A DNA stretch of 64,000 nt, taken from contig JAWSUS010000007.1 of the NCBI GenBank assembly GCA_033549025.1, positions 64,001-128,000 of the forward strand, read 5' to 3'. Positions within the stretch are counted from its first letter, which is position 1. Each line of letters opens with the position of its first letter. The notes beneath the pieces are model-generated. The model did not search any database and was not told the origin of the DNA. It was given only the letters and a program-made list of their open reading frames with translations. Shown piece after piece: positions 1 through 64,000 of the stretch. The position numbers and the translations under genes were made by a program. Source of the DNA: Desulfuromonadales bacterium (lineage in GTDB: Bacteria; Desulfobacterota; Desulfuromonadia; Desulfuromonadales; SZUA-540).

Positions 1-850
1 GATTCTGCTCCTTTGCGTTGCTGGCTGCATGGTTGCTGAAGCGGTCTGTCAGAGGTTGATGCATAGGCCGGTCACTATTGCCGATGGCAGCGCTGCCCTT
101 ACGGGAATTCTGCTGGCGTTGAATCTGCCGCCATCCAGCCCCTGGTGGCTGGCCCTTCTGGGCGCCGTTATCGCCATCGTGATCGGCAAGCAGGTCTATG
201 GCGGGCTCGGCTACAATCCCTTCAATCCGGCGCTGGTGGCCCGTGTCGTTCTGCTGATTTCCTTTCCCGTGCAGATGACCGCCTGGACAAGCCCCGCGCC
301 GCTGGGTTCAAAGGTCGATGTTGTTACCGCCGCGACGCCGTTGGGAGAAATGAAAACCGCGGTGATGCTTACCGGTGAACTGCCCCTTGCCGCCAAACAG
401 GGGTTCTCGGATTATTTCATCGGCCACATGGCCGGATCTTTGGGTGAAATCTCCGCTTTGGCATTGCTTCTTGGCGGCCTGTTTCTGTTGTGGCGACGCA
501 TTATCACCTGGCATGTGCCTGTATCCTTTATTGGCTCCACCTTGGTTTTTTCCGGTATTTTCTGGCTCGTCGATTCCAGCCGCTATCCCAGCCCCCTTTT
601 TCATCTGCTCACCGGCGGTCTCATGCTCGGGGCTCTCTATATGGCGACGGATATGGTGACCGGTCCGGTGACTCCTAAAGGCCTCATCGTTTTCGGAGCG
701 GGTTGCGGGATCATCACGGTGCTGATCCGGCTTTTCGGCGGCTACCCGGAGGGCGTCTCCTTTGCCATTTTGCTCATGAATGCTGCCACCCCTTTGATTG
801 ATCGCCTGACCCGGCCTAGAAAGTTCGGCCTGGTTGAGGCGAGGCGTTGA
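1..850 (+). CDS. rnfD: Rnf electron transport complex subunit D (5' end outside the window)
   Basis: Membrane protein with GKQVYGGLGYNPFNPA, FMN site ATPL and MATDMVTGP motifs; frame is open to the window edge. Confidence 0.93.
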   Translation, partial: ILLLCVAGCMVAEAVCQRLMHRPVTIADGSAALTGILLALNLPPSSPWWLALLGAVIAIVIGKQVYGGLGYNPFNPALVARVVLLISFPVQMTAWTSPAPLGSKVDVVTAATPLGEMKTAVMLTGELPLAAKQGFSDYFIGHMAGSLGEISALALLLGGLFLLWRRIITWHVPVSFIGSTLVFSGIFWLVDSSRYPSPLFHLLTGGLMLGALYMATDMVTGPVTPKGLIVFGAGCGIITVLIRLFGGYPEGVSFAILLMNAATPLIDRLTRPRKFGLVEARR

Positions 851-859
851 GGGAAGAGT

Positions 860-1474
860 GTGATTATGAAAGAAATCGGACGTCTGGCCCTTGTGTTGAC
901 CCTTATTGCCGCTGGTGCCGCCCTCATTCTCTCGCTGGTGGAAGCGGTGACCAGGGCACCCATCGCTGAAACCCGTCGTCAGGAGACCCTTAAGGCTATT
1001 CGGGCCGTCTTGCCGGCTGACATCAATAACTCTCCCGATGAAGATACGGTGGCCCTGATTGCCGGCCAGGATAAAAAAGGGCGCGATGTGGTTAACACCT
1101 TTTATCGTGGGCGAAAAGAGGGGCAGATGGCTGGGGTGGCCTTTAAGGTTGTGGCGCCTGACGGCTACAGTGGCAATATCACCATTATGGTTGGTGTCCT
1201 GCCCGATGGCCGTGTTCATGGCATAGAAATTCTGTCTCATGCCGAGACCCCCGGTCTCGGTGATGCCATAGAGTTGCCCTGGTTTAAAGAGCAGTTCAGC
1301 GGCAAAAGCCTTGAAAGTGCTGACTGGCGGGTGAAAAAGGACGGTGGGCAGTTCGATCAGATCACCGGTGCCACCATTTCGCCCCGAGCCGTTGTAGGTG
1401 CCGTCAAAAAGGGACTGGAGTTTTTTTCTTCCAACCGGGCTGAGATACTGACTTCCGGGGAGGGCGTGAAATGA
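860..1474 (+). CDS. rnfG: Rnf complex subunit G
   Basis: N-terminal TM helix, GYSG, ETPGLG and FMN-binding DQITGATIS motifs. Confidence 0.93.
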   Translation: MIMKEIGRLALVLTLIAAGAALILSLVEAVTRAPIAETRRQETLKAIRAVLPADINNSPDEDTVALIAGQDKKGRDVVNTFYRGRKEGQMAGVAFKVVAPDGYSGNITIMVGVLPDGRVHGIEILSHAETPGLGDAIELPWFKEQFSGKSLESADWRVKKDGGQFDQITGATISPRAVVGAVKKGLEFFSSNRAEILTSGEGVK

Positions 1475-2064
1475 AGCTTGTCGCGGAATTTTCCAAGGGG
1501 ATATGGAAAGAAAATCCGGTATTTAAGCTCGTCCTTGGCATGTGCCCGGCCCTTGCCGTGACCACCAGCGCCGAAAATGGTTTGGGCATGGGCTTGGCCA
1601 CCACCTTTGTCCTTGTGTGCTCCAATATCGTCGTTTCGCTTATGCGCCGCCTCATTCCCTCCAAGGTTCGTATTCCCGCCTTCATCGTGGTCGTGGCTTC
1701 CTTTGTCACTGTTGTGCAGCTGTGTATGGAGGCCTATTTATACGACTTGTATAAAGCCCTAGGCCTGTTTATTCCCCTCATCGTGGTTAACTGCCTCATT
1801 CTGGGGCGGGCAGAAGCCTTTGCCTCCAAAAACCCATTGTCTGTATCAGTAATGGATGGGATCGGCATGGGGCTTGGATTCACGTTGTCCTTGTTTCTCC
1901 TTGGGGCCGTGCGTGAAATCCTGGGCGCCGGGGCTTTGTTTGGCTACAGCGTTTTCGGGGCGACCTATAAGCCTTTCCTTCTTATGATCCTGCCTCCGGG
2001 TGCGTTCATTGCTCTGGGATTTCTCCTGGCCATGATGAATCGCCTTGAGTCCAGAAGACCATAG
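1471..2064 (+). CDS. rnfE: Rnf complex subunit E
   Basis: ENPVF..LGMCPALAVT, IPLIVVNC, GRAEAFA motifs; ATGA overlap with rnfG. Confidence 0.93.
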   Translation: MKLVAEFSKGIWKENPVFKLVLGMCPALAVTTSAENGLGMGLATTFVLVCSNIVVSLMRRLIPSKVRIPAFIVVVASFVTVVQLCMEAYLYDLYKALGLFIPLIVVNCLILGRAEAFASKNPLSVSVMDGIGMGLGFTLSLFLLGAVREILGAGALFGYSVFGATYKPFLLMILPPGAFIALGFLLAMMNRLESRRP

Positions 2065-2189
2065 TCCTGAAGCCCCTCTGCTGCCGACCGAGATTCTGTA
2101 CCCTCCCGGTAGGGGAAGCACCCAAGGGATGCAAGCAAAATAATTGACATAACCTGTTGTTAATACGCCGAAATGATAGAGATAATTGC

Positions 2190-2205
2190 ATACAGTATAC
2201 TGTAT
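2190..2205. promoter_or_regulatory. Perfect 16-bp palindrome ATACAGTATACTGTAT, probable repressor operator for the nuo operon
   Basis: Self-complementary sequence just upstream of the -35 at 2213. Confidence 0.65.
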
Positions 2206-2212
2206 TTTTTCC

Positions 2213-2241
2213 TTGACAAAGGAATCCAATTATCCTAACTT
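2213..2241 (+). promoter_or_regulatory. Sigma70-type promoter for nuoA
   Basis: TTGACA-17 bp-TAACTT. Confidence 0.65.
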
Positions 2242-2319
2242 GCAGTCGGCCAAGCCCGGCGGTGTGCCGGGGTTTTACTTGGATAAATGCTATAAAACAC
2301 TGTTGGGAGGAGCCGTTTC

Positions 2320-2676
2320 ATGTTAGACAGTTATCTGCCGATACTTGTCCTCATTGCCTTGGCACTGGCGTTCGCGCTGGGCTCGGTTGTGTTTTCCTGG
2401 TTGATTGGACAAAAGAAGCCGAGTGCGGTCAAGTTGGCCCCTTATGAGTGCGGTATGCCGCTTGTTGGTACGGCTCATCAGCGGTTCTCGGTCAAGTTTT
2501 ACATTATTGCGATGCTTTTTATCGTGTTTGACATTGAGGCGGTCTTTCTCTATCCCTGGGCAGTTATGTTTAAGCGTCTTGGGGTTTTTGGATTTGCCGA
2601 AATGGCGGTCTTCATCGGTATCCTCCTTGTCGGTTTTGTCTATGTATGGAAAAAAGGAGCACTGGAATGGGAGTAG
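2320..2676 (+). CDS. nuoA: NADH-quinone oxidoreductase subunit A
   Basis: PYECG and [12 protein letters not shown] motifs, GGAGG RBS. Confidence 0.95.
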
Positions 2677-3176
2677 ATCAGACTCTTGGAAACAATGTCA
2701 TAACCACAACGCTGGATAAGGTGGTCAACTGGTCCAGGGCCAAGTCCCTGTGGCCGATGACTTTTGGTCTTGCCTGTTGTGCAATTGAGATGATGGCTGC
2801 CGGTGCTGCCCGTTTTGACCTCGACCGCATGGGGATACTCTTTCGCGCCTCACCCCGTCAGGCTGACCTGATCATCATTGCCGGGACGGTAACCAAAAAA
2901 ATGCTGCCCGTCATCAAGGTCGTCTACGAGCAGATGCCCGAGCCCAAGTATGTAATCGCCATGGGCGCTTGCGCCTGCTCCGGCGGTGTTTTTGATACCT
3001 ACAGTGTCGTGCAGGGGATCGATGAGGCTCTTCCGGTCGACGTGTATGTTCCTGGTTGTCCTCCCCGTCCCGAGGGCCTGATGTTTGGCCTGCAGAAGCT
3101 GCAGGAAAAGATCATGAAAGAGAAGAACTCTTTCGGTGCCTCTATAGGTGTGGGTGACAGGGTGCTCGAAGCATAA
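2667..3176 (+). CDS. nuoB: NADH-quinone oxidoreductase subunit B
   Basis: [26 protein letters not shown]; start inferred at MGVDQ. Confidence 0.95.
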
Positions 3177-3217
3177 AGTCGGGCCATGCAACTGGATTAC
3201 TAATTAGGGATAGAGAT

Positions 3218-3700
3218 ATGAGTGAAAATGCCGCCGTTGGCAAATTAAAGGCCAAGTTCGCCAGTTCAGTTCTGGATGTTGTGGAGTTCAGGGGTGAGAC
3301 AACTGTGACGGTAAGGAAAGAAGATGTCGTCGCTATTTGTTCCTTTCTGAAAAAGGAAGTCGGGTACAACTTTCTGACGGACCTCTGCGGTGTCGACTAT
3401 CTTGGAAAGACACCCCGTTTCATGGTGGTTTATCAACTTTACAACATCAGCACCAAGGAGCGTCTGCGTTTAAAGGTGCCGGTCGAGGAGAGTGATGCCA
3501 CGGTTGATACAGTGTCGGGGGTCTGGTCGACCGCCAACTGGCATGAAAGGGAGTGTTGGGATCTCATGGGGATCTCCTTCAATAATCACCCGGATCTGCG
3601 CCGTATTCTCATGGCGGAGGATTGGGAGGGGCACCCGCTGCGCAAGGATTATCCCGTGCAGGGGCCCGGCCGTCGTCCCTATCAGGGACGGGTTTCCTGA
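3218..3700 (+). CDS. nuoC: NADH-quinone oxidoreductase subunit C
   Basis: WHERECWDLMG, HPDLRRIL, GHPLRKDYP. Confidence 0.95.
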   Translation: MSENAAVGKLKAKFASSVLDVVEFRGETTVTVRKEDVVAICSFLKKEVGYNFLTDLCGVDYLGKTPRFMVVYQLYNISTKERLRLKVPVEESDATVDTVSGVWSTANWHERECWDLMGISFNNHPDLRRILMAEDWEGHPLRKDYPVQGPGRRPYQGRVS

Positions 3701-3746
3701 TCGATCTGTGAGAATGTTCACTTATTTCCTATAGATGAGGCATGTG

Positions 3747-4925
3747 ATGGCAATGACCGAAACAATGACCGTGAATATGGGCCCCCAGCACCCCTCGACT
3801 CACGGCGTACTGCAGTTGATCCTCGAGTTGGACGGGGAAGTGGTAAGAAAAGCAACTCCTCATATCGGCTTTCTGCATCGTGGGGTGGAGAAGCTGTCCG
3901 AGTATCGCACCTATCACCAGACTATACCCTTGACCGATCGCCTCGACTACTTGGCCCCCATGAGCAACAATCTCGCCTATGTTCTGGCTGTGGAGAAGTT
4001 GCTCGGCATTACCGACCAGATTCCTGAGCGCGCCAAGGTTGTCCGGGTTATGTTGGCTGAATTGACCCGTATCAAGAGCCACTTGGTGTGGTTGGCCACG
4101 CACGCTCTCGATATCGGTGCTATGACGGTTTTCCTCTATTGCTTCCGTGAGCGTGAACGCATCATGGATATTTATGAGAAGATCTCCGGCGCCCGGATGA
4201 CGACCAATTACTTCCGCGTGGGTGGTCTGTCTGCCGATCTTCCCGATGGCATTGTGGAGGAGATCAGGCAACTCATCGATGAGATGCCGGGCCATATCGA
4301 TACCTATGAAGGGCTTATCACCGGAAATAAAATCTGGCAGAAGCGTATCATGGGGATTGGTGTTATTTCCGCCGAGGACGCTATTGACGTCGGTCTAAGT
4401 GGACCCGCCTTGCGCGCCTCCGGGGTTGATTGGGATCTCCGTCGCGATGACGCCTACAGCGGCTACGAAGATTACGACTTTAAGGTCTATACCAGTCAGG
4501 ATTGCGATACCTGGGGGCGTTATCAGGTTCGTCTCCTTGAGATGCGCGAAGCCTGCAAGCTGATCAAGCAGGCCATTGCCAAGCTCAAGCCCGGTCCCGT
4601 TGTCGCCGATCTGCCAAAAGTATGCCTGCCCCCCAAGCAGGATGTCGTCAATACGATTGAAGCTCTTATCCATCAGTTCAAACTCATCTCCGAGGGTTTC
4701 AAGCCCGAGGTTGGCGAAGTTTACCAGGGATGTGAAAACCCGAAGGGAGAGCTTGGCTTCTACTTGGTTTCCGACGGCTCGTCCCACCCCTATCGTATGA
4801 AGATCCGCTCTCCCTCCTTCGTTAACCTGCAGGCGTTGCCGCAGATGGTTGTGGGTCGCATGATAGCCGACGTGGTCGCCATTATTGGTACTCTCGATAT
4901 CGTGCTTGGCGAGATCGACCGTTAA
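3747..4925 (+). CDS. nuoD: NADH-quinone oxidoreductase subunit D
   Basis: NMGPQHPSTHGVL, GFLHRGVEK, C-terminal GEIDR; start approximate. Confidence 0.95.
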   Translation: MAMTETMTVNMGPQHPSTHGVLQLILELDGEVVRKATPHIGFLHRGVEKLSEYRTYHQTIPLTDRLDYLAPMSNNLAYVLAVEKLLGITDQIPERAKVVRVMLAELTRIKSHLVWLATHALDIGAMTVFLYCFRERERIMDIYEKISGARMTTNYFRVGGLSADLPDGIVEEIRQLIDEMPGHIDTYEGLITGNKIWQKRIMGIGVISAEDAIDVGLSGPALRASGVDWDLRRDDAYSGYEDYDFKVYTSQDCDTWGRYQVRLLEMREACKLIKQAIAKLKPGPVVADLPKVCLPPKQDVVNTIEALIHQFKLISEGFKPEVGEVYQGCENPKGELGFYLVSDGSSHPYRMKIRSPSFVNLQALPQMVVGRMIADVVAIIGTLDIVLGEIDR

Positions 4926-4953
4926 CTGATTGCTGGACAAAGGGGTTTAGGTT

Positions 4954-5451
4954 ATGAGCAATGCCGCGGAAACTGTTCAGGAAGAGGAAATCGATCTGAC
5001 CGCAGCCAATCAGGTCATCGATAAATATATTGATATGCATGGGGCTCTCATGCCCGTTCTGCAGGAGGTGCAGGAGGCCTACGGATACATTCCGGAGCCC
5101 TGTGTGCATCTCATCGCCGAGCGTCTTAACGTCTATACAAGCCAGATCTACGGTGTTTTGACCTTTTATGCACAGTTCCATCTTGAGCCACGAGGTAAAT
5201 ACATCGTCAGGGTGTGCATGGGAACGGCCTGTCACGTAAAAGGGGCTGGCCGCATCGCTGACACCCTCAAGGAGAGACTGGGTATCGGCCATGCTGAAAC
5301 GACGGAAGACCTTAAATTCACTGCTGAATACGTAGCCTGTATCGGGGCTTGTGGCATGGCTCCCGTTATCATGGTCAACGATGGCACCTACGGCAGTATG
5401 ACGGTTCAGAAGATGGACGAGGTTATTGCCAAATACAAGGCAATGGACTGA
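4954..5451 (+). CDS. nuoE: NADH-quinone oxidoreductase subunit E (2Fe-2S)
   Basis: VCMGTACHVKG and CIGACGMAP. Confidence 0.93.
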   Translation: MSNAAETVQEEEIDLTAANQVIDKYIDMHGALMPVLQEVQEAYGYIPEPCVHLIAERLNVYTSQIYGVLTFYAQFHLEPRGKYIVRVCMGTACHVKGAGRIADTLKERLGIGHAETTEDLKFTAEYVACIGACGMAPVIMVNDGTYGSMTVQKMDEVIAKYKAMD

Positions 5452-5494
5452 GATTTCTTTTACAAACCCAATCCTAAGGCGGGGATGAATCCAT

Positions 5495-7276
5495 ATGGCC
5501 GCGAATGCTGAAAACATAAAAGTCCTTATCTGTCAAGGCACCGGGGGGTTGGCTTCCGGAGCCAAGGCGGTAGCCGAGGCTTTTGAAGAGGAATTTGCCA
5601 AAAAGGGCGTAGAGGCCAAGGTTGGCAAACGTTGCGAAGTCATCGGAACCGGCTGTCGAGGTCTCTGTGCCAATGACGTTCTGGTCGACATTGTTATGCC
5701 AGGGCAGGAAGGGGTCACCTACGATTTTGTAACCCCTGAAATCGTGCCCCAGATTGTCGAAGAACACGTTATGGCCAATCAGCCTGTTGAAAAAAAGAAG
5801 GCTGGCCCCTACTACGAAAAGTTCCTCGAAAAACAGCATCGCGTTGTTTTTTCGCGGTGCGGCACGGTTAACGCCGAGAGTATCGATGACTTCATCGCCC
5901 ACCGGGGCTTTGAGGGCATTAAGAAGGCAGTGACCATGTCGCCGGCCGAAGTCATCGACGAAGTTAAGCGTGCAGGGCTCAGGGGCCGCGGGGGCGGCGG
6001 ATTTCCTACCGGCGTTAAGTGGTCCTTCTGTGCTGCCTCTCCCGGCAAAGAAAAATATTTGATCTGCAACGCCGACGAAGGTGACCCCGGAGCTTTTATG
6101 GATCGCTCCATTCTTGAGGGTGATCCCTATGGGCTGATAGAAGGCATGATGATTGGCGCTTACGGCATTGGTTGCACTTTTGGCTATGTCTACTGCCGGG
6201 CCGAATATCCCCTCGCTATTAAGCGACTGCAGAAAGCGATCGATACCTGCTACGAAAAAGGTATTCTCGGCAAAAACTGCATGGGGCTCGGCTTTGACTT
6301 CGATATGCGCATCAAGGCTGGTGCCGGTGCATTCGTCTGCGGCGAGGAAACCGCTCTGATGGCCTCCATTGAGGGGCAACGAGGCATGTCCCGACCCCGT
6401 CCTCCTTTTCCTGCGGTGCGCGGCCTCTGGGGCAAGCCGACCAATATCAACAACGTCGAGACTTTCGCCAACGTCTCGTACATTTTCTACAATGGAGCCG
6501 ATTGGTATTCCAATATTGGCACCGAGGGCACCAAGGGGACTAAGATTTTCGCCCTCACCGGGAAGGTCAAGCACACCGGTCTTGTGGAGGTTCCTGCCGG
6601 CACCACCATGCGCGAGGTTATCTTTGACGTCTGCGGCGGAATTTTGAAAAACCGCAAGTACAAGGCTGTACAGGCCGGCGGCCCTTCGGGTGGTTGTCTG
6701 CCTGGCGACGCCCTGGATGCGCAGGTCGATTACGACTCCCTTATCAAAGCTGGCGCCATGATGGGTTCCGGTGGTCTGGTCGTCATGGACGAAACGACCT
6801 GCATGGTTGATATCGCCCGCTTCTTTCTGAACTTTACCAGGGTGGAGTCCTGCGGGAAATGTATCCCCTGTCGTATTGGCCTTAAGATCATGCTCGAGAT
6901 CCTTGAGCGCATCACCTCCGGGGAAGGTCGCGAAGGTGACATCGAGATGCTCGAGGATATGGCCTACGACATTAAGAAAAGCTCCCTGTGTGGCTTGGGA
7001 CAGACGGCACCTAATCCGGTTCTGTCTACCATTCGTTATTTCCGCGATGAGTACGAAGCCCACATCAAGGATAAATACTGTCCTTCCCATTCCTGTAAGC
7101 CGCTTCTCAAATTTGAAGTCATCAAAGAGGCCTGCAAAATGTGCGGCATGTGTTATAAGGTCTGCCCTGTCGATGCCATCATTTGGGAAAAGAAGCAAGT
7201 TGCGGTCATCGATAAGGAAAAGTGCACCAAGTGTACATCCTGTTATGATGCCTGCCCCTTTATGGCCATTGAATAG
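5495..7276 (+). CDS. nuoF: NADH-quinone oxidoreductase subunit F, long HydB-like form
   Basis: GRGGGGFPTG, CNADEGDPGAFMDR, ESCGKCIPCR, plus N-terminal thioredoxin-like domain and C-terminal 2x[4Fe-4S] (CKMCGMC..CP, CTKCTSC..CP). Confidence 0.93.
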   Translation: MAANAENIKVLICQGTGGLASGAKAVAEAFEEEFAKKGVEAKVGKRCEVIGTGCRGLCANDVLVDIVMPGQEGVTYDFVTPEIVPQIVEEHVMANQPVEKKKAGPYYEKFLEKQHRVVFSRCGTVNAESIDDFIAHRGFEGIKKAVTMSPAEVIDEVKRAGLRGRGGGGFPTGVKWSFCAASPGKEKYLICNADEGDPGAFMDRSILEGDPYGLIEGMMIGAYGIGCTFGYVYCRAEYPLAIKRLQKAIDTCYEKGILGKNCMGLGFDFDMRIKAGAGAFVCGEETALMASIEGQRGMSRPRPPFPAVRGLWGKPTNINNVETFANVSYIFYNGADWYSNIGTEGTKGTKIFALTGKVKHTGLVEVPAGTTMREVIFDVCGGILKNRKYKAVQAGGPSGGCLPGDALDAQVDYDSLIKAGAMMGSGGLVVMDETTCMVDIARFFLNFTRVESCGKCIPCRIGLKIMLEILERITSGEGREGDIEMLEDMAYDIKKSSLCGLGQTAPNPVLSTIRYFRDEYEAHIKDKYCPSHSCKPLLKFEVIKEACKMCGMCYKVCPVDAIIWEKKQVAVIDKEKCTKCTSCYDACPFMAIE

Positions 7277-7309
7277 CCAGGTCCCTAGCTGATTTGATAC
7301 GAGGTTAAG

Positions 7310-9790
7310 ATGGTAAATCTTACTATTGACGGCAAGCAGATCACTGTAAAGAAGTCGGCTACAATTTATGAAGCCGCCAAAGAGGCCGGGATCAACATCC
7401 CGGTGCTCTGCTATGCTAAAAAACTTCTCCCTTACGGGGCTTGCAGGGTTTGTCTCGTTGAAGTTGAGCAGATGAAGGGGCGCCTGATCCCTTCTTGTAC
7501 GACCCCCGTCACCGAGGGGATGGTCGTAACGACAACTTCACCTGAAATAACCAAGGTCCGAAAGACCGTACTGGAATTCTTGCTTGTCAACCATGTTGTC
7601 GAGTGCCCTGTCTGTGACAAGGCGGGCGAGTGTGATCTGCAAGATCTCACTTTTGAATACGAGGTCGTTAAGAACCGTTTTAGCGGCGAGAAATTTGATC
7701 TGCCGACGGACGAAGTCAATCCCCTTATCGAGCGCAACATGAATCGTTGTGTCCTATGTGGGAAATGCGTCCGTGTTTGTGATGAAATTGTCGGGTACGG
7801 TTCTTACTCATTCATCAACCGCGGTTTTGAGACTAAAATCGCCACGGCCTTCGATCGCGGTCTCAACTGCGAATTCTGCGGACAGTGTGTTTCCATGTGT
7901 CCGGTCGGAGCCATACTGCCTCGTCCTTTCAAATTCAAGGCGAGACCCTGGCAGCTCAATGAAGTAGATACGGTCTGCGGGTATTGTGGCAATGGCTGCA
8001 CCGTTACTCTCGGCGTTCTCAATGACAAAGTCGAAACTATCCGCTTTAATGACAAAACTGGCGTCAACGATGGCAACCTCTGCATTCGTGGGCGTTTTGG
8101 TTACGGCTATATTCATCATGAAGACCGGCTTCGCAAGCCCTTGATTCGCAAGGACGGACAACTCGTCGAAGCCGAATGGGAAGAAGCTATTGAAGCCGTA
8201 GTTCAAGGCTTCGATCGGGCCCGCAATGAAAAGGGTATCGGTGTATTGGCAGGGGCGCGATTGACCAACGAGGAGTTTTTCCTGCTGAAAAACCTCGCCA
8301 AGACCCTTGGCACCTGCAATCTCGATCATTCCGGCGGCGAATGCTATAAGGGGGTCACCGAGGGCTTGTTCGAAACCCTTGGCGTAAAGGCGTCTACCGG
8401 CACCTTCCCGCAGGTTGAGTCCTGCGAGACCATTTTGGCTATCCGCTCTGACTTCTATGAAACGCACCCGGTATTTGGGATGGTTGTCAACCAAGCGGTC
8501 AAGCGGCATGACGCCCAACTCTTTATCGTCTCCGACAAAAAGGGCAAGTTTTCCAAACTGCCCCACGCCCAAACTCTTCTTGGAAAACCTGGTACGGAGA
8601 TTGAGGTTCTCAATGCCATGGCCCGCGTTCTGATCGATGAGGATTTGGCGGTGACCGACGGTATTGAGGGGCTCGAGGAACTCAAGGCCGGTCTCGCCAA
8701 ATTTGCGCCGACCGATGTGGCCGAAAGAACCGGTGTAAGCGCTGAGGCAATTCAAACAGCGGCCCGTGCGCTTTCCAGCGCCAAGAAAAGCGCGATTCTG
8801 CTGGCCTACGGTTTACCTTACACGGCCCAGAGCAAGGAGCTCGCCATTGCCGCCGCGAACCTGGCCATCCTTACCGGAAACGCCGGTCGTGAAGGGTCTG
8901 GCCTTTATCTTTGTGGTGAAAAATCCAACAGTCAGGGCGCTATTGATCTCGGCATCCTGCCCGAGAAAGGGGCTCTGGGCGCTAAGGCTATGCTTGAGGC
9001 TGCCAAAAGTAGCAACCTTTCCGCTCTCTATGTGGTCGGGGAAGATTTGCTTACCTCCTATCCGGACCGCAGCCAGCTGGAAGCAGCGCTCAAAGCTGTT
9101 CCCTTTGTCGTCGTACAGGACATTTTTCTGTCGCCGACCGCCCAGCAGGCTGATGTGGTTCTCCCTGCCACCTCATTCGCTGAAAAAGACGGTACCTTCA
9201 CCAACGCTGAGCGTCGCATTCAGCGTGTACGCCCCGGTGTGAGCAGCCCGGGTGAAGCCAAGACCGATTTTGAAATTTTCGAAACGCTCTCAACGCGTTT
9301 TGGTCGCAACGTCTCTTACACGAGTGCTGCTGACGTCTTTGCAGACATCGCTGCCAACGTTCCGGAATACGCCGGCCTCCAGTTGGAAGCCATAGGGGCT
9401 CAAGGTGTCGTCTGGGGCGGGGACATCCTTGCTCCCAAGAAAAAGCGTGTCGTGGCCGTTGCTGCTGACGAAGTGGCAAACAGCGAATTCCTGCTCGTCA
9501 CCGGCAGCTCTCTCTACCACAGCGGGACGATGTCTACGCGAGCCAAGGGGCCTCTTTCGGTAGTGTCAGAGCCTTACATTGAGTTTGGTCAGGAAGACGC
9601 TAAAAAGCTCAACGTTGTCGATGGGGACATGATTACCGTCAAGGCTGAAGGAGGCCAGATCAAACTGAAAGCCAAAATTGATCGTCGTCTTCCCCAGGGT
9701 GTGGTCTTTGCGCCCTATCATTTTGCCTCGGCTGAAATCAATCGACTCTACAAGGGTGAGGCGGTTGTCCCGGTGCAGCTAAGCAAGTAA
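7310..9790 (+). CDS. nuoG: NADH-quinone oxidoreductase subunit G
   Basis: GACRVCLVE, HxxxCPVCDKAGEC, CVLCGKC, CEFCGQC, CGYCGNGC clusters followed by a molybdopterin-oxidoreductase fold. Confidence 0.92.
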   Translation: MVNLTIDGKQITVKKSATIYEAAKEAGINIPVLCYAKKLLPYGACRVCLVEVEQMKGRLIPSCTTPVTEGMVVTTTSPEITKVRKTVLEFLLVNHVVECPVCDKAGECDLQDLTFEYEVVKNRFSGEKFDLPTDEVNPLIERNMNRCVLCGKCVRVCDEIVGYGSYSFINRGFETKIATAFDRGLNCEFCGQCVSMCPVGAILPRPFKFKARPWQLNEVDTVCGYCGNGCTVTLGVLNDKVETIRFNDKTGVNDGNLCIRGRFGYGYIHHEDRLRKPLIRKDGQLVEAEWEEAIEAVVQGFDRARNEKGIGVLAGARLTNEEFFLLKNLAKTLGTCNLDHSGGECYKGVTEGLFETLGVKASTGTFPQVESCETILAIRSDFYETHPVFGMVVNQAVKRHDAQLFIVSDKKGKFSKLPHAQTLLGKPGTEIEVLNAMARVLIDEDLAVTDGIEGLEELKAGLAKFAPTDVAERTGVSAEAIQTAARALSSAKKSAILLAYGLPYTAQSKELAIAAANLAILTGNAGREGSGLYLCGEKSNSQGAIDLGILPEKGALGAKAMLEAAKSSNLSALYVVGEDLLTSYPDRSQLEAALKAVPFVVVQDIFLSPTAQQADVVLPATSFAEKDGTFTNAERRIQRVRPGVSSPGEAKTDFEIFETLSTRFGRNVSYTSAADVFADIAANVPEYAGLQLEAIGAQGVVWGGDILAPKKKRVVAVAADEVANSEFLLVTGSSLYHSGTMSTRAKGPLSVVSEPYIEFGQEDAKKLNVVDGDMITVKAEGGQIKLKAKIDRRLPQGVVFAPYHFASAEINRLYKGEAVVPVQLSK

Positions 9791-9815
9791 GGCTCTCATT
9801 CCAGGCGGAGGAGCT

Positions 9816-10778
9816 ATGGAGTGCCCACAGTGTAAAGCCAGCGTTTCCGCCAAGGCGAGGTACTGTGAACAGTGCGGCATTAATCTAGATCAAAATGCCG
9901 AATTTCTGCATGAGAAAGCACTCGAGCTTTACCACCGGGGGCTGATCCACGAAGCTTTGAATCTTTGGGATCGGGCTGTAATTCTCAAGGAAGATTTCGC
10001 CAAGGGTTACTATTATAAGGGTCTGGCGCTTTATGACCGCGGTGACTTGCAGGATGCGGTCGATGCTTTTTACAAGGCCCTGAACGGTAGAGAAAAGAGC
10101 TTTCGCGTTTATTTCAAGCTCGGTATGGCCCAATACGGTCTGGGAGATCTTGACGCTAGCATCCAAAGCTATAGAGAGGCCTTGAAACTCAACCCTGGAA
10201 GCGCGGAAACCCATTATCGGCTCGGGTTGTCCTATCTCAGGAATTCGGACCTCGAAAAAGCCGAAAAAGCTCTGACTGAAGCTATAAAGATCAACCCCAA
10301 GTATACCCGAGCCCTTTATATCCTCGGTATCGTGTTTTCACAAAAAGGGGACAACGAACAGGCCATCGAGCAATTTAAAACGGTCGTAGATATCAGCCCA
10401 TCCTATACAGCCGCTCGCTTTGATCTGGGCATGGCTTTTTATCGGGCTGGACAACTGGATGAGGCTGCCGATCAGTTTCAGAAAACGACTGAAGCCAATG
10501 AACGTTTTGCCCCGGCTCACTATATGCTGGGTGAGGTATACAGAAAGACCGGAGAGTTCGACTCGGCCATAAGCGCCTACAATCAAGCTGTAAGACTCAA
10601 CGCCAAGGATGTCGAGACCTATCTTCGACTCGCTGAGTGCAATCTGCAGCTCGATCTGATGGATGCGGCAAGGGAAGCTATCAGCAAGGCCTTGGCGCAC
10701 AACCCGCAACATCGCGAAGCGTTGTATCTTGAAAAACACCTCAAAGAAATGACCACGCCTCATAAGCCTGGTTTTTAG
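9816..10778 (+). CDS. Zinc-ribbon + tetratricopeptide repeat protein
   Basis: N-terminal CPQC..CEQC, then about 8 TPR-like 34-aa repeats; GGAGG RBS. Confidence 0.85.
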   Translation: MECPQCKASVSAKARYCEQCGINLDQNAEFLHEKALELYHRGLIHEALNLWDRAVILKEDFAKGYYYKGLALYDRGDLQDAVDAFYKALNGREKSFRVYFKLGMAQYGLGDLDASIQSYREALKLNPGSAETHYRLGLSYLRNSDLEKAEKALTEAIKINPKYTRALYILGIVFSQKGDNEQAIEQFKTVVDISPSYTAARFDLGMAFYRAGQLDEAADQFQKTTEANERFAPAHYMLGEVYRKTGEFDSAISAYNQAVRLNAKDVETYLRLAECNLQLDLMDAAREAISKALAHNPQHREALYLEKHLKEMTTPHKPGF

Positions 10779-10838
10779 TTAGCCGTTTTATTGTAATAAA
10801 GAGCACGTCTTAATCGATCAAGGAAGAGGATTGTCATT

Positions 10839-11876
10839 ATGCCTGAATTGTTGAGCCTCTCAAACAATGTCCCCCTGTTTCTGGCGACCATGCTGGTTAA
10901 GATCCTGGTAGTATTTGTCGTGGTGATTCTCATCGTCGCCTATGCTACCTGGGTTGAGCGCAAAGTCATCGGCCATATGCAGACCCGGCTTGGTCCTATG
11001 CAGACCGGTTGGCACGGACTTCTGCAACCGATTGCTGATGGACTTAAACTCTTTTTCAAGGAAGATATCATCCCGTCAGAAGCAACAAAGGTGGCCTTTA
11101 TCCTGGCGCCGATGATGATACTCGTTCCTGCTTTCATTACCGTCGCGGTGGTTCCCTTTGGGCCCGATATCGAGCTTTTCGGCTATACGGTGCCGCTCCA
11201 AATCTCCGATTTAAATGTCGGCATCCTATACGTCCTGGCCATGGCTGGCCTGGGTGTTTACGGTATCGTTCTGGCTGGTTGGTCCTCCAACAGCAAGTAC
11301 TCCCTTCTAGGCGGAATTCGCTCCTCAGCCCAGATGGTTTCCTATGAACTGGCCGCGGGCCTTTCCATCATTGCTGTCTTCATGCTTTCCGAAACGCTCA
11401 GCCTGCGAGGCATTGTCGCAGCGCAAGCCGGACCGCATCCTCTCTTTTCTTTCCTGCCTAACTGGTACGTTCTGTCCCAGCCTCTGGCCTTCGCTCTTTT
11501 TGTGGTCGGCTCGCTTGCTGAAATCAACCGAACACCTTTTGACCTGCCCGAGGCCGAAACCGAACTGGTCTCTGGCTTTTGCACAGAGTACTCTTCCATG
11601 AAATATGCACTGTTTTTCATGGCTGAATACGCCAATATGGTTGTCATCTCTGCTATTGCCGCCACGTTATTCCTTGGTGGCTGGGCTGGTCCCTTCTTTG
11701 GGCCCATAAACCTGCTGATCAAAGTGTTTGCCTTCATGTTCTTCTTCATCTGGCTACGTGCCACTATGCCTAGGGTACGTTATGATCAGCTGATGTTCCT
11801 CGGCTGGAAAATATTCTTGCCGCTGTCCCTGGCAAATATCCTGATCACCGGCATCATCGTTCTTATGATGCAGTAA
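10839..11876 (+). CDS. nuoH: NADH-quinone oxidoreductase subunit H
   Basis: ERKVIGHMQTRLGP, QPIADGLK, RTPFDLPEAE. Confidence 0.95.
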   Translation: MPELLSLSNNVPLFLATMLVKILVVFVVVILIVAYATWVERKVIGHMQTRLGPMQTGWHGLLQPIADGLKLFFKEDIIPSEATKVAFILAPMMILVPAFITVAVVPFGPDIELFGYTVPLQISDLNVGILYVLAMAGLGVYGIVLAGWSSNSKYSLLGGIRSSAQMVSYELAAGLSIIAVFMLSETLSLRGIVAAQAGPHPLFSFLPNWYVLSQPLAFALFVVGSLAEINRTPFDLPEAETELVSGFCTEYSSMKYALFFMAEYANMVVISAIAATLFLGGWAGPFFGPINLLIKVFAFMFFFIWLRATMPRVRYDQLMFLGWKIFLPLSLANILITGIIVLMMQ

Positions 11877-11903
11877 TTTACAACCTGACAAGAGGATAGG
11901 CCC

Positions 11904-12299
11904 ATGTTTAAAGAGTTCATCAAAGGTCTGAGCATCACCTTCAAGCATATGCTGCCGGGAAATTCGACCACGGTCCAATATCCGAAGGAGAAATTGCCTA
12001 CTTCGGATCGGTTCCGCGGCCTGCACCGACTGGTGCCGACCCACGAGCGGGAAAAATGCGTCGCCTGCTACCTCTGCCCCACAGTTTGTCCTGCTAAATG
12101 CATTACCGTCGAGGCTGCAGAAAACGACAAAGGGGAAAAATATCCCAGGGTTTATCAGATCGATCTGTTGCGTTGCATCTTCTGCGGATACTGTGTGGAA
12201 GCCTGCCCTGTCGAGGCATTGGAGATGACCGGTGAGTATGAGCTGGCCAACTACAAAAGGGAAAACTTCACTTTCACCAAAGAGCGACTTCTTAAGTAA
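11904..12299 (+). CDS. nuoI: NADH-quinone oxidoreductase subunit I
   Basis: CVACYLC..CP and CIFCGYC..CP. Confidence 0.95.
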   Translation: MFKEFIKGLSITFKHMLPGNSTTVQYPKEKLPTSDRFRGLHRLVPTHEREKCVACYLCPTVCPAKCITVEAAENDKGEKYPRVYQIDLLRCIFCGYCVEACPVEALEMTGEYELANYKRENFTFTKERLLK

Positions 12300-12319
12300 T
12301 AGGTATAGGAGCTGAACCC

Positions 12320-12823
12320 ATGGAACTACTCTTTTTCTATTTGGTCGCCTTGGTTGCGGTCGTCTCCGGTGTTTTGGTTGTCACCTGCAAGAGTCCCGTT
12401 AATAGCGCACTCTCTCTGGTTATGACCTTTGTCTGCCTGGCTACCTTCTACGTTATGCTGCAGGCCCCATTCATGGCGGCCATCCAGATCATGGTCTATG
12501 CAGGAGCCATCATTGTTCTTATCATTTTCGTCATTATGTTGCTGAATCTTGGGACGGCTACCATGAAAAAGACCTCCCACAGCATCATATGGTCAGCCCT
12601 GCTCGGGGTACTCATGGTTTCCCAGGCTATCTTCTTCCTGAAGCGTAGCGCGGTTTCCGGAGTCAAGGGGGACATAACGTCTGAGGTCATTAACACCTAT
12701 GGCCATACGGAACTTATTGGCCGTAGCCTCTTTACTGACTTTCTCCTCCCTTTTGAGATTGCGTCGATCCTGCTCCTGGTTGCCATCATTGGCGCCGTGG
12801 TGCTGGCTAAGAAAGAAGTTTAG
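12320..12823 (+). CDS. nuoJ: NADH-quinone oxidoreductase subunit J
   Basis: [22 protein letters not shown]. Confidence 0.94.
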
Positions 12824-12849
12824 TTACCAAAAAGGACAGGAGATACATC

Positions 12850-13152
12850 ATGATTACCGTTCACCATTATCTTGTATTGAGTGCAATCCTGTTTTCCCTG
12901 GGAACGTTCGGGGTTTTGACCAGGAAAAACGCTATCGTCATCTTTATGTGCATTGAATTGATGCTCAATGGCGTGAATCTTTCCTTTATTGCGCTCTCCC
13001 ATTTTCTTGGAAACATGGATGGACAGATTTTCGTCTTTTTCGTCATGTGCGTTGCTGCCGCTGAAGCTGCAGTCGGTCTGGCGTTGATGATTTCATTCTT
13101 CCGTAACAAAGAGTCCATTGAAGTTGAAGAATTCAATCTGCTTAAATGGTAA
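12850..13152 (+). CDS. nuoK: NADH-quinone oxidoreductase subunit K
   Basis: [16 protein letters not shown]. Confidence 0.95.
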
Positions 13153-13196
13153 CTGCTCCCGGTTTTAAGGGTTTAATCCGCTTAGAGGAGAGATAG

Positions 13197-15179
13197 ATGT
13201 ACGACAAACTGTGGCTGATCCCATTCTTTCCCCTGCTGGGGTCCATCGTTAACGGACTCTTCGGCTCGAAGATCAAGAATGAGAAGGTGATAGGGACCAT
13301 CGGTACCCTGGCGATTGCCTCCTCCTTCGTGGTCTCAACCAATTACTTTTTTCAACTTCTCAAGGATCCTGTAAAGGTTCATGAGAACGTGATCGCGTCG
13401 TGGATGTCCATTGGTAACCTGCAGGTGGACTGGGGATTTCTCCTCGATCCTCTTTCCACCCTGATGATTATGGTTGTTACTGGCGTCGGATCTTTGATTC
13501 ACCTCTACTCCATCGGTTATATGCACGGTGAAGAAGGATTCTTCCGGTATTTCTCCTATCTCAATCTCTTCTGCTTTTCCATGCTTATGCTGGTGCTCGG
13601 CAACAACGCGCTGGTCATGTTTATCGGCTGGGAAGGTGTAGGTCTTTGTTCTTACCTTCTTATCGGTTATTACTATCATAAGAAGAGTGCCGGGGATGCC
13701 GCCAAGAAAGCTTTTGTTGTCAACCGTATCGGGGATTTCGGTTTCCTCATCGGACTTTTTGTGCTCTTCTGGACCCTCGGGAACAATCATGGTGTCTGGA
13801 CGCTAAACTTTGTTGAGATAGCCAAGCACGGACACCTCCTGGGCACAGGAAGTGTGGTGGTCACCTTGGTTACCCTGTGCTTCTTCCTCGGTGCCACCGG
13901 TAAATCCGCCCAGATCCCTCTCTACACCTGGTTGCCGGATGCCATGGAAGGCCCCACGCCTGTCTCGGCGCTGATCCATGCCGCCACCATGGTCACCGCT
14001 GGCGTCTATATGATCGGGCGCATGAATGGCCTGTTTGCCATGGCCCCTGACACCATGATGGTCATTGCCATTGTGGGTGCTGCTACGGCCATTTTCGCCG
14101 CCAGTATTGGTTTGGCACAAAACGATATCAAACGCGTTCTAGCGTATTCGACCGTTTCCCAGCTCGGCTACATGTTCTTGGCTATGGGGGTCGGTGCCTT
14201 TACTGCCGGTATCTTTCACCTGATGACGCACGCCTTTTTCAAGGCCTGCCTCTTTCTCGGGTCTGGTTCCGTTATTCACGCCATGCACCATGCCTACCAT
14301 CATGCACACCTGCATGATGACGCGCAGGATATGCGCAACATGGGTGGCCTCGCCAAAAAGATGCCTATTACCTATCTCACCTTCCTGGTATCCACCATCG
14401 CCATTGCTGGTATCCCTGGATTTTCCGGCTTTTTCTCAAAAGACGAAATTCTCTGGTGGGCCTTTGGCTCGACTCGTGGGCACTGGCTTCTTTGGCTCGT
14501 TGGTGCAATCGCGGCCGGTATGACCGCCTTTTATATGTTCCGCTTGGTGTTCATGACCTTTCACGGCAAGCAGCGCACCCATGTTAAAGCCAAGGATCAT
14601 ATTCATGAATCGCCGCTGGTTATCACCATCCCCTTGATGGTTCTTGGCCTGCTGGCCGTTGTCGGTGGTTTCGTCGGTGTTCCAAAAGTTCTTGGAGAGC
14701 TTTTCGGGCACATTCCGAATAAGATCGAGCATTTTTTAGCTCCGGTATTTGAGCATACCCAAGAGATCCACCATATCGCTGCACATGGTAGCCACGCTCA
14801 GGAATTCGGTCTTATGGGCATTTCCGTCGGCATAGCTGTCGTCGGTATTATCGGGGCCTGGTTTATGTACCTTGCCAAACCTGAACTTCCTGGCAAGTTT
14901 GTGGCCGCCTTCAAAGGCCTTCACCGCGCCGTTTTCAATAAATGGTACGTTGATGAGCTTTACGACGCTCTTTTTGTCAACGCCACCAAAAAAGCCGGAA
15001 CCTTCTTCTGGAAGGGCTTTGATGTGGTCATTGTTGACGGAATTGTCAATGGGGTAGGACGTGTAGTTAAGCTTTGCTCCCGGGGTCTGCGCCTGACCCA
15101 GACCGGTTTTGTACACAATTATGCCCTGACCATGGTTCTCGGTGTCGTCATCATTGTCGGCTATTACGTCTTCAAGTAA
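13197..15179 (+). CDS. nuoL: NADH-quinone oxidoreductase subunit L
   Basis: GKSAQIPLYTWLPDAMEGPTPVSALIHAATMV. Confidence 0.96.
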   Translation: MYDKLWLIPFFPLLGSIVNGLFGSKIKNEKVIGTIGTLAIASSFVVSTNYFFQLLKDPVKVHENVIASWMSIGNLQVDWGFLLDPLSTLMIMVVTGVGSLIHLYSIGYMHGEEGFFRYFSYLNLFCFSMLMLVLGNNALVMFIGWEGVGLCSYLLIGYYYHKKSAGDAAKKAFVVNRIGDFGFLIGLFVLFWTLGNNHGVWTLNFVEIAKHGHLLGTGSVVVTLVTLCFFLGATGKSAQIPLYTWLPDAMEGPTPVSALIHAATMVTAGVYMIGRMNGLFAMAPDTMMVIAIVGAATAIFAASIGLAQNDIKRVLAYSTVSQLGYMFLAMGVGAFTAGIFHLMTHAFFKACLFLGSGSVIHAMHHAYHHAHLHDDAQDMRNMGGLAKKMPITYLTFLVSTIAIAGIPGFSGFFSKDEILWWAFGSTRGHWLLWLVGAIAAGMTAFYMFRLVFMTFHGKQRTHVKAKDHIHESPLVITIPLMVLGLLAVVGGFVGVPKVLGELFGHIPNKIEHFLAPVFEHTQEIHHIAAHGSHAQEFGLMGISVGIAVVGIIGAWFMYLAKPELPGKFVAAFKGLHRAVFNKWYVDELYDALFVNATKKAGTFFWKGFDVVIVDGIVNGVGRVVKLCSRGLRLTQTGFVHNYALTMVLGVVIIVGYYVFK

Positions 15180-15225
15180 TTGGCGCATAGATCTGCGATA
15201 GAAGTGAAATAAGGAGCGAATTCCA

Positions 15226-16782
15226 ATGACCGAACATCTTCTCAGCCTGATGACCTTCTTCCCTCTCGTGGGGATGCTGGTACTGTTGTTCATACCTAAG
15301 GACAACGGTGGCCTGCTTAAAGGTTTTACGCTGGTGGTGACCCTGATTACATTTTTAATCAGTCTACCCCTGGCATTTGACGACGTTTTCAAAACCTCAG
15401 CAGCCATGCATTACACGGAGTTTGCTCGGTGGATTAGCATAGGCGATTTCTTCCAGATGAATTATAACGTCGGCATTGATGGCATCAGCCTTTGGCTGGT
15501 TCTGCTCACCACCTTCATCATGCCGATTGCCGTTCTTTCCACGTGGCAGGCTGTTGAGAAAAACGTTAAGGGTTATATGGCCGTGATGTTGCTTCTCGAG
15601 ACGGCCATGCTTGGTGCCTTTATTTCCCTTGATCTTTTCCTCTTCTATATTTTCTGGGAACTGATGCTCATCCCCATGTATTTCATGATTGGTATCTGGG
15701 GTGGGAAGAACCGCATTTACGCCGCTGTCAAGTTTTTCATCTTCACCGCCGTCGGTTCACTGCTCATGCTGGTGGCCATCATTTTCGTCTACTATCAGGC
15801 TTCGGTTGCTGGGCTGGCCAATAACGGCTTTGCCATCATGGACTTTTATCAGCTGACCCTGGATACGGGAATGCAGAAATGGCTGTTCCTTGCTTTTGCT
15901 TTCAGCTTCGCCATTAAAGTACCCATGTTCCCTGTCCATACCTGGTTGCCTGATGCTCATACAGAAGCTCCCACGGCCGGTTCGGTTATCCTTGCTGCCA
16001 TTCTTTTGAAGATGGGCACCTATGGCTATGTGCGTTTTGCCATGCCTTTGTTCCCCGACGCGACCCACCAATTCATCCCTTTCCTGTCTTTGCTGGCTGT
16101 CATTGGAATCATCTATGGCGCTTTGGTGGCGATGATGCAGGATGACGTCAAAAAACTCGTCGCCTATTCTTCCGTTTCCCACCTTGGGTTTGTCATGCTG
16201 GGCATATTCGCTCTGAATATGCAGGGTGTGGGCGGTGGCATGCTGCAAATGATCAACCACGGTATTTCTACCGGCGCCCTGTTCCTTATCGTCGGTTTCA
16301 TTTATGAGCGTCGCCACACACGGGCCATTGCCGAATTCGGCGGTATTGCTAAAGTAATGCCGGTTTTTGCGACCATTTTTATGATCATAACGTTCTCCTC
16401 CGTCGGACTTCCTGGTACCAACGGGTTTGTCGGCGAATTCCTGATCCTCATGGGCGCTTTCGAGAGCGAGTTGCGTTGGTTTGGAGTCTTTGCTACCACG
16501 GGTGTCATCTTTGCCGCGGTGTATATGCTGTGGATGTTCCAGCGTGTGATGTTTGGAGAGCTTAAAAATCCGGAGAATGAAAAACTTAAAGATCTATCCT
16601 TGAGAGAAGTCGTTCTCATGGTTCCCCTGCTTGTGTTTGTCTTCTGGATCGGCGTTTATCCCAATACATTCCTCGAAAAAATGAACCCGGCGATCGACCA
16701 GTTTATCCAACAGGTCAAAGGCAAACAACAGGTGGCCATCGTAGAGACTGTGGCCCCCCAGCACTATGGTGATCATCACTAA
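15226..16782 (+). CDS. nuoM: NADH-quinone oxidoreductase subunit M
   Basis: KVPMFPVHTWLPDAHTEAPT. Confidence 0.96.
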   Translation: MTEHLLSLMTFFPLVGMLVLLFIPKDNGGLLKGFTLVVTLITFLISLPLAFDDVFKTSAAMHYTEFARWISIGDFFQMNYNVGIDGISLWLVLLTTFIMPIAVLSTWQAVEKNVKGYMAVMLLLETAMLGAFISLDLFLFYIFWELMLIPMYFMIGIWGGKNRIYAAVKFFIFTAVGSLLMLVAIIFVYYQASVAGLANNGFAIMDFYQLTLDTGMQKWLFLAFAFSFAIKVPMFPVHTWLPDAHTEAPTAGSVILAAILLKMGTYGYVRFAMPLFPDATHQFIPFLSLLAVIGIIYGALVAMMQDDVKKLVAYSSVSHLGFVMLGIFALNMQGVGGGMLQMINHGISTGALFLIVGFIYERRHTRAIAEFGGIAKVMPVFATIFMIITFSSVGLPGTNGFVGEFLILMGAFESELRWFGVFATTGVIFAAVYMLWMFQRVMFGELKNPENEKLKDLSLREVVLMVPLLVFVFWIGVYPNTFLEKMNPAIDQFIQQVKGKQQVAIVETVAPQHYGDHH

Positions 16783-16829
16783 GAGTACCGATGGCATTCG
16801 TATAAAAACGCTTCCGAAGGAGCAATTTC

Positions 16830-18290
16830 ATGGAAAATCTGGTGCAACTCGCCATTCAGAACGTAAATTTCGGGGCAATCATGCCGTCACTCATCCTGAC
16901 GTGTTTCGGCATGGGGCTCCTCCTTGTCAGCGTATTCTCCCGGAAGGGTCAGACCGCGCATCTCGCCTGGATCGCCATTCTTGGTTTGATCGTGACAGGT
17001 TTCTACTCGCTTTCCGGTTGGAATAATCCTCAGTGGGGGTTCGCCGAAAGTGTGGTTCTTGACAACTTTGCGACCTTTTTCAATTTCACCTTCCTGATCG
17101 CCGCGGGCCTTACGATTTTGATGTCTGACGACTATCTCAAGCGCGAAGGGTATCCCATCGGTGAGTATTATCCACTGATCCTGCTGACAACGGCCGGCGC
17201 CATGTGGATGGCCTCTGGCAATGACCTGATGACTGTCTTTCTTGGGCTGGAGGTGCTTTCTGTTTCCCTCTATGTTCTGGCTGGTCTTTTCCGCGGACAA
17301 CTGCAGTCCAACGAAGCAGGTCTTAAGTACTTCCTCCTCGGAGCGTTTTCCACAGGCTTCCTCCTTTATGGCATCGCACTCACCTATGGGGTGACCGGTA
17401 CGACCAAGATCAAAGGTATTGCCGACTACTTTGCCGCGAACCCCGACATGCTCGCCAGCCCCATGGCTATAGCCGGCATGTTGTTGATGAGTTCCGGATT
17501 TCTTTTCAAGATTGCGGCAGTTCCCTTCCACATGTGGACTCCTGACGTCTACCAGGGAGCTCCCACTCCTGTCACCGCTTTTATGAGTGCCGGACCAAAA
17601 GCTGCTGCTTTTGCGGCATTTATCAGGGTCATGACTATCGGTATGGAGGGCATGGAAGCCGACTGGACGGCTCTCTTCTGGGTTCTTGCCGTTCTTACCA
17701 TGATCATTGGTAACTTTGTCGCCATCTATCAGACTAATCTTAAGCGCATGTTGGCCTATTCCTCCGTGGCCCATGCTGGCTATGCCATGGTCGGTCTGGT
17801 CGCGGCCAATGAAATAGGTGTTTCGGGCATCCTTTTTTACATGCTCGCTTATACTTTTATGAATATCGGTGCTTTTGCTGTGCTGGTCCTGGCTGGCAAA
17901 ACCGGGGAAGAAAATCTTACACTGGAAGGGTTTGCCGGCTTCGGGTTTAAAAGACCCATGCTCGGGGTGGCTATGACCATTTTCCTGTTCTCACTGATGG
18001 GAATCCCCCCCACAGCCGGATTTGCCGGTAAATTCTTCATTTTTGCCGGGGCTGTAAAGGCAGGATACATTTGGCTCGCCGTCATTGGCGTACTTAATTC
18101 TGCAGTCTCCCTTTACTACTACCTGCGCCTGATGGTTTATATGTACTTCAAAAATCCCGAAGAAGACTTCAGCTGGGTTAAGATTCACGCCGGAGCTGCT
18201 GTCTCAATTGTGATTGCCATTGTCGGTGTCCTCTATCTCGGTATTTTGCCCGAGTCGGTTATGGAGCTTGCGAAACTGGCGACCTTCTAA
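16830..18290 (+). CDS. nuoN: NADH-quinone oxidoreductase subunit N
   Basis: EAGLKYF, FKIAAVPFHMWTPDVYQGAPT. Confidence 0.96.
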   Translation: MENLVQLAIQNVNFGAIMPSLILTCFGMGLLLVSVFSRKGQTAHLAWIAILGLIVTGFYSLSGWNNPQWGFAESVVLDNFATFFNFTFLIAAGLTILMSDDYLKREGYPIGEYYPLILLTTAGAMWMASGNDLMTVFLGLEVLSVSLYVLAGLFRGQLQSNEAGLKYFLLGAFSTGFLLYGIALTYGVTGTTKIKGIADYFAANPDMLASPMAIAGMLLMSSGFLFKIAAVPFHMWTPDVYQGAPTPVTAFMSAGPKAAAFAAFIRVMTIGMEGMEADWTALFWVLAVLTMIIGNFVAIYQTNLKRMLAYSSVAHAGYAMVGLVAANEIGVSGILFYMLAYTFMNIGAFAVLVLAGKTGEENLTLEGFAGFGFKRPMLGVAMTIFLFSLMGIPPTAGFAGKFFIFAGAVKAGYIWLAVIGVLNSAVSLYYYLRLMVYMYFKNPEEDFSWVKIHAGAAVSIVIAIVGVLYLGILPESVMELAKLATF

Positions 18291-18312
18291 TATACGTCTT
18301 TTGGGAATCCCG

Positions 18313-18341
18313 AACCCCGGCCAATGCCGGGGTTTTTTTTT
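18313..18341 (+). terminator. Intrinsic terminator after nuoN
   Basis: AACCCCGGC-CAAT-GCCGGGGTT hairpin followed by a T tract. Confidence 0.85.
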
Positions 18342-18439
18342 GGGGGGTCCTTATAAGCGTAATGAGCTAGCCAGCCCGGTTTTGTTGTTATACTGAGACC
18401 GAACCATTAGTCTGTAGCCATTGAAACCGAAGGACTGCT

Positions 18440-19834
18440 ATGGCCTTAGATGATATTCAGTCGTTTTTGCAGATATTGGACCGTGAAGGTGAGCTGCATC
18501 ATATTAAGGCCGAGGTCGATTGGGACCAGGAGATAGCTGCCATTACTGACCGTATTAGCAAGCGCGTCGATGGCGGTCCTGGCTTGCGCTTTCATAAGGT
18601 TAAGGGTTATAGAACTCCCGTAGGCACCAATCTGTTTGGTTCCCGTCGACGAATGCAGCTGGCTATGGGGGGAATGGCTCCCGATATTCTAGGCAAACGT
18701 CTGGTAACCGTGATTCGACCGGAATCGGGTTCTACCAGTTTGCAGAAGCTAAGAAATTTTCTGAGCCGAGAAAATTTTAAACCTCGCCTGGTGGATAAAC
18801 CTCCCTGCCAGGCGATCATTTTTGACAACAATCCCTCGGTTGAGAAATATCTGCCGGCGCTGAAAACCTGGCCGGCGGACGGGGGCCGTTTCCTGACACT
18901 CCCTTTGGTCATTACGAAAGATCCGGACTCGGGTTCACACAACTACGGTCTGTATCGTGTGCAGTTAAAGGGAGACAATAAGCTCGCCATCCATTGGGCT
19001 GCTTCCTCTGACGGCGCCCGGCATCATGAGCTTTACCGCCAGCGCCTGCAAAAAAACCCTGTCGCTATTGCGCTAGGCGGAGCGCCAGCCCTTATGTATG
19101 CCGCCAGCGCCCCCGTTCCGAAAGGGAGTGATGAAGCCGCCTTTGCGACCTTCCTGAGGGGGGAATCGGTCCCTATGGCGACCAGCCTGACTCACGGGCT
19201 CCGGGTTCCCGCGGGGGCCGATTTCGTGCTGGAGGGCTATATCGACATGGAAGAGACGGTAGTCGAAGGCCCTTTCGGAAACCACACTGGTTTTTACGAT
19301 ATAGCGCAACCCGCCCCTCTCTTTCGAGTCCATACCCTGACCTGTAGGGAGGATCCGGTATATACCTGCACCGTCGTTGGTCCGCCTCCCATGGAAGATT
19401 GTTATATGGCCCAATATACCGAACGCCTCTTCCTGCCATTAATGCAATTGGATTATCCATGGATCGAGGATGTTCATCAGCCAATGGAGGGCATTTTTCA
19501 TCAGTGCACCTTTTTGTCCATTAAAAAAAATGGCCCGGGTGAGGGTATGGAGAGAATCAGGCAATTATGGTCGGGACCCTGGCGGCCGCGAGCCCGATTG
19601 CTGGCCGTTTTCGATGAGGGGACCAACCTTGGAGAAGGAAGTGAATTACTGTGGCGCCTTCTGAACAGAGTGAATCCTGAAACAGATCTTCTGGTGAGGG
19701 GGGATCAGGTCGGCATCGATGCTACCAGCAAATTCTCAAGCGAGCCAGGTTTTGAGGGCGAGCGAAAACCGATTAAAGCAAGCCCCTCTATTCAGCAGTT
19801 GCTGGCCAGAAGGTGGCGTGATTACGGCTTTTAA
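18440..19834 (+). CDS. ubiD: UbiD-family decarboxylase (menaquinone futalosine pathway)
   Basis: EGPFGNHTGFY, GPPPMED, GIDAT motifs; next to ubiA/ubiX/mqnE/mqnC. Confidence 0.88.
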   Translation: MALDDIQSFLQILDREGELHHIKAEVDWDQEIAAITDRISKRVDGGPGLRFHKVKGYRTPVGTNLFGSRRRMQLAMGGMAPDILGKRLVTVIRPESGSTSLQKLRNFLSRENFKPRLVDKPPCQAIIFDNNPSVEKYLPALKTWPADGGRFLTLPLVITKDPDSGSHNYGLYRVQLKGDNKLAIHWAASSDGARHHELYRQRLQKNPVAIALGGAPALMYAASAPVPKGSDEAAFATFLRGESVPMATSLTHGLRVPAGADFVLEGYIDMEETVVEGPFGNHTGFYDIAQPAPLFRVHTLTCREDPVYTCTVVGPPPMEDCYMAQYTERLFLPLMQLDYPWIEDVHQPMEGIFHQCTFLSIKKNGPGEGMERIRQLWSGPWRPRARLLAVFDEGTNLGEGSELLWRLLNRVNPETDLLVRGDQVGIDATSKFSSEPGFEGERKPIKASPSIQQLLARRWRDYGF

Positions 19835-19962
19835 AAGTTCCATGGCCAGGGAGAATCGAGCAGCCCAAGGGCGAGGCCCGGAAATCCCTTGTCTGCCGGT
19901 CAGGGGCAGGTGTAGAATTCACTTTTGTTCACAAACCTGAAGAACATAAGGTGACCATAATT

Positions 19963-20838
19963 ATGACGGAAGTAAGTTTTTTTGAGAGAGGGAAAACCCT
20001 CCTTGAAATGATCAAGTTTTCCCACACGGTATTCGCCTTCCCCTTTGCCCTGATGGGGGTTATCCTCGCCTCCCTGGCCAGTGCCGCGCTGCCGACCCTG
20101 ATGCAGATTGTCTGGATCTGCCTGGCCATGGTCGGGGCCCGTTCCGGAGCCATGGGGCTTAACCGCATCATCGATGCGCGCATCGATGCCAAGAACCCAC
20201 GCACGGCACAGCGTCATATCCCGGCGGGTAAAGTTTCCCTGCGCGAGGCCTGGATCTTTGTACTGGCCTCTTTTGCGCTACTCCTCTTTTCGGCCTGGAT
20301 GCTCAATCCCCTTTGCCTCAAGTTGTCCCCCCTGGCCCTGTTTTTTCTGGCACTGTATTCCTTCTGTAAACGGTTCACCCCGCTAGCCCATATTGTGCTG
20401 GGTATCTGTCTGGCCGCTGCGCCCATCGGGGCCTGGATCGCCTTGCGGGGGGACGTGAGCTGGCAGGTGCTGGTCCTGGGCCTGGCGGTGCTTTTCTGGG
20501 TGGCGGGGTTCGACATCCTCTATGCCCTGCAGGATCTTGATTTTGACCGCGAACAGAACCTGCACTCCATCCCGGCCCGTTTGGGTGTGGAGCGATCGCT
20601 ACTTCTCGCCCGGGCCTTTCACGCTGTGATGGTCTTTCTGCTGGCTCTCCTTCTGTCGATGCCGGGACTGGGTTGGATATACCTGCTTGGGGTCCTAGTG
20701 GTCACGGGACTATTGGTTTATGAGCATCTCCTGGTCAAGGCGGACGACCTGTCGCGATTGGATGCGGCCTTTTTCAATATGAACGGGTATATCAGTGTGA
20801 CCATCTTTGCCTTCACGCTGGTGGACAGCCTGATTTGA
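19963..20838 (+). CDS. ubiA: UbiA-family polyprenyltransferase (MqnP-like)
   Basis: IKFSHTVFAFPFA, NRIIDARIDAKNPRT, YALQDLDFD. Confidence 0.88.
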   Translation: MTEVSFFERGKTLLEMIKFSHTVFAFPFALMGVILASLASAALPTLMQIVWICLAMVGARSGAMGLNRIIDARIDAKNPRTAQRHIPAGKVSLREAWIFVLASFALLLFSAWMLNPLCLKLSPLALFFLALYSFCKRFTPLAHIVLGICLAAAPIGAWIALRGDVSWQVLVLGLAVLFWVAGFDILYALQDLDFDREQNLHSIPARLGVERSLLLARAFHAVMVFLLALLLSMPGLGWIYLLGVLVVTGLLVYEHLLVKADDLSRLDAAFFNMNGYISVTIFAFTLVDSLI

Positions 20839-20860
20839 TTCAGGAAAAGGAATTGGTTTC

Positions 20861-21466
20861 ATGAAGCATATAGCCGTGGCGATGACGGGAGCCTCCGGAG
20901 CCGTATATGGCGTGCGCCTGATTGAAGAACTGCTCAGGGCCAATTGCCGGGTTTCACTGGTATTGACCCGATCGGGTCTGGATGTGCTGCATCACGAAAC
21001 CGGCCTGGACTGGTTGGGCAGCAAGGCACAGCGGCAGGAAAAAATCGTCGCGCACTGTGGCGGCAGCCAGAACCTCTGTGTTTACGAAGAGCAGGATATG
21101 TTTGCCCCCCTGGCCAGCGGTTCCGCCGTACCCGAAGCCATGGTGGTCATCCCCTGCTCCATGGGGACAGCGGCCCGCCTGGCCGCCGGGGTCAGTGGGA
21201 ATCTGGTGGAACGAGCGGCCGACGTGGTGCTGAAGGAGCGCAAGGAGCTGATTCTGGTGCCGCGCGAAACACCTCTGAACCAAATCCATCTGGAAAATCT
21301 GCTCAAACTCAGTCGTGCCGGCGCCCACATCCTGCCGGCCATGCCGGGATTCTACCACCGCCCCCAAACCATGGACGATCTGGTGAACCATGTTATTGGC
21401 AAAGTTTTGGATAGTTTGGATATAGAACACACCCTGTTCCCGCGCTGGGGACAGCTGCAGGAGTAG
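20861..21466 (+). CDS. ubiX: UbiX flavin prenyltransferase
   Basis: TGASGAVY, PCSMGT, RAADVVLKERK, PRETP. Confidence 0.93.
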   Translation: MKHIAVAMTGASGAVYGVRLIEELLRANCRVSLVLTRSGLDVLHHETGLDWLGSKAQRQEKIVAHCGGSQNLCVYEEQDMFAPLASGSAVPEAMVVIPCSMGTAARLAAGVSGNLVERAADVVLKERKELILVPRETPLNQIHLENLLKLSRAGAHILPAMPGFYHRPQTMDDLVNHVIGKVLDSLDIEHTLFPRWGQLQE

Positions 21467-21470
21467 CAAG

Positions 21471-22553
21471 ATGGAAGCACTCTATGAAAAGATCAGAGCG
21501 AGAATAGCCGCGGGGGAACGAATAACCGCGGCCGAAGCCCTGGCTCTGTTTGAAGCCAAAGATCTGCTGGAAATCGGCGACCTGGCCGCGCTGGCCAATG
21601 AGCAAAAAAACGGCAAGCGGGTCTATTTCAACGTCAATCGTCATATCAATTACTCCAACGTCTGCGTCAACCAGTGTACTTTCTGCGCCTTCTGCAAAAC
21701 AACGGAAGAAAAGGGCGGTTATACCCTGGCTCTGCAGGAGATTCTGGATAAGGCGAAAGAGGCCAGCGATGCCGGCGCCACTGAAATTCACGTCGTCGGC
21801 GGACTGCATCCCGAGTTGCCCTATGAATTCTACCTTGAGATGCTTGAAAGCATCAAAAAAACCTGCCCGCAGGTTCATCTCAAGGCCTTTACCGCCGTGG
21901 AAATCGATTACTTCAGCAAGCTCTCCGGTCGTTCGGTGGAGCAGGTTATTGAGGATTTGAAGGACGCCGGCTTGGGCTCGATGCCGGGGGGCGGGGCCGA
22001 AATATTCGCGCCAGCGGTGCGTGAGAAGATCTGCCCCGAAAAGATCACGGGCGCCCGCTGGCTCGAAGTGGTGGAAAAGGTGCACCAGGCGGGACTTAAA
22101 ACCAATGCCACCATGCTGTTCGGCCATCTCGAATCCGACGCAGACCGGGTGGACCACTTGGATAAGCTGCGTGCCCTGCAGGATCGCACGGGCGGTTTTC
22201 AGGCCTTTATTCCCCTGGCTTTTCAGCCTGACAACACGCGGGTTCCCGGCGCCAAAGGCGTCGGCGGCGTCGATGCCCTCAAAACCCTCGCCATCAGCCG
22301 CATCTATCTCGACAATTTTCTGCACATCAAGGCTTACTGGGTCATGCTCGGCCTGAAAATCGCCCAGGTCGCCCTGGCCTTTGGCGTGAACGATCTGGAT
22401 GGCACCGTGGTGGAAGAAAAAATCGGGCATGACGCCGGAGCCGAGTCGCCCCAGATTCTGGCCAAGGAACACCTGGTGGACATGATCCGCAAGGCAGGCA
22501 AGATACCCGTGGAGCGCGATACCCTCTACCGGGAACTGGGAGAGGCGACATGA
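21471..22553 (+). CDS. mqnE: Aminofutalosine synthase (radical SAM)
   Basis: CVNQCTFC, EIHVVGGLHP, HIKAYW, GTVVEEKIGH. Confidence 0.88.
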   Translation: MEALYEKIRARIAAGERITAAEALALFEAKDLLEIGDLAALANEQKNGKRVYFNVNRHINYSNVCVNQCTFCAFCKTTEEKGGYTLALQEILDKAKEASDAGATEIHVVGGLHPELPYEFYLEMLESIKKTCPQVHLKAFTAVEIDYFSKLSGRSVEQVIEDLKDAGLGSMPGGGAEIFAPAVREKICPEKITGARWLEVVEKVHQAGLKTNATMLFGHLESDADRVDHLDKLRALQDRTGGFQAFIPLAFQPDNTRVPGAKGVGGVDALKTLAISRIYLDNFLHIKAYWVMLGLKIAQVALAFGVNDLDGTVVEEKIGHDAGAESPQILAKEHLVDMIRKAGKIPVERDTLYRELGEAT

Positions 22554-23623
22554 GCGCAGAACTGTCCCAGGTGGTGGAAAAGGTGCGTCAGGGCAAAGGC
22601 ATCGACCGGGCCGAAGCCCTGATCTTGCTTGAGCAGGCGGATCTGCTGACGCTGGGAAAGCTGGCCGATGTGTTGCGACGCCAGAAACATCCCCACGGCA
22701 GGGTGACTTTCGTGGTCGACCGCAACGTCAATTACACCAACGTCTGCCAGTCCCGCTGCCGCTTCTGCGCCTTCTACCGAAATGCGGAGGCCAAGGATGC
22801 CTATCTGCTTTCCCACGACAAGATTCTCGCCAAGGTGCAGGAGTTGGCGGACCATGGCGGCACCCAGCTTCTCATGCAGGGGGGGCTGCACCCTGATCTC
22901 AAGATTGACTGGTTTGAAACTCTCTTCCTTCGAATCAAGGCAGCTTTTCCCTCCATGCAGGTGCATTCTCTCTCTCCTGCCGAGGTTATCCATGTGGCCC
23001 GTCTTTCCGGCCTCAGTATGAAGGAATGCCTCTTGCGTCTGCAGGCCGCCGGTCTCGATTCGGTACCGGGGGGTGGCGCCGAGGTGCTCGTCGACGAGGT
23101 GCGCCAGCAGATCTCCCCCAACAAGATCGGCTGGCAGCAATGGGCGCAGGTCATGAAGGCCGCTCACGGCCTCGGCATGCGCACGACGGCGACCATGATG
23201 TTCGGCTCCAGGGAAGGGGCGCGGGACATCGTCGAGCATCTCTTCCGCATTCGGGAAATCCAGCAGGAAACGGGTGGTTTTACCGCCTTCATACCCTGGA
23301 CCTTTCAGCCGGATAATACGGAACTGGGGGGCCAGGTGGCGACGGGGGTCGAATACCTGAAGGTGCTGGCGCTATCGCGCCTGGTGCTGGACAACATCGA
23401 CAACATCCAGGCCAGCTGGGTGACCCAGGGGGACAAGATGGCCCAGGTGGCCCTCTTTTTCGGGGCCAACGACCTGGGGGGAACCATGCTCGAAGAGAAT
23501 GTTGTGGCCGCCGCCGGGGTGACCTTCCGCCTGTCGCAGGACGAAATCATTGCGCTGGCGCGCGAGGCCGGCTTCATTCCAGCCAAACGCAACACCCTCT
23601 ATCAGATATTGCAGGAATATTGA
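22550..23623 (+). CDS. mqnC: Cyclic dehypoxanthine futalosine synthase (radical SAM)
   Basis: [40 protein letters not shown]. Confidence 0.9.
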
Positions 23624-23645
23624 ACGGACAGAAAAGGACGACACC

Positions 23646-24698
23646 ATGAGTTGCCTGCGCCCCAATATCGCCCAAATGGCCGGCTATGTGCCGGGGTATC
23701 AGCCTCCGGACAGCGAGGCTTGGATCAAGCTCAACACCAATGAAAACCCCTATCCCCCCTCGCCGCAGGTGGTGGAAGCCATCCGCCGGGAGCTGGGGGA
23801 AAAGGGCGACTCCCTGCGCATGTACCCGGATGCCGGCAGCCTTCGGGTTCGGCAGGAGGCGGCGGCGCTCTACGGTTTCGAGCCCACCTGCGTGATCACC
23901 GCCAACGGTTCCGACGAGCTGCTCAACAACCTCATCCGCGCCTTTGCGGGAGAGGGCGAAGAGGTCGCCTATATCCATCCCTCCTACTCCTACTACGCGA
24001 CTCTGGCCCAAATCCAGGGGGCCAAAATCCGCACCTTCGGCCTGACGGCAGATTACCGCATCGCCGACTTTCCGGCGCGCTACGAAGGCAAGCTCTTTTT
24101 TCTCACCAGCCCCAACGCGCCCCTGGGCTTTGCCTTTCCCCTGGACTATATCGCCGATATCGCCTGCCGCTGCGCCGGCATGCTGGTCATCGACGAGGCC
24201 TACGTCGACTTCGCCGAGACCAATGCGTTGGAGTTGGTCAAGCAGTTCGACAATGTGGTGGTCACCCGGACCTTCTCCAAGAGCTATTCCCTGGCCGGCA
24301 TGCGCCTCGGCCTCGCCGTGGCCCGGCCGGAGGTTATCCAGGCGCTGGACAAGATACGGGATCATTACCACCTGGATCGTCTCGCTCTCGCTGCGGCCGG
24401 TGCGGCCCTGCGCGACCAGGCCTATCTGGCCGAAACCGTGGGCCGGATACATGACACCAGGGAGTGGTTTTCGGCCCAACTGCGAGATCTCGGTTACACG
24501 CTGGTCGCTTCACAAACGAACTTCATTTTTGCTTCTCCTCCCGACCGCAATGGCAAGAGGGTTTACGAGGGGCTCTACGCCCGCAAGATCCTGGTGCGCT
24601 ATTTTACCGACCCGCTGCTGGCCCACGGGCTGCGCATTACCATAGGGAACCGGTCGGAGATGGAGCAGACCCTGGCGGTTCTCAAGGAACTGGGGTGA
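23646..24698 (+). CDS. hisC: Histidinol-phosphate aminotransferase
   Basis: [34 protein letters not shown]; start chosen by RBS. Confidence 0.92.
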
Positions 24699-25843
24699 GA
24701 GGAGAACCTTCGCCAGTCAGGGATGCCAGGGTGGAGCCCGACGTCTTCGCCCGGGCTCTGCTGGCCTGGTACAACGATCAGGGCCGGGAGCTTCCGTGGC
24801 GGCAGACCCGCGATCCCTACCGAATCTGGCTCTCCGAGGTTATGCTGCAACAGACGGGGGTCGCCGCCGTCATCCCCTATTACCAGCGTTTTCTCGAACG
24901 CTATCCTGCCGTCGAGGCGTTGGCCGCGGCGCCGATTGAAGAGGTGGTCGACCTTTGGGCCGGCCTCGGCTACTATTCCAGAGCCAGAAACCTGCATGCC
25001 GCCGCCCGCCAGATCGTGGCGTGTTTCCACGGGCGTTTTCCCGCCACCGTGGCGGAACTTCAGTCCCTGCCCGGTGTGGGACGCTCCACGGCTGGGGCCA
25101 TTGCCGCCCTCGCTTTTGAAAAGCCCGCTCCCATTCTTGACGGCAACGTCCGCCGCATTCTGTGCCGGCTTTTTGCCTGGCAGGAAGTCCCCACCACCGC
25201 CGGGGCTCAGCGGCAGCTGTGGGAGTGGGCCGAGGCACTCACGCCGGCGGTGAGAGTGCATGACTACACCCAGGCCATCATGGACCTGGGCGCTACCGTC
25301 TGCCTGCCCCGCAATCCCCGCTGTCCCGACTGCCCCGTCGCCTGCTTCTGCCTGGGGCACGCCCTGGGGCTGGAAAAGAGCCTTCCCCAGCGGCAACCCC
25401 CCAAAGCCGTGCCTACCGAAGTTCAGGTCGTTCTCGTCCTGGTCTGGGGAGGCCGCCTCCTCGTCCGCCGCCGACCCCTACAGGGTCTACTGGGAGGGCT
25501 GTGGGAGTTTCCCGGTCGTCAACCTGTCAGCGGGCAAACCCCGGAGCAGGCTGCCGCGGAGGAGCTGCGGGAGAGGGGGCTGTCGGGGCGATTGCAGGCT
25601 GTCGGCACGATCCGGCATGCCTACAGTCATTTTCGTGTGCAGGTCGAGGTCTTTAAAGCCCAGATCCAGAAAATCGACGGCGTGGCCGAAGGGGGAGGTG
25701 GCGAACAGTGGCTGCCGGAAAAGGCGCTGTTGGATTTGCCCCTGCACGGCGCCCATAAAAAGGTACTGGGCCTGCTTCATGAGAAGCCGGCTCGTTCATC
25801 AGGCAAGGAGAAGACCATTGAAAGTCACAACCGACAGGATTGA
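24695..25843 (+). CDS. mutY: A/G-specific adenine glycosylase
   Basis: [24 protein letters not shown], Hh[10 protein letters not shown], Fe[13 protein letters not shown]; start approximate. Confidence 0.93.
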
Positions 25844-26957
25844 GATTATAACGACCGCTCCGGCCCTGGCCGCCTTCGCTCAAAAACTCGCCGGACAAAG
25901 CAGCATCGCCGTCGATCTTGAAGCGGATTCCATGCACTCCTACCGGGAAAAGGTCTGCCTGCTGCAATTCACCACGGAAGAGGAGACGGTCCTCGTCGAT
26001 CCCCTGGCCGTAACCGACCTGGCACCCCTGGGCCCGGTGCTGGCGAACCCGGGAATCCGCAAGATCTTTCACGCGGCCGACTATGATATCCGCTGTCTCT
26101 ACCGCGATTTTTCCCTGGAGATCAACGGGCTTTTCGACACCATGATCGCCTGCCAATTTTTGGGGGAAGAGAAGGTCGGCCTGGCCGATGTCCTGCTCAA
26201 ATATTTCGGTATCGAGCTGGACAAGCAGTATCAGAGGGCCGACTGGTCCAAAAGGCCCCTTTCACCGGAGATGATTCGCTATGCCGCCGAGGACACGGCC
26301 CATCTGCACCGGCTGGTGATTATTCTGGAAGAGGCGTTGCAGGAAAAAGGTCGTCTGACTTGGGTGCAGGAAGAATGGAGACTGTTGGAAAAGGTGCGCC
26401 ATAGCGAGCCCGGGGGGCCACTTTTTCTGCGCCTCAAGGGAGCCGGAGCGCTGCCCCGCCGGTCGCTGGCCGTACTGGAGGCCCTTCTGCAGTGGCGGGA
26501 CAGGGAAGCGCAGCGACGGGATTGCCCCCATTTCAAAGTGCTGGGCAATAAATCGCTCTTGCAGCTGGCGCGAACCATGCCCCATTCTCTGCAGGGGCTG
26601 GTGGGCATCGAGGGGATTTCTCCCCGGGTGGTGGATCGCTACGGCAAAAGTCTGCTGGCGGCGGTAGAGGTCGGCAAGGCCGTCCCCGAGGGGGAGCTGC
26701 CTTCTTTTCCCCGCACGGAGCGCCGTGTGCGCGACGAAAAGGTCGATCAGCGGCTGGCCCACCTGAAGGCTTGGCGGGCCGAAAAAGCCGCCGAGTTGCA
26801 GATGGATCCGGGCATTGTCATCAACAATGCTCTCCTGGAGGAGATCGCCTGGCGCGAGCCACACAACGAAGAGGCTCTGCGCCAGATCCCCGGCCTCAAA
26901 AACTGGCAGGGGGAGGTATTGGCAGAGGGCCTCTTGCAGACACTGGCCGGGGCGTAA
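25818..26957 (+). CDS. rnd: Ribonuclease D (DEDDy exonuclease + HRDC)
   Basis: AVDLEAD, FHAADYD, DWSKRPL, YAAED; TTG start after AAGGAG. Confidence 0.88.
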   Translation: MKVTTDRIEIITTAPALAAFAQKLAGQSSIAVDLEADSMHSYREKVCLLQFTTEEETVLVDPLAVTDLAPLGPVLANPGIRKIFHAADYDIRCLYRDFSLEINGLFDTMIACQFLGEEKVGLADVLLKYFGIELDKQYQRADWSKRPLSPEMIRYAAEDTAHLHRLVIILEEALQEKGRLTWVQEEWRLLEKVRHSEPGGPLFLRLKGAGALPRRSLAVLEALLQWRDREAQRRDCPHFKVLGNKSLLQLARTMPHSLQGLVGIEGISPRVVDRYGKSLLAAVEVGKAVPEGELPSFPRTERRVRDEKVDQRLAHLKAWRAEKAAELQMDPGIVINNALLEEIAWREPHNEEALRQIPGLKNWQGEVLAEGLLQTLAGA

Positions 26958-26969
26958 GTTTTTCCCCCG

Positions 26970-28373
26970 TCAACCCTTTTTGCCGGGAATACCCGGGGCG
27001 GTCATCGGCTGCGGGTCGAGCAGGCGTTCTAATTCCGCCTCGTCCAGAACCTGCTCCTCCCGGGCTACTTCCCGTACGGTTCGGCCGCTTTCGTGGGCTT
27101 TTTTGGCGATCTGGGCGGCCCGGTCGTAGCCGATGACCGGAGCCAGCGACGTGACCATGGCCAGACTCTTTTCTACGGTGGCTTCGCAATGGGCCCGGTC
27201 GGCCTGCAGGTCTTGCACGCAGCGCCGCGTAAACTGGGTGACGCCGCTGGATAGCAGGGCGATAGATTCCAGCAGGTTGTGGGCGAGGAGGGGCATCATC
27301 ACGTTGAGCTCGAAGTTGCCCGATAATCCCCCCAGGGTGATGGCGGCATCGTTGCCGACCACCTGGGCACAGACCTGCATGAGGCTTTCGGCCATGACGG
27401 GGTTGACCTTGCCCGGCATGATCGAGCTGCCCGGCTGCACCGACGGCAGGATCAGCTCCCCCAACCCGCAGCGCGGCCCGCTGCCGAGGAAGCGGATGTC
27501 ATTGCTGATCTTGAACAGGGCGCTGGCGCAGGTCTTGAGGGCACCGCTGGCGTAGACCACCGCATCCTTGCCGCCCTGGGCCTCGAAATGATTGGACGCT
27601 TCGCGAAAGGGGAGACCAGTCACCTCAGCCAGCCCGGTGATGACCCTGCCGGCGAATTGCGGGTGGGTGTTGATGCCCGTCCCTACGGCTGTACCGCCGA
27701 GGGGGAGTTCCATGAGTCCTTCCAGGGCCGTTTCCAGGCGACGGTTGGCCAGCGCCACCTGCCGGGCGTAGCCGGAAAATACCTGGCCCAGCCGGATCGG
27801 GGTGGCGTCCTGCAGGTGCGTGCGGCCGATCTTGATGATATCGGCAAAGGCTTCGGCTTTTTCTCCCAACGCCTCCTGCAGGGCGAAGAGAGCGGGAATG
27901 AGGCTGTGGCGGATCTCCACGGCGGCGGCTATGTGGATGGCGGAGGGAATGACGTCGTTGCTCGACTGCCCCAGATTGACGTGATCATTGGGGTGGATCG
28001 TTCGGTCCCCCTCCCAGCCTTCCAGTTGGATGGCCCGGTTGGCAATGACCTCGTTGGCGTTCATGTTGGTGCTGGTGCCCGAGCCGGTCTGGAAAATATC
28101 AAGGACGAAATGGCGGTCGAGTTCGCCGCGGACGACCTCTTCGGCTGCCTCCATGACAGCCATGGCCCGTTCGCTGTCTAACAGGCCCAGTTCCATGTTT
28201 ACCCGTGCGGCTCTCTCCTTGATCATGCCCAAAGCGCGCAGGAAGGGGCGCGGGAAGCGGTATCCTGAAATGGGAAAGTTCTCCTGGGCTCTCGCCGTCT
28301 GGGCTCCGTAAAGGGCGTCGGCGGGTACGACCATTTCTCCCATGGAGTCTCTCTCGAGGCGTGTTTCGGACAT
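26970..28373 (-). CDS. fumC: Class II fumarate hydratase
   Basis: QTGSGTSTNMNANE, GRTHLQDATP, GSSIMPGKVNP. Confidence 0.93.
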   Translation of the reverse strand: MSETRLERDSMGEMVVPADALYGAQTARAQENFPISGYRFPRPFLRALGMIKERAARVNMELGLLDSERAMAVMEAAEEVVRGELDRHFVLDIFQTGSGTSTNMNANEVIANRAIQLEGWEGDRTIHPNDHVNLGQSSNDVIPSAIHIAAAVEIRHSLIPALFALQEALGEKAEAFADIIKIGRTHLQDATPIRLGQVFSGYARQVALANRRLETALEGLMELPLGGTAVGTGINTHPQFAGRVITGLAEVTGLPFREASNHFEAQGGKDAVVYASGALKTCASALFKISNDIRFLGSGPRCGLGELILPSVQPGSSIMPGKVNPVMAESLMQVCAQVVGNDAAITLGGLSGNFELNVMMPLLAHNLLESIALLSSGVTQFTRRCVQDLQADRAHCEATVEKSLAMVTSLAPVIGYDRAAQIAKKAHESGRTVREVAREEQVLDEAELERLLDPQPMTAPGIPGKKG

Positions 28374-28558
28374 GGCGTCTCTCCTTGTAAGTCGCGATAG
28401 GCTCTGAAAATTCTGTTCCGTGCCAGGGGTCTGACTTTTGAGAATAGCAATCTCCCCTTTCCTGTCAACGGGTTCTGTTGCCGGAAGCCTAAATTCTCCC
28501 TTTAACGGGACCTCTTATTGGCTTTGCCTGCCGCCGAGGCTTGGCGTATGATGTGCCC

Positions 28559-29431
28559 ATGAGCACCCTGGCCCTGCTTCTCATCCTGTTTTCCGCCTTC
28601 ATGCACGCCTTGTGGAACCTGCTGGTCAAACGCAGCCGGGACAAGACGGTCTTTATCTGGTGGATGTTCGTGGCCTCGGCCGGTTGCCTGCAGGTGGTCC
28701 TGCCTTTTTGGGCCGAGCCCTTTCCTCCCCTGAACCCGGCGGTGCTTTTGCTGGGGGTGGCCGGTGCCGCCTGTTTTGTCCTCTATCACCTCTTCAACGG
28801 CCGTGCGTACCGCGATGGCGACCTGTCCCTGACCTATCCTTTGGCCCAGACCTCCATGCTGTACGTCCCCCTTTGGGGGGTGTGGCTGCTGGGGGAGCGG
28901 ATCTCGCTGCTGGGGCTGGCCGGCATTCTCTTGATCCTCTGTGGTGCTTGGGCAGTGCAGTTGCAGCGCTTTTCCCTGCGCGAAATTACCCGGCCCGTGC
29001 GCAACCTGCGGAACCCGTCAGTGCAGGCCGCTCTCGCCGCCGGGTTTATCTACTCCTTGGGGGCGGTGGTCGACAAGGCGGGGGTGAGTCTCTATCCCCC
29101 CTTTTATTTTACCTATCTGCTGGTCATGTTCATGCTGCTCTTGATGACCCTTAACCTGTTGCGCAGTCCTTATCGCGGTCGCATTCTGAGCGAGTGGCGT
29201 CAAAGCAGGAGCCTGGTGCTGCTGTCCGGGCCGGTTATGATGGGGTCGTTTCTCTCTTTTCGTTACGGGCTGAGCCTGGCCCCCATGAGCTATGCGGTGC
29301 CGGTGCGCCAGGTCAGTCTGCTGATCGGCGTCCTCATCGGGATCCTCTTTCTGGGGGAGACCTGCGGGCGCATCCGGTTTTCGGCCACTTTGCTCATTCT
29401 GGCCGGCGTGGTTCTGATCCGCCTCGGTTGA
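28559..29431 (+). CDS. EamA/DMT-family transporter
   Basis: About 10 TM helices in two repeats, HALWN and GDLSLTYPLA motifs. Confidence 0.82.
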   Translation: MSTLALLLILFSAFMHALWNLLVKRSRDKTVFIWWMFVASAGCLQVVLPFWAEPFPPLNPAVLLLGVAGAACFVLYHLFNGRAYRDGDLSLTYPLAQTSMLYVPLWGVWLLGERISLLGLAGILLILCGAWAVQLQRFSLREITRPVRNLRNPSVQAALAAGFIYSLGAVVDKAGVSLYPPFYFTYLLVMFMLLLMTLNLLRSPYRGRILSEWRQSRSLVLLSGPVMMGSFLSFRYGLSLAPMSYAVPVRQVSLLIGVLIGILFLGETCGRIRFSATLLILAGVVLIRLG

Positions 29432-29461
29432 GTCCGGGCGGTACTTGAAAGGACAAGCACA

Positions 29462-30034
29462 ATGAAAAATCTGGCGAATTTCTTTTTTGAGGTCGGCATG
29501 CTCAAGCGCACCCCCCGTACGGGTTTCCAGTTTCTGGGTTCCGGGGCCGAGTCAGTCGCCGAACATTCCTTCCGCACCGCCATCATCGGCTTTACTCTGG
29601 CCCATCTCGATGACGGGGTCGATACGGGCAAGGTGGTGCAGATGTGCCTCTTTCACGATATCCCTGAGGCCCGCACCGGCGACCTCAATTACGTGAATAA
29701 AAAGTATGTCAAAGCCGACGAGGAAAAAGCCGTGGAAGACCTGGCCCGCACGCTGCCCTTTGGTGACGATTACCGGGCACTGCTGGAGGAGTTCGGTCGC
29801 AAGGAGAGCCGCGAGGCTCAAATCGCCCATGATGCCGATCAGCTCGAGATGATATTGGCGCTTAAAGAGCACAAGGATCTCGGCAACCGCAATGCAGACG
29901 AATGGTATCCGTTTGCGGTGCGCCGACTCAGAACCGACGGGGCCCGCCGTCTCGCCGAAACCATCTGGACCACAGATTCCAGCCGCTGGTGGTTCGATGA
30001 CGACGGCGATTGGTGGGTGAACGGCAAGCGCTAA
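29462..30034 (+). CDS. HD-domain hydrolase (YfbR-like 5'-deoxynucleotidase family)
   Basis: LKRTPRTG, ESVAEHS, FHDIPEARTGD, DADQLE. Confidence 0.85.
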   Translation: MKNLANFFFEVGMLKRTPRTGFQFLGSGAESVAEHSFRTAIIGFTLAHLDDGVDTGKVVQMCLFHDIPEARTGDLNYVNKKYVKADEEKAVEDLARTLPFGDDYRALLEEFGRKESREAQIAHDADQLEMILALKEHKDLGNRNADEWYPFAVRRLRTDGARRLAETIWTTDSSRWWFDDDGDWWVNGKR

Positions 30035-30119
30035 CACAGGGTGGAGGCAAGCGGCTTGACTGCCTGAGGCGAAGGTGCTAGAAATAAGGGCTTTTTACAG
30101 CCAACATGGGGGTGCGTTC

Positions 30120-31391
30120 ATGCTTGACATCAAATATCTGCGCGACAATCTGGACGAAGCCGAACGGCGTCTGGCCACCCGGGGCGGGGCTCTCGACCTT
30201 TCTGCCTTTCGGGGGCTCGATCAGCGGCGGCGCGAGCTTTTGGGGGAATCCGAATCGCTCAAGGCCGAAAAAAACAAGGTCTCCGCCCTTATCGGGCAGA
30301 CCAAAGATAAAAGTCAGGTTCAGACCGAGATCGCCCGCATGAAGGAGGTCTCCGCCCGCATCAAGACCCTCGATGACGAGCTCAAGGCCGTCGAGGAGCA
30401 GCTGCAGGGCCTGCTGATGACCGTTCCCAATATCCCTCACGAGAAATGCCCGGTCGGCGCCTCGGAGGACGACAACCGCGAAGTGCGCGTCTGGGGCTCC
30501 CGTCCCCAATTCGACTTTGCTCCCAAGCCGCACTGGGAAATCGGTGAGCAGCTCCGTATTCTCGACTTCGAGTGTGCCGGCAAGCTGACTGGGGCCCGTT
30601 TTGCCCTCTACCGGGGAGCCGGTGCCCGCCTGGAAAGAGCCCTGATCAACTTTATGCTCGACCTGCATACAACCCGCCATAAATATATTGAAATTTTGCC
30701 GCCCTTTATGGTAAATAGGGTCTCCATGACGGGGACAGGACAGCTCCCCAAGTTTGAAGACGATCTTTTTCATTTAGAAGACCCGGATTTTTTCCTCATC
30801 CCGACGGCCGAGGTTCCTGTAACCAATATCCATCGGGACGAGATTCTGGCGGCTGGTACGCTACCGGTCCTTTACACGGCTTATACGCCCTGCTTCCGCA
30901 AGGAAGCCGGATCCCATGGCAAGGATACGCGTGGCCTTATCCGCCAGCACCAGTTCAACAAAGTTGAGCTGGTCAAGTTTGTCCGGCCGGAGCAGTCCGA
31001 CGCTGAACTGGAAAGCCTGCTGGATAACGCCGAGGAGGTGCTCCGGCAATTGGGGCTTCCCTACAGAGTCGTGGATCTCTGTACGGGGGACATCGGCTTC
31101 TCCGCCGCCCGCACCTTCGACATCGAAGTCTGGCTGCCCGGACAGGATGCCTACAGGGAAATATCCTCCTGCTCCAACTTCCGCGATTTTCAGGCTCGCC
31201 GGGCCGGTATTCGTTTCCGGCGGGAAGAAGGAGAGCGGCCCGAATTCGTTCATACGCTGAATGGATCCGGACTGGCGGTAGGACGCACCCTGGTGGCGAT
31301 TCTCGAAAACTACCAGCAGGCCGACGGGTCGGTGCTGATCCCGGAAGTCCTCCGGCCCTACATGGGCGGCTTGGAGCGCATCGAAGCCTGA
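30120..31391 (+). CDS. serS: Serine--tRNA ligase
   Basis: [36 protein letters not shown]. Confidence 0.97.
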
Positions 31392-31403
31392 TAAAGTGAC
31401 TGC

Positions 31404-31469
31404 GGAGGAGTGGCCGAGTGGTTTAAGGCGGCGGTCTTGAAAACCGTTGTACGAAAGTACCGTGGGTTC
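31404..31469 (+). pseudogene. 5' part of host tRNA-Ser(UGA), broken at the T-loop by the integrative element
   Basis: GGAGGAG acceptor 5' strand, D arm, anticodon loop CTTGAAA, variable arm; sequence stops after GTGGGTTC and the remainder is at 47146-47165. Confidence 0.93.
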
Positions 31470-31484
31470 TTATATCCGCCTCAG
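31470..31484. repeat. Left terminal inverted repeat TTATATCCGCCTCAG
   Basis: 12/15 match to the reverse complement of 47125-47139. Confidence 0.82.
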
Positions 31485-31533
31485 AACGCTGCACGTTTTA
31501 AAAACAATTGATAATTATTTTTATATAGAACTA

Positions 31534-31623
31534 GGTGGGCTGGCCGAGTGGTTGAAGGCGCTGGTCTTGAAAACCAGAAGCGATTAACGTCGCTCCGGGG
31601 TTCGAATCCCTGGCCCACCGCCA
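31534..31623 (+). tRNA. tRNA-Ser(UGA), intact and carried by the element
   Basis: Acceptor GGTGGGC/GCCCACC, anticodon stem CTGGT/ACCAG with TGA, long variable arm, GTTCGAATC, ends GCCA. Confidence 0.95.
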
Positions 31624-31633
31624 AAATAATAGT

Positions 31634-31674
31634 AAAAACGGGGACCTAGAGGATTCTGGGTCCCCGTTTTTTTT
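31634..31674 (+). terminator. Intrinsic terminator after the element's tRNA
   Basis: AAAAACGGGGACCTAGA..TCTGGGTCCCCG followed by T8. Confidence 0.85.
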
Positions 31675-31809
31675 GTCGTAACTCTCACATTCCCCTCTCC
31701 GCAAACCATAGTGCGCAGTAAAATAGCTGCGTCCTGTTGTGTTCCGCTAATCTTCCTATATACTGTCCCTCGAAAGTTACTGCGCTTTATTTCCTCGTCG
31801 GAGGGGTCT

Positions 31810-33267
31810 ATGAAAGCCGGCAGACGTTACAAGCACCTCGCACTGCTAAAAACGGCCAAGAACGGAAAACCAACGTTTGCGTTGCTGGCCGAAGATCAGG
31901 CCTTGTGTGACTTCTTCGATCATTGGGCATACCTGCTCGCCAAAAATAACAGCCCTAACACCGTCCGTGCCTACTCCTACGCAGTTGCAGATTTTCTCAA
32001 TTATATCGAAGAGATATCAATTCGGTTCGGCCCCCTCACCCGGGCCTTGCTTCGTGAGGCAATTGACAGCTATGAGAGCTACCTTGTTTTTGGTGAAGAC
32101 AGCGATGCTGAGATGGCGGCGGCGGCGGCCAAGGTGCTTGGCTCAAGAAGCTTGTCGGGAGGCTCCGTCGAGCAGCACTTTGCTGGTGTAAATCGATTTA
32201 TCGAGCAAAGCGAGAATCTTCGACAAAGCCTGCAATCTCTCGTAGGTACAGGTTTTTTGTCCGGACCCGCCAGCGCAGCGACAGCGTTGGTGGAGTATGG
32301 TTACGCCGACACGCCCGCCAAGGTTCAGGCAGCGATAAAGGGGAACAGTTGGCTGGCTGGGTGTATCAGCGGTGGTTACAAGAAGTTGGCGAAGAGGGGG
32401 TTGGGGAAAAAGGCCAAGGCGTCAGGCGTGGCTCACACAAATGAACACGGTGGCGACGATAAGACTTTTCCTTATGATCTCGCCGTCGCCACGATTAAAC
32501 AGGCCCCTTCTACTCGTGAAATGCTCTTGTGGTCTCACCTCTGCGCTACTGGATGTAGGGTGCATGAGGCTTTAACAACTCTAATCGATGACATAATCAT
32601 CGATATCAACGACCCAACCAACAATAGTGTTCGTATAGTCGACCCAGAAAAAAGGCGTAATGTGCTCTCTAGGTATCTGACCGAGGAGCAGATCAACATG
32701 CTTCCCCATAAAGGTAGACAGACAGAGACAACATATATGATTGAACCCTTTGCCTCAATGTTCTGGAAGTATCTCGATAAGTACATCCAAGAGGAGAGGG
32801 GTAAGGACAAAGGAAAAGGAAGGATTGTAACGCACAAGTTTCTTTATAGAAAACTAACCGACGGTGAGCCTTGCGTTAACTCCTACCAAACCCTTTGGGA
32901 GCGTTTCCATACTGTTTCCTTAAAGGTTACAGGGGAGTCTTACGGGTTTCACTCTTTAAGGCATATGTATGCCTACTATTTAGTGAACTTTGCCCCTAAT
33001 CCAAGCGGTGGCTTTGGTTTCGATTTGAAGACCGTTGGTGATTTACTTGGTCAAAAAAGTTTAAGTGCAACAAAAAGGTACGCAAGGAAAGACGCGCAAT
33101 TGCTTAGCATCGCCATAGGCGCTATGAATTACGAGAGGGATAGGAACCCCCACTTTTCTATTGCAAGCGCAAGACTATCTTTTCTTGAAAAGGAAGTGGA
33201 GAAGTTAAAGATGCAGATCGAGTACAATAATGCGGCCGGGGGGAAAGACATTGGTCAACTTAACTGA
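31810..33267 (+). CDS. Tyrosine recombinase
   Basis: TGCRVHE (R), HKGR (K), FHSLRH (HxxR), LGQ..ATKRY (Y); GGAGGGG RBS before ATG 31810. Confidence 0.88.
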   Translation: MKAGRRYKHLALLKTAKNGKPTFALLAEDQALCDFFDHWAYLLAKNNSPNTVRAYSYAVADFLNYIEEISIRFGPLTRALLREAIDSYESYLVFGEDSDAEMAAAAAKVLGSRSLSGGSVEQHFAGVNRFIEQSENLRQSLQSLVGTGFLSGPASAATALVEYGYADTPAKVQAAIKGNSWLAGCISGGYKKLAKRGLGKKAKASGVAHTNEHGGDDKTFPYDLAVATIKQAPSTREMLLWSHLCATGCRVHEALTTLIDDIIIDINDPTNNSVRIVDPEKRRNVLSRYLTEEQINMLPHKGRQTETTYMIEPFASMFWKYLDKYIQEERGKDKGKGRIVTHKFLYRKLTDGEPCVNSYQTLWERFHTVSLKVTGESYGFHSLRHMYAYYLVNFAPNPSGGFGFDLKTVGDLLGQKSLSATKRYARKDAQLLSIAIGAMNYERDRNPHFSIASARLSFLEKEVEKLKMQIEYNNAAGGKDIGQLN

Positions 33268-36200
33268 TCGCCCGATATGGAATGTAGACGATTCCGAGGT
33301 CGGGGTCAAAATAAGAAGAGCTGTAACCGAGGTTCATCGAATATGTAGAAGCATTATTCCCGTTGGCACAACCGGCAAACAATCAGCTATGGTGCCAACC
33401 TTAAAGGTCCTTGAATCGAAAGACCTTAGAACTATTGACACTTGGTCCATTGACAAGGCGAACAAGTTCATAGATAGGGCCGCACACACCAAGGACGTAT
33501 CCCCTCCAGGGGGGGTAGATGATATTTTTGGCGGAATCGCCAAGTGGGGCGCCACCCGTGGGTTTGGTACCTTCGCAAAGTTGGTGGTGATCCAATTGTG
33601 GATTGACGAAGTATTGATCGCCCCGTTGAATTACGGTGCGCCGTCAAACACAGACCATATACTGGATGCTTTGATCGCCAATGGTGAAAACAGCATCCTC
33701 GTTGATGTTCGCTCGGTGAATAAACTATCAAAGTTCGAGTATAGGGGGAGCGATAAGTTAGAGGATAGGAATAGGAGGGCCAATCATTGGTTTAGGCTGC
33801 TGCTGAATACCTCATTCTATAAGGTCGAGTCTTTAACCGAAGACGATATTAAAGTCCTTTTAAGGGCTGGTAGTGGCGTTAAAAGCTTGTTGCCGAGGTA
33901 TTACGTCCCCGACTTCCTTTTATCAATTACGGCCAAAAATGCAGAACTAAAGAAAACCGTCTCTGATCTGATTAGTGGCCATAAAGTGTCCGTTGCCGAA
34001 GCTTATAGTGCCGGTAGGGCGGAAAAGGCAACTCTGCCACCTCGGGTTAATAAAGGAGAATTAATTCCTAAGCTCTGTCTCGACTATTCAAGTGGATCGG
34101 ACCCGGACATATCGCTGGAAGATCTGGTTGGCGAGGTTGTTGGGACCATAAACCTTAGGAAGGTTTTCGGTGGCTCCCATGCGGATATGGGTCTGCCCAT
34201 CTACAAAGGGCTTCCAGATAAGGTAAGGGATTTTTGTCAGTTAATAAACACGACGTTTTCAAGCTTCATTAGGACGGCAGGGCAAATAAAAGGCGACAAT
34301 TATATCTTCGCCAAAAATATTATGATGTTTTACATATCGGTATGCCTGCCGAGGTTCTATCTGGATAGAGATGGGAGACTAGAAGAGTATCCAACTACGC
34401 TTAATGAATTCTCCTGTCCCTATTATGTTACAAGGGACTCCTTGTTGGACGATGTTCTCGATTATGACAAGAAGGCTCCAGACACGCTGATATCATTTGT
34501 GAACCTGTATTCAGACCTTCATGATTGGGTAAACGATACTCTCTATGCTCGTGTGCTGATACTGGAAAAGTATTTTCAGTATATAGTTGACAACAGAACA
34601 CTGATTCCGAACTCCGATAAAGTAACAAACACCTTTACTAAGGCCAATTATCCAAGAACAGCCAGGCGAACAGGAACGGCCAAGAAGCCAATACCAAGGA
34701 AATACTTCTCCACGTTCGTCGGATTATTATATACGCTTGAGTATTTGGTGACCCATCTAAACGCCATGGCCGATGGGCTTGCGCCCGGCTCAATTAACGG
34801 CAGTCTGCAATATGTGACCAGGGCCGAACTTGAAGAGCGGCATCTGTGGAGGGGGCTGTGGGGTAAGCCGGGGAGTATCGGCGGCCTGCTTGACCTGTCT
34901 TTATTGAACTACACGCCGATATATTTACACGGAGGCAAATATAGGCCGCTAAAAAAGTGTCACAGGTTCTACAGTATTTCAGAGTACGAACAGAAAGACG
35001 GTGTTCCTATCTCTTACGCAAGCCCTCACGAGATAAGAGCAACCATCCTGATGTGTGAAACAGGTATAAGACAAAAGCACCTACTATGGTTGGACGTCGA
35101 CCGGTATGACTGTTTTGTCGATAGAAGCCACGACCATGTACTATGCCCGTTGCTTGTAAATACAGACAAGGCCCATGATGAATGGACTGCTATCGTCAGC
35201 GCCAGGGTCATTAAAGTATGTGATCGACAAAGAGATTTTTACTTAAACTGTGGTGACCCGAGCTTTGACGAAAATATGTGGTACAGCGAAAGTGAAGGAG
35301 CCAAGTTCGGCAAGTTCAAACCGCTGTTCCGCCAGCCAAAGGCCGCAACCAGTTGGACGAACCATATAGCATTCCCCAAACTCCTCTGGACATTGCAGCA
35401 CATCATTCACGAGGATCTGAAGGAGTATGATGCTCCTGACCTTGTCATGCTTGCGTCCACCACTGGAAAAGGAGAGCGAACCGAAGTCATCGAATATACA
35501 GAAAAATCCCTGTCCGGATACAGGATTATCAGCAAGCACACCCCGCATGCGCTTCGGGCGGGCTTTGTGACAGAGGCCATCAGGTTTCTGCCCCCGTCGC
35601 TGATCGGTGAGTGTATGACCGGCCAAACGGAGTCCTTGGTCTGGTATTACACCGTCACCGACCCTAATGACTTCACGAGCCACCAGCAGTTGCTGGCCAA
35701 CTACCTATCCAAAAACGCAGAGGCAATATCACGAGGAGACGCTCCAGAGCTGGCCGCAACCGTGGCGAAGGTAAACAAAAAGCTGATGTCCGCTATTGAG
35801 GCCGACCCGGCCGCCGCAGTAGAAAAATATAAGCTTATGAGCCTCACCGGGATCTCGGAAGACAAGACGGGTCTGAAGCTGGTCCTAGCCAAAAAGCACA
35901 CGAAGCTGGCCTTTAACCCGTCTCATATATGCCCATTCGACAACAGGTGCCCCAAGGAGGTCTTCGAGGCGTACGGGCCGAATAGGCCGTGTGCTCTCTG
36001 TACGTATTCGATTCGAGGTGTCCCTCACTTGCCTGCGGTCAGCGCTTGCAAGAGCAAGAACTTTGAGCTGATGGGCGAATATCAACAAAAAATCATCGAA
36101 TACATTAAGCGGCCGAAGTCGGCCCAAAATGCAAGTGAGCTAGAAAAGCTCAACGATGAACATGACAATGCTATGCGAGAAGCAACGGCGCTAGAAGCGA

Positions 36201-36607
36201 TAGAACAGCAGCTCTATGCCCTGTCAGAGTCCGAAGACAGTAATGCCTACATTGTGCAAGAGAAGGATGCCCTAGTGGCACACTTTGAGAAGGTCGAACT
36301 TAACGAGGCAGAGCACCTTATAAAAAGGCTTGTCGACGTGCAGAACTTTCCAGATCTTGACAGTCCCACCATCCAACGGAAATTCGCCTATCTAAGAAAG
36401 AAGCTCCTCATTAATGATGGTGACTTGGCCGGTCTTTTAAGTGACTTCGACGGAGAAACAGAGGTTAAATTATTGACATCACAGTTGAAGAGCATGATGG
36501 ATGTGAAGAAACTTGGAGTAAAGGAGATATTTAAAATAGCCTCTTCAAATCCAAGGACTGAGCAAAACCTTTCATCCGGTTCTTCGATAAAGAATCTCTT
36601 GACCTAA
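33251..36607 (+). CDS. Very large (~1120 aa) tyrosine recombinase-like protein
   Basis: ETGIRQ (R), NTDK (K), TPHALRA (HxxR), TGQT..VWYY (Y), then Cys-rich HICPF..CP..PCALC; TTG start overlaps the upstream gene (start uncertain). Confidence 0.78.
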   Translation: MVNLTDRPIWNVDDSEVGVKIRRAVTEVHRICRSIIPVGTTGKQSAMVPTLKVLESKDLRTIDTWSIDKANKFIDRAAHTKDVSPPGGVDDIFGGIAKWGATRGFGTFAKLVVIQLWIDEVLIAPLNYGAPSNTDHILDALIANGENSILVDVRSVNKLSKFEYRGSDKLEDRNRRANHWFRLLLNTSFYKVESLTEDDIKVLLRAGSGVKSLLPRYYVPDFLLSITAKNAELKKTVSDLISGHKVSVAEAYSAGRAEKATLPPRVNKGELIPKLCLDYSSGSDPDISLEDLVGEVVGTINLRKVFGGSHADMGLPIYKGLPDKVRDFCQLINTTFSSFIRTAGQIKGDNYIFAKNIMMFYISVCLPRFYLDRDGRLEEYPTTLNEFSCPYYVTRDSLLDDVLDYDKKAPDTLISFVNLYSDLHDWVNDTLYARVLILEKYFQYIVDNRTLIPNSDKVTNTFTKANYPRTARRTGTAKKPIPRKYFSTFVGLLYTLEYLVTHLNAMADGLAPGSINGSLQYVTRAELEERHLWRGLWGKPGSIGGLLDLSLLNYTPIYLHGGKYRPLKKCHRFYSISEYEQKDGVPISYASPHEIRATILMCETGIRQKHLLWLDVDRYDCFVDRSHDHVLCPLLVNTDKAHDEWTAIVSARVIKVCDRQRDFYLNCGDPSFDENMWYSESEGAKFGKFKPLFRQPKAATSWTNHIAFPKLLWTLQHIIHEDLKEYDAPDLVMLASTTGKGERTEVIEYTEKSLSGYRIISKHTPHALRAGFVTEAIRFLPPSLIGECMTGQTESLVWYYTVTDPNDFTSHQQLLANYLSKNAEAISRGDAPELAATVAKVNKKLMSAIEADPAAAVEKYKLMSLTGISEDKTGLKLVLAKKHTKLAFNPSHICPFDNRCPKEVFEAYGPNRPCALCTYSIRGVPHLPAVSACKSKNFELMGEYQQKIIEYIKRPKSAQNASELEKLNDEHDNAMREATALEAIEQQLYALSESEDSNAYIVQEKDALVAHFEKVELNEAEHLIKRLVDVQNFPDLDSPTIQRKFAYLRKKLLINDGDLAGLLSDFDGETEVKLLTSQLKSMMDVKKLGVKEIFKIASSNPRTEQNLSSGSSIKNLLT

Positions 36608-36630
36608 AACAGCGTCTGGGGGGGTGTATT

Positions 36631-37275
36631 ATGGTGGCTAAGAAGAAGAGAACGTTTGATCCCTTTGAGGAGCATAGGGAAGGGAAGGTCAATAAAAGAC
36701 TTCGCCACGTAAGGACTTCCCTTTCGATTTTGAAGAATAGCAAATACAATAGCATGACAAAGCTCGCCGAGGCTGTTGCGGCGCTTGTTACCGAGTTCGA
36801 GTTGAGGGATGCGGGGGTTAATGAAAAGACCGATGAAATAAAGGGTTGCGACCCATCGGCGCTGATTCGGAGTGGCTCTAAGTATAGAGAGGCCATACAA
36901 GCAGGCTGGGAGATACGTCAGGGCGGTAGTGAAAAGGAAGGCGAGGGTGTTTCCGAGTTAGAGTCTCTAAAGATCAGGTGCGCAAACCTCGCCCACCATA
37001 ACGATCTGCTAGAAAGAAGGCTTGAGCATAAGGGTCTGACTGCACTGCTCGAGCAGCCTAATGCTGCGCTAGAGGAAAAGGTCAAGGATATTAGGGCCTT
37101 GCTTGACATTATCAACGGGGTGTTTGGGCAAGTGGCAGACTTGTTCACGACGGTACTGGAGGGGGATGAAGACTCTGAGCACCCCGAGGCGGGTCTGTAC
37201 GGGCCGCATGGCCTGGCTGTGGGAATTGAGGCGTTGAAGCGCCTTAAGGGGGCGCAAGATGGACAAAAAGATTAG
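36631..37275 (+). CDS. Element core protein with coiled coil, function unknown
   Basis: 214-aa ORF in operon with the recombinases; heptad-rich middle. Confidence 0.65.
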   Translation: MVAKKKRTFDPFEEHREGKVNKRLRHVRTSLSILKNSKYNSMTKLAEAVAALVTEFELRDAGVNEKTDEIKGCDPSALIRSGSKYREAIQAGWEIRQGGSEKEGEGVSELESLKIRCANLAHHNDLLERRLEHKGLTALLEQPNAALEEKVKDIRALLDIINGVFGQVADLFTTVLEGDEDSEHPEAGLYGPHGLAVGIEALKRLKGAQDGQKD

Positions 37276-37738
37276 TCCCCATGAGAAGGGCATCCTGAAC
37301 GCCAAGAACTACGCCAAGTACGTTAAGGGCCTGGAAGAAAACGGGAAGCAGTTTCCGGTTAATCAGTTTGGCGAGGTCAATAAGGAGGCTGTCGCTGCGG
37401 CCTGTGGCTTTAATCGTCAGGTCTTCAACCCAAAGAGTAACAAGAAGATGGCGGATCGCCTGGCGGCCGACGTAGATAGGATCGGGATTGAAGGTGAATA
37501 TATACCGCCACAAGCCCCGGGAGAGTCAGAAGGTGCACTGGCCAGGAGGGCAAAGAAAAGTGCGGAGACCGTTAGCAAGCTCAGGAAGGATCTGGCCATA
37601 GAGAAAGAAAAGGTCACGTCTCTTGAGGTGCAAATAAAAAAGCTCGAATACGAGCTTGATACGCTTAAACAGTCATCTGCCGAGCAGAAGAACAGCTTTG
37701 ACTTTATGGTTTCCACCGGCAGAAGGTTCACTCTATGA
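37259..37738 (+). CDS. Small HTH-like + coiled-coil protein, candidate recombination accessory factor
   Basis: VNKEAVAAACGFNRQVF HTH-like segment, C-terminal coiled coil, overlaps both neighbours. Confidence 0.65.
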   Translation: MDKKISPHEKGILNAKNYAKYVKGLEENGKQFPVNQFGEVNKEAVAAACGFNRQVFNPKSNKKMADRLAADVDRIGIEGEYIPPQAPGESEGALARRAKKSAETVSKLRKDLAIEKEKVTSLEVQIKKLEYELDTLKQSSAEQKNSFDFMVSTGRRFTL

Positions 37739-39909
37739 GAATCTCCGAAATCGTCGAAGTCAGAAATGTATGGCCTTCCCCGTTTGGTGGCGCCATGTTT
37801 AAGTGCGTAAAAGCCGGAGGAAGTCGACTGTTCTTATGCAAGGCAGGATACAACGTTCTTGCCAGGATACCCAAGGAGTCTGAGTTCTGGAAAATAACCG
37901 GAGATATGACCTACACCCAAGAAAATGGTGTCGTTTGTAATGTTATTTCGGCTGTGGTCACCGGCCTGCCATCAGACAAATATGTCGGCGGCCTGTTGAA
38001 AACCCATGATGCCTTCAGGGGTTTCGATTTCGGTCTAAAGAAGATCGACCGGCTCCTCGATGCTACCGCCGACTCCGACCTCGTTGATATGCTCAACAGT
38101 GGGGATTGGCAGTCCATCTCAAACACCGGGTTGAGCGAGAAGATATCTAAGCGGGTGTGCGAAGAGTGGGGCAAGCTGAAGGAGGAGAGGGATCTAGCTA
38201 CCTTCTTGCACGACCATCAGCTTGACAGTAGCTTGGCCTCCAAGGTCATCAAAATGTGCTCCCGCAACCCCATGGAGAGGCTAAAGAATAACCCCTTCTC
38301 CCTGCTCGCCTTGAGCAACGCTACAATCCGGAACCTGCAAGATATCGCAGGGATAGCCAGCAGGCTGGGCATTGACGAAAACGATGACCGGACTCTTGTT
38401 GGCCTCGTAGAGTTTGCCCTGTATGAGGCTCTGGAGGATGGGAGCACCATTGTCGAGGTCGACGCCCTGAGGGCCAGGATCTCCGAACTCAGCAAGCTGG
38501 TGGGCACTACCCTGCCACCAGACGCCGCCATCTGTGCAGCATTGAAGATCAAGGCCGTCTGTGTGTTTACGGAGGACGGCAAATACTTTATTCAGTTGAT
38601 CGGAGTTGCCTACATCGAACAAAGTGTCGAGAAAAAGCTTTCCTGGCTACAAAAACAGCCAATGCAGCTTCGACTGAAAGAGTTGTCTGGGGGCACCCTG
38701 ACTGAAAAGGTGAGCGCCTACAATAAGCGACTGCGTAACAGTGAGGGATATTCGCTTACAAACCAACAGTGTGATGCAGTTGAAATGGCTCTCTCTAACA
38801 GACTTTCCTTGCTGTCAGGTTTTGGTGGTACGGGTAAAACGACTGTTCTTAAAGCCATAGTTGAGCTTGCCGAAGAATTTGAAATACCAGTACATGTCTG
38901 TGCTTTAGCTGGAAAGGCGGCCGACAGAGCGCGGCAGTCAATCAACCGTGAAACCTTCACTATTCATGGGTTGATATACGAGATAATAAAATCCAACGGT
39001 AAGGTTAATAAGGGGTCAGATCCGCTCATTATCATTGATGAGTCCTCCATGGTCGACATTTCACTTGTCAGGAAATTCCTTTCTTCATTCGGCGATAGCC
39101 CATTTAAGGTTCTGCTGGTCGGAGATACTGCACAGTTGGCTCCAATTGGGTTTGGCTTGTTCTGGCACGAGATGGTTAAGTCGGACGTGCCGAAGGTTCA
39201 CTTGACCAAGGTCCATCGCCAGTTGGCAGGAAGCCCCCTGCATAATGCGGCAATGCATATCAGAGAGGGCCAAATTCACGCCCTGGAGAAGTATTCGGGC
39301 CAAGAGGAGGGTATCTACCTTCTCGGAAGCATCGGCGACCCCAGGGTGGCGATACGCGATCTCATGAGGGAGGTGGATGCGGTTACGCTTACTTCGTACT
39401 CCAGCGACCGAATCGCTGGCTCATCAAGCCAGCTAAACGCTTACCTGCAAGGCGAACTTAACTCCAAGAGAGGAGTAAGTATGGGGCTTGCCACTATAGC
39501 TTTAAAGACTGGCGATCCAGTTATTGCGACGATCAACAACCAGGCGCTGGGCATTTACAATGGTATGGCGGGCTTTGTTAAGTCCATCGTTATTGATGGC
39601 GACGGTACAATGGGCTGCAATATCAAGTTTGACGACAGATCAAGCGAGATATTACTTTCGAGGGACGAGTGTTTCGAGGTTGGTCTCGATCTGGGATATG
39701 CCATAACTATTCATAAATCCCAGGGCAGCGAATATGAAAGCTGTATTGTCTGCTTGAGTAAGAACCTTGAAAGAAGTGCTATATACACCGCTGTAACAAG
39801 GACAAAGAAACTCTGCATTATTGTAGGCACTCAGCAGCAATATAATGATGCCGTCCGGGGGGAGCCGCGATACGAGCAGATCCAGTGTGGGTTTAGGTGC
39901 GCAGCCTAG
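37735..39909 (+). CDS. RecD/RecD2-like SF1B helicase
   Basis: GFGGTGKT, IIDESSMVD, GDTAQLAPIG, YAITIHKSQGSEY, YTAVTR. Confidence 0.9.
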   Translation: MRISEIVEVRNVWPSPFGGAMFKCVKAGGSRLFLCKAGYNVLARIPKESEFWKITGDMTYTQENGVVCNVISAVVTGLPSDKYVGGLLKTHDAFRGFDFGLKKIDRLLDATADSDLVDMLNSGDWQSISNTGLSEKISKRVCEEWGKLKEERDLATFLHDHQLDSSLASKVIKMCSRNPMERLKNNPFSLLALSNATIRNLQDIAGIASRLGIDENDDRTLVGLVEFALYEALEDGSTIVEVDALRARISELSKLVGTTLPPDAAICAALKIKAVCVFTEDGKYFIQLIGVAYIEQSVEKKLSWLQKQPMQLRLKELSGGTLTEKVSAYNKRLRNSEGYSLTNQQCDAVEMALSNRLSLLSGFGGTGKTTVLKAIVELAEEFEIPVHVCALAGKAADRARQSINRETFTIHGLIYEIIKSNGKVNKGSDPLIIIDESSMVDISLVRKFLSSFGDSPFKVLLVGDTAQLAPIGFGLFWHEMVKSDVPKVHLTKVHRQLAGSPLHNAAMHIREGQIHALEKYSGQEEGIYLLGSIGDPRVAIRDLMREVDAVTLTSYSSDRIAGSSSQLNAYLQGELNSKRGVSMGLATIALKTGDPVIATINNQALGIYNGMAGFVKSIVIDGDGTMGCNIKFDDRSSEILLSRDECFEVGLDLGYAITIHKSQGSEYESCIVCLSKNLERSAIYTAVTRTKKLCIIVGTQQQYNDAVRGEPRYEQIQCGFRCAA

Positions 39910-39986
39910 GTCGCCCGGCATCGCTGCCGCCGGCGGTGGCGGCTGGAAAACCAACATTGAGGCATTGACTCGGAAGAGGCACAGAG

Positions 39987-40646
39987 ATGTATCCAATCAA
40001 GTCGATCGTCTATTGGCTAGTTGTAGTTTTTGGCGTCTGTTTTTCTTTGAGTGGGTGCGCTGGTCTTATCCATACTGAAACAACACGTATAAAGGTTGAA
40101 GGTCTCATTGTTACTGACAGGGAGCATTTAACTGAGTGGTCGGAGTTTTTCAGTTCCCCAGATTCCAGGGTAAAAATTATTTCGGAAGAGGATAGCCTAG
40201 TACAAGCCTCGGACTTGGAAGTTGAGAATAAATTCTATCATGTCTCTTATTTGCCATACTACCAAGGGTTTTGCGAAGATTTCCGAAACGAAGGTCTTGT
40301 TGAAAAAGTTCAACGGGAATTTAAAAAGAAGAATGAAGGTATTATTGTCGAAAGCGCTAGTGTAGACGAAAAAACATTACAGAATTGCAAGGATGGACTT
40401 CAGAGCAGCGTAATTTGGTCGACCAACAACGACTCACACGTAGCCGAATTGCCCTTGACTATATATATGACTCTGGACTCCCTAGTAGAGAGTAAATACA
40501 AATATGAGTGGGCTGGAACGCGATGTGCTGATGGATGGATATCCTCTTCGACCGGAAGAGGAGCCTGCTCCTGGCACGGAGGGGTAGCTGGATCTGTGTA
40601 TAGGAAAAGATACCTAGTTGATAAGAATAGCCCATTATTCCCCTAG
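39987..40646 (+). CDS. Lipoprotein with C-terminal DUF3761-like Cys/His motif
   Basis: Lipobox LSGC; C-terminal CADGWISSSTGRGACSWHGGV. Confidence 0.7.
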   Translation: MYPIKSIVYWLVVVFGVCFSLSGCAGLIHTETTRIKVEGLIVTDREHLTEWSEFFSSPDSRVKIISEEDSLVQASDLEVENKFYHVSYLPYYQGFCEDFRNEGLVEKVQREFKKKNEGIIVESASVDEKTLQNCKDGLQSSVIWSTNNDSHVAELPLTIYMTLDSLVESKYKYEWAGTRCADGWISSSTGRGACSWHGGVAGSVYRKRYLVDKNSPLFP

Positions 40647-40669
40647 CCCTATCGACCGCGCGGTCTACG

Positions 40670-40861
40670 TTGAGGACATTCCTTCCCGTCTCCTCACGAT
40701 ACAACCCGTTCTATGGCCATACCCTTAAAGGCGCACTGAAGCAAATCAAACGCCTACTTGGCTGGGAAGCCGAAAATGCCTACGTTGACAAGGGCAACCC
40801 GAAGCAACTGGGCAAGACCAATGTTCATCTGAACATGGAACTTTATTCGATTGTGGCCTGA
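40670..40861 (+). pseudogene. IS5-family transposase fragment
   Basis: NPFYGHTL..ALKQ..LLG..AYVDKG resembles the NPYDGHTL..VDRG segment of IS5-type DDE transposases. Confidence 0.5.
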
Positions 40862-40880
40862 AGGCGAAATTTCGAGTTTT

Positions 40881-41369
40881 TCAGGGACGACTATTGTAAA
40901 AGACGACGTCTAAATCGAGATAAGAACAAAAAAGGAAAAAGGGGCTCCCGCTTATTCTCCAAGCGCGTGGACGCCATTGGTTAACATTGCCATACAAAAC
41001 AAGCATTGACGGGTTGTCGACGTAATTATCTGGAAACCTAGCTATATTTCTCAGGGCTTTTTTGTCTTTTCCGCTGAGGATTCCAGGCCCCGATGGGTGC
41101 GTATGCCAATCTCCCAAGTAAAAAATCTGCCCATCTTTTTCATCATAAATCCGCCCCATCTCTTCTCTCTGATAGTCTTCATCGGGGCTAAAAAAGCATT
41201 CCCCATGCACAGCATTAAGGCCTGGCCCGACCATGCCTGTGGCAACGATCTCTGTATTGTCTCTTGAGAAGTAACCGACTAAAAGCCCCCCTGTTTCCAG
41301 GGGGGCTTTATCGTTCGCCTCATCAAGCATCTCTTGATAAACGTTATTATTTATCCAGATCCTTTTCAT
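40881..41369 (-). CDS. JAB/MPN+ (JAMM) metallo-isopeptidase
   Basis: ETGGLLVG, YLGDWHTHP..SGKD (E..HxH..S..D); ATGA overlap with the upstream E2-E1 gene. Confidence 0.9.
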   Translation of the reverse strand: MKRIWINNNVYQEMLDEANDKAPLETGGLLVGYFSRDNTEIVATGMVGPGLNAVHGECFFSPDEDYQREEMGRIYDEKDGQIFYLGDWHTHPSGPGILSGKDKKALRNIARFPDNYVDNPSMLVLYGNVNQWRPRAWRISGSPFFLFCSYLDLDVVFYNSRP

Positions 41370-43144
41370 TTACCGCACCACGGGTTGCTACAATCAGGAT
41401 GCTTTTCCAGCTCAAAAGACTCCCACTTTGGGAAGATTGCTTTACCATTTTCACGCAAATGCAGAATCCCAACATCATTATCCATTGCTGGATAGTCGCC
41501 AGAAGAACCATCGCACATTATCGATATTGCCATGCGAACACCAGCCAGAGAAATTTCCTGAACATCAAAACTTGTTGCCTTGAATGTTAAATCTCCGCAC
41601 CCTACCGGCTGAAGTTCATCTCCCTCTGGGTCGAAAGTAGGTTGAGATATTTTGCCTTCCTCTAGCGCCCTTAGGTAGCAGAGGAAGCATCCTTTACCAG
41701 ACAAAATCCTAACAACACTCCCGCCCCATCCTCCAGGACGTGAAGATACAGCAACATACGGGATACTATACTTTTTTGCCATATCCGCGATGAGATGGTT
41801 TATTCCAAGCTCAGCCGTTGCGTCATAAATAAGATCTGCCCCATCTAGCAACCTTTTCAGGCCTTCAAACTGGTCATAATCTGGAGTAACCTGACCAAGA
41901 ATTATTCTGAAATCATCATTACCTGCATCCGGATAATGATCCGTTCCAATTCGTGTTAAAGGATAATTTTCACGAATCTTTTCAGACAGGAATTGGACCT
42001 TGCCCGATGTTATTGCTGACATTCCTTCAGGCCATCGGCAAACTGTTCCGGAACTTACATAGTCTCCATCCCACAATCTCAGTTCAGCAACTCCTGCACG
42101 TGCGAACTCCAATGCGCTCGGAGCACCCACACAACCCAAGCCAATAACGGCGACAGTCTTTTCTCGTAATGGCCTTAACTCAGGGACCCGTTGAAAAAGA
42201 TCATTTTCACCTATTGCTTCCGTTGTTATTACCCAAGTCGCTACCTCGATTTTTTTCTTCCCGCCCTCTTTGTACATTTTTGTCTGATACGCCAGAAACA
42301 ACCAACCATCCCTGTATCCACCACCGGGGGCTTCTTCCTTGAAACAGAAGCCATGAACTCCGCTTCTGCCCTTATTAATTTCATTATCAATCACACGATA
42401 GGCTACCGGGTTTATAGCCCTTATACTTTCACAAAACGTAACACCAGAGCTTAGCCTTGGCACCTTATCAATTCGTGACCACCTGATAGTATCCACACTA
42501 TTTGTTTTAGCGGTTGCATACGCTCCAATCGCAGGGTTTACGGAGCAGTCGCCTACCACGCTCTTGTCACTCTTCTGTATTGAGTGAACCCATGCTTTAA
42601 GCGGTTTATGAGGAGAGATTTTTCTTATGGGGTGGGTTGAAAATATTCTCAAAAGCCCCTCCCTGACTTTTTCAGGCAAGGACCAAGAGCTGTCCATCAA
42701 AAATATTTGGTTCTTGAATGGAGCAAAATAAGCACTTTGCGGCTCCGCTTGATGATCCTCTGTATCTAAACGCGAGTCATCAAAACCACGAACTGCCGCC
42801 CTCTCCCATTCCGGGAGCATTTCAACAATATGCTTAGCTGCCGTCCTGCAAGGTTGCCACTCTCCGGTACCTCTTTTCAGAAGGCATATTTCGCCGGTAT
42901 GAGGGTTATAGTGCCGCAGACCACCCCCCAGGCCCAAGCAATTTACTACCGGTCTGAAGTATGGATAAAGCTGAGGATACTCGATCCAGCCATTTTCACC
43001 CTGGCCGAATATTGTGAGTTTTATCCGAACAACAGCAAGGCCTCTAGCAAATGATTCATCGTCCTTAACTGGTTGCAAACCAGATTCTTGGAGTGCGGTG
43101 AGTTCTTCGTCTAAAACGGCAGGGTACTCATCCCACCACCGCAT
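41366..43144 (-). CDS. Prokaryotic E2-E1(ThiF) fusion protein
   Basis: N-terminal E2-like YPQLYPYFRP..HYNP..GEICL; C-terminal ThiF VAVIGLGCVG, WDGD, DATA, CFLC, candidate catalytic PVGC, terminal CxxxxC. Confidence 0.88.
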   Translation of the reverse strand: MRWWDEYPAVLDEELTALQESGLQPVKDDESFARGLAVVRIKLTIFGQGENGWIEYPQLYPYFRPVVNCLGLGGGLRHYNPHTGEICLLKRGTGEWQPCRTAAKHIVEMLPEWERAAVRGFDDSRLDTEDHQAEPQSAYFAPFKNQIFLMDSSWSLPEKVREGLLRIFSTHPIRKISPHKPLKAWVHSIQKSDKSVVGDCSVNPAIGAYATAKTNSVDTIRWSRIDKVPRLSSGVTFCESIRAINPVAYRVIDNEINKGRSGVHGFCFKEEAPGGGYRDGWLFLAYQTKMYKEGGKKKIEVATWVITTEAIGENDLFQRVPELRPLREKTVAVIGLGCVGAPSALEFARAGVAELRLWDGDYVSSGTVCRWPEGMSAITSGKVQFLSEKIRENYPLTRIGTDHYPDAGNDDFRIILGQVTPDYDQFEGLKRLLDGADLIYDATAELGINHLIADMAKKYSIPYVAVSSRPGGWGGSVVRILSGKGCFLCYLRALEEGKISQPTFDPEGDELQPVGCGDLTFKATSFDVQEISLAGVRMAISIMCDGSSGDYPAMDNDVGILHLRENGKAIFPKWESFELEKHPDCSNPWCGK

Positions 43145-43296
43145 TAGCCTACCTGTCTTCCTCCACCAGGATTCGGACGATCGGCTGGACGATTCCCGGG
43201 ATTTTCTGGAGGGGTAGCTGGAGTTGCAGGATTTCCTGGCCCATTAGGGTCTGCCGGTGTTGCAGGATTTCCTTGGCCTTTATCATTGTTTGCCAT
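43144..43296 (-). CDS. Unannotated 50-aa Pro/Gly/Asn-rich peptide ending in Gly, candidate protein modifier
   Basis: Hand translation MANNDKGQGNPATPADPNGPGNPATPATPPENPGNRPADRPNPGGGRQVG*; GAGGT RBS; TAATG stop/start overlap with E2-E1; below the ORF-track size cut-off. Confidence 0.82.
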   Translation of the reverse strand: MANNDKGQGNPATPADPNGPGNPATPATPPENPGNRPADRPNPGGGRQVG

Positions 43297-43353
43297 AACC
43301 GAACCTCATCTTTTCGTTAGAGTACAACATATTAATCAAATCCAACAACACCC

Positions 43354-43382
43354 AAGTTATCACTCCAAAACGAGACCGTCAA
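43354..43382 (-). promoter_or_regulatory. Sigma70-type promoter for the peptide-E2E1-JAB operon
   Basis: Minus strand TTGACG-17 bp-TAACTT with extended -10 TGn. Confidence 0.62.
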
Positions 43383-43388
43383 CCAAAA

Positions 43389-43436
43389 ACACAATATAAA
43401 AGTATGAAGCGAAATCCAAACCACTATATATTGTGG
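43389..43436. promoter_or_regulatory. Tandem NrdR-like boxes
   Basis: CCACTATATATTGTGG (43421-43436) and weaker ACACAATATAAAAGTA (43389-43404), starts 32 bp apart. Confidence 0.6.
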
Positions 43437-43452
43437 CATATATCGAATTAGG

Positions 43453-44336
43453 TGTTAGAAATCTGAGCGTTGTTTACACTTTTTCGCCATAGAAATGATC
43501 GAGTAGCTTTTCGTATGGCGTCATCCCGTCAATGCCTTTGTAGGGCTTGACCGTGTTGTAGAAGTTAGTGAAGCGCAGCAGGCTGATCTGGCGACTCTTT
43601 CGATCACCGAACGTTTCCTTCTGGTGCCACATCTCCATAAGCGTGAGGATCGCGCGTTCTGCTTTGCCATTGGTCTGAGGTCGATTGATCGAGTGAATTT
43701 TTGGCCAATACCGAGTTCAGCGCAGGTTTTTACAAAAGCGTGTTCGCTGACTCCTCTGAATTCTTTGCCGTTGTCTGAGTAGGTGTATTCGATGGTGTAA
43801 AGACTTTCATCGGCAACCTGGCGCAAAAAGAGTTCAGCACTGTATTGGGTCTTGTCCGGGAATATCCCAGCGTAAAGTTCCCGGGAAAAATCGTCAATGG
43901 CGACGAACAGATACTCTCTGGGAAGTGACTGATCCTCGCCTTTAATCAACGGGAGACGTTTGCTTTCAAAATGGACCAACTCTCCCGGATATGATTTGTT
44001 GTAACGCCTGGCTTCACGTTTGCGCTTTTCTTCAAGCTCGCGTTCAACCTTGGCTAGACGCTTTAGCCCATACTTGAGGCTGCGGAAACGATTATTGACG
44101 CTGCGTCTCGGAACGAATTCCTGCTTCCTGGCCCGGGCCAGTGTCTTGTAAATCGTTGGCCGTGAGACGCGATACATTTCTGCCAGGCGACTGACCTTGT
44201 ATTCGCCTGTCTGCCATAACTGCCAAATCTTCTGGCGGTCATGGGGTGTTAACCGTATGTGTTTGTGCATGACCATGTTTGCAAAATCCTCCTTCACCAA
44301 TATCGGATTCTGTAAACAATGCGTCAATTTCTTACA
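43453..44336 (-). mobile_element. IS481-family insertion sequence (884 bp)
   Basis: TGT..ACA ends, 26-bp imperfect IRs (TGTTAGAAATCTGAGCGTTGTTTACA / TGTAAGAAATTGACGCATTGTTTACA), flanking direct repeat AATTAGG. Confidence 0.88.
43474..44276 (-). pseudogene. IS481-family transposase, frameshifted
   Basis: HTH, AIDDFSR, SDNGKEF; RPQTNGKAER..YN..TPYE continues in another frame after about 43690. Confidence 0.85.
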
Positions 44337-44791
44337 AATTAGGTATTAAAATGATTTATGCTTAATTGCCCGTCTTAATGTTTACCCCAACACAATCCAA
44401 TAGCTAGATTACTTATTTTGGCGTGTTTTTACGTTTTGGGTTGGGATAAGGGTTAAGTGTAACGGGTAAAACGAGAAAGTTATCATACAAAATTGAAGCT
44501 GTATGATATGTGTATCTATTGATTGAATATCAAAAACTATTTTAGTCGTCCCTGAAAAATGGTAAGAGACTGAAATTAAGTATATATTTCCTGTTTATTA
44601 TTGATAAAATCACCAGAAAACAGAGTTCATGCCTTCGCAGCTTTGTTCGTTGAGTTGGGGAATTGTTGAAATAATGGGCCGCTGTTTCTGCCAAGGCTCT
44701 GGTCAGCGCTTTTTATCCCTGGCGTTACCTCTGCTTTCAAGGAGAGCGATGTTCTGCCTTAGTCACGGTTGTGGTGTAAAAGGAGAGCTAA

Positions 44792-45946
44792 ATGGAAATG
44801 CTTAAATATTATCTGGGGGGACGTGAGCAGGCGTTTATAAAACATGCCCTGCTTAAGGCATATTTGGAAAAACTGTTCATGATAATCGGGCAGCGACAGA
44901 GGTGCATTTGTTATGTGGATTGCTTCTCAGGACCCTGGGAGGAAAGCGCAGAGAACCTCATGGATACATCCATAGGTATCTCGCTTGATATAATGGCAAA
45001 GTGCCGTAAAGCCTTGGCTGCAATGAGAAACGAAGTGAAGTTCCGTGCGCTTTATATAGAAAAAACAAGGAAGTCATATGATAAACTTCAGGATTTCCTA
45101 AAACAAAGCAAGGAACTAGGGGTGGAGACTAGAGCCATAAGAGGAGAGTTCCACAATAATCTCAATGAAATTATTGACTGGTGCGGAAGCAAAGACTTTG
45201 TCTTCTTTTTTGTTGATCCAAAGGGCTATGCAAATGTAATTGAACCACAAACACTTGAGCCGCTTCTACATAGAAAAAACTCAGAGATACTAATAAACTT
45301 TATGTATGATCATATTAATCGATTTGTCGAATCAAAATCAAATAGGAATTTAATTGTTGATATATTCGGAGAGGTACCTGTAGTTGGTGGCCTTGAACCA
45401 AAGAAGAGAGAAGAATACCTTCTTGAATTATATAGACGAAGGCTCAAGAGTGTTATGTCCGAAGTTGGCGGGGTGCCTCGATTCGCATATGTAAGCGTGG
45501 TAGACACAGAGAAGAGTAAAACAAAGTACGAAATGGTGTACCTGACTAGGCATGCATTAGGCATATTGAAGTTTTTAGAGGTATCTGAACCTTTGGAGAT
45601 AATACAAAAGCAAGTTAAACAGAAAGCCAAAGAGCATCGATCAAAGCAGCCGTCGTTGTTCTCCTTCGAGGAGATTCCCGAAGTGAACGAGGGGGTTAGC
45701 ATTGAAGAAGTGAAACATTTTTGGCTGAGAAAATTGAGCACTGTCCCTGAGCCTTTTGGCTATGATAGGATGGCTGACATGCATGAAGAGACAGGCTGGT
45801 TGCTAGGTGATTTTCAGCGTGCCTTCTCGGAACTGCTCAAAGAAGGCAAAGTGCAAAATATTGACATGAGTAAGCCTCGTCGCTCAAGGCCTATCCACTT
45901 TGAGGAGAACCGAGGTGAAGGCGAGCGCTTGAGAAAGCTGGTATGA
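44792..45946 (+). CDS. Three-Cys-motif partner protein (TcmP-like)
   Basis: KHALLKAYL, YVDCFSGP, FFFVDPKG, EILINFM; coupled to a DUF5131 gene. Confidence 0.78.
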   Translation: MEMLKYYLGGREQAFIKHALLKAYLEKLFMIIGQRQRCICYVDCFSGPWEESAENLMDTSIGISLDIMAKCRKALAAMRNEVKFRALYIEKTRKSYDKLQDFLKQSKELGVETRAIRGEFHNNLNEIIDWCGSKDFVFFFVDPKGYANVIEPQTLEPLLHRKNSEILINFMYDHINRFVESKSNRNLIVDIFGEVPVVGGLEPKKREEYLLELYRRRLKSVMSEVGGVPRFAYVSVVDTEKSKTKYEMVYLTRHALGILKFLEVSEPLEIIQKQVKQKAKEHRSKQPSLFSFEEIPEVNEGVSIEEVKHFWLRKLSTVPEPFGYDRMADMHEETGWLLGDFQRAFSELLKEGKVQNIDMSKPRRSRPIHFEENRGEGERLRKLV

Positions 45947-46683
45947 GTACAAAGTCAAAGATCGAATGGACCGAGCAGACATGGAACCCTGCGGTGGGTT
46001 GCAGCAAGGTTTCCCCCGGCTGCACAAACTGTTATGCCGAGGTGATGGCAAAACGCCTCCAGGCAATGAAGGTAAACGGCTATCAGAATGGATTCGAACT
46101 GACCACGTTGCCGAAACGGCTGGAGGAGCCGCTTATGCGCCAGCGTTCAACAGTTTTTTTTGTCAACTCGATGAGCGACCTGTTCCATGAGGAGATACCC
46201 TTCGACTATATTGATAGAGTTTTCGAAGTGATAGCGAAAACTCCGCGCCATACATACCAAGTCCTAACAAAGCGTGCCGAACGCATGGCCACCTATTTTG
46301 CAGAGCGTAAGACACCGCCGAACGTTTGGCTTGGTGTGACCGTGGAAGACCGTAAGCATGGTCTTCCACGCATTGATCACTTACGGCAGATCCAAGCCTG
46401 CATACGGTTTCTCTCTATGGAGCCGCTACTGGAAGATCTTGGCCCGGTTGACCTGACTGACATCCAATGGGTTATCGTTGGAGGCGAGTCGGGACCGAAG
46501 GCAAGGCCAATGAGGCCCGAATGGCCCAAGAGTATTCAGCGCCAGTGTCAAAAGCAAGGAGCTGCTTTTTTCTTCAAGCAGTGGGGTGGATGGGGTCCAG
46601 ATGGTATTAAGCGGGCGAAGAAAAAAAATGGTCGCATTCTTGACGGCAGAACATGGGATGAAACTCCGGCAATGTTCGGATAG
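45943..46683 (+). CDS. DUF5131 (phage Gp37/Gp68) family protein
   Basis: IEWT..TWNP..GCSKVSPGCTNCYA, FVNSMSDLFH, WVIVGGESG, FFFKQWG. Confidence 0.88.
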   Translation: MSTKSKIEWTEQTWNPAVGCSKVSPGCTNCYAEVMAKRLQAMKVNGYQNGFELTTLPKRLEEPLMRQRSTVFFVNSMSDLFHEEIPFDYIDRVFEVIAKTPRHTYQVLTKRAERMATYFAERKTPPNVWLGVTVEDRKHGLPRIDHLRQIQACIRFLSMEPLLEDLGPVDLTDIQWVIVGGESGPKARPMRPEWPKSIQRQCQKQGAAFFFKQWGGWGPDGIKRAKKKNGRILDGRTWDETPAMFG

Positions 46684-46812
46684 CCCGCACTCTCTCCCTT
46701 CTGCCATGTGCCTTCCCTTAGCTCTTCCCGCTCCAGCGGCCGAGTCTCACTTGCCCAAGGAGTCGAGGCGCGCCCGAGAAGAGTGAGCACAAAGAAAACC
46801 AGCCAAATAGAG

Positions 46813-46866
46813 CCGATACAAAAGCCCCTTGGAGCTGAGGTTGTTCCAAGGGGGCTTTTGTGTCGG
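46813..46866. terminator. Long hairpin, probably a bidirectional terminator
   Basis: CCGATACAAAAGCCCCTTGGAGC / GTTCCAAGGGGGCTTTTGTGTCGG. Confidence 0.7.
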
Positions 46867-46999
46867 GCCCGCCCCTACGTGGCGAGGCGAGTATCTTTGC
46901 GAAGCTCAACTAGGTTCGATAGCAGAGCCTTTTTACAATGCGCAGTTAAGTGCGCATTGTAGGGGCCGCACTCCGCCCCATTGCCACCTTAAAAACGGA

Positions 47000-47029
47000 T
47001 TGACATTAGCAGTGCATTTCAATTAGTAT
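47000..47029 (+). promoter_or_regulatory. Outward-facing promoter at the right end of the element
   Basis: TTGACA-18 bp-TAGTAT. Confidence 0.55.
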
Positions 47030-47124
47030 TGCCACCGTCCACGGAACATCGTGGACGCTCTAGTAGGCGAGCCGTTTCTCTAGGCGTCAGGCTTACTTAC
47101 ATACGGTTGGGAAGTGGGATCACC

Positions 47125-47139
47125 CTGAGCCTTATATAA
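47125..47139. repeat. Right terminal inverted repeat CTGAGCCTTATATAA
   Basis: Pairs with 31470-31484; abuts the second GGGTTC. Confidence 0.82.
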
Positions 47140-47165
47140 GGGTTCGAATCCTACCTCCTCCGCCA
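47140..47165 (+). pseudogene. 3' fragment of the split host tRNA-Ser(UGA)
   Basis: GGGTTCGAATCCTACCTCCTCCGCCA; CTCCTCC pairs with GGAGGAG at 31404 and CCTAC with GTGGG. Confidence 0.93.
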
Positions 47166-47216
47166 AATTTAAAGCATAAGCGCACGTTTTACATATCCAT
47201 AGTAAGTATCCGCAAC

Positions 47217-47312
<96 letters not shown>

Positions 47313-47381
47313 TTTAAATCGATACAATTCTCTTCTTTCCTTTCGAGCATTATCCTTCAAGCATTGCATCAAGAGGTGTCC

Positions 47382-47882
47382 ATGTTTTTGGTCCCCCGCT
47401 GTGCCGCACTTCTTCTCGTTCTGCTGGCGACAGGGCTTTCAGGCTGCGATTCAAGACCTACAGCCAAGGAGACGATGACCAGTGAGGTTGAAAAGACCAC
47501 CGGTACAGTCAAAGTCGTCGTGCCACCCGAGGTTGAAGGTCAGTGGAGAGCCGTCACAATAGCGGTTCAAGATAAACAGAACAACACCGAGAAGACCTAC
47601 ACCGTCGACATCGGTTCTTCTTTCAATCTCGATGACGGCGGCATATCCGTCCACACCAAGGCATTTTTGCCGGCCTTCATCATGGATGGAGTAGTGATGA
47701 CCTCCGCTTCCAACGAAACGGAAAACCCTGGCGTACAGGTCTCCATTTTTGAAGGAAGACAGGAAATTTTTCACGGCTGGCTTTTCAGTCATTACCCCGG
47801 CGCCCACGCCTTCAAGCATCCGCGATTCACCTTCACCTTGGTTGATTATCTGCGAGCAGAAAAAAGGGTTGACAATCCGTAA
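47382..47882 (+). CDS. Lipoprotein, DUF2155-like
   Basis: Lipobox LSGC; IFHGWLF..HPRF motif. Confidence 0.6.
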   Translation: MFLVPRCAALLLVLLATGLSGCDSRPTAKETMTSEVEKTTGTVKVVVPPEVEGQWRAVTIAVQDKQNNTEKTYTVDIGSSFNLDDGGISVHTKAFLPAFIMDGVVMTSASNETENPGVQVSIFEGRQEIFHGWLFSHYPGAHAFKHPRFTFTLVDYLRAEKRVDNP

Positions 47883-47912
47883 AAAATAAGCGATAAACCT
47901 TCTTCTTGATAC

Positions 47913-47989
<77 letters not shown>

Positions 47990-47997
47990 CTAACAAT

Positions 47998-48031
47998 AAA
48001 GCCCCAGCATTGAAAAGTGCTGGGGCTTTTT
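47998..48031 (+). terminator. Intrinsic terminator after tRNA-Arg
   Basis: AAAGCCCCAGCA..TGCTGGGGCTTTT. Confidence 0.78.
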
Positions 48032-48045
48032 GCATCGGGCAAGTC

Positions 48046-48540
48046 ATGGAAAGCGTGGACGAATTCTTCATGCGGCAGGCAATGGGCGAAGCGTTGGCCG
48101 CCGAAACGATCGGCGAAGTGCCCGTAGGCGCTGTCCTAGTCAGGGACGGCCACGTCATCGGTCGCGGCTACAACCGGCGCGAAACCAGCAACGACCCCAC
48201 CACCCATGCCGAGATGATCGCCATTCGCCAAGCGGCCGCGCATATCGGGCACTGGCGCCTCCTTGACTGTACCCTCTATGTTACCCTCGAGCCCTGCGTC
48301 ATGTGCATGGGGGCCATTATCCTCGCCCGCATTCCGCGCCTCGTCTTCGGCTGCCGTGACCCGCGCGTCGGGGCCGTGGGTTCCATTTACGATTTCTCCC
48401 AAGATCCTCGCTTCAACCACCGCGTTGAGGTGACCGAAGGAATCCTCGCCGAAGAATGCAGCAACCAACTCAGCGCTTTTTTCCAGAAACTGCGGGCTCA
48501 AAAGAAGGCCGAAAAAGTCAAAGATTCCTCATCCCAGTAA
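48046..48540 (+). CDS. tadA: tRNA adenosine(34) deaminase
   Basis: EVPVGAV, HAE, LYVTLEPCVMC. Confidence 0.94.
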   Translation: MESVDEFFMRQAMGEALAAETIGEVPVGAVLVRDGHVIGRGYNRRETSNDPTTHAEMIAIRQAAAHIGHWRLLDCTLYVTLEPCVMCMGAIILARIPRLVFGCRDPRVGAVGSIYDFSQDPRFNHRVEVTEGILAEECSNQLSAFFQKLRAQKKAEKVKDSSSQ

Positions 48541-48615
48541 AGTGGGCAACAAAACGCACTTGGCAAAAGGTCTCGTAATAAGGTAGGATGTCGCCCAATT
48601 CGTCGACACGCTTCC

Positions 48616-48703
48616 GGAGGGGTGTCCGAGAGGTCGAAGGTGACAGACTCGAAATCTGTTGTACCGCAAGGTACCGTGGGTTCGAATCCCACCCCCTCCG
48701 CCA
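48616..48703 (+). tRNA. tRNA-Ser(CGA)
   Basis: GGAGGGG/CCCCTCC acceptor, ACAGA-CTCGAAA-TCTGT, variable arm, CCA. Confidence 0.96.
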
Positions 48704-48710
48704 GTAAAAA

Positions 48711-48742
48711 CAAGGGCTTAGCCATTTTGGCTAGGCCCTTTG
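48711..48742. terminator. Hairpin between tRNA-Ser(CGA) and the convergent T6SS operon
   Basis: AAGGGCTTAGCCA-TTT-TGGCTAGGCCCTT. Confidence 0.7.
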
Positions 48743-48761
48743 TTGTACGGACAATGTAGAA

Positions 48762-49550
48762 TCAAACCCACTCCACCGTGCCATCGGGATGACGCACGCC
48801 TTCCACACGATAGCCGTTTTTCTTCTTTTCATGCTCCAGCCACTCGAAATACTCCCTGTCGCGCTCGTCAAAGGGCCAGTCCCGGTCCATATAGCGCACC
48901 AGCGCGTACCAGAAGCGCAGGGCCTCTTCGGGCGTGGGCAGAAAAAAGCCGGCGAAGGATTCGAGTTCTCCCGTTTCCGGATCGGGCAGGTCGATGTTGA
49001 GCCGTGAACTCGAAGCCAGCCCGGAAGTGGTGATCCCGGTGGTGGAGAAATGCAGGTCGTAGAAATTGACGACCCGGTGCGGCTCATTGCAGCGGTAGAG
49101 ATACACCTTGCCCGTTGCGCGCTCAAAGATGTGGCAGGCGTCGCGGTCGGCGGTGCGTGCCATGTGGCGGGCGTAGAGGCATACCAAGGCAAGCAAACCA
49201 GAGAATAGCCAGTATATGGGCATAAAGCTTTGATGGTAAAGATGAGCAAACCCAAGACACGCTAACACAAATGCCCCCCCCCCTGCCATAATCATGACAA
49301 AGCCCCAGACCCGTGATTTGCTGATGATCGTTTTGCCGTAATAGCGGTTAGGGGTTGTTATTGCACAATGATATGCTAGTTCAACCACGTCCCCTCCACC
49401 AAGAGCATCTTCCGGCACCTCAAATGGCATGGGCGGGGAATAGGTGCGCTTCCTGCCGGCTTCGGACTGCTCGAAGAGCTCCAGGGTGTGCTGGTAGCGG
49501 GCGGTGATCTCAAGGGTCATGCGGCTGCTGGTTTTTTCCGGTTCGATCAT
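48762..49550 (-). CDS. Two-TM membrane protein, candidate T6SS immunity protein
   Basis: Two hydrophobic helices; ATGA overlap with the effector stop codon. Confidence 0.65.
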   Translation of the reverse strand: MIEPEKTSSRMTLEITARYQHTLELFEQSEAGRKRTYSPPMPFEVPEDALGGGDVVELAYHCAITTPNRYYGKTIISKSRVWGFVMIMAGGGAFVLACLGFAHLYHQSFMPIYWLFSGLLALVCLYARHMARTADRDACHIFERATGKVYLYRCNEPHRVVNFYDLHFSTTGITTSGLASSSRLNIDLPDPETGELESFAGFFLPTPEEALRFWYALVRYMDRDWPFDERDREYFEWLEHEKKKNGYRVEGVRHPDGTVEWV

Positions 49551-52500
49551 GACAATACGGCCTCGGGAAACTGCACCACCGTCGGTATGGGACCGGCGAG
49601 GGCGGTGTGTTCAATTTTAATGGGAAGGACCCGACTGCCGTCGCCGTATAGATCGACCAGGGCCTGGGCTTCATAGGTAGCAAAATCTCTGATCGCTTCG
49701 AAATCGTAGGCGAGGGTCAGGGTATAGGAGCCGTCCTGATTCGATATCAATTCCCCCTCACTTCGTGGAGAAATCACTTTTTTTTCGGCGGGCTTGCCGA
49801 AGCGCAGGGGTGGTAGACCGAAGAGGGTATAGTCGATTCGGGTTTTCCCTTCGAAAATAAGAGGCAGGTGGATTTTGAGAACGATTACATGCTGTCGGAA
49901 GCTCTGACACAGAATATGGGGGGCCAGGCGGGGACTGAAGAGAATATTGAAAAGCGTTGCCTCGGCGATGGCGTCATCCCGCCAACATTCAAATTCCCTG
50001 GAGCCTGTATAGCGATTTTCCTTGTCCCGGCCGAAGGGACCGCGGGCAAGAAAATGCTCCAGAGGGGTTCTGGAGAAAAAGAACATGAGCGCACCACCCA
50101 CCAGCATGATGGCGAGACCCGCAGCGGTGCCCGACCGGACGCGACTTGCCTGAAGGCTGCGGCCCAGGGAAACCTTCGTCTTGCCGAACCGGGCGGCTCG
50201 AGTCGCTTGCGCCCCCCTGAAACCGCTGGCACCGAGGGTGTTCATCTCGACCACCCCTCCCAGTGTCGTGGCGGCAGCCAGAATGGTGGTCCCGAGGGCG
50301 GAAACACCAGCGGCGACTGCACCACTGATATGTCCCTTCTTGGACTCGGCCCAGGCATCGTTCCAGGCCTGGGCTACGACGATCACATTGCCGATGAAAC
50401 CGAAGCCGTGGGCGCCCCCTGCGACGGAGATTCTCTTCCTTTTTAGAGAATGCTGCTGCCACCGCGGCAACTCTTTGTTATCCCACCCGGCGCCGATCTG
50501 CTTGATATCCTTCAGGTAGGTGAAGCCGAGGCTGATCAAAGTAGTAAGTGCCGCAGCAAACTTTGCATCGGCTTTTCCGAACTTGCTTTTTTTTACTCCC
50601 GCAACCGCCTTCCCCAGATTCATCACCTCCAGCACGGCGAAGAAGCGCACGGCATTGAGTTTTATCAGCGGCTGGTTCTTTTGCAGCCACTCCACCGAGC
50701 GGCCCATGGTCAGATCCATCTGGCGGGACATGCCCTTCTTGATCACCACCCACTGGGCCGCGTCAAAGCGCCCCCGCAGCACGGTGGTAAAACTGTTGCT
50801 CAGATAACCTCCCTTTGCGGTAGTCGCAGCGCTTCCCGCCAGTACCGGCGCCAAGTTGAAGTTGCCGTGCTCGAGGATGTATTCGCCATCGGAGATCTGT
50901 TCGACGATTTTGGCGAAGAGCTCGAACACCTTCTTTTCCAACTCAGGATCTATTTGGGCCGCAGCCGCCATGTTTTCAAAGAACTCGGCCGCCTTATCGA
51001 CATTCTTGCCGAGGGCTTCGATTTTCCTGGAGCAGGGGCTGAGGGCACTGACCAGAAAATGATCTGGCTGCTTGAGGCTTGTACTGAGATATTGCCTTCC
51101 CTCGCCATAGATGAGGTGTCCGACCAGTTCACTGGAGAGGAGGTGGCCCTGAAACAAACGTTCGACATGGGGGTGTTCATCGTAGTCCTTCATGACGGTA
51201 TGAATGTCGGGACATCCTTCAACCGGTGCACTGGTAATGAATTGACCCAAAACCACGGCCGCATCTTCCAGCGCATGAAGGTGGGCAATCTGCCGGTCCC
51301 ACTGGACGATCGCCCTCAGTTCGTCCATGTCGACGAGAGCGGCTGCCTTTGGGGAGTCCAGGCCCATCTGAAAGACAATCTCCGCCATGGCGTTCTTGGT
51401 TCCGGCTTCTTCGGCGGCTTGGTTTCTTCCTTCCAAGTAGTTCTGCTTGCAGATGAAGACCTCCGTCGCCAAATCCTTGGCAATGCCGATGGGATCATGC
51501 AGATAAACAACCGGAACCTTGCTCTGCCGGAACGCCGCCAGATCATAGCGCAGCGGTATCTCGAACTGGTTCGCCGGGCCGATCACTCCTTCATCCTGGT
51601 CGAAATCGGGATAGCTAAAAAGATCGATCTTCTGCAAACGCCTGCTGCGCAGCTTGGTGGCCTCTTCCGAATCCACCCCCGGGGGAATCGCTCCACCTTG
51701 CTCCTGCCGGGGATCATCCTCAGCCATTCCGCCCATGGCGTCGATGCGGGCCCAGCTCCATTGCACCTCGGAGTAGGCCATCTCCAGCGCGACCGCTTTT
51801 CCCTGAATGGTGTAGGGTACCACCACGCGGCTGTCGCTGGTTTGCACGGTGGCGGGCCGCACATCCTGCCCCTTTTCGTAGGTCAGATTGACGTCGCGGA
51901 AAAAGCCTTCCCGTTCGACTTTGAGCTCACGCCAGAGTTGGCCATTGACAAAGACATAGAGCCAGCCCAGATCCTGGCTGCAGCGTGGGTATTGGGCTTT
52001 GGTACGGTCGGCGTCGGCCGTTGTGTAACAGCGGGGCAACAGGGGAACCAGGGCCGTTTGCCACCTTGGTGAGGACTCCTCGCTGGAACAGGTGGAGAAG
52101 CCCTGCACCAGGGGGATCTGGTAGGCACCGTGCTTTTCATCCGGCTGGTAAAGAAAAAGGTCATACTCACCTTCGGCGAGGTTTTCAAAAATCAGTTCGC
52201 GGCGATGGTCGTCGGTGCGGGCCGTGGAACCCAGGGGAACTTCATGGGTGCTGTCTCCGCTTCTGGCAATCAAGGTGCCCTTCATGTTCAGGCTTTGGGT
52301 GCCGGCAATCTCCAAGGCGAGCTTAAAGGGTGTACCCGGTTTGTCCAGAGCGTCGACCAAGGCGAGGGCCTTGGCGGGTGCGGGCGAGGCCTTCGGTTGC
52401 ACCAAGGGCATGGGGGCGGTGTTGCGGTTGTTGGAGACCATAAGATCGCCATTGCGCACGGCCGCTATCCCTTCAATGTACACATTGGGGGAGGCGGTTA

Positions 52501-53551
52501 TAAAATCGGCCTTGCCCATGATGGTGCCGGAGTGAAGTCCCTGGCGATTGCCGGCTTCATCGCCGATGCTTTTGGCGAAGCATGAGTTTTTGGTACAGAC
52601 GGGATGGCCGTTGATAAAAACCGTGGCAGCGGTATTGGCGGCGTCGCTGGATTTGGCGATATTGGTGTAGGGAATATTGACGACAGCGGGACCGATCTGC
52701 GTGCGACAGACATCTACCGTGGTCAGGGTAGCGCAGCTGCCGGCATGCACGGCAGTGCGGCCGTTGATAAGGACGTTGCCGGAGTGTGAAACAGAATTTT
52801 TATGCGAGACCTTAGCAGTTTGTATCTTGGTCTGATTTTCGGACATTGGTGAAGTCTTTAGTCTGGATAAATCCTGATCTATTTTTTGAAGCTGAGCCGA
52901 TGTTATTTTCTCCAATGTTTTTTCATTCCCCGCAACTTGCAAAGGTTCAAGGTCCGAAATTGACGGTTCATACTCCTGTGTCCCCTGTACTTTTTGTAAA
53001 TAACGCCTGTACCGTGGGATGAGAGGTATAACTGCTCGGTCAGCTATTTGCAAACCACCATATTCTTCTTCCGGCCCATCGTGATGAAATTTATAAACCC
53101 ATCTGTGAAGTTCAGAATCGGAAATGCCCCTACTCCGTGCCAGTGTGATGTTTTCTGAAGTGAAATCAACCAGCGCTCTCGCTTGAGCATCCATGTTCCA
53201 CCGATTGTCATCCGAAAGACCGTAGGCGGAACCGGTTCGATTGATGAACTGTCCTAAACCACTTGCGCTGGTAGGTCCTGCCGCCGCATCCGGGTTAAAC
53301 CCAGATTCGTGTCGTGCGATGGCAAGGGTCATAGCAATTAGGTCATCAGACATCCCTTTTGCGCGGCCAGCCGCTACAATGGCGTCAATAGCTTGTTGTT
53401 GTACATCAAGAGAGGCATCCCCGTGTCGGCGACTGAAACCTGAAGGGCGGCCTGGAGTGGAATCGATAGGAGAATGGTAGTGTGACCATTCAGCTACTTG
53501 ACTTGAGGTGTAGGCTGCACCCCGCGACGAAAATATGTCATCAGTGTTCAT
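49547..53551 (-). CDS. T6SS effector: lysozyme/SLT-like + PAAR-like (DUF4150) + MIX-like + hydrophobic VasX-like C-terminus
   Basis: ARHESGFN..GLGQF; VDVCRT..IPYTNIA..SIGDEAG..SPNVYIEG; GWLYVF, AYSEVQWS, LHDPIG; several C-terminal Gly/Ala-rich TM segments. Confidence 0.78.
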   Translation of the reverse strand: MNTDDIFSSRGAAYTSSQVAEWSHYHSPIDSTPGRPSGFSRRHGDASLDVQQQAIDAIVAAGRAKGMSDDLIAMTLAIARHESGFNPDAAAGPTSASGLGQFINRTGSAYGLSDDNRWNMDAQARALVDFTSENITLARSRGISDSELHRWVYKFHHDGPEEEYGGLQIADRAVIPLIPRYRRYLQKVQGTQEYEPSISDLEPLQVAGNEKTLEKITSAQLQKIDQDLSRLKTSPMSENQTKIQTAKVSHKNSVSHSGNVLINGRTAVHAGSCATLTTVDVCRTQIGPAVVNIPYTNIAKSSDAANTAATVFINGHPVCTKNSCFAKSIGDEAGNRQGLHSGTIMGKADFITASPNVYIEGIAAVRNGDLMVSNNRNTAPMPLVQPKASPAPAKALALVDALDKPGTPFKLALEIAGTQSLNMKGTLIARSGDSTHEVPLGSTARTDDHRRELIFENLAEGEYDLFLYQPDEKHGAYQIPLVQGFSTCSSEESSPRWQTALVPLLPRCYTTADADRTKAQYPRCSQDLGWLYVFVNGQLWRELKVEREGFFRDVNLTYEKGQDVRPATVQTSDSRVVVPYTIQGKAVALEMAYSEVQWSWARIDAMGGMAEDDPRQEQGGAIPPGVDSEEATKLRSRRLQKIDLFSYPDFDQDEGVIGPANQFEIPLRYDLAAFRQSKVPVVYLHDPIGIAKDLATEVFICKQNYLEGRNQAAEEAGTKNAMAEIVFQMGLDSPKAAALVDMDELRAIVQWDRQIAHLHALEDAAVVLGQFITSAPVEGCPDIHTVMKDYDEHPHVERLFQGHLLSSELVGHLIYGEGRQYLSTSLKQPDHFLVSALSPCSRKIEALGKNVDKAAEFFENMAAAAQIDPELEKKVFELFAKIVEQISDGEYILEHGNFNLAPVLAGSAATTAKGGYLSNSFTTVLRGRFDAAQWVVIKKGMSRQMDLTMGRSVEWLQKNQPLIKLNAVRFFAVLEVMNLGKAVAGVKKSKFGKADAKFAAALTTLISLGFTYLKDIKQIGAGWDNKELPRWQQHSLKRKRISVAGGAHGFGFIGNVIVVAQAWNDAWAESKKGHISGAVAAGVSALGTTILAAATTLGGVVEMNTLGASGFRGAQATRAARFGKTKVSLGRSLQASRVRSGTAAGLAIMLVGGALMFFFSRTPLEHFLARGPFGRDKENRYTGSREFECWRDDAIAEATLFNILFSPRLAPHILCQSFRQHVIVLKIHLPLIFEGKTRIDYTLFGLPPLRFGKPAEKKVISPRSEGELISNQDGSYTLTLAYDFEAIRDFATYEAQALVDLYGDGSRVLPIKIEHTALAGPIPTVVQFPEAVLS

Positions 53552-53619
53552 TGAACGGCTCCAGGTGAGTCAATGGATTCCTGAGGAAAATAAGAAAAGA
53601 AAAAGTCTAATAATCTGCG

Positions 53620-54219
53620 CTATTCATTGGCGGTAATTTCATCGACTAGGCATTCAATCTTTGACTTCCATGACATGGGTTCATCACGACTTATCGGATA
53701 TATCTTGGCCGCCAGGAGGCAATTTTCCTCATCGGTACGGTACAGTGGAGAAGCGACTGAAGTGAACCCACGCTTGATAAGTTGTGGTTCATCCAGACGG
53801 AATAGCAAAATCTCCCAACAACAACGTGCGCCACCACTAAAAACCGATAAGGCAAAATACTCAACCCCTTGATGGCTCAGTAAAAACCATGGTTTTTCCT
53901 GCTCGGGATCAAGAACATAATTGGAGGATTCCCAGAGGAGTAATTCAAGCGCCTTATCGCCACTCCACGTGACGCAAAGCTTGCTATTTTCTTCTGAGGT
54001 CTCTGAACTCAAGACAATATGTCCCCCACTTAAGGGTGTAGGAATGTGAACGGCTTGAAGGCTGTTTACTTCACAAGAAGCGCTCATTTTTTGTGAAAGA
54101 GGATTTGTTAGAGAGTTTGCGGTTGAGGCACACCCAGAGAAAACTAATAAAGCAGAAAGGTACGAGAGAACTCGGGTACAGGCAATGCGGCGATAGGACT
54201 GAGCCACGGTATGAATCAT
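53620..54219 (-). CDS. Lipoprotein, candidate periplasmic immunity protein
   Basis: Lipobox FSGC, FSGGARCC motif, AT-richer than neighbours, directly upstream of the effector. Confidence 0.6.
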   Translation of the reverse strand: MIHTVAQSYRRIACTRVLSYLSALLVFSGCASTANSLTNPLSQKMSASCEVNSLQAVHIPTPLSGGHIVLSSETSEENSKLCVTWSGDKALELLLWESSNYVLDPEQEKPWFLLSHQGVEYFALSVFSGGARCCWEILLFRLDEPQLIKRGFTSVASPLYRTDEENCLLAAKIYPISRDEPMSWKSKIECLVDEITANE

Positions 54220-54378
54220 GATGATCTCCCTTGATGTAATCTGCCAAAATGTGTAAATGGATTTCGATCTCTATAGTAGGGAAGTAATTCAAAAACTTTA
54301 AAGTTTTATAACGTTGTGGCCTGATTGACCATTGAAATTTCAAATTAAATTTTATGGGAAGGGGATTCTTCCCTGTCT

Positions 54379-55527
54379 TCACAGCGGAGTAGTCAATATT
54401 TTGGATGATTTTCTGGACGTCGCCTCTTCGGGATACGGTGGTTTATGTAGCCACAGCGCCCCACGGGGCGGGGTGTCGCCTGCTTCGCAGACCAATAGGC
54501 TGGTGATCGCTGTATAGGTGAAGTCTAGACGGGCACAGCCCAAGGCCACTGACAGCGGCAGGGTCGCTGCACCGATGTCGCCGAGAAAATGGCAGGGGTA
54601 AAGTTCTTCTATGGGCTGCTGGGTGCTTGGCCATAGGTTCTGGCGCACTTGATGCCATTCGAGAGTTTGGCAGGCGCTGGCGTCCAAGGGGAGGATGACG
54701 GCGGCCGGTTCGGGTGTGTTTTGGTCATCCTGTGTGCTTTTTCTGATGGCCTCGGCGAGTCCCGTCATGCTCTTTTCATCTGCCTGACCGGGAAAGGGTT
54801 CCACGGTGGCGGCGAGACTGGTGATGTGGGCAAGGCCTGATGCAGTTGTGGTTTTTTGCAGGAACAGAAAGACGGCGGCTTCGCCGGGAAAGATCCCGCT
54901 GCTGCCTGCCGTCAGCAGGGCACGACTTTGCATCACCTCCAAACAGGTGGCGGTATCGACGAGGGTGTCGGCGCCACCGAAGAGGACGGCATCCCACATC
55001 CCTTTTTTGAGTTGCTCACAGGCCTCAAGCAGAGCGGACACGGACCCATCCGCCGGGGTCAGGAGGCGGATTTCAACCTGTTCGGCTTCTGGCAAGGTGC
55101 TCCGAAGGAAGGCCTGTATTTGCTGGTGATCGACCTGACTGCCTCTTATGGTGTCGATGGGAGGCAAAAGCAGCAGAACCAGCAGGGAGCGGCCGACAGG
55201 CAGGGAAGGCTGTTTTTCCAGAAGGTTGTATAGGGCCTCTTCCAGAAGGGTGAGAAGACGATCCTGGGGTGACGTCAAGTCGTCAAACTCCGGTAGGGCG
55301 CCAGTGTGGATGGGCTGGAGCTGGTCGGGATTGTTTTCTGCCGGCAGCATCAGGCCGGGATGCGGTCTTGCCGTGGACATATTGGTAGCCACGCCGCCAA
55401 AAAGAGCGGCCGTTTCGCTGCCAAAACGGCAGCAAAGACCGATATCCATTATTTGGACGACGGTCTGGGGTTTGGCCACCTCAGGTCGTGAAGGATAGCT
55501 GGCGAGGGACGTTTTGCTTGGGCACAT
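54379..55527 (-). CDS. Ketoacyl-synthase/thiolase-like T6SS accessory protein
   Basis: GGADTL, PGEAAVF, GDIGAA; typical position between DUF2169 and DUF4150 genes; TGATG overlap. Confidence 0.72.
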   Translation of the reverse strand: MCPSKTSLASYPSRPEVAKPQTVVQIMDIGLCCRFGSETAALFGGVATNMSTARPHPGLMLPAENNPDQLQPIHTGALPEFDDLTSPQDRLLTLLEEALYNLLEKQPSLPVGRSLLVLLLLPPIDTIRGSQVDHQQIQAFLRSTLPEAEQVEIRLLTPADGSVSALLEACEQLKKGMWDAVLFGGADTLVDTATCLEVMQSRALLTAGSSGIFPGEAAVFLFLQKTTTASGLAHITSLAATVEPFPGQADEKSMTGLAEAIRKSTQDDQNTPEPAAVILPLDASACQTLEWHQVRQNLWPSTQQPIEELYPCHFLGDIGAATLPLSVALGCARLDFTYTAITSLLVCEAGDTPPRGALWLHKPPYPEEATSRKSSKILTTPL

Positions 55528-56579
55528 CAGGTTAACGCCTCGGCGACGACTGGATTTTTTTCTGACAAAAGATTGCGCAGAATGAGTAAGCCGAATTCTC
55601 TTTCGTGCAGATCGAGGACGATCCCGCAACGAAAGATCTGGTGAATTTCCTGACGATCCGTATCGATAACGAGAGTGTCACATACCGGGTCAAGGCGGCT
55701 GAGTTGTTCACCTGCGTGGCGAAAAACGGCGGGTTTCAATTCGGGCAGGCGGATGAGAACCTCGTGAGAAGCTTCCGCGAGCAGCCCGGTAACCCTAAGG
55801 ACCATCTCCCCTTCAAAAGGGGCATCGAAGCGTTGATCCTGGGGGGCGACGTTGTGCATTGTTGCCGGGAGCGGCACCGCCCAGGGGCAAAGGCCCTGGG
55901 CGACGGATTCGGCATCGATTTCCCCGACTTCCCGCCAGCGGGGATCCCAGAATGGCGGCAGGGGACCGAACCCCGCGGGCTTCACGCGGCTGGCCGGACT
56001 GCTGATAAAGTTGGGTCCAATTTCGATAGCGGGCAGGCCAGGGTTCTTGGTTCGCAGGCCGCGAAAGCTGTAGCCGACGCCAGCCGGGTTGGCGAGGCAG
56101 ACTTGTTCAGGATGGGCAGGGTCGCTGCCGCCAAAGGCATTTTCGTAAATCAGCGGCACAGGGGCGGTGATGGAGGCAGGTTTCCCCGGCAAAGGAGTCA
56201 ACATCCTGCGCTGCCAACTGCGGTTTCCGAAGACACGCAGCTCTTTGTGCCAGTAGCGGTTATTGTCCTGGCACAGGCTCAGAGCTACCTGGATGACCGG
56301 GCTGCCGCACGGGTCAGGCTGCGCGCTGCCGAACAGGTAGAGTTCGGCCCCCTGTTTAAACGGAACCACTTCACTGCTGGCCACTAGGCTTGAGCACGTT
56401 GGTTCGCCCCGGTACTGGTCGGCTTCCACGAGAGGGACTTGAGGCAAATCGGTCAGGTTACCCTGACCGTCAAATTGATAACTGGCCTTAAAGACCAGCG
56501 TCCATTGTCGGTAGCCTTGGCGGCTCCAACCGGGATAAAGACCGGCCGCCCAATCCGTCTGGTTCTCAAGCTGCATCAA
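55527..56579 (-). CDS. DUF2169 T6SS adaptor
   Basis: KASY, VPFK, LRVFGNRSW, YENAFGG, NPAGVG, GFGP, APQDQ, DTLVID. Confidence 0.85.
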   Translation of the reverse strand: MMQLENQTDWAAGLYPGWSRQGYRQWTLVFKASYQFDGQGNLTDLPQVPLVEADQYRGEPTCSSLVASSEVVPFKQGAELYLFGSAQPDPCGSPVIQVALSLCQDNNRYWHKELRVFGNRSWQRRMLTPLPGKPASITAPVPLIYENAFGGSDPAHPEQVCLANPAGVGYSFRGLRTKNPGLPAIEIGPNFISSPASRVKPAGFGPLPPFWDPRWREVGEIDAESVAQGLCPWAVPLPATMHNVAPQDQRFDAPFEGEMVLRVTGLLAEASHEVLIRLPELKPAVFRHAGEQLSRLDPVCDTLVIDTDRQEIHQIFRCGIVLDLHEREFGLLILRNLLSEKNPVVAEALT

Positions 56580-57793
56580 CGGGCCTCCTGTCGGACTCTT
56601 TGCGGCGCTTCTTGGGCCAGATGATGCTGACGTTTCACCTGCAGGGCGTTGGCACTGACACCGACCGGGGCCCCCTGCAGGTAGGCAAGCAGGTCAAGCA
56701 GGTGATGACTGAAACGCCCGGCCCAATTTAGACACAGCTGCCTGACCCAGGGAATATCCAACGGTCGGCCCATAAGGAGGCGTTGACCGACGGCAAGCTG
56801 ATCGCGATGCTTGTTCCACCAGCCTGTCGGGCCGTTTTGTCGATCCACGCCCGTCTGCTCGGTTACCAGCTGCAGATGGGGAGAGACTTGGAGGTCTGTG
56901 CCGCTCACCCAGCGCCAGATCTGAGCCGAGAGGGCGGGGTCCTTCAGCTGCGGGGTCAGGCTCAGTAGGGCATCGATGGCCTCCCGAGTGCCATGAAGAG
57001 CCAGCAGTTCAGCCGCGCGTTCGGGGTGCTTGGCGCCATAGTGACGAATGACTTCGACGAGCTTCGGCTCGGCTGCCAGCGCGCCCAGGCGCAACAGCTG
57101 ATAGAAGGCTTCGGCCTCACTTTCCGTCTCAATGCAGCGCCACAGATGTTTAGTCGCCTTATCCCCATGCAGCGCGGTTCCCCAGAGGGCTGCCGCCAAG
57201 ATGAGGCCCGAGGTATTGGGGGGGCGACTGCCGCCCTGCCAACCCTGGAGGTAGGGGGCAAAGAGGTCAAGGCCGCTGCCCGCCTGTCGGCTGGCGTAGT
57301 GTAAAGCCGCTACCTGCAGGTGCGAATCAAGACCGCGCAGTTCGGCCGCCGAGGTCAGCGCCGCAGGAACGGCGTAGGGCTGTTCCTGCCAGAGCTGAAA
57401 AAGCAAAGCGCGAAGATGGGGGGTCTCCCGGTAGAGTTCGAGCAATTGCTGGCCCTCGGCGGGAATGGAAACCAGGGCCAGGGCCTGAAAGGCCCCCTGC
57501 TGAACCTCGCCACCTTCGGCCAGGCAGGTCACAGCCTGTTCATATCCTGCCAGCCGGCGCTGCCTGTCACTGGACAGCAGTTGGCTGGCGAGGCAGACAA
57601 AGGTTTCCCCCTCATCGGTCGGATTTGCCGGCGTCTGGGGGCGGTAAGCCAGGACATGCAGATGGATGAAAAGGCGCTGCTCCAGGCCTGCCAGCATGGA
57701 GGCATCGACCAGAGGCTGCAGTTGCAGGAAGCACCTTTGAACATAGAGGGCTTGGGCCGATTCCTCATGGGAAGCCAAAAAAGGGATGGTCAT
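56576..57793 (-). CDS. Helical-repeat T6SS accessory protein (TIGR02270-like)
   Basis: LEQRL..HL N-terminus, Ala/Leu-rich helices, C-terminal RLLMGRP; gene context. Confidence 0.55.
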   Translation of the reverse strand: MTIPFLASHEESAQALYVQRCFLQLQPLVDASMLAGLEQRLFIHLHVLAYRPQTPANPTDEGETFVCLASQLLSSDRQRRLAGYEQAVTCLAEGGEVQQGAFQALALVSIPAEGQQLLELYRETPHLRALLFQLWQEQPYAVPAALTSAAELRGLDSHLQVAALHYASRQAGSGLDLFAPYLQGWQGGSRPPNTSGLILAAALWGTALHGDKATKHLWRCIETESEAEAFYQLLRLGALAAEPKLVEVIRHYGAKHPERAAELLALHGTREAIDALLSLTPQLKDPALSAQIWRWVSGTDLQVSPHLQLVTEQTGVDRQNGPTGWWNKHRDQLAVGQRLLMGRPLDIPWVRQLCLNWAGRFSHHLLDLLAYLQGAPVGVSANALQVKRQHHLAQEAPQRVRQEAR

Positions 57794-57797
57794 GGGG

Positions 57798-58220
57798 TCA
57801 ATTGATCTCGATGGTCGTGCCCTGCAGCCGCATGCGGCCATGGGCGATACTGGTAATCTGCCGTCCGTTCAGGCGGATTGAGCCGTCTTTGTGGATTTCC
57901 AGCCAACTGTCTCCCACCTGCAGGCGGATACCGGTGGCCGCTTCCAGGTTCAATTGACCGTTGTCTGTCTGTAGACGCGGGGCGGGTTCTTCTCCCTTGG
58001 CCCTGAGGCGGCCGCAGACAATCAGGCCGACCTCTGTCGCCATCGTCATGACGGCATCCCCTTCTTTGAGATATTCGGTCTGATGCAGGTGTCCGGCCAC
58101 GCGATATTTTTCACCGCCCTGTTCCACCAGCAACGCTTCTCCCTCACGAACGGTGAGAACTGTGGCGAGATGTAACGGGAGGTGGCTCGTTGGATGGAGG
58201 GCTTTCAGGTTGCTGTGCAT
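57798..58220 (-). CDS. Small VgrG-associated protein (DUF6484-like)
   Basis: C-terminal IRLQVG..LEIHKDG.I.LNG..I.S.A.G..RLQG..I.IN. Confidence 0.6.
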   Translation of the reverse strand: MHSNLKALHPTSHLPLHLATVLTVREGEALLVEQGGEKYRVAGHLHQTEYLKEGDAVMTMATEVGLIVCGRLRAKGEEPAPRLQTDNGQLNLEAATGIRLQVGDSWLEIHKDGSIRLNGRQITSIAHGRMRLQGTTIEIN

Positions 58221-58263
58221 GTTTTTCCTTTCCTTATGGCCTCGGCGGGAATCGCTAGGGGGC

Positions 58264-60324
58264 TCAGTTTCCGCTGATCTGGTTGCCTTTAAGATGAATG
58301 CTCTGACCGTTGATGGTGACCTTGCCGGCGCTGATGGTCAGGTCACCTGACGGGGATATCTGAATGGTGCCGTTGCCCTGCCTGATGGTAATGGGGCCGC
58401 CACCCTGTCCGAGGAGACTGATGCCCTTGGCCGCCTGAATGCTCAGACCGCCCCTTGCAATGGCAAGTTCCATCTTGTCGTTGCGCACCTGCATAGACAG
58501 AGCTTGGCCGACATCGAGGATCAGGTTCTCGCCAGCGCTCAAGGCGATGTCATGCTTTTCGGCCTCGAATTGAATATTCTGGTCGGCCTTGAATTGGATA
58601 TCGGTGGCGGCCTGCAGGGAAATATCCTTATTGCGGGTCATCAACTGCTGGGAGTTTTCCACCGTGACGATATGGTCACCACCGCTTTCGACGAACTGAC
58701 TCTCTCCCGACTCCATCAGCAGAGTCTTGCCGGCGTGGATTTCCATGTCGCCTTCGCGGGTTTCCAGCCGCACCTTGTGGGAGCCGGCCTGGGCATCGAG
58801 GGTCAGGATATTTTTCCGTTCGGCGGTGAACAGGTCGATGCGTTCCTTCTGGCGGCGGTCGTCCATGCAGAGCTCGTTGCCGCTGACGGTACGGATGATG
58901 TTCTGGCTGACATTTTCGGCGGTGACCACATTGGGGGTCTGGGGATTGGACAGGGCACCGAGCATAACGGGGCGGTCGAGGTCGCCGTTGAGGCAGGCGA
59001 GTACCACCTCCGTTCCCCCCTGCAAGGGAAAGTGCATGCCATGCTGCTCACCACCATACGGTTGCATCAGCCGCACGGGATGGCTGGCCTGGGCCAGGGG
59101 GGCCTCGCCGCGATCAAAGTCGGTACGGATACGATAGCGTCCCTGTTCATCGAGACAGGCATATTCCGTTCCGTCGCTTTCAACCCGGGCGGTAAACAGA
59201 CCGAGCACTTGCCGATGTTCCGGGACGGGCGACCGAAAAGGAATCTGTGCCTTGATGAGCTGAAGACGGTTGACATAGGTGGGGCCTTTTCCCTCTTCGC
59301 CCCGGGCCAGGGCCGCTTCCTGGTGGCCGCTCTGTTCCATGCTGACCACCAGATAGTCGCCATTGAAACTTTCTTCAGGGTGGTCGCTTATTTTAAGCCG
59401 GAAGCCGGGAACGATGCCCCGACAGTCCGTCTCCGCCTCAAAGGTCTCCCTGCGGGCATCCAGGGCCTGTCGACGGATTTGCGCCATGTGCTCGCCCTCT
59501 TCCGCCGTTTTGAAATGATCGCCGTGGATCGCCTGTTCCCCAACGGCATTATCCGAGGTTGCATTGAGCCTGACATCCAGAGGGGTATCGGGGGTGCGAT
59601 AATTGTAGTCCGTCAGACGAATGCCTCCCGGCAGCCACTGCGCCTGGGGAGAAAGTGCAAAGACCGTTTCGGCCGTGCGAACCGAACCGGTCTGGGGTCT
59701 GTATTTCAGCTGCTCAATGCCCGGCAGCATCGGCCGACGGGTGCTGTCGTCACAGAAAACGACGCGGCATCCCTGCGCCCGGTTGTCGAAAGTGAAGAAG
59801 ATCCCGTGGCGAGCCAGTTGGCGGTGGAGAAAGTCGAAATCGGATTCAGCGTACTGAACCACGAACTCCCGTTGAGGATAGTTTCCTGTTAATTCGAGAC
59901 GGAATTCGTCTTTGCCATATCCAGCCCCGATCAGTACCTCTTCGATAAGCTGACCGATGTCGCGGCCCAGAAAGACCCGATTGCTGGTGTTCAGGGTCAG
60001 GGGGAAGAGGGGGGAGCTGAGAACGGCCCGGTAGGAGACGCCGTCTGGGGTGTTGCCGGTGCGCTCAAAGCGGGAGATGACCCCGTGCAGATAGACGGGT
60101 TGAGGGCCCCAGCTCAGCTCCAGGGTGGCGCTGCGGCCGATGATGGTGCGTGGCAGCAGTTCGGCGTCCGAATGCAGACAAATCTCAAAGCGAAAGTCTT
60201 CCGACAGACCCTGAGCGGAGCCGCTAAAACGGGTCAGGGTGAAGGTGTCGTCCGGTACCGTCCGAATGCGCAGGAAAAACTGGCTGCAATTGGCGGCCGG
60301 AAAATGAGCGGCGGGAAAATTCAT
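58264..60324 (-). CDS. vgrG: T6SS spike protein VgrG
   Basis: VQYAESDFDF, DYNY..P, DEQGRY, GMHFPL..GTEV, GDLDRP, beta-rich C-terminus. Confidence 0.94.
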   Translation of the reverse strand: MNFPAAHFPAANCSQFFLRIRTVPDDTFTLTRFSGSAQGLSEDFRFEICLHSDAELLPRTIIGRSATLELSWGPQPVYLHGVISRFERTGNTPDGVSYRAVLSSPLFPLTLNTSNRVFLGRDIGQLIEEVLIGAGYGKDEFRLELTGNYPQREFVVQYAESDFDFLHRQLARHGIFFTFDNRAQGCRVVFCDDSTRRPMLPGIEQLKYRPQTGSVRTAETVFALSPQAQWLPGGIRLTDYNYRTPDTPLDVRLNATSDNAVGEQAIHGDHFKTAEEGEHMAQIRRQALDARRETFEAETDCRGIVPGFRLKISDHPEESFNGDYLVVSMEQSGHQEAALARGEEGKGPTYVNRLQLIKAQIPFRSPVPEHRQVLGLFTARVESDGTEYACLDEQGRYRIRTDFDRGEAPLAQASHPVRLMQPYGGEQHGMHFPLQGGTEVVLACLNGDLDRPVMLGALSNPQTPNVVTAENVSQNIIRTVSGNELCMDDRRQKERIDLFTAERKNILTLDAQAGSHKVRLETREGDMEIHAGKTLLMESGESQFVESGGDHIVTVENSQQLMTRNKDISLQAATDIQFKADQNIQFEAEKHDIALSAGENLILDVGQALSMQVRNDKMELAIARGGLSIQAAKGISLLGQGGGPITIRQGNGTIQISPSGDLTISAGKVTINGQSIHLKGNQISGN

Positions 60325-60339
60325 GAACCGTTCTCCTTG

Positions 60340-63018
60340 CTAACTGGCTGCGGCGAGGGCAGAGGAATCCGCGGCGTCTTCGACCAAATCACTGAACAGG
60401 CAGGAAAGGTCTCCCTGCTCATCCAGCTGCAGGGTCATGATCTGCGGCATATCGTCTGCCACCATGAACTGCAGCAGGCTGCGTGCTACCCCGGTCATCA
60501 CCTGCTGATCGATAAGGGTATTGAGGGAGCGGGCGCCGAATTCAGGGGACTGACACCTGGCCGTCAGGTAATCGATGATCTCCGGGGAACAGCGCAAGGT
60601 GATGCCATGACTGTCGCCCAGCCGGCAGGCTATCTTGTCCAGCTTGAGGGCAGCGATCTGCTGCAGGGCCTGTTGGTCGAGGGGGCGCATGGGAACGACC
60701 TGCATCCGCGCCAGCAGGGCGGCGGGAAAGTGCCGGGCCAGATCCGGCTGGACGGCTTCGTGCAGTTCGGAGTACCCCGGCGTTTGGTCGGAGGTTTCCT
60801 TCTGCTCCAGGACCGACTCGTTCAGCGCGATGATGGCTTCGGTTCCCAGATTGCTGGTCATGATGAGGACCGTATTTTTGAAATCCACTTCACGCCCTTC
60901 GCCGTCGCGCATGAAGCCGCGGTCGAAAACCTGGTAGAACATGTTGAGCACATCGGGATGGGCTTTTTCCACTTCGTCGAGCAGAATGACGGAATAGGGC
61001 CGCTGACGCACGGCCTCGGTCAGGACACCTCCTTCGCCGTACCCCACATAGCCGGGAGGCGAGCCCTTGAGCTGCGATACCGAGTGGGCTTCCTGGTATT
61101 CGCTCATGTTGATCGTGACCATGAAGCGTTCGCCGCCGTAAAGGACGTCGGCAATAGCGCGCGCCGTTTCCGTTTTGCCCACACCGCTGGGTCCTGTGAG
61201 CAGAAAGACGCCGATAGGCGCGTCTGCTTCGCCCAGACCAACCCGGTTGCTGCGCAGGGCTTGTCCGATGGCGTGAATGGCCTCGGTCTGCCCAACGATG
61301 CGCTGACCGAGCAGCGTTTCGAAGTCGAGCAGGCTGGCAAGGTCGCTCTTGACCATGCGGCCGACGGGAATGCCGGTCCAGTCGGCCACGACCTGAGCGA
61401 TGGTTTCGGCGTTGACCTCCGGCTGCACCAGGGTCGATTCCTGCTGAATCTCCTGCAGATGCTGCTGCAGTTCTTCCACCTTGGCACTGTCACAGGGCTG
61501 TCGGCGCATCGCCTGAATCTGACGGACCAGCTCCAGTTCCGCCTGCCAGCGTCCCTGCAGGGTTTTGACCTGTGTGGCGGTCTCCTCGTGTTGCTGGCGC
61601 AAGCGGTTCTGCACGGCTTCATCCACCGGCAGTCCCAGATCGGTCTCCTCTTGCAGGTGGCGCAGACGACGTTCAACAAAGGCGAGCTGCTCCTGGGCAC
61701 TGTCAAGCTCGGCTGGCGTGGCTGCCTGGCCCATGCAGACGCGTGCCGCGGCGGTGTCGAGCAGATCAATGGCTTTGTCGGGAAGAAAGCGGCCATTGAT
61801 GTAGCGGCTGGAGAGGCGAACGGCCGCCTCCACAGCCTGATCCGTAATCAGCGCCTTGTGGTGTTCCTGATAGTGGGATTTGAGGCCGTTGAGCATGACG
61901 ATGGCTGTTTCTTCCGAGGGTTCGTCAATTTTGACCATCTGGAAACGGCGCTCCAGGGCGGCGTCCCGCTCGAAGTACTTCTTGTACTCAGACCAGGTGG
62001 TGGCGGCCAGAGTGCGCAGTTCACCTCGCGCCAAGGCCGGCTTGAGCAGGTTGGCGGCATCCCCCATACCTGCATCGCCGCCGGCGCCAATCAGGGTGTG
62101 GGCCTCATCGATAAAGAGAATAATGGGGACATCACTGGCGCGGATCTCTTCGATAACGGACTTGAGGCGCTTCTCGAACTCCCCCTTGACTCCCGCGCCC
62201 GCCTGCAAGAGGCCCAGATCGAGACAGACCAGCCGCACATTTTTCAGACTATCGGGGACGCTCCCGGCGACAATGCGCAAAGCCAGTCCTTCCACCACGG
62301 CCGATTTCCCCACACCGGGCTCGCCCACGAGAATGGGGTTGTTCTTGCGGCGCCGGGTAAGAATGTCGATCATTTGACGGATTTCGTCGTTGCGGCCGAG
62401 AACCGGATCGATCTCCCCCGTTCTGGCCTTGGCGGTAAAGTCGGTGGTATAGGCGTCGAGATGCGGCGTGGGGCCCGTCACCTGACCGGGAGACGCGGTA
62501 TTAGCTGAAGGGGGCGCAGTCGGGGCTGGTTCCAGGGAGGGCTGACCTTCCAAGGAGATAGCCAGAATCTGGGCCGCCTCCGCCTCGATCATTTCTCGGG
62601 AAAGGCCGTCCAGCAGCAGCCAGGCCTGCCCGGGGAGCAAGGGGGCGATTTCCAGCAAGGCTTCAAGCAGAGCCCGTGACCGGATTTGAGCCTGTGGGTC
62701 GTGCAGGGAGGTGAACGTCCAGGCCCGCTCCAACCATTCCAACAAATGATGGGAAAAGGCGGGCTTGTGATGATTGCCGCAGCGCCAGCGGGCCAGGTCG
62801 TCAAGCAGCTTTTGCCAGAGCTGGTCGAGGTTGATGCCGTAGTGGTGCAGCAGCAGGTCAAAATCCCCCTCGCCTCGTTCCAACAATTTGATAACGACAT
62901 GCTCAAGCCCAATTTCGTAGTGGCCGCGCATGGCGGCAAAACTGGCGGCTGATTCGAGAGCATTAAGACAGTGCGGGTTCAGCTTTTCAAGCAGCCTTTT
63001 GATGTGAGTCGATCTCAT
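60340..63018 (-). CDS. tssH: T6SS ATPase ClpV
   Basis: Two AAA modules (GEPGVGKS, GPSGVGKT), TTWSEYKKYFERDAAL, PPGYVGYGEGGVLTEAVR. Confidence 0.95.
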   Translation of the reverse strand: MRSTHIKRLLEKLNPHCLNALESAASFAAMRGHYEIGLEHVVIKLLERGEGDFDLLLHHYGINLDQLWQKLLDDLARWRCGNHHKPAFSHHLLEWLERAWTFTSLHDPQAQIRSRALLEALLEIAPLLPGQAWLLLDGLSREMIEAEAAQILAISLEGQPSLEPAPTAPPSANTASPGQVTGPTPHLDAYTTDFTAKARTGEIDPVLGRNDEIRQMIDILTRRRKNNPILVGEPGVGKSAVVEGLALRIVAGSVPDSLKNVRLVCLDLGLLQAGAGVKGEFEKRLKSVIEEIRASDVPIILFIDEAHTLIGAGGDAGMGDAANLLKPALARGELRTLAATTWSEYKKYFERDAALERRFQMVKIDEPSEETAIVMLNGLKSHYQEHHKALITDQAVEAAVRLSSRYINGRFLPDKAIDLLDTAAARVCMGQAATPAELDSAQEQLAFVERRLRHLQEETDLGLPVDEAVQNRLRQQHEETATQVKTLQGRWQAELELVRQIQAMRRQPCDSAKVEELQQHLQEIQQESTLVQPEVNAETIAQVVADWTGIPVGRMVKSDLASLLDFETLLGQRIVGQTEAIHAIGQALRSNRVGLGEADAPIGVFLLTGPSGVGKTETARAIADVLYGGERFMVTINMSEYQEAHSVSQLKGSPPGYVGYGEGGVLTEAVRQRPYSVILLDEVEKAHPDVLNMFYQVFDRGFMRDGEGREVDFKNTVLIMTSNLGTEAIIALNESVLEQKETSDQTPGYSELHEAVQPDLARHFPAALLARMQVVPMRPLDQQALQQIAALKLDKIACRLGDSHGITLRCSPEIIDYLTARCQSPEFGARSLNTLIDQQVMTGVARSLLQFMVADDMPQIMTLQLDEQGDLSCLFSDLVEDAADSSALAAAS

Positions 63019-63050
63019 GATTCCCCCGAAGAGTACGGATTAAAAAATGA

Positions 63051-64000
63051 TCAAGCTGCCAGGTGAAGGCGACCTGGCCCTGATGCTGTGGTGGTTTGAC
63101 GGCAGGCGGCCAGGCTGGCGGAAGACAGGAGCACGCGCTGGCCTTGAGGTGCCGCCGTGCCCAGCCAGCAGCCCCAGCCCAGAATGAGGTGAGGGTTGCC
63201 GAGGCAAGCGGCCTGACCCGTCGCCGGCTGGATGTTCAGCTCCAAATCGTAGTCGAGTCCCGGTTCCAGATAGCCCCCCAGCAGGCTGGCGACGGCCCGG
63301 GCCAGAGGCTCTCCCGGACGTAAAGCCAGCGCTTTTTCAAAAGACAGCGGGCCGGCGAGAATGCGGACATGGCTGTTCACATCCAAAAGGCGGTCGCCCA
63401 ACAGGGCGTTGCTCCCCAGGAGGCACTCTTCACCCAATTTGGCGGGTTCATCTATGCCGATCCAGCGGGGAACGTTCTGCCGCAGACGAACAGGGGCGTC
63501 GAGAAAGTCGGCCAGCATGCCGCACAGGGCCTGGCTGCTTCGGATGCGGGTACCAAATACACCGGCGTAGTCGATTCGCCCCGTAGCGGCCGACATGCCG
63601 GAGAAGGCGGTCAGATACCGGCTGTAGAGACTTTTTGTGCCGCCGTGGTGGTTCAGTTTTTTCCAGGCCATGAACAGCAGGGTATACAGGCGCTGGCTGA
63701 ACAGGTTTAAAAAGGCGCTCAGCTCGTCGCTGCCGTCCTTGTCCCGGGCCGTGATGTCGTTGAAATACTGGGGCAGCGGGGAGTCGACGCCGTAGAGCCC
63801 CATGAAGTTCAGTTCGAGACGATAGCGCTGATCCCGGTCGCGAAAGCAGCGGCGTATCTCACCGGCGGGATAGGAGAGCTCCCGGGCAGGAGTCAGGACG
63901 ATGAAGCGATGCAGCTCCTGGTCCCCATCCCCTCCACGACAGCTCATTTCCAGCAGATGAAGCGCCTGAAAAGCGGTGTAGGCTGACGGTCGGGCAAGCA
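63051..64000 (-). CDS. tssG: T6SS baseplate TssG (5' end outside the window)
   Basis: FMGLYGVDSPLP, FLNLFSQRL..AWKK; frame stays open to the edge (..YTAFQALHLLEM). Confidence 0.9.
   Translation of the reverse strand, partial: LARPSAYTAFQALHLLEMSCRGGDGDQELHRFIVLTPARELSYPAGEIRRCFRDRDQRYRLELNFMGLYGVDSPLPQYFNDITARDKDGSDELSAFLNLFSQRLYTLLFMAWKKLNHHGGTKSLYSRYLTAFSGMSAATGRIDYAGVFGTRIRSSQALCGMLADFLDAPVRLRQNVPRWIGIDEPAKLGEECLLGSNALLGDRLLDVNSHVRILAGPLSFEKALALRPGEPLARAVASLLGGYLEPGLDYDLELNIQPATGQAACLGNPHLILGWGCWLGTAAPQGQRVLLSSASLAACRQTTTASGPGRLHLAA

Follow-up and report, generated by a model that had tools for sequence, protein, structure and literature searches.

A genomic island breaks a tRNA-Ser(TGA) gene in its T-loop and carries a whole tRNA with the same anticodon

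Results

The window, a stretch of 64,000 nucleotides from a Desulfuromonadales bacterium, contains a tRNA-Ser(TGA) gene that is interrupted in its T-loop by a 15.7-kb island encoding tyrosine recombinases of 485 and 1125 amino acids and a 214-aa partner (Table 1). The 5′ part of the host gene closes with GTGGGTTC, after which the sequence runs on as TTATAT; the last 20 nt of the gene are displaced to the other side of the island. The 6-bp core GGGTTC is present twice, once in each junction (attL and attR), and the island interior therefore comprises positions 31470–47139. An earlier note on this DNA did not mention the duplication; it had described a host tRNA-Ser split so that neither junction rebuilds a tRNA. 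ARAGORN bore this description out, as the two rejoined host parts gave an 86-nt tRNA-Ser(tga) and no tRNA was found at attL or attR taken singly. In Rfam, the broken left half still scored 29.7 bits (cut-off 29). The GC content is 47.8% in the island interior versus 57.9% in the genome. The transcript running into the island is probably supplied by serS, through co-transcription.

Table 1 Features of the island and its flanks in the window
Feature	Position	Strand	Basis or remark
Host serS (seryl-tRNA synthetase)	30075–31391	+	TIGR00414, 560 bits (cut-off 302); 12 bp upstream of target tRNA
Host tRNA-Ser(TGA), 5′ part, broken in T-loop	31404–31469	+	31464–31469 is the attL core
Left end: TTAT-starting recombinase-site half and conserved TGCA-like motif about 21–24 bp in	31470–31500	+	Consensus of 56 left ends
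Carried intact tRNA-Ser(TGA)	31534–31623	+	64 bp inside left end; Rfam 58.4 bits
Intrinsic terminator behind carried tRNA	31634–31671	+	17 pairs
Tyrosine recombinase 1, 485 aa	31810–33267	+	From ATG at 31810; PF00589 over cut-off; GmtY 21.6 bits (cut-off 340)
Large tyrosine recombinase, 1125 aa	33230–36607	+	Alignment; follows recombinase 1 in 87/88 loci
Third core gene, 214 aa, helical	36631–37275	+	In 86/88 loci
Fourth gene, 159 aa, coiled coil	37259–37738	+	Weak VPA1267-family match, E 0.0018, 18.5 bits (cut-off 90); 42/88 loci
RecD2-like SF1B helicase	37735–39909	+	TIGR01448, 300 bits, under cut-off of 500; recurrent, 28/88 loci
Cargo ORF, 219 aa	39987–40646	+	Sub-threshold DUF3761 match only
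Cargo pair, CBASS Cap2/Cap3-like, without cyclase	40881–43144	-	E1/ThiF-domain protein 41366–43144; JAB protein 40881–41369
IS481-like transposase remnant	43521–44327	-	NF033577, 102 bits, under cut-off
Cargo TcmP-family protein and DUF5131 protein	44792–46683	+	PADLOC candidates PDC-M30/M41
Terminator (46825–46853), then outward sigma-70-like promoter (47000–47029)	46825–47029	+	Promoter 10/12; faces host tRNA-Ser(GCT)
Right end: inverted TTAT-starting half site and attR core	47108–47145	+	Core at 47140–47145
Host tRNA-Ser(TGA), displaced 3′ 20 nt	47146–47165	+	
Host tRNA-Ser(GCT)	47217–47310	+	52–54 bp behind Ser(TGA) at the empty site

Relatives without the island have an intact gene at this place: Ser(TGA) followed by Ser(GCT) was present at 17 of the 19 corresponding loci, no tRNA being found at the other two. 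In two genomes of the same genus, the gene at the empty site was letter for letter the rejoined host gene, and neither has a second TGA tRNA there. Dozens of unrelated islands have the same arrangement at their junctions. We regard the break as real: it is not due to chance and is unlikely to be an assembly artefact.

The intact tRNA inside the left end has the same anticodon and the same orientation as the host gene and differs from it in the acceptor, anticodon, variable and T stems, as had been noted together with the terminator behind it; it is identical to the host 5′ part at 52 of 70 positions. The check suggested in the note, whether it is the only Ser(UGA) of the genome, came out positive: it is the sole Ser(TGA) among the 55 tRNAs of the source genome, a 100%-complete draft in 78 contigs with about 9,500 masked bases. 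A low-threshold intron search of this genome for another TGA tRNA returned weak candidates only (best 101.5 versus 125.7). A sole Ser(TGA) was likewise indicated, by pattern, in all five Pseudomonas carriers that were checked. The TCA codon is present in 793 of 1311 long ORFs of the source genome, and the carried tRNA is presumably both expressed and essential.

Catalytic residues are invariant in both recombinases. In the alignments, R250, H381-x-x-R384 and Y424 are conserved in recombinase 1, and R614, H773, R776, Y807 and a C-terminal Cys cluster are invariant in the large recombinase. Recombinase 1 had no sequence match among solved structures. The large recombinase matched no Pfam or NCBIfam family, PF13009 occurring in 21–100% of the members of its Atlas neighbours, and a fold search gave nothing at E ≤ 0.001 (best: Tn1549 Int and XerH, E 0.02–0.07). 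No family or fold match was obtained for the third gene, whose position suggests a TnpC/GmtX/Srap-like role. A PHROGs scan of the 11 island ORFs found no virion, terminase or repressor families, and the island has no transfer genes. An IS related to the IS481-like remnant was found elsewhere in the source genome. An outward promoter was present at 2 of 43 right ends of the family versus 1.25 expected, and we rejected it as a family-wide device; it may be a local feature of this island.

Homologous islands were found in 31 of 401 Pseudomonas genomes, in two genomes of the same class and in metagenomes. The right-end pattern was present in 25 of the 401 Pseudomonas genomes (reversed control: 0), 17 of which are among the 31 recombinase-positive ones. 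The module has a nearly fixed order, recombinase 1, large recombinase and third gene, and lies at either island end pointing inward, or further inside. Searches of plasmids, of phages and of E. coli genomes gave no match; four IMG/VR contigs carry the recombinase, and in two of these the module lies beside prophage-type 3′ tRNA fragments, so prophage and module may be neighbours.

Among these islands, a cognate tRNA beside a broken one, which the note had expected of related elements, proved to be nearly invariable. A same-anticodon tRNA lies inside the island for 62 of 63 distinct broken tRNA halves, and a mismatched one for none. It was found within 700 bp of the broken half in 58 of the 63 (different anticodon: 0/63; control: 0/76), in 55 of these 58 within 100 bp of the break; of the remaining five halves, four were resolved as matches. 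The broken targets belong to 13 anticodon classes, and the carried anticodon tracks the target in 12 of them, including GCT, GGA, CGA and CCC. On a tree of 74 proteins from a quick IQ-TREE search, the 13 classes require 13 changes, against a shuffled mean of 46.3. The match is partly survivor bias, since loss of an essential tRNA would kill the host. Together with the sole Ser(TGA) of the source genome, it supports the proposal made in the note that the damage is complemented by a whole foreign isoacceptor. Literature searches returned no description of this island family. Carrying a matching tRNA appears to be the mark of a widespread non-phage family with at least 13 tRNA targets.

The island ends, of which 56 left and 42 right ones were compared, are imperfect inverted repeats that begin with TTAT right next to the spacer, and the spacer, 6 bp long, ends in GTTC. 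Of 19 complete islands (for two of them the left/right pair comes from different contigs, and for two it is more than 100 kb apart), ten have different left and right 6-mers, the variation being visible in the first two bases only because the right-end patterns required GTTC. In nine of these ten, the left 6-mer agrees with the host T-stem or with the native allele; G791 may oppose the rule, as its left 6-mer and the allele differ in all 15 empty-site matches. The pattern described for SEs (PMC10214605) and Tn554 (PMC12486829) is the same, with host 6 bp at attL and donor 6 bp at attR. In the island studied here both 6-mers are identical, and its mechanism therefore rests on its relatives. Six public runs had shares of 0.05–0.20, and none of the public read sets compared (four of these runs, all contigs) spans the island junctions or a circle joint. 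Single contigs in two public sets that join 31463 to 47140 were discarded: they have only 25–26 letters on one side and are probably tRNAs of other organisms. One public set contained scattered near-identical pieces of 200–260 nt and may be the source sample; it, too, was left out of the evidence.

Discussion

The island is probably an integrative element, not a phage, of the two-recombinase Tn554/SE/GMT type that is specialised on tRNA T-loops, and its sequence suggests that it is mobile. In the mechanism that we propose, a circular copy would be made by both recombinases together with the third protein, and its joint would retain the 6 bp of the previous left junction. The circle would insert without needing full spacer identity, leaving the host 6 bp at attL and placing the donor 6 bp at attR. 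The recombinase site would start right at the spacer, and the same end could not also encode a tRNA 3′ end. Because the site must begin there, repair by a duplicated fragment would be closed, and a whole tRNA would be needed. The carried gene would be read from the host promoter through the broken half and, as the sole reader of UCA, would be essential. It would therefore outlast the decay of its island and could end as the resident gene of the host.

The strategy of breaking a tRNA gene and replacing it is already published for phages, namely as tRNA-dependent lysogeny of the actinobacteriophages Fionnbharth K4, cluster L and Gaia (PMC10865867); Sinorhizobium prophages replace tRNA-Leu(UAG) (PMC11476347). 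The island shares with tRNA-dependent lysogeny a tyrosine recombinase, a short core in a single-copy tRNA, the failure of either junction to be repaired and the carriage of a cognate tRNA. It differs in having two recombinases with a partner, heterologous 6-bp spacers and a T-loop site. Its tRNA lies right behind the break in the presumed host transcript, whereas the phage tRNA lies elsewhere under its own promoter, and its family covers 13 anticodon classes compared with three in Table 2 of PMC10865867.

The recombination module resembles those of other elements. As in SEs, imperfect terminal inverted repeats flank a 6-bp spacer, and the host 6 bp are found at attL and the donor 6 bp at attR, which holds at the family level, this island being uninformative. 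SEs have the genes intA, tfp, intB and srap, whereas the ORF maps of the island family (a recombinase, a recombinase of 1,080–1,180 aa and an ORF of 185–260 aa) show no separate Tfp between the recombinases. Unlike SE, Tn554 and Tn552-II, with SE proteins compared by description only, the island has a large recombinase of about 1,100 aa and tRNA targets; the word tRNA is absent from the main texts of PMC10214605 (SE) and PMC12486829 (Tn554/Tn552-II). With the Gamma-Mobile-Trio (GmtY-GmtZ-GmtX) it shares defence cargo and the order of a recombinase, a long integrase and a partner of about 200 aa at one end, and Gamma-Mobile-Trio islands often carry a homologue of the disrupted gene (bioRxiv 10.1101/2023.03.28.534373). 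However, recombinase 1 stays below the GmtY cut-off, and no island protein matches GmtZ or GmtX; relatives of the island score about 20 bits against GmtZ (cut-off 600), over the catalytic stretch only. The main text of that study does not mention tRNA, and neither does that on GInts (ginABCD; PMC5385486). GInts also have a multi-recombinase operon at one end, 6–7-nt staggered cuts and non-identical att sites, but by description they have three integrase-like genes and target protein genes, whereas the gene map and families of the island give two recombinase-like ORFs. The T-loop is among the subsites recognised by classical tDNA-targeting islands (Islander; PMC4383910). These restore the gene through an attP fragment, whereas here the left junction continues with TTAT instead of T-loop and 3′ stem. 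The closest known systems are tRNA-dependent lysogeny for the strategy and Tn554/SE/GMT for the recombination module, and by the tests run the island is a member of neither.

The carried tRNA might first have been cargo, serving to decode a UCA-rich island or as insurance against anticodon nucleases, with loss of target repair following later. TCA accounts for 18.4% of the serine codons of the island versus 5.2% in long host ORFs, many targets read A-ending or rare codons, and the same order of events was raised for phages (PMC10865867). Still, we consider this unlikely: the carried anticodon tracks targets such as GCT, GGA, CGA and CCC, the tRNA nearly always lies next to the break, and no basal tRNA-carrying branch that repairs or avoids its target was seen among the 63. 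This explanation concerns origin only and is compatible with complementation in the present day. It is very unlikely that the island is a defective prophage or satellite, that is, a plain member of the tRNA-dependent lysogeny of Guerrero-Bustamante and Hatfull, even though the logic is shared and the recombinase occurs on viral contigs. Apart from the lack of phage families among its ORFs, a search of 50,697 phage records gave no match to the large recombinase, the T-loop site differs from the anticodon loop usual in mycobacteriophages, and the two recombinases and heterologous spacers contrast with the phage study, which found no mismatch tolerance. Mis-assembly, or tandem duplication of the host tRNA followed by an unrelated insertion, is hardly credible, despite the draft assembly and the lack of public read sets spanning the junctions, given a carried gene so divergent from the host gene and absent from empty sites, an exact 6-bp duplication and the recurrence of this junction in dozens of independent assemblies, closed chromosomes among them.

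With an integrative element specialised on tRNA T-loops, break-and-replace integration would no longer be confined to a few phages but would also be found in a common class of non-phage islands, and the reason may be mechanistic: the recombinase site occupies the place needed for the tRNA 3′ end. An island would gain a toxin-free means of rendering one end indispensable, and a route would open for swapping essential tRNA genes between lineages. Such islands need a different detection logic: they would be overlooked or wrongly mapped by finders that seek a restored tRNA with an accompanying fragment and by annotators that take the broken half for a tRNA. With naturally occurring recombinase pairs for 13 mapped T-loop targets, the way in which large Tn554-type recombinases choose their targets could be tested directly.

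More tentatively, the family may form an undescribed branch of Tn554/SE/GMT elements in which a whole tRNA is obligatory, at least 13 anticodons have been re-targeted by tRNA swaps and tRNA genes are replaced as a standing process, the tRNA of decayed islands becoming the essential gene of the host, possibly the resident Ser(TGA) of most of the 93 among 401 Pseudomonas genomes that have the island-type sequence. Some islands of the family sit in tRNAs like their own. The broken and the carried tRNA are identical in two loci (L021 and L058) and agree at 68 of 71 positions in L057, and G577 shows the same pattern; in L049, a 42%-identical homologue, the last 20 nt of the target tRNA are those of the tRNA carried here. 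The idea in the note that divergent T-arm flanks confer self-immunity is contradicted by these loci, and we rejected it at the family level. Its expectation that loss of the left end is costly holds in part: a few decayed Pseudomonas loci, one clear and two weak, have lost the recombinases and kept the carried tRNA with its terminator. We set aside domestication as the origin of the large resident Pseudomonas clade: upstream remnants in L179, L181, L182, L190 and L204 were not significant, and the terminators of these loci, apart from that of L181, are not island-type.

The broken host tRNA gene and its replacement

The earlier note had read the island, a 15.7-kb element, as breaking the host tRNA-Ser(TGA) gene and supplying a whole foreign isoacceptor. 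This central interpretation holds: the split itself, the empty sites of relatives and the search for a second Ser(UGA) gene all bear it out. ARAGORN recovered an 86-nt tRNA-Ser(tga) once the two host parts were rejoined, and no tRNA at the left or right junction taken singly. The hexamer GGGTTC is duplicated on both sides, and serS ends 12 bp upstream of the host gene. The genome assembly is 100% complete in 78 contigs, with about 9,500 bases masked; among its 55 tRNA genes, the carried tRNA is the sole one with a TGA anticodon, and TCA codons are present in 793 of 1311 long ORFs. By the wobble rules, TCA is readable only by a U34 tRNA. In related genomes, 17 of 19 loci have an intact Ser(TGA) gene followed by Ser(GCT), while two yielded no tRNA; the Ser(TGA) genes of two same-genus genomes match the rejoined sequence exactly.

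Features of the island and its target (positions in the window)
Feature	Position	Remark
Host tRNA-Ser(TGA), 5' part	31404-31469	ends after GTGGGTTC
Duplicated hexamer GGGTTC	31464-31469, 47140-47145
Carried intact tRNA-Ser(tga)	31534-31623	terminator behind
Recombinase 1, tyrosine recombinase		485 aa
Large recombinase		1125 aa
Further ORFs (third and fourth genes)		214 aa and 159 aa
RecD2-like helicase	37735-39909
Cargo: E1/ThiF + JAB pair	40881-43144
IS481 remnant		within the cargo
Cargo: TcmP and DUF5131
Host tRNA-Ser(TGA), final 20 nt	47146-47165

Broken and carried tRNAs match across the family

A search with recombinase 1 gave 124 homologues (E ≤ 0.001), and loci were taken from genomes (14), metagenomes (79), viral contigs (4), same-class genomes (recombinase in 2 of 400) and Pseudomonas genomes (31 of 401, including G506, which was counted only here and in the right-end-pattern tally). 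Among 88 loci whose downstream sequence was long enough, the large recombinase follows recombinase 1 in 87, the third gene is present in 86 and the fourth in 42. No transfer genes were found in the island, nor any match on the plasmids or phages searched.

We screened 132 loci, in which some islands are represented twice, for 5' portions of tRNAs that stop at GTTC. TT followed in 77 high-scoring candidates, of which 71 were retained (TT[AT][TC]) and 63 remained once duplicates were removed; L030 and L124 were left out because their anticodon was unreadable. The 39 loci without a broken half are in many cases explained by contig ends or by the module lying at the far end. The next tRNA within 700 bp had the same anticodon in 58 of 63 broken halves and a different one in none, and it started ≤100 bp from the break in 55 of the 58. 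No matching tRNA occurred in 76 control candidates. Two of the remaining five (L114, L136) had the same anticodon after a re-scan, in G114 a Leu(TAG) gene lies 9.6 kb into the island, in G067 a Gln(TTG) gene lies about 300 bp short of the right end, and L100, a 3,457-bp contig, is without an assigned match. There are 13 anticodon classes (Ser TGA, GCT, GGA and CGA; Arg TCT; CAT; Gly CCC; CTA; Pro TGG; Val TAC; Thr TGT; Gln TTG; Leu TAG), and a quick-search tree of 74 recombinases needs 13 anticodon changes versus a shuffled mean of 46.3. Pattern searches of five Pseudomonas carriers left the carried gene as the sole intact Ser(TGA), two further matches proving to be a chance match and a prophage-type fragment.

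Several loci showed further peculiarities. In L098, L111, L112, L113, L114, L126 (8874-9065), L128 and L135, a 238-251-nt insert interrupts the anticodon loop of the carried CAT-anticodon tRNAs; the L126 insert fits a group I intron model (E 7.8e-6, under the gathering score), and Thr(TGT) of L107 is split similarly. Anticodon CTA occurs in both broken and carried tRNAs of L079 (60-380) and L086 (60-300), a hint of hosts in which TAG encodes an amino acid. At a Pro(TGG) gene in L087, a single left end is followed by two right ends (8152 and 11515), which points to a tandem or nested insertion. In L090 (3613-9943) and L096, the targeted Ser(CGA) lies where a large array of tRNAs ends. Rfam or ARAGORN reports some of the broken halves as tRNAs (window 31404-31481; L046, 906-993; L085, 4760-4855; L126, 8687-8759), so annotation can hide such insertions.

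Island ends and self-immunity

TTAT starts 56 left and 42 right ends, whose first bases were partly selected for in collecting them, and positions 8-11 lean to AGGT. Of 401 Pseudomonas genomes, 25 have the right-end pattern, 17 of these being recombinase-positive; the reversed control pattern occurs in none of the 401. The 6-bp cores at the left (attL) and right (attR) junctions are unlike in 10 of the 19 islands having both ends, and in nine of these ten the left 6-mer is the better partner for the tRNA 3' strand. In G533 it pairs worse, yet equals the native allele; in G791 it pairs better, yet is unlike the allele of 15/15 empty-site matches. Judged from these sequences, the target 6 bp would stay at attL and the donor 6 bp at attR, which fits nine of the ten, G791 being doubtful. 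The same rule is described in the consulted parts of reports on integrative elements that circularize with a strand bias (SEs) and Tn554 (PMC10214605, PMC12486829). The window's island has GGGTTC at both junctions.

The suggestion that divergent T-arm flanks confer self-immunity is contradicted, since tRNAs of the island type are themselves entered by islands. In L021 and L058 all 71 nt compared are the same between the broken and the carried tRNA, in L057 68/71 agree, and G577 is a like case; L049 is inserted in a tRNA sharing its final 20 nt with the gene carried in the window's island.

Gene content and proposed mechanism

The island interior comprises 15,670 bp (GC 47.8% versus 57.9%), and a search for virion genes found none. 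The 1125-aa protein had no match in Pfam or NCBIfam. R614, H773, R776 and Y807 are unchanged across 31 sequences, its Atlas neighbours carry PF13009, and a fold search with its model (pLDDT 78.6, pTM 0.47) ranked Tn1549 Int and XerH on top, at only E 0.02-0.07. From residues, neighbours and predicted fold, we conclude that it is a second tyrosine recombinase.

The E1/ThiF + JAB pair, directly behind the IS481 remnant and without cyclase or effector, could represent a CBASS-like or ubiquitin-like defence operon in truncated form. The RecD2-like helicase, which recurs downstream of the core genes (28 of 88 loci, spread over distant branches), is a candidate for a role in copy-out or defence. Ends related to the IS at 43450-44350 are matched by numerous contig ends; a relative of this IS is therefore present in multiple copies and interrupts the assembly. 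Just behind tRNA-Ser(CGA), a 1334-aa protein (48762-53551) has SLT, PAAR-like and T6SS-effector-family matches; no duplicated tRNA end marking an island was found there.

The site, the ends, the broken target, the matching tRNA and two recombinases with intact catalytic residues are seen directly in the DNA. Movement would involve a circular intermediate and heterology-tolerant insertion, by analogy with SEs and Tn554. The island end would have to be a recombinase site, so that the T-arm could not be rebuilt. The carried gene would be transcribed from the host promoter, and the host would depend on the carried tRNA; no promoter-like site was found between 31300 and 31850 on either strand. With a terminator following the carried gene, the serS transcript would no longer reach Ser(GCT). 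Facing Ser(GCT), at 47000-47029, is a promoter-like site (10 of 12); such right-end sites are not general (2/43).

Relation to known systems

Break-and-replace integration has been published as tRNA-dependent lysogeny in a text that also cites a Lactobacillus precedent (PMC10865867), and excerpts of two reports describe a Sinorhizobium case (PMC11476347, PMC12429752). In the passages seen, Gamma-Mobile-Trio (GMT) islands often bring a homologue of the disrupted gene (bioRxiv 10.1101/2023.03.28.534373), Tn552-II brings a target-gene-like copy (PMC12486829) and Islander presumes target restoration (PMC4383910). The strategy is already known, and evidently recurrent. The word tRNA is absent from the main texts on GMT (bioRxiv 10.1101/2023.03.28.534373), SEs (PMC10214605), ginABCD elements (GInt; PMC5385486) and Tn552-II (PMC12486829); the GMT supplementary site table may list tRNA targets. 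Family models rejected GMT membership, and the large-recombinase profile matches a true GmtZ (E 4.5e-13) in the catalytic stretch only. The literature searched, with subscription journals thinly covered, yielded no description of the island family. The novelty lies in a family of non-phage, T-loop-specific, footprint-leaving islands whose target has changed a dozen times with the tRNA in step.

Fate of the carried gene

There are signs that the island leaves its own tRNA behind as the host's gene. An island-type Ser gene occurs in 93 of 401 Pseudomonas genomes, mostly without the recombinase, and is the sole Ser(TGA) by pattern in five such genomes. We viewed 30 of these loci and tested eight for an upstream host remnant, which was clear in L197 (score 96 versus at most 29 in shuffles), weak in L189 and L192 (1-3 of 300 shuffles at best) and not significant in five. 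The island-type terminator is kept in L181, L189 and L197, and no recombinase remnant lies within 20 kb behind L189, L192 or L197. By these remnant scores, kept terminators and absent recombinases, sequence comparison shows retention after island loss at one locus and makes it likely at two or three.

L170 (G419) has an intact host Gly(CCC) gene (9411-9484), an orphan island right end at 1801, 7.6 kb downstream, and no recombinase match; it is possibly a healed or partly deleted island. In L171 (G633; 17888-17961), L136 and L146, a Gly(CCC) type carried by other islands lies at the native promoter and also serves as a target, which makes it a possible second case of tRNA replacement.

Follow-up and report, generated by a model that had tools for sequence, protein, structure and literature searches.

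A proline-rich peptide gene coupled to a Cap2-like E2-E1 fusion and a JAB peptidase: a candidate unfolded modifier for bacterial ubiquitin-type conjugation

On the minus strand of the window, by which we mean the whole 64,000-nt stretch of Desulfuromonadales DNA that was analysed, three genes follow one another in the order peptide ORF, E2-E1 fusion and JAB peptidase (Table 1). The TAA of the peptide gene and the ATG of the E2-E1 gene have one base in common (TAATG), and the TGA of the E2-E1 gene overlaps the ATG of the JAB gene (ATGA). A first-pass annotation had described a 50-codon minus-strand ORF overlapping E2-E1 and had quoted its sequence; both were found at the positions listed, and the E2-E1(ThiF) fusion that it had placed next, followed by JAB, was confirmed by domain matches as well as by the overlap.

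Table 1. Features of the three-gene locus and of the DNA in front of it (positions in the window).
Feature	Position	Strand	Basis or remark
Peptide gene, 50 codons (stop included in span)	43144..43296	minus	ORF and sequence; candidate conjugated modifier
E2-linker-E1 fusion, 592 aa, Cap2-like	41366..43144	minus	Pfam ThiF, PADLOC E1-E2, AF2 model, Foldseek
E2 (UBC-fold) domain, about residues 1-118	42791..43144	minus	separate domain model, Foldseek, motif H78-Y-N-P-x4-C87
C87 codon TGC of E2 domain	42884-42886	minus	sequence
E1 adenylation domain, about residues 310-592	41369..42217	minus	invariant columns, fold matches
Candidate catalytic C516 codon TGC of E1 domain	41597-41599	minus	sequence
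JAB/JAMM metallopeptidase, 162 aa, Cap3-like	40881..41369	minus	Prok-JAB, PADLOC JAB, JAMM motif
JAMM motif H89-T-H91-x7-S99-x2-D102	41064-41105	minus	sequence; E25 also present in JAB
Shine-Dalgarno-like GAGG, 11 to 8 nt 5' of peptide ATG	43304..43307	minus	sequence
Possible weak promoter TTGACG-17 nt-TAACTT	43355..43382	minus	by eye; below scan threshold
IS element, 26-nt inverted repeats, split rve transposase	43453..44336	minus	inverted repeats; rve and HTH domains; two ORF pieces

The same annotation had placed a promoter and a ribosome-binding site in front of the peptide gene. The binding site stands (GAGG, Table 1), and GGAG, GAGG or AGGA is found at the same place 5' of the peptide in 21 of 24 loci, the window included. 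The promoter did not hold up, as a consensus scan of the 156 nt between the peptide ATG and the IS element returned no sigma-70-like site at threshold. The IS element, 157 nt upstream of this ATG, occupies the position where relatives carry regulators or DUF2188, and no regulator is adjacent in the window. Due to the upstream IS, the lack of an adjacent regulator and the lack of a promoter at threshold, the copy in the window may be poorly expressed or driven by the IS.

The window peptide is 24% Pro, with only one PP pair, and its C-terminus reads ...PGGGRQVG. After Met1 it contains no F, W, Y, L, I, M or C and one Val, a composition that agrees with the earlier description of a Gly-ended peptide devoid of aromatic residues and of a hydrophobic core. 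Its pLDDT in co-folding was 38-50, and both the composition and these low values fit disorder. No family match for the peptide was obtained in Pfam, PADLOC or NCBIfam, and a search of the ESM Atlas gave no usable match.

In order to follow a check proposed in the first-pass annotation, the DNA upstream of homologous E2-E1 genes was translated, and a small Pro-rich ORF of about 31-61 codons with the conserved terminal Gly motif was found to precede E2-E1 in 35 of the 35 related loci examined. This set comprises 7/7 genome, 20/20 metagenome and 7/7 plasmid loci plus the single locus of a phylum survey (1/1), the genome and metagenome counts being limited to loci with upstream DNA and the plasmid count to seven records examined among 13 matches; homologues on genome contigs came from an alignment-based scan, a single-protein scan having found none. 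The presence of the ORF holds down to about 25-30% enzyme identity, and plasmid pNGR234a, whose enzyme is 28% identical to that of the window, carries it 5' of E2-E1. The two genes are tightly bound to each other through overlapping stop and start codons: in 20/20 loci where the placement rule worked, E2-E1 begins within -7 to +3 nt of where the peptide stop ends. Neither outcome that the first-pass annotation had named as refuting, homologous loci without a Gly-ending small ORF or with a CD-NTase in its stead, was seen in the loci covered (35 for the ORF, 23 for the flanks).

Comparison of 11 peptide-ORF sequences gives 585, 408 and 1839 differences at the first, second and third codon positions, respectively; amino-acid identity is 0.71 in the peptide frame versus 0.28 in the two other frames, and 21 of 22 invariant residues are encoded by more than one codon. 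The invariant residues other than proline include A12, A15, N32, G44, G46, R47, V49 and G50, and the peptide is better conserved than the enzyme, with identities to the window's copy of 62-84% versus 38-63%. Recurrence in 35/35 loci and a substitution pattern of the coding type mark the ORF as more than a chance frame; to judge from these alignments, it is a real gene under purifying selection. This pattern contradicts the idea of a decayed type II CBASS, lacking its CD-NTase and effector, in which the small ORF would be a chance or relic frame. The Cap2- and Cap3-like enzymes, and in the window the IS directly upstream, could be taken in favor of such decay; nevertheless, the catalytic motifs are all intact, and the same three-gene layout, again without a CD-NTase, is repeated across the 35 loci, whose records name at least eight groups of phylum level. 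The flanks contradict it as well: the first-pass annotation had seen no CD-NTase in the element, and, in keeping with this, SMODS (PF18144, the only CD-NTase family searched there) has no match in the 100%-complete genome of the window, while none of the 148 ORFs that flank 23 loci matches a CD-NTase family (E<=1e-5). We therefore regard decay as extremely improbable.

The C-terminal motif [R/K]-x-[V/Y]-[G/A] is present in all 37 distinct peptides (37/37), of which 28 stop at the motif Gly, eight run on for 2-5 extra residues and one ends in Ala; the natural extensions include AC, GC, QQ and RACL. Nine peptides thus lack a free terminal Gly, and in five of them the two extra residues are encoded where the peptide gene overlaps the start of E2-E1 by 7 nt. 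The tail co-varies with the enzyme, G-[GP]-G-R-x-V-G accompanying enzymes with 41-53% identity to that of the window and mostly R-P-V-G those that are about 30-36% identical. Tails with extra residues resemble ubiquitin-type precursors. Lysine is absent from 3/37 peptides, and consequently lysine-linked chains cannot be general. A search with the peptide profile among longer proteins gave four matches, all of low-complexity PATPATP-repeat type and none ending in the motif, a weak indication against a tail carried on a larger protein. A similar tail is present in the cGAS of E. cloacae, which ends in ...KTGRFA and is adenylated by Cap2 (bioRxiv 10.1101/2022.03.31.486616).

Many peptides of the family contain PP or PPP runs (e.g. 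PPHPPHPP), and runs of this kind slow ribosomes. Together with the universal stop/start coupling, they would suit a cis-acting leader, in which slow EF-P-dependent translation of Pro and the codon overlap set the level of E2-E1 and the peptide is not a substrate. Stalling in the window peptide would, however, be weak given its single PP pair, selection covers the whole amino-acid sequence with its non-proline residues included, and the strongest conservation falls on the Gly-ending tail, the kind bound by E1 enzymes. Since a leader would furthermore leave E2-E1 and JAB without any substrate in 35 loci, we consider this explanation very unlikely.

The 592-aa protein, in which E2 is fused to a single ThiF-type adenylation domain in one polypeptide, is recognized by Pfam ThiF (E 8.9e-14) and by the E1-E2 models of PADLOC (best 2.2e-22). 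Its AF2 model (mean pLDDT 79.6) has Cap2 7to3_A as Foldseek rank 1 (E 8.6e-22, 638 columns, 13% identity), the similarity in sequence to Cap2 being restricted to the Rossmann part (E 2.6e-8). Structural alignment of the E1 part with VIA-align gave Z values of 25.8 for UBA5, 24.2 for MoeB and 23.8 for ThiF. As the alignment of the whole model covered, and thus tested, mainly residues 309-592, the E2 domain was folded separately, and for this model of the N-terminal 150 residues (pLDDT 85.2) all matches among those listed by Foldseek, at ranks to 50, are of E2, UFC1 or UEV type (best E 5.3e-3, TM 0.54-0.57). Pfam Prok-E2_B matches one of 26 members of the close family (E 0.014), and more distant relatives carry a precomputed Prok-E2_B domain. 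The E2 motif H78-Y-N-P-x4-C87 was found in 20 loci, with H78, C87 and L88 invariant in 19 sequences; C87 (EICL) and C516 (PVGC), which the first-pass annotation had singled out as the E2 and E1 cysteines, are invariant in 26 homologues. Likewise, the E1 domain contains the Gly-rich loop GLGCVGAPS (residues 335-343), the invariant residues D359, D361, R370, K382 and D441, and the Zn-type pairs C486/C489 and C585/C590, also in invariant columns, all of which we take to have the roles familiar from MoeB, ThiF and Cap2. C516 sits in a low-confidence (low-pLDDT) loop, 509-522. By analogy, C87 and C516 are the predicted catalytic cysteines, and on the evidence of sequence and model the enzyme has the Cap2 architecture, with its E2 and E1 cysteines and adenylation residues conserved.

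The E1 part (model residues 312-592) also aligns with MccB at Z about 22, which the E2 part does not, and its alignments with MccB and PaaA are nearly as good as those with ubiquitin-type E1s. Given this similarity, and given that the substrate is a short ribosomal peptide, the product of the small ORF might be a RiPP-like precursor, whose C-terminus is adenylated by E1 in a non-conjugative manner, as in MccB/MccA, and which is processed by JAB into a free bioactive product; some family peptides look, at least to us, like proline-rich antimicrobial peptides. We hold this to be very unlikely, since the N-terminal domain is folded as an E2, carries an invariant HxNP...C motif and is not a peptide clamp, the whole enzyme matches Cap2 best, the 148 flanking ORFs include no conserved gene for export, immunity or tailoring, and both the regulators and the neighbors are of the defence-island type.

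The third gene encodes a 162-aa protein that matches Prok-JAB (2.7e-12) and PADLOC JAB (7e-26) and scores 37.7 bits in the NCBIfam Cap3 equivalog, against a cut-off of 200. The JAMM motif, HTHPSGPGILSGKD in the window, is present there and in 18 related loci, and its residues show the metal site of this peptidase to be intact.

Regarding genomic context, HTH plus Peptidase_M78 (CapH/CapP-like) regulators are found at 13 of 23 loci and WYL at two, and the neighbors at these 23 loci include GmrSD, HamA, HEPN, SIR2, type I restriction and conjugation genes. A defence role gains indirect support from these regulators (15/23 loci) and from the defence or mobile neighbors. DUF2188 proteins with a Lys-rich tail stand beside 7/23 loci, and Burroughs and Aravind are said to have linked DUF2188 to defence in J Bacteriol in 2020. 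The flanks vary between loci, with no conserved fourth gene, such as a cyclic-nucleotide effector, among 148 flanking ORFs of 23 loci, and no conserved target or effector gene among the loci examined. The module is carried by 2 of 401 genomes of the phylum, that of the window included, and the enzyme family amounts to about 800 clusters at 50% identity, with 797 representatives at E<=1e-30; among viral contigs no relative was confirmed. Cultured carriers include Sinorhizobium fredii NGR234, Geomonas or Geotalea, and Hymenobacter NBH84.

The absence of a target or effector from the module, together with the Lys-rich-tailed DUF2188 proteins at 7/23 loci, would also be compatible with a peptide that acts as a regulator or substrate mimic by binding E2-E1 or JAB, the real substrate being a host or phage protein encoded elsewhere. 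Co-folding of the peptide, suggested in the first-pass annotation, hints weakly at binding and in that sense favors such a mimic as well. The score rose above the controls (0.32, the best of three controls reaching 0.00), but no contacts were given and one of three runs scored 0.01; contact agreement between the runs is at least 0%, and the pLDDT of the partner is at least 38. In calibration, 116 of 157 solved complexes attained this mark, as did 2 of 215 mismatched pairs, and scores at the mark but of 0.60 or under comprise 18 of the 157 solved complexes and both passing mismatches. The models lend weak support to binding of the peptide, and to that extent also to the conjugation reading given below. 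A mimic, on the other hand, would have no need for the free terminal Gly kept in 28/37 peptides, nor for precursor-like extensions, and the operons of Cap2, Bil and Bub all encode their own substrate according to the published descriptions (bioRxiv 10.1101/2022.03.31.486616; bioRxiv 10.1101/2023.09.26.559546; PMC11601596). For a mimic, too, the probability appears very low.

Taken together, we hypothesize that the locus is probably a three-gene module of ubiquitin-type conjugation, in which the modifier is a ribosomally made, unfolded Pro-rich peptide. E1 would activate this peptide at the terminal Gly and hand it over to E2, from which it would reach a target, and JAB would trim it or take it off again. 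In analogy to Cap2/Cap3, the E1 domain would bind the tail [R/K]-x-[V/Y]-G and adenylate the terminal Gly with ATP, and the peptide would then move as a thioester to C516 on a flexible crossover loop and subsequently to C87 of the E2 domain, to be joined to an amine of the target. This amine may belong to a lysine or to an N-terminus, and could possibly be one that is not part of a protein. JAB, by the same analogy, would cut the conjugates and trim precursors with residues beyond the Gly; the trimming is an assumption, and the 9/37 peptides that lack a free terminal Gly speak to that extent against the reading. A stiff Pro-rich tag of roughly 5 kDa would be expected to alter or block the tagged protein. 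From its context, the module may be an accessory system that travels on mobile elements and is induced by stress or phage, with defence as its most likely role.

These observations suggest that bacteria are able to tag molecules with an unfolded peptide in place of folded ubiquitin. The broader proposition of a widespread "peptide-ubiquitin", a fold-less Pro-rich tag of about 31-61 aa attached to proteins by a Cap2-like E2-E1, matured and erased by JAB, stand-alone, damage- or phage-induced and hidden by gene callers, seems to us evenly balanced between right and wrong. In fact, the peptide is listed in the gene table of one of the seven plasmid records examined, the table being incomplete, and only five called peptide proteins were found among 5.8 billion clusters. 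Ten gene calls make the enzyme 50-60 residues longer at its N-terminus; at least five of these extensions are Arg/Ser/Thr-rich and result from reading the peptide ORF out of frame, and none of the ten is an in-frame Pro-rich fusion to the enzyme. This amounts to a systematic annotation gap, in which gene callers skip the tiny ORF or extend the enzyme start across the peptide. PADLOC contains no model for peptide, E2-E1 and JAB as a system, and a search of openly accessible literature brought up no account of a Pro-rich peptide alongside E2-E1 and JAB.

Conjugation by E1 and E2 is commonly regarded as the chemistry of folded beta-grasp modifiers, and CBASS has taught that the floppy tail of an enzyme can replace the folded modifier. 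If the proposed reading is true, a free, encoded, unfolded peptide would be the minimal form of the cascade, which would need only the tail and not the beta-grasp fold. It may then show how CBASS "cGASylation" and peptide tagging relate to each other, either as a CD-NTase tail set free or as the reverse. The peptide may likewise be what the "substrate-less" E2-E1 and JAB pairs of plasmids and islands, pNGR234a included, act on. In such a case, a new bacterial post-translational modification is to be expected, leaving on targets a Q-V-G-type remnant after trypsin in the subfamily of the window, which by standard residue masses would add about +284.15 Da, as well as a compact three-part tagging tool.

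Among the known systems, Pup ends in GGQ or GGE, and PafA, a ligase resembling glutamine synthetase, attaches it via the side chain of its C-terminal Glu; neither E1 nor E2 takes part. Pup is a small, intrinsically disordered modifier, a state that the composition and low pLDDT of the module peptide would fit. The module peptide, however, ends in RQVG, E1/E2-type chemistry on the terminal Gly is proposed, and neither PafA nor Dop is present. With MccB/MccA (microcin C7) and PaaA it has in common an E1-like adenylating domain and a short ribosomal peptide; in those systems, in contrast, the N-domain is a peptide clamp, an E2 cysteine relay and a JAB are both missing, and the product is a free antibiotic, whereas the N-terminal 150 residues of the enzyme described here match E2/UEV folds. 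The 6A-MBL system, an E2-E1-JAB triple fusion with a metallo-beta-lactamase, possesses related E2-E1 and JAB domains, as seen in partial matches to NCBIfam NF058523 (40.4 and 67.8 bits, cut-off 320), and its association with CapH/CapP has been reported (Lau et al. bioRxiv). In the present module, however, JAB has a gene of its own, and an MBL gene is lacking, the MBL family being absent from the window domains and the flanking ORFs.

A further comparison is with the Bil/Bub group (bioRxiv 10.1101/2023.09.26.559546; PMC11601596). Bil (BilABCD), whose antiviral role has been shown, comprises types I and II; type II was formerly called "6C", and Bub "6E". Iyer's "6c" was considered as the identity of the module and rejected, as 6C corresponds, according to the Chambers preprint, to type II Bil with a CEHH-E2, a Ubl and a multidomain E1. 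Like the module, Bil and Bub combine E1, E2, a deconjugating peptidase and an operon-encoded, Gly-ended modifier. They differ in having folded beta-grasp Ubls, a separate E2 (BilB/CEHH in Bil) and a multidomain or peptidase-fused E1, which in Bil contains an inactive and an active adenylation domain where the module E1 has one; the oxyester chemistry is that of Bub. The modifier of the module, on its side, is devoid of a hydrophobic core, and the E2 is fused to an E1 with a single adenylation domain. No beta-grasp Ubl gene was recognized, as the only conserved small ORF lacks F, W, Y, L, I, M and C after Met1 and has no Pfam match.

The closest resemblance is to Cap2/Cap3 of type II CBASS, with which the module shares an E2-linker-E1 fusion of the same overall fold with two cysteines predicted to be catalytic, a JAMM peptidase next to it, regulators that are often of CapH/CapP or WYL type, a mobile or defence context and, as proposed, recognition of the substrate via an unfolded tail ending in a small residue. 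In contrast to type II CBASS, where the disordered C-terminal tail of a CD-NTase is conjugated, it has neither a CD-NTase nor a cyclic-nucleotide effector, its JAB scores far below the NCBIfam Cap3 cut-off, and nothing but a tail would serve as substrate, in the form of a free peptide of about 31-61 aa that begins at a start codon of its own. The module is probably a new variant within bacterial ubiquitin-like conjugation.

The DNA 5' of the enzyme start was read in E2-E1 relatives from several collections, as the first-pass annotation had proposed, and a small proline-rich ORF was found before the E2-E1 gene in 35/35 loci pooled from all collections. The ORF ended at the E2-E1 start in 7/7 loci with upstream DNA in the genome collection (8 loci), and was present in all 20 metagenome loci (out of 27) having both the enzyme N-terminus and upstream DNA, a count that leaves out seven truncated loci (L015, L018, L022, L027, L030, L032 and L035) and in which four loci duplicate the peptide of another. 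Likewise, it was found in the seven plasmids examined among 13 matching records, including the Sinorhizobium fredii plasmid pNGR234a (enzyme 28% identical), and a survey of 401 genomes of the phylum returned two carriers, the window's genome and a distant relative (E 7.8e-49) that also has the ORF. When the 11 closest peptides are aligned by codon, the first, second and third codon positions show 585, 408 and 1839 differences, respectively, 21 of the 22 invariant residues use several codons, and amino-acid identity is 0.71 in the peptide frame vs 0.28 in the other two; moreover, relative to the window's sequences the peptide (62-84% identity) is better conserved than the enzyme (38-63%). On these grounds the small ORF codes for a protein and evolves under purifying selection.

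The chain of small ORF, E2-E1 and JAB genes proposed earlier on the minus strand, with both overlaps, is present in the window (see the table), as is the proposed ribosome-binding site, GAGG at 11 to 8 nt 5' of the small ORF's ATG. The promoter claimed in the same place found no support in a promoter scan, only a sub-threshold TTGACG-17-TAACTT being visible by eye. The rve/HTH transposase of the upstream IS element is broken into two frames (43521-44327 and 43474-43638), and the element, lying on the operon's strand, could drive or disturb its transcription.

Features of the window and DUF2188 genes of related loci (L numbers, coordinates of each locus)
Feature	Position	Strand	Remarks
tRNA-Ser(tga)	31534-31623		approximate start of likely island
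Tyrosine-recombinase-like ORF	31711-33267		large
Tyrosine-recombinase-like ORF	33230-36607		1125 aa, no Pfam match
Two coiled-coil ORFs	within likely island 31534-47310		
RecD-like helicase	37735-39909		
Lipoprotein-like ORF	39987-40646	+	weak DUF3761 match; convergent with JAB gene
JAB ORF	40881-41369	-	162 codons; ATG overlaps TGA of E2-E1 ORF (ATGA)
E2-E1 ORF	41366-43144	-	592 codons; ATG and small-ORF stop share one base (TAATG)
Small peptide ORF	43144-43296	-	50 codons
IS element	43453-44336	-	26-nt imperfect inverted repeats; 157 nt upstream of operon
TcmP (three-Cys-motif partner) and DUF5131 pair	44792-46683	+	PADLOC PDC-M30A/B, E 1e-12 and 1e-112
tRNA-Ser(gct)	47217-47310		
DUF2188 genes	L001 5580-5813; L009 4541-4816; L024 788-1045		also at four more loci

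This small ORF is rarely called by gene finders. Among 5.8 billion protein clusters, a peptide profile matched five unnamed proteins, and the peptide gene is listed in at least one of seven plasmid records (Hymenobacter), a lower bound given the incomplete PLSDB gene table. In a Sphingobium plasmid the annotated enzyme start is extended across the peptide ORF in another frame. Out-of-frame extension of the E2-E1 start, by 50-60 codons, is seen in locus L045 (2025-2211 and 2080-3981) and in five called enzymes (P0134, P0167, P0181, P0182 and P0205), masking the peptide ORF and yielding false N-termini rich in Arg, Ser and Thr.

The 37 distinct peptides (the window's, 31 from loci and five called proteins) are 31-61 aa long, two over-long gene calls excepted, and contain 17-49% proline (19-49% without these two calls) and hardly any hydrophobic residues; lysine is absent from three. 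In every one of the 37, the motif [R/K]-x-[V/Y]-[G/A] stands at the C-terminus or close to it. The conserved terminal Gly that the first-pass annotation proposed to look for is seen in the 28 peptides whose chain stops at the motif Gly, but not for eight with 2-5 residues beyond it (AC, GC, QQ, RACL, SVIKS), nor for one ending in Ala; in five of the extended peptides the two extra residues arise from a 7-nt overlap with the enzyme start. The tail reads G-[GP]-G-R-x-V-G beside close enzymes and mostly R-P-V-G beside distant ones, and therefore peptide and enzyme co-vary. The window's product has no match in Pfam, PADLOC or NCBIfam. The C-terminal halves of the R-P-V-G peptides (L006, L024, L029, L031, L042 and others; e.g. 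...PPKPPHPRPVG) presumably resemble the PRPPHPRL-type cores found in proline-rich antimicrobial peptides of insects, which reportedly bind the ribosome, a likeness that may reflect mere shared composition.

In domain searches the E2-E1 product (592 aa) hit Pfam ThiF along with 32 PADLOC 'E1-E2' models (best 2.2e-22), and the JAB product (162 aa) hit Prok-JAB along with PADLOC 'JAB' models (best 7e-26). The best Foldseek match of the AlphaFold model of the former (mean pLDDT 79.6) is Cap2 of Enterobacter cloacae (7to3_A, E 8.6e-22, 638 columns, 13% identity), and its C-terminal 280 residues align with UBA5 (Z 25.8, rmsd 2.7 Å over 251 residues), MoeB (Z 24.2), ThiF (Z 23.8) and MccB (Z about 22). 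Residues 1-150, modelled alone (pLDDT 85.2), gave solely E2, UFC1 or UEV-type matches among those listed (best E 5.3e-3, TM <=0.57). Invariant in 26 homologues are H78 and C87 of the HxNP...C motif, the Gly-rich loop 335-343, D359, D361, R370, K382, D441, two Zn-type Cys pairs and C516. The latter lies in a low-confidence loop of the model (509-522) resembling the loop, disordered in Cap2, that lies beside its E1 cysteine (bioRxiv 10.1101/2022.03.31.486616). The window's JAB contains E25 together with H-x-H-x7-S-x2-D; this JAMM motif recurs in 18 related loci, and L001 gave a Pfam JAB match instead.

As regards the chemical steps, which we infer together with the target and biological role, E1 would adenylate the terminal Gly of the peptide, which would move to C516, then to C87, and be joined to an amine, while JAB would trim precursors and reverse conjugates. 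Co-folding of enzyme and peptide scored 0.32 vs 0.00 for the best of three controls, lending slight, model-based support to their pairing; the mark is reached by 116/157 solved complexes and 2/215 mismatched pairs, and at 0.60 or under by 18/157 complexes and both of these mismatches, and across runs contact agreement was at least 0% and partner pLDDT at least 38, with one run at 0.01. To the rival readings (a proline leader acting in cis, a precursor of the RiPP type, a peptide that regulates or mimics, and a CBASS relic) we jointly assign about one quarter of the probability.

In line with the mobile-element context proposed earlier, the module lies in a likely genomic island (31534-47310) with tyrosine-recombinase-like genes and adjoining tRNA-Ser, where the TcmP/DUF5131 pair, because it matches a PADLOC candidate system, is a second candidate defence module. 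A DUF3761 protein (L021, 7286-7711, minus strand, E 9e-19) directly follows JAB on the opposite strand; DUF3761 beside JAB, seen in two loci only (window and L021), may be chance. The family comprises 797 representative clusters at E<=1e-30 and is sparse (2/401 genomes of the phylum); neighbours across loci include GmrSD, HamA, HEPN, SIR2-TPR, type I restriction, HipA, conjugation and recombinase genes. A divergent HTH and Peptidase_M78 regulator (fused, paired, or partial at a contig end) occurs at 13/23 loci, a WYL regulator at two, and a DUF2188 gene directly before the peptide gene at seven (three Pfam-confirmed, four by likeness). About 77-96 aa long, the DUF2188 protein has the conserved tail sequence D-P-x-P-P-x-D-[KR]-K; at 6/7 loci its gene is accompanied by a regulator gene of the HTH or HTH/M78 type, and in L006 by that of a DUF4325-wHTH protein instead. 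Since CapH/CapP regulators of the same HTH/M78 type, described for CBASS and other defence operons by Lau et al. (bioRxiv 10.1101/2022.04.27.489752), come in some cases with DUF2188, this protein is suggested to belong to a regulatory cassette; alternatively, it could be a lysine-bearing target.

The absence of a CD-NTase stated in the first-pass annotation extends to the window's genome (marker-gene completeness 100%, one copy of the E2-E1 enzyme), with no SMODS/CD-NTase match, and to 148 flanking ORFs of 23 non-duplicate loci, with none at E<=1e-5 and no fourth conserved gene; a CBASS operon or its remnant was thus rejected. Bil and 6A-MBL were likewise rejected because their beta-grasp gene, separate E2 and MBL are all missing. 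Section 14 and Table 1 of Iyer et al. (2006, PMC1779556) list pNGR234a among E2-E1/JAB operons and do not mention the small ORF, and their type 6c has since been equated with type II Bil. Full-text searches over open papers and the main texts of preprints yielded no description of a peptide, whether proline-rich or disordered, with E2-E1 and JAB. By analogy, the layout fits the Cap2/Cap3 scheme with the CD-NTase cut down to its tail: the machinery is known, and the proposed class of modifier would be new.
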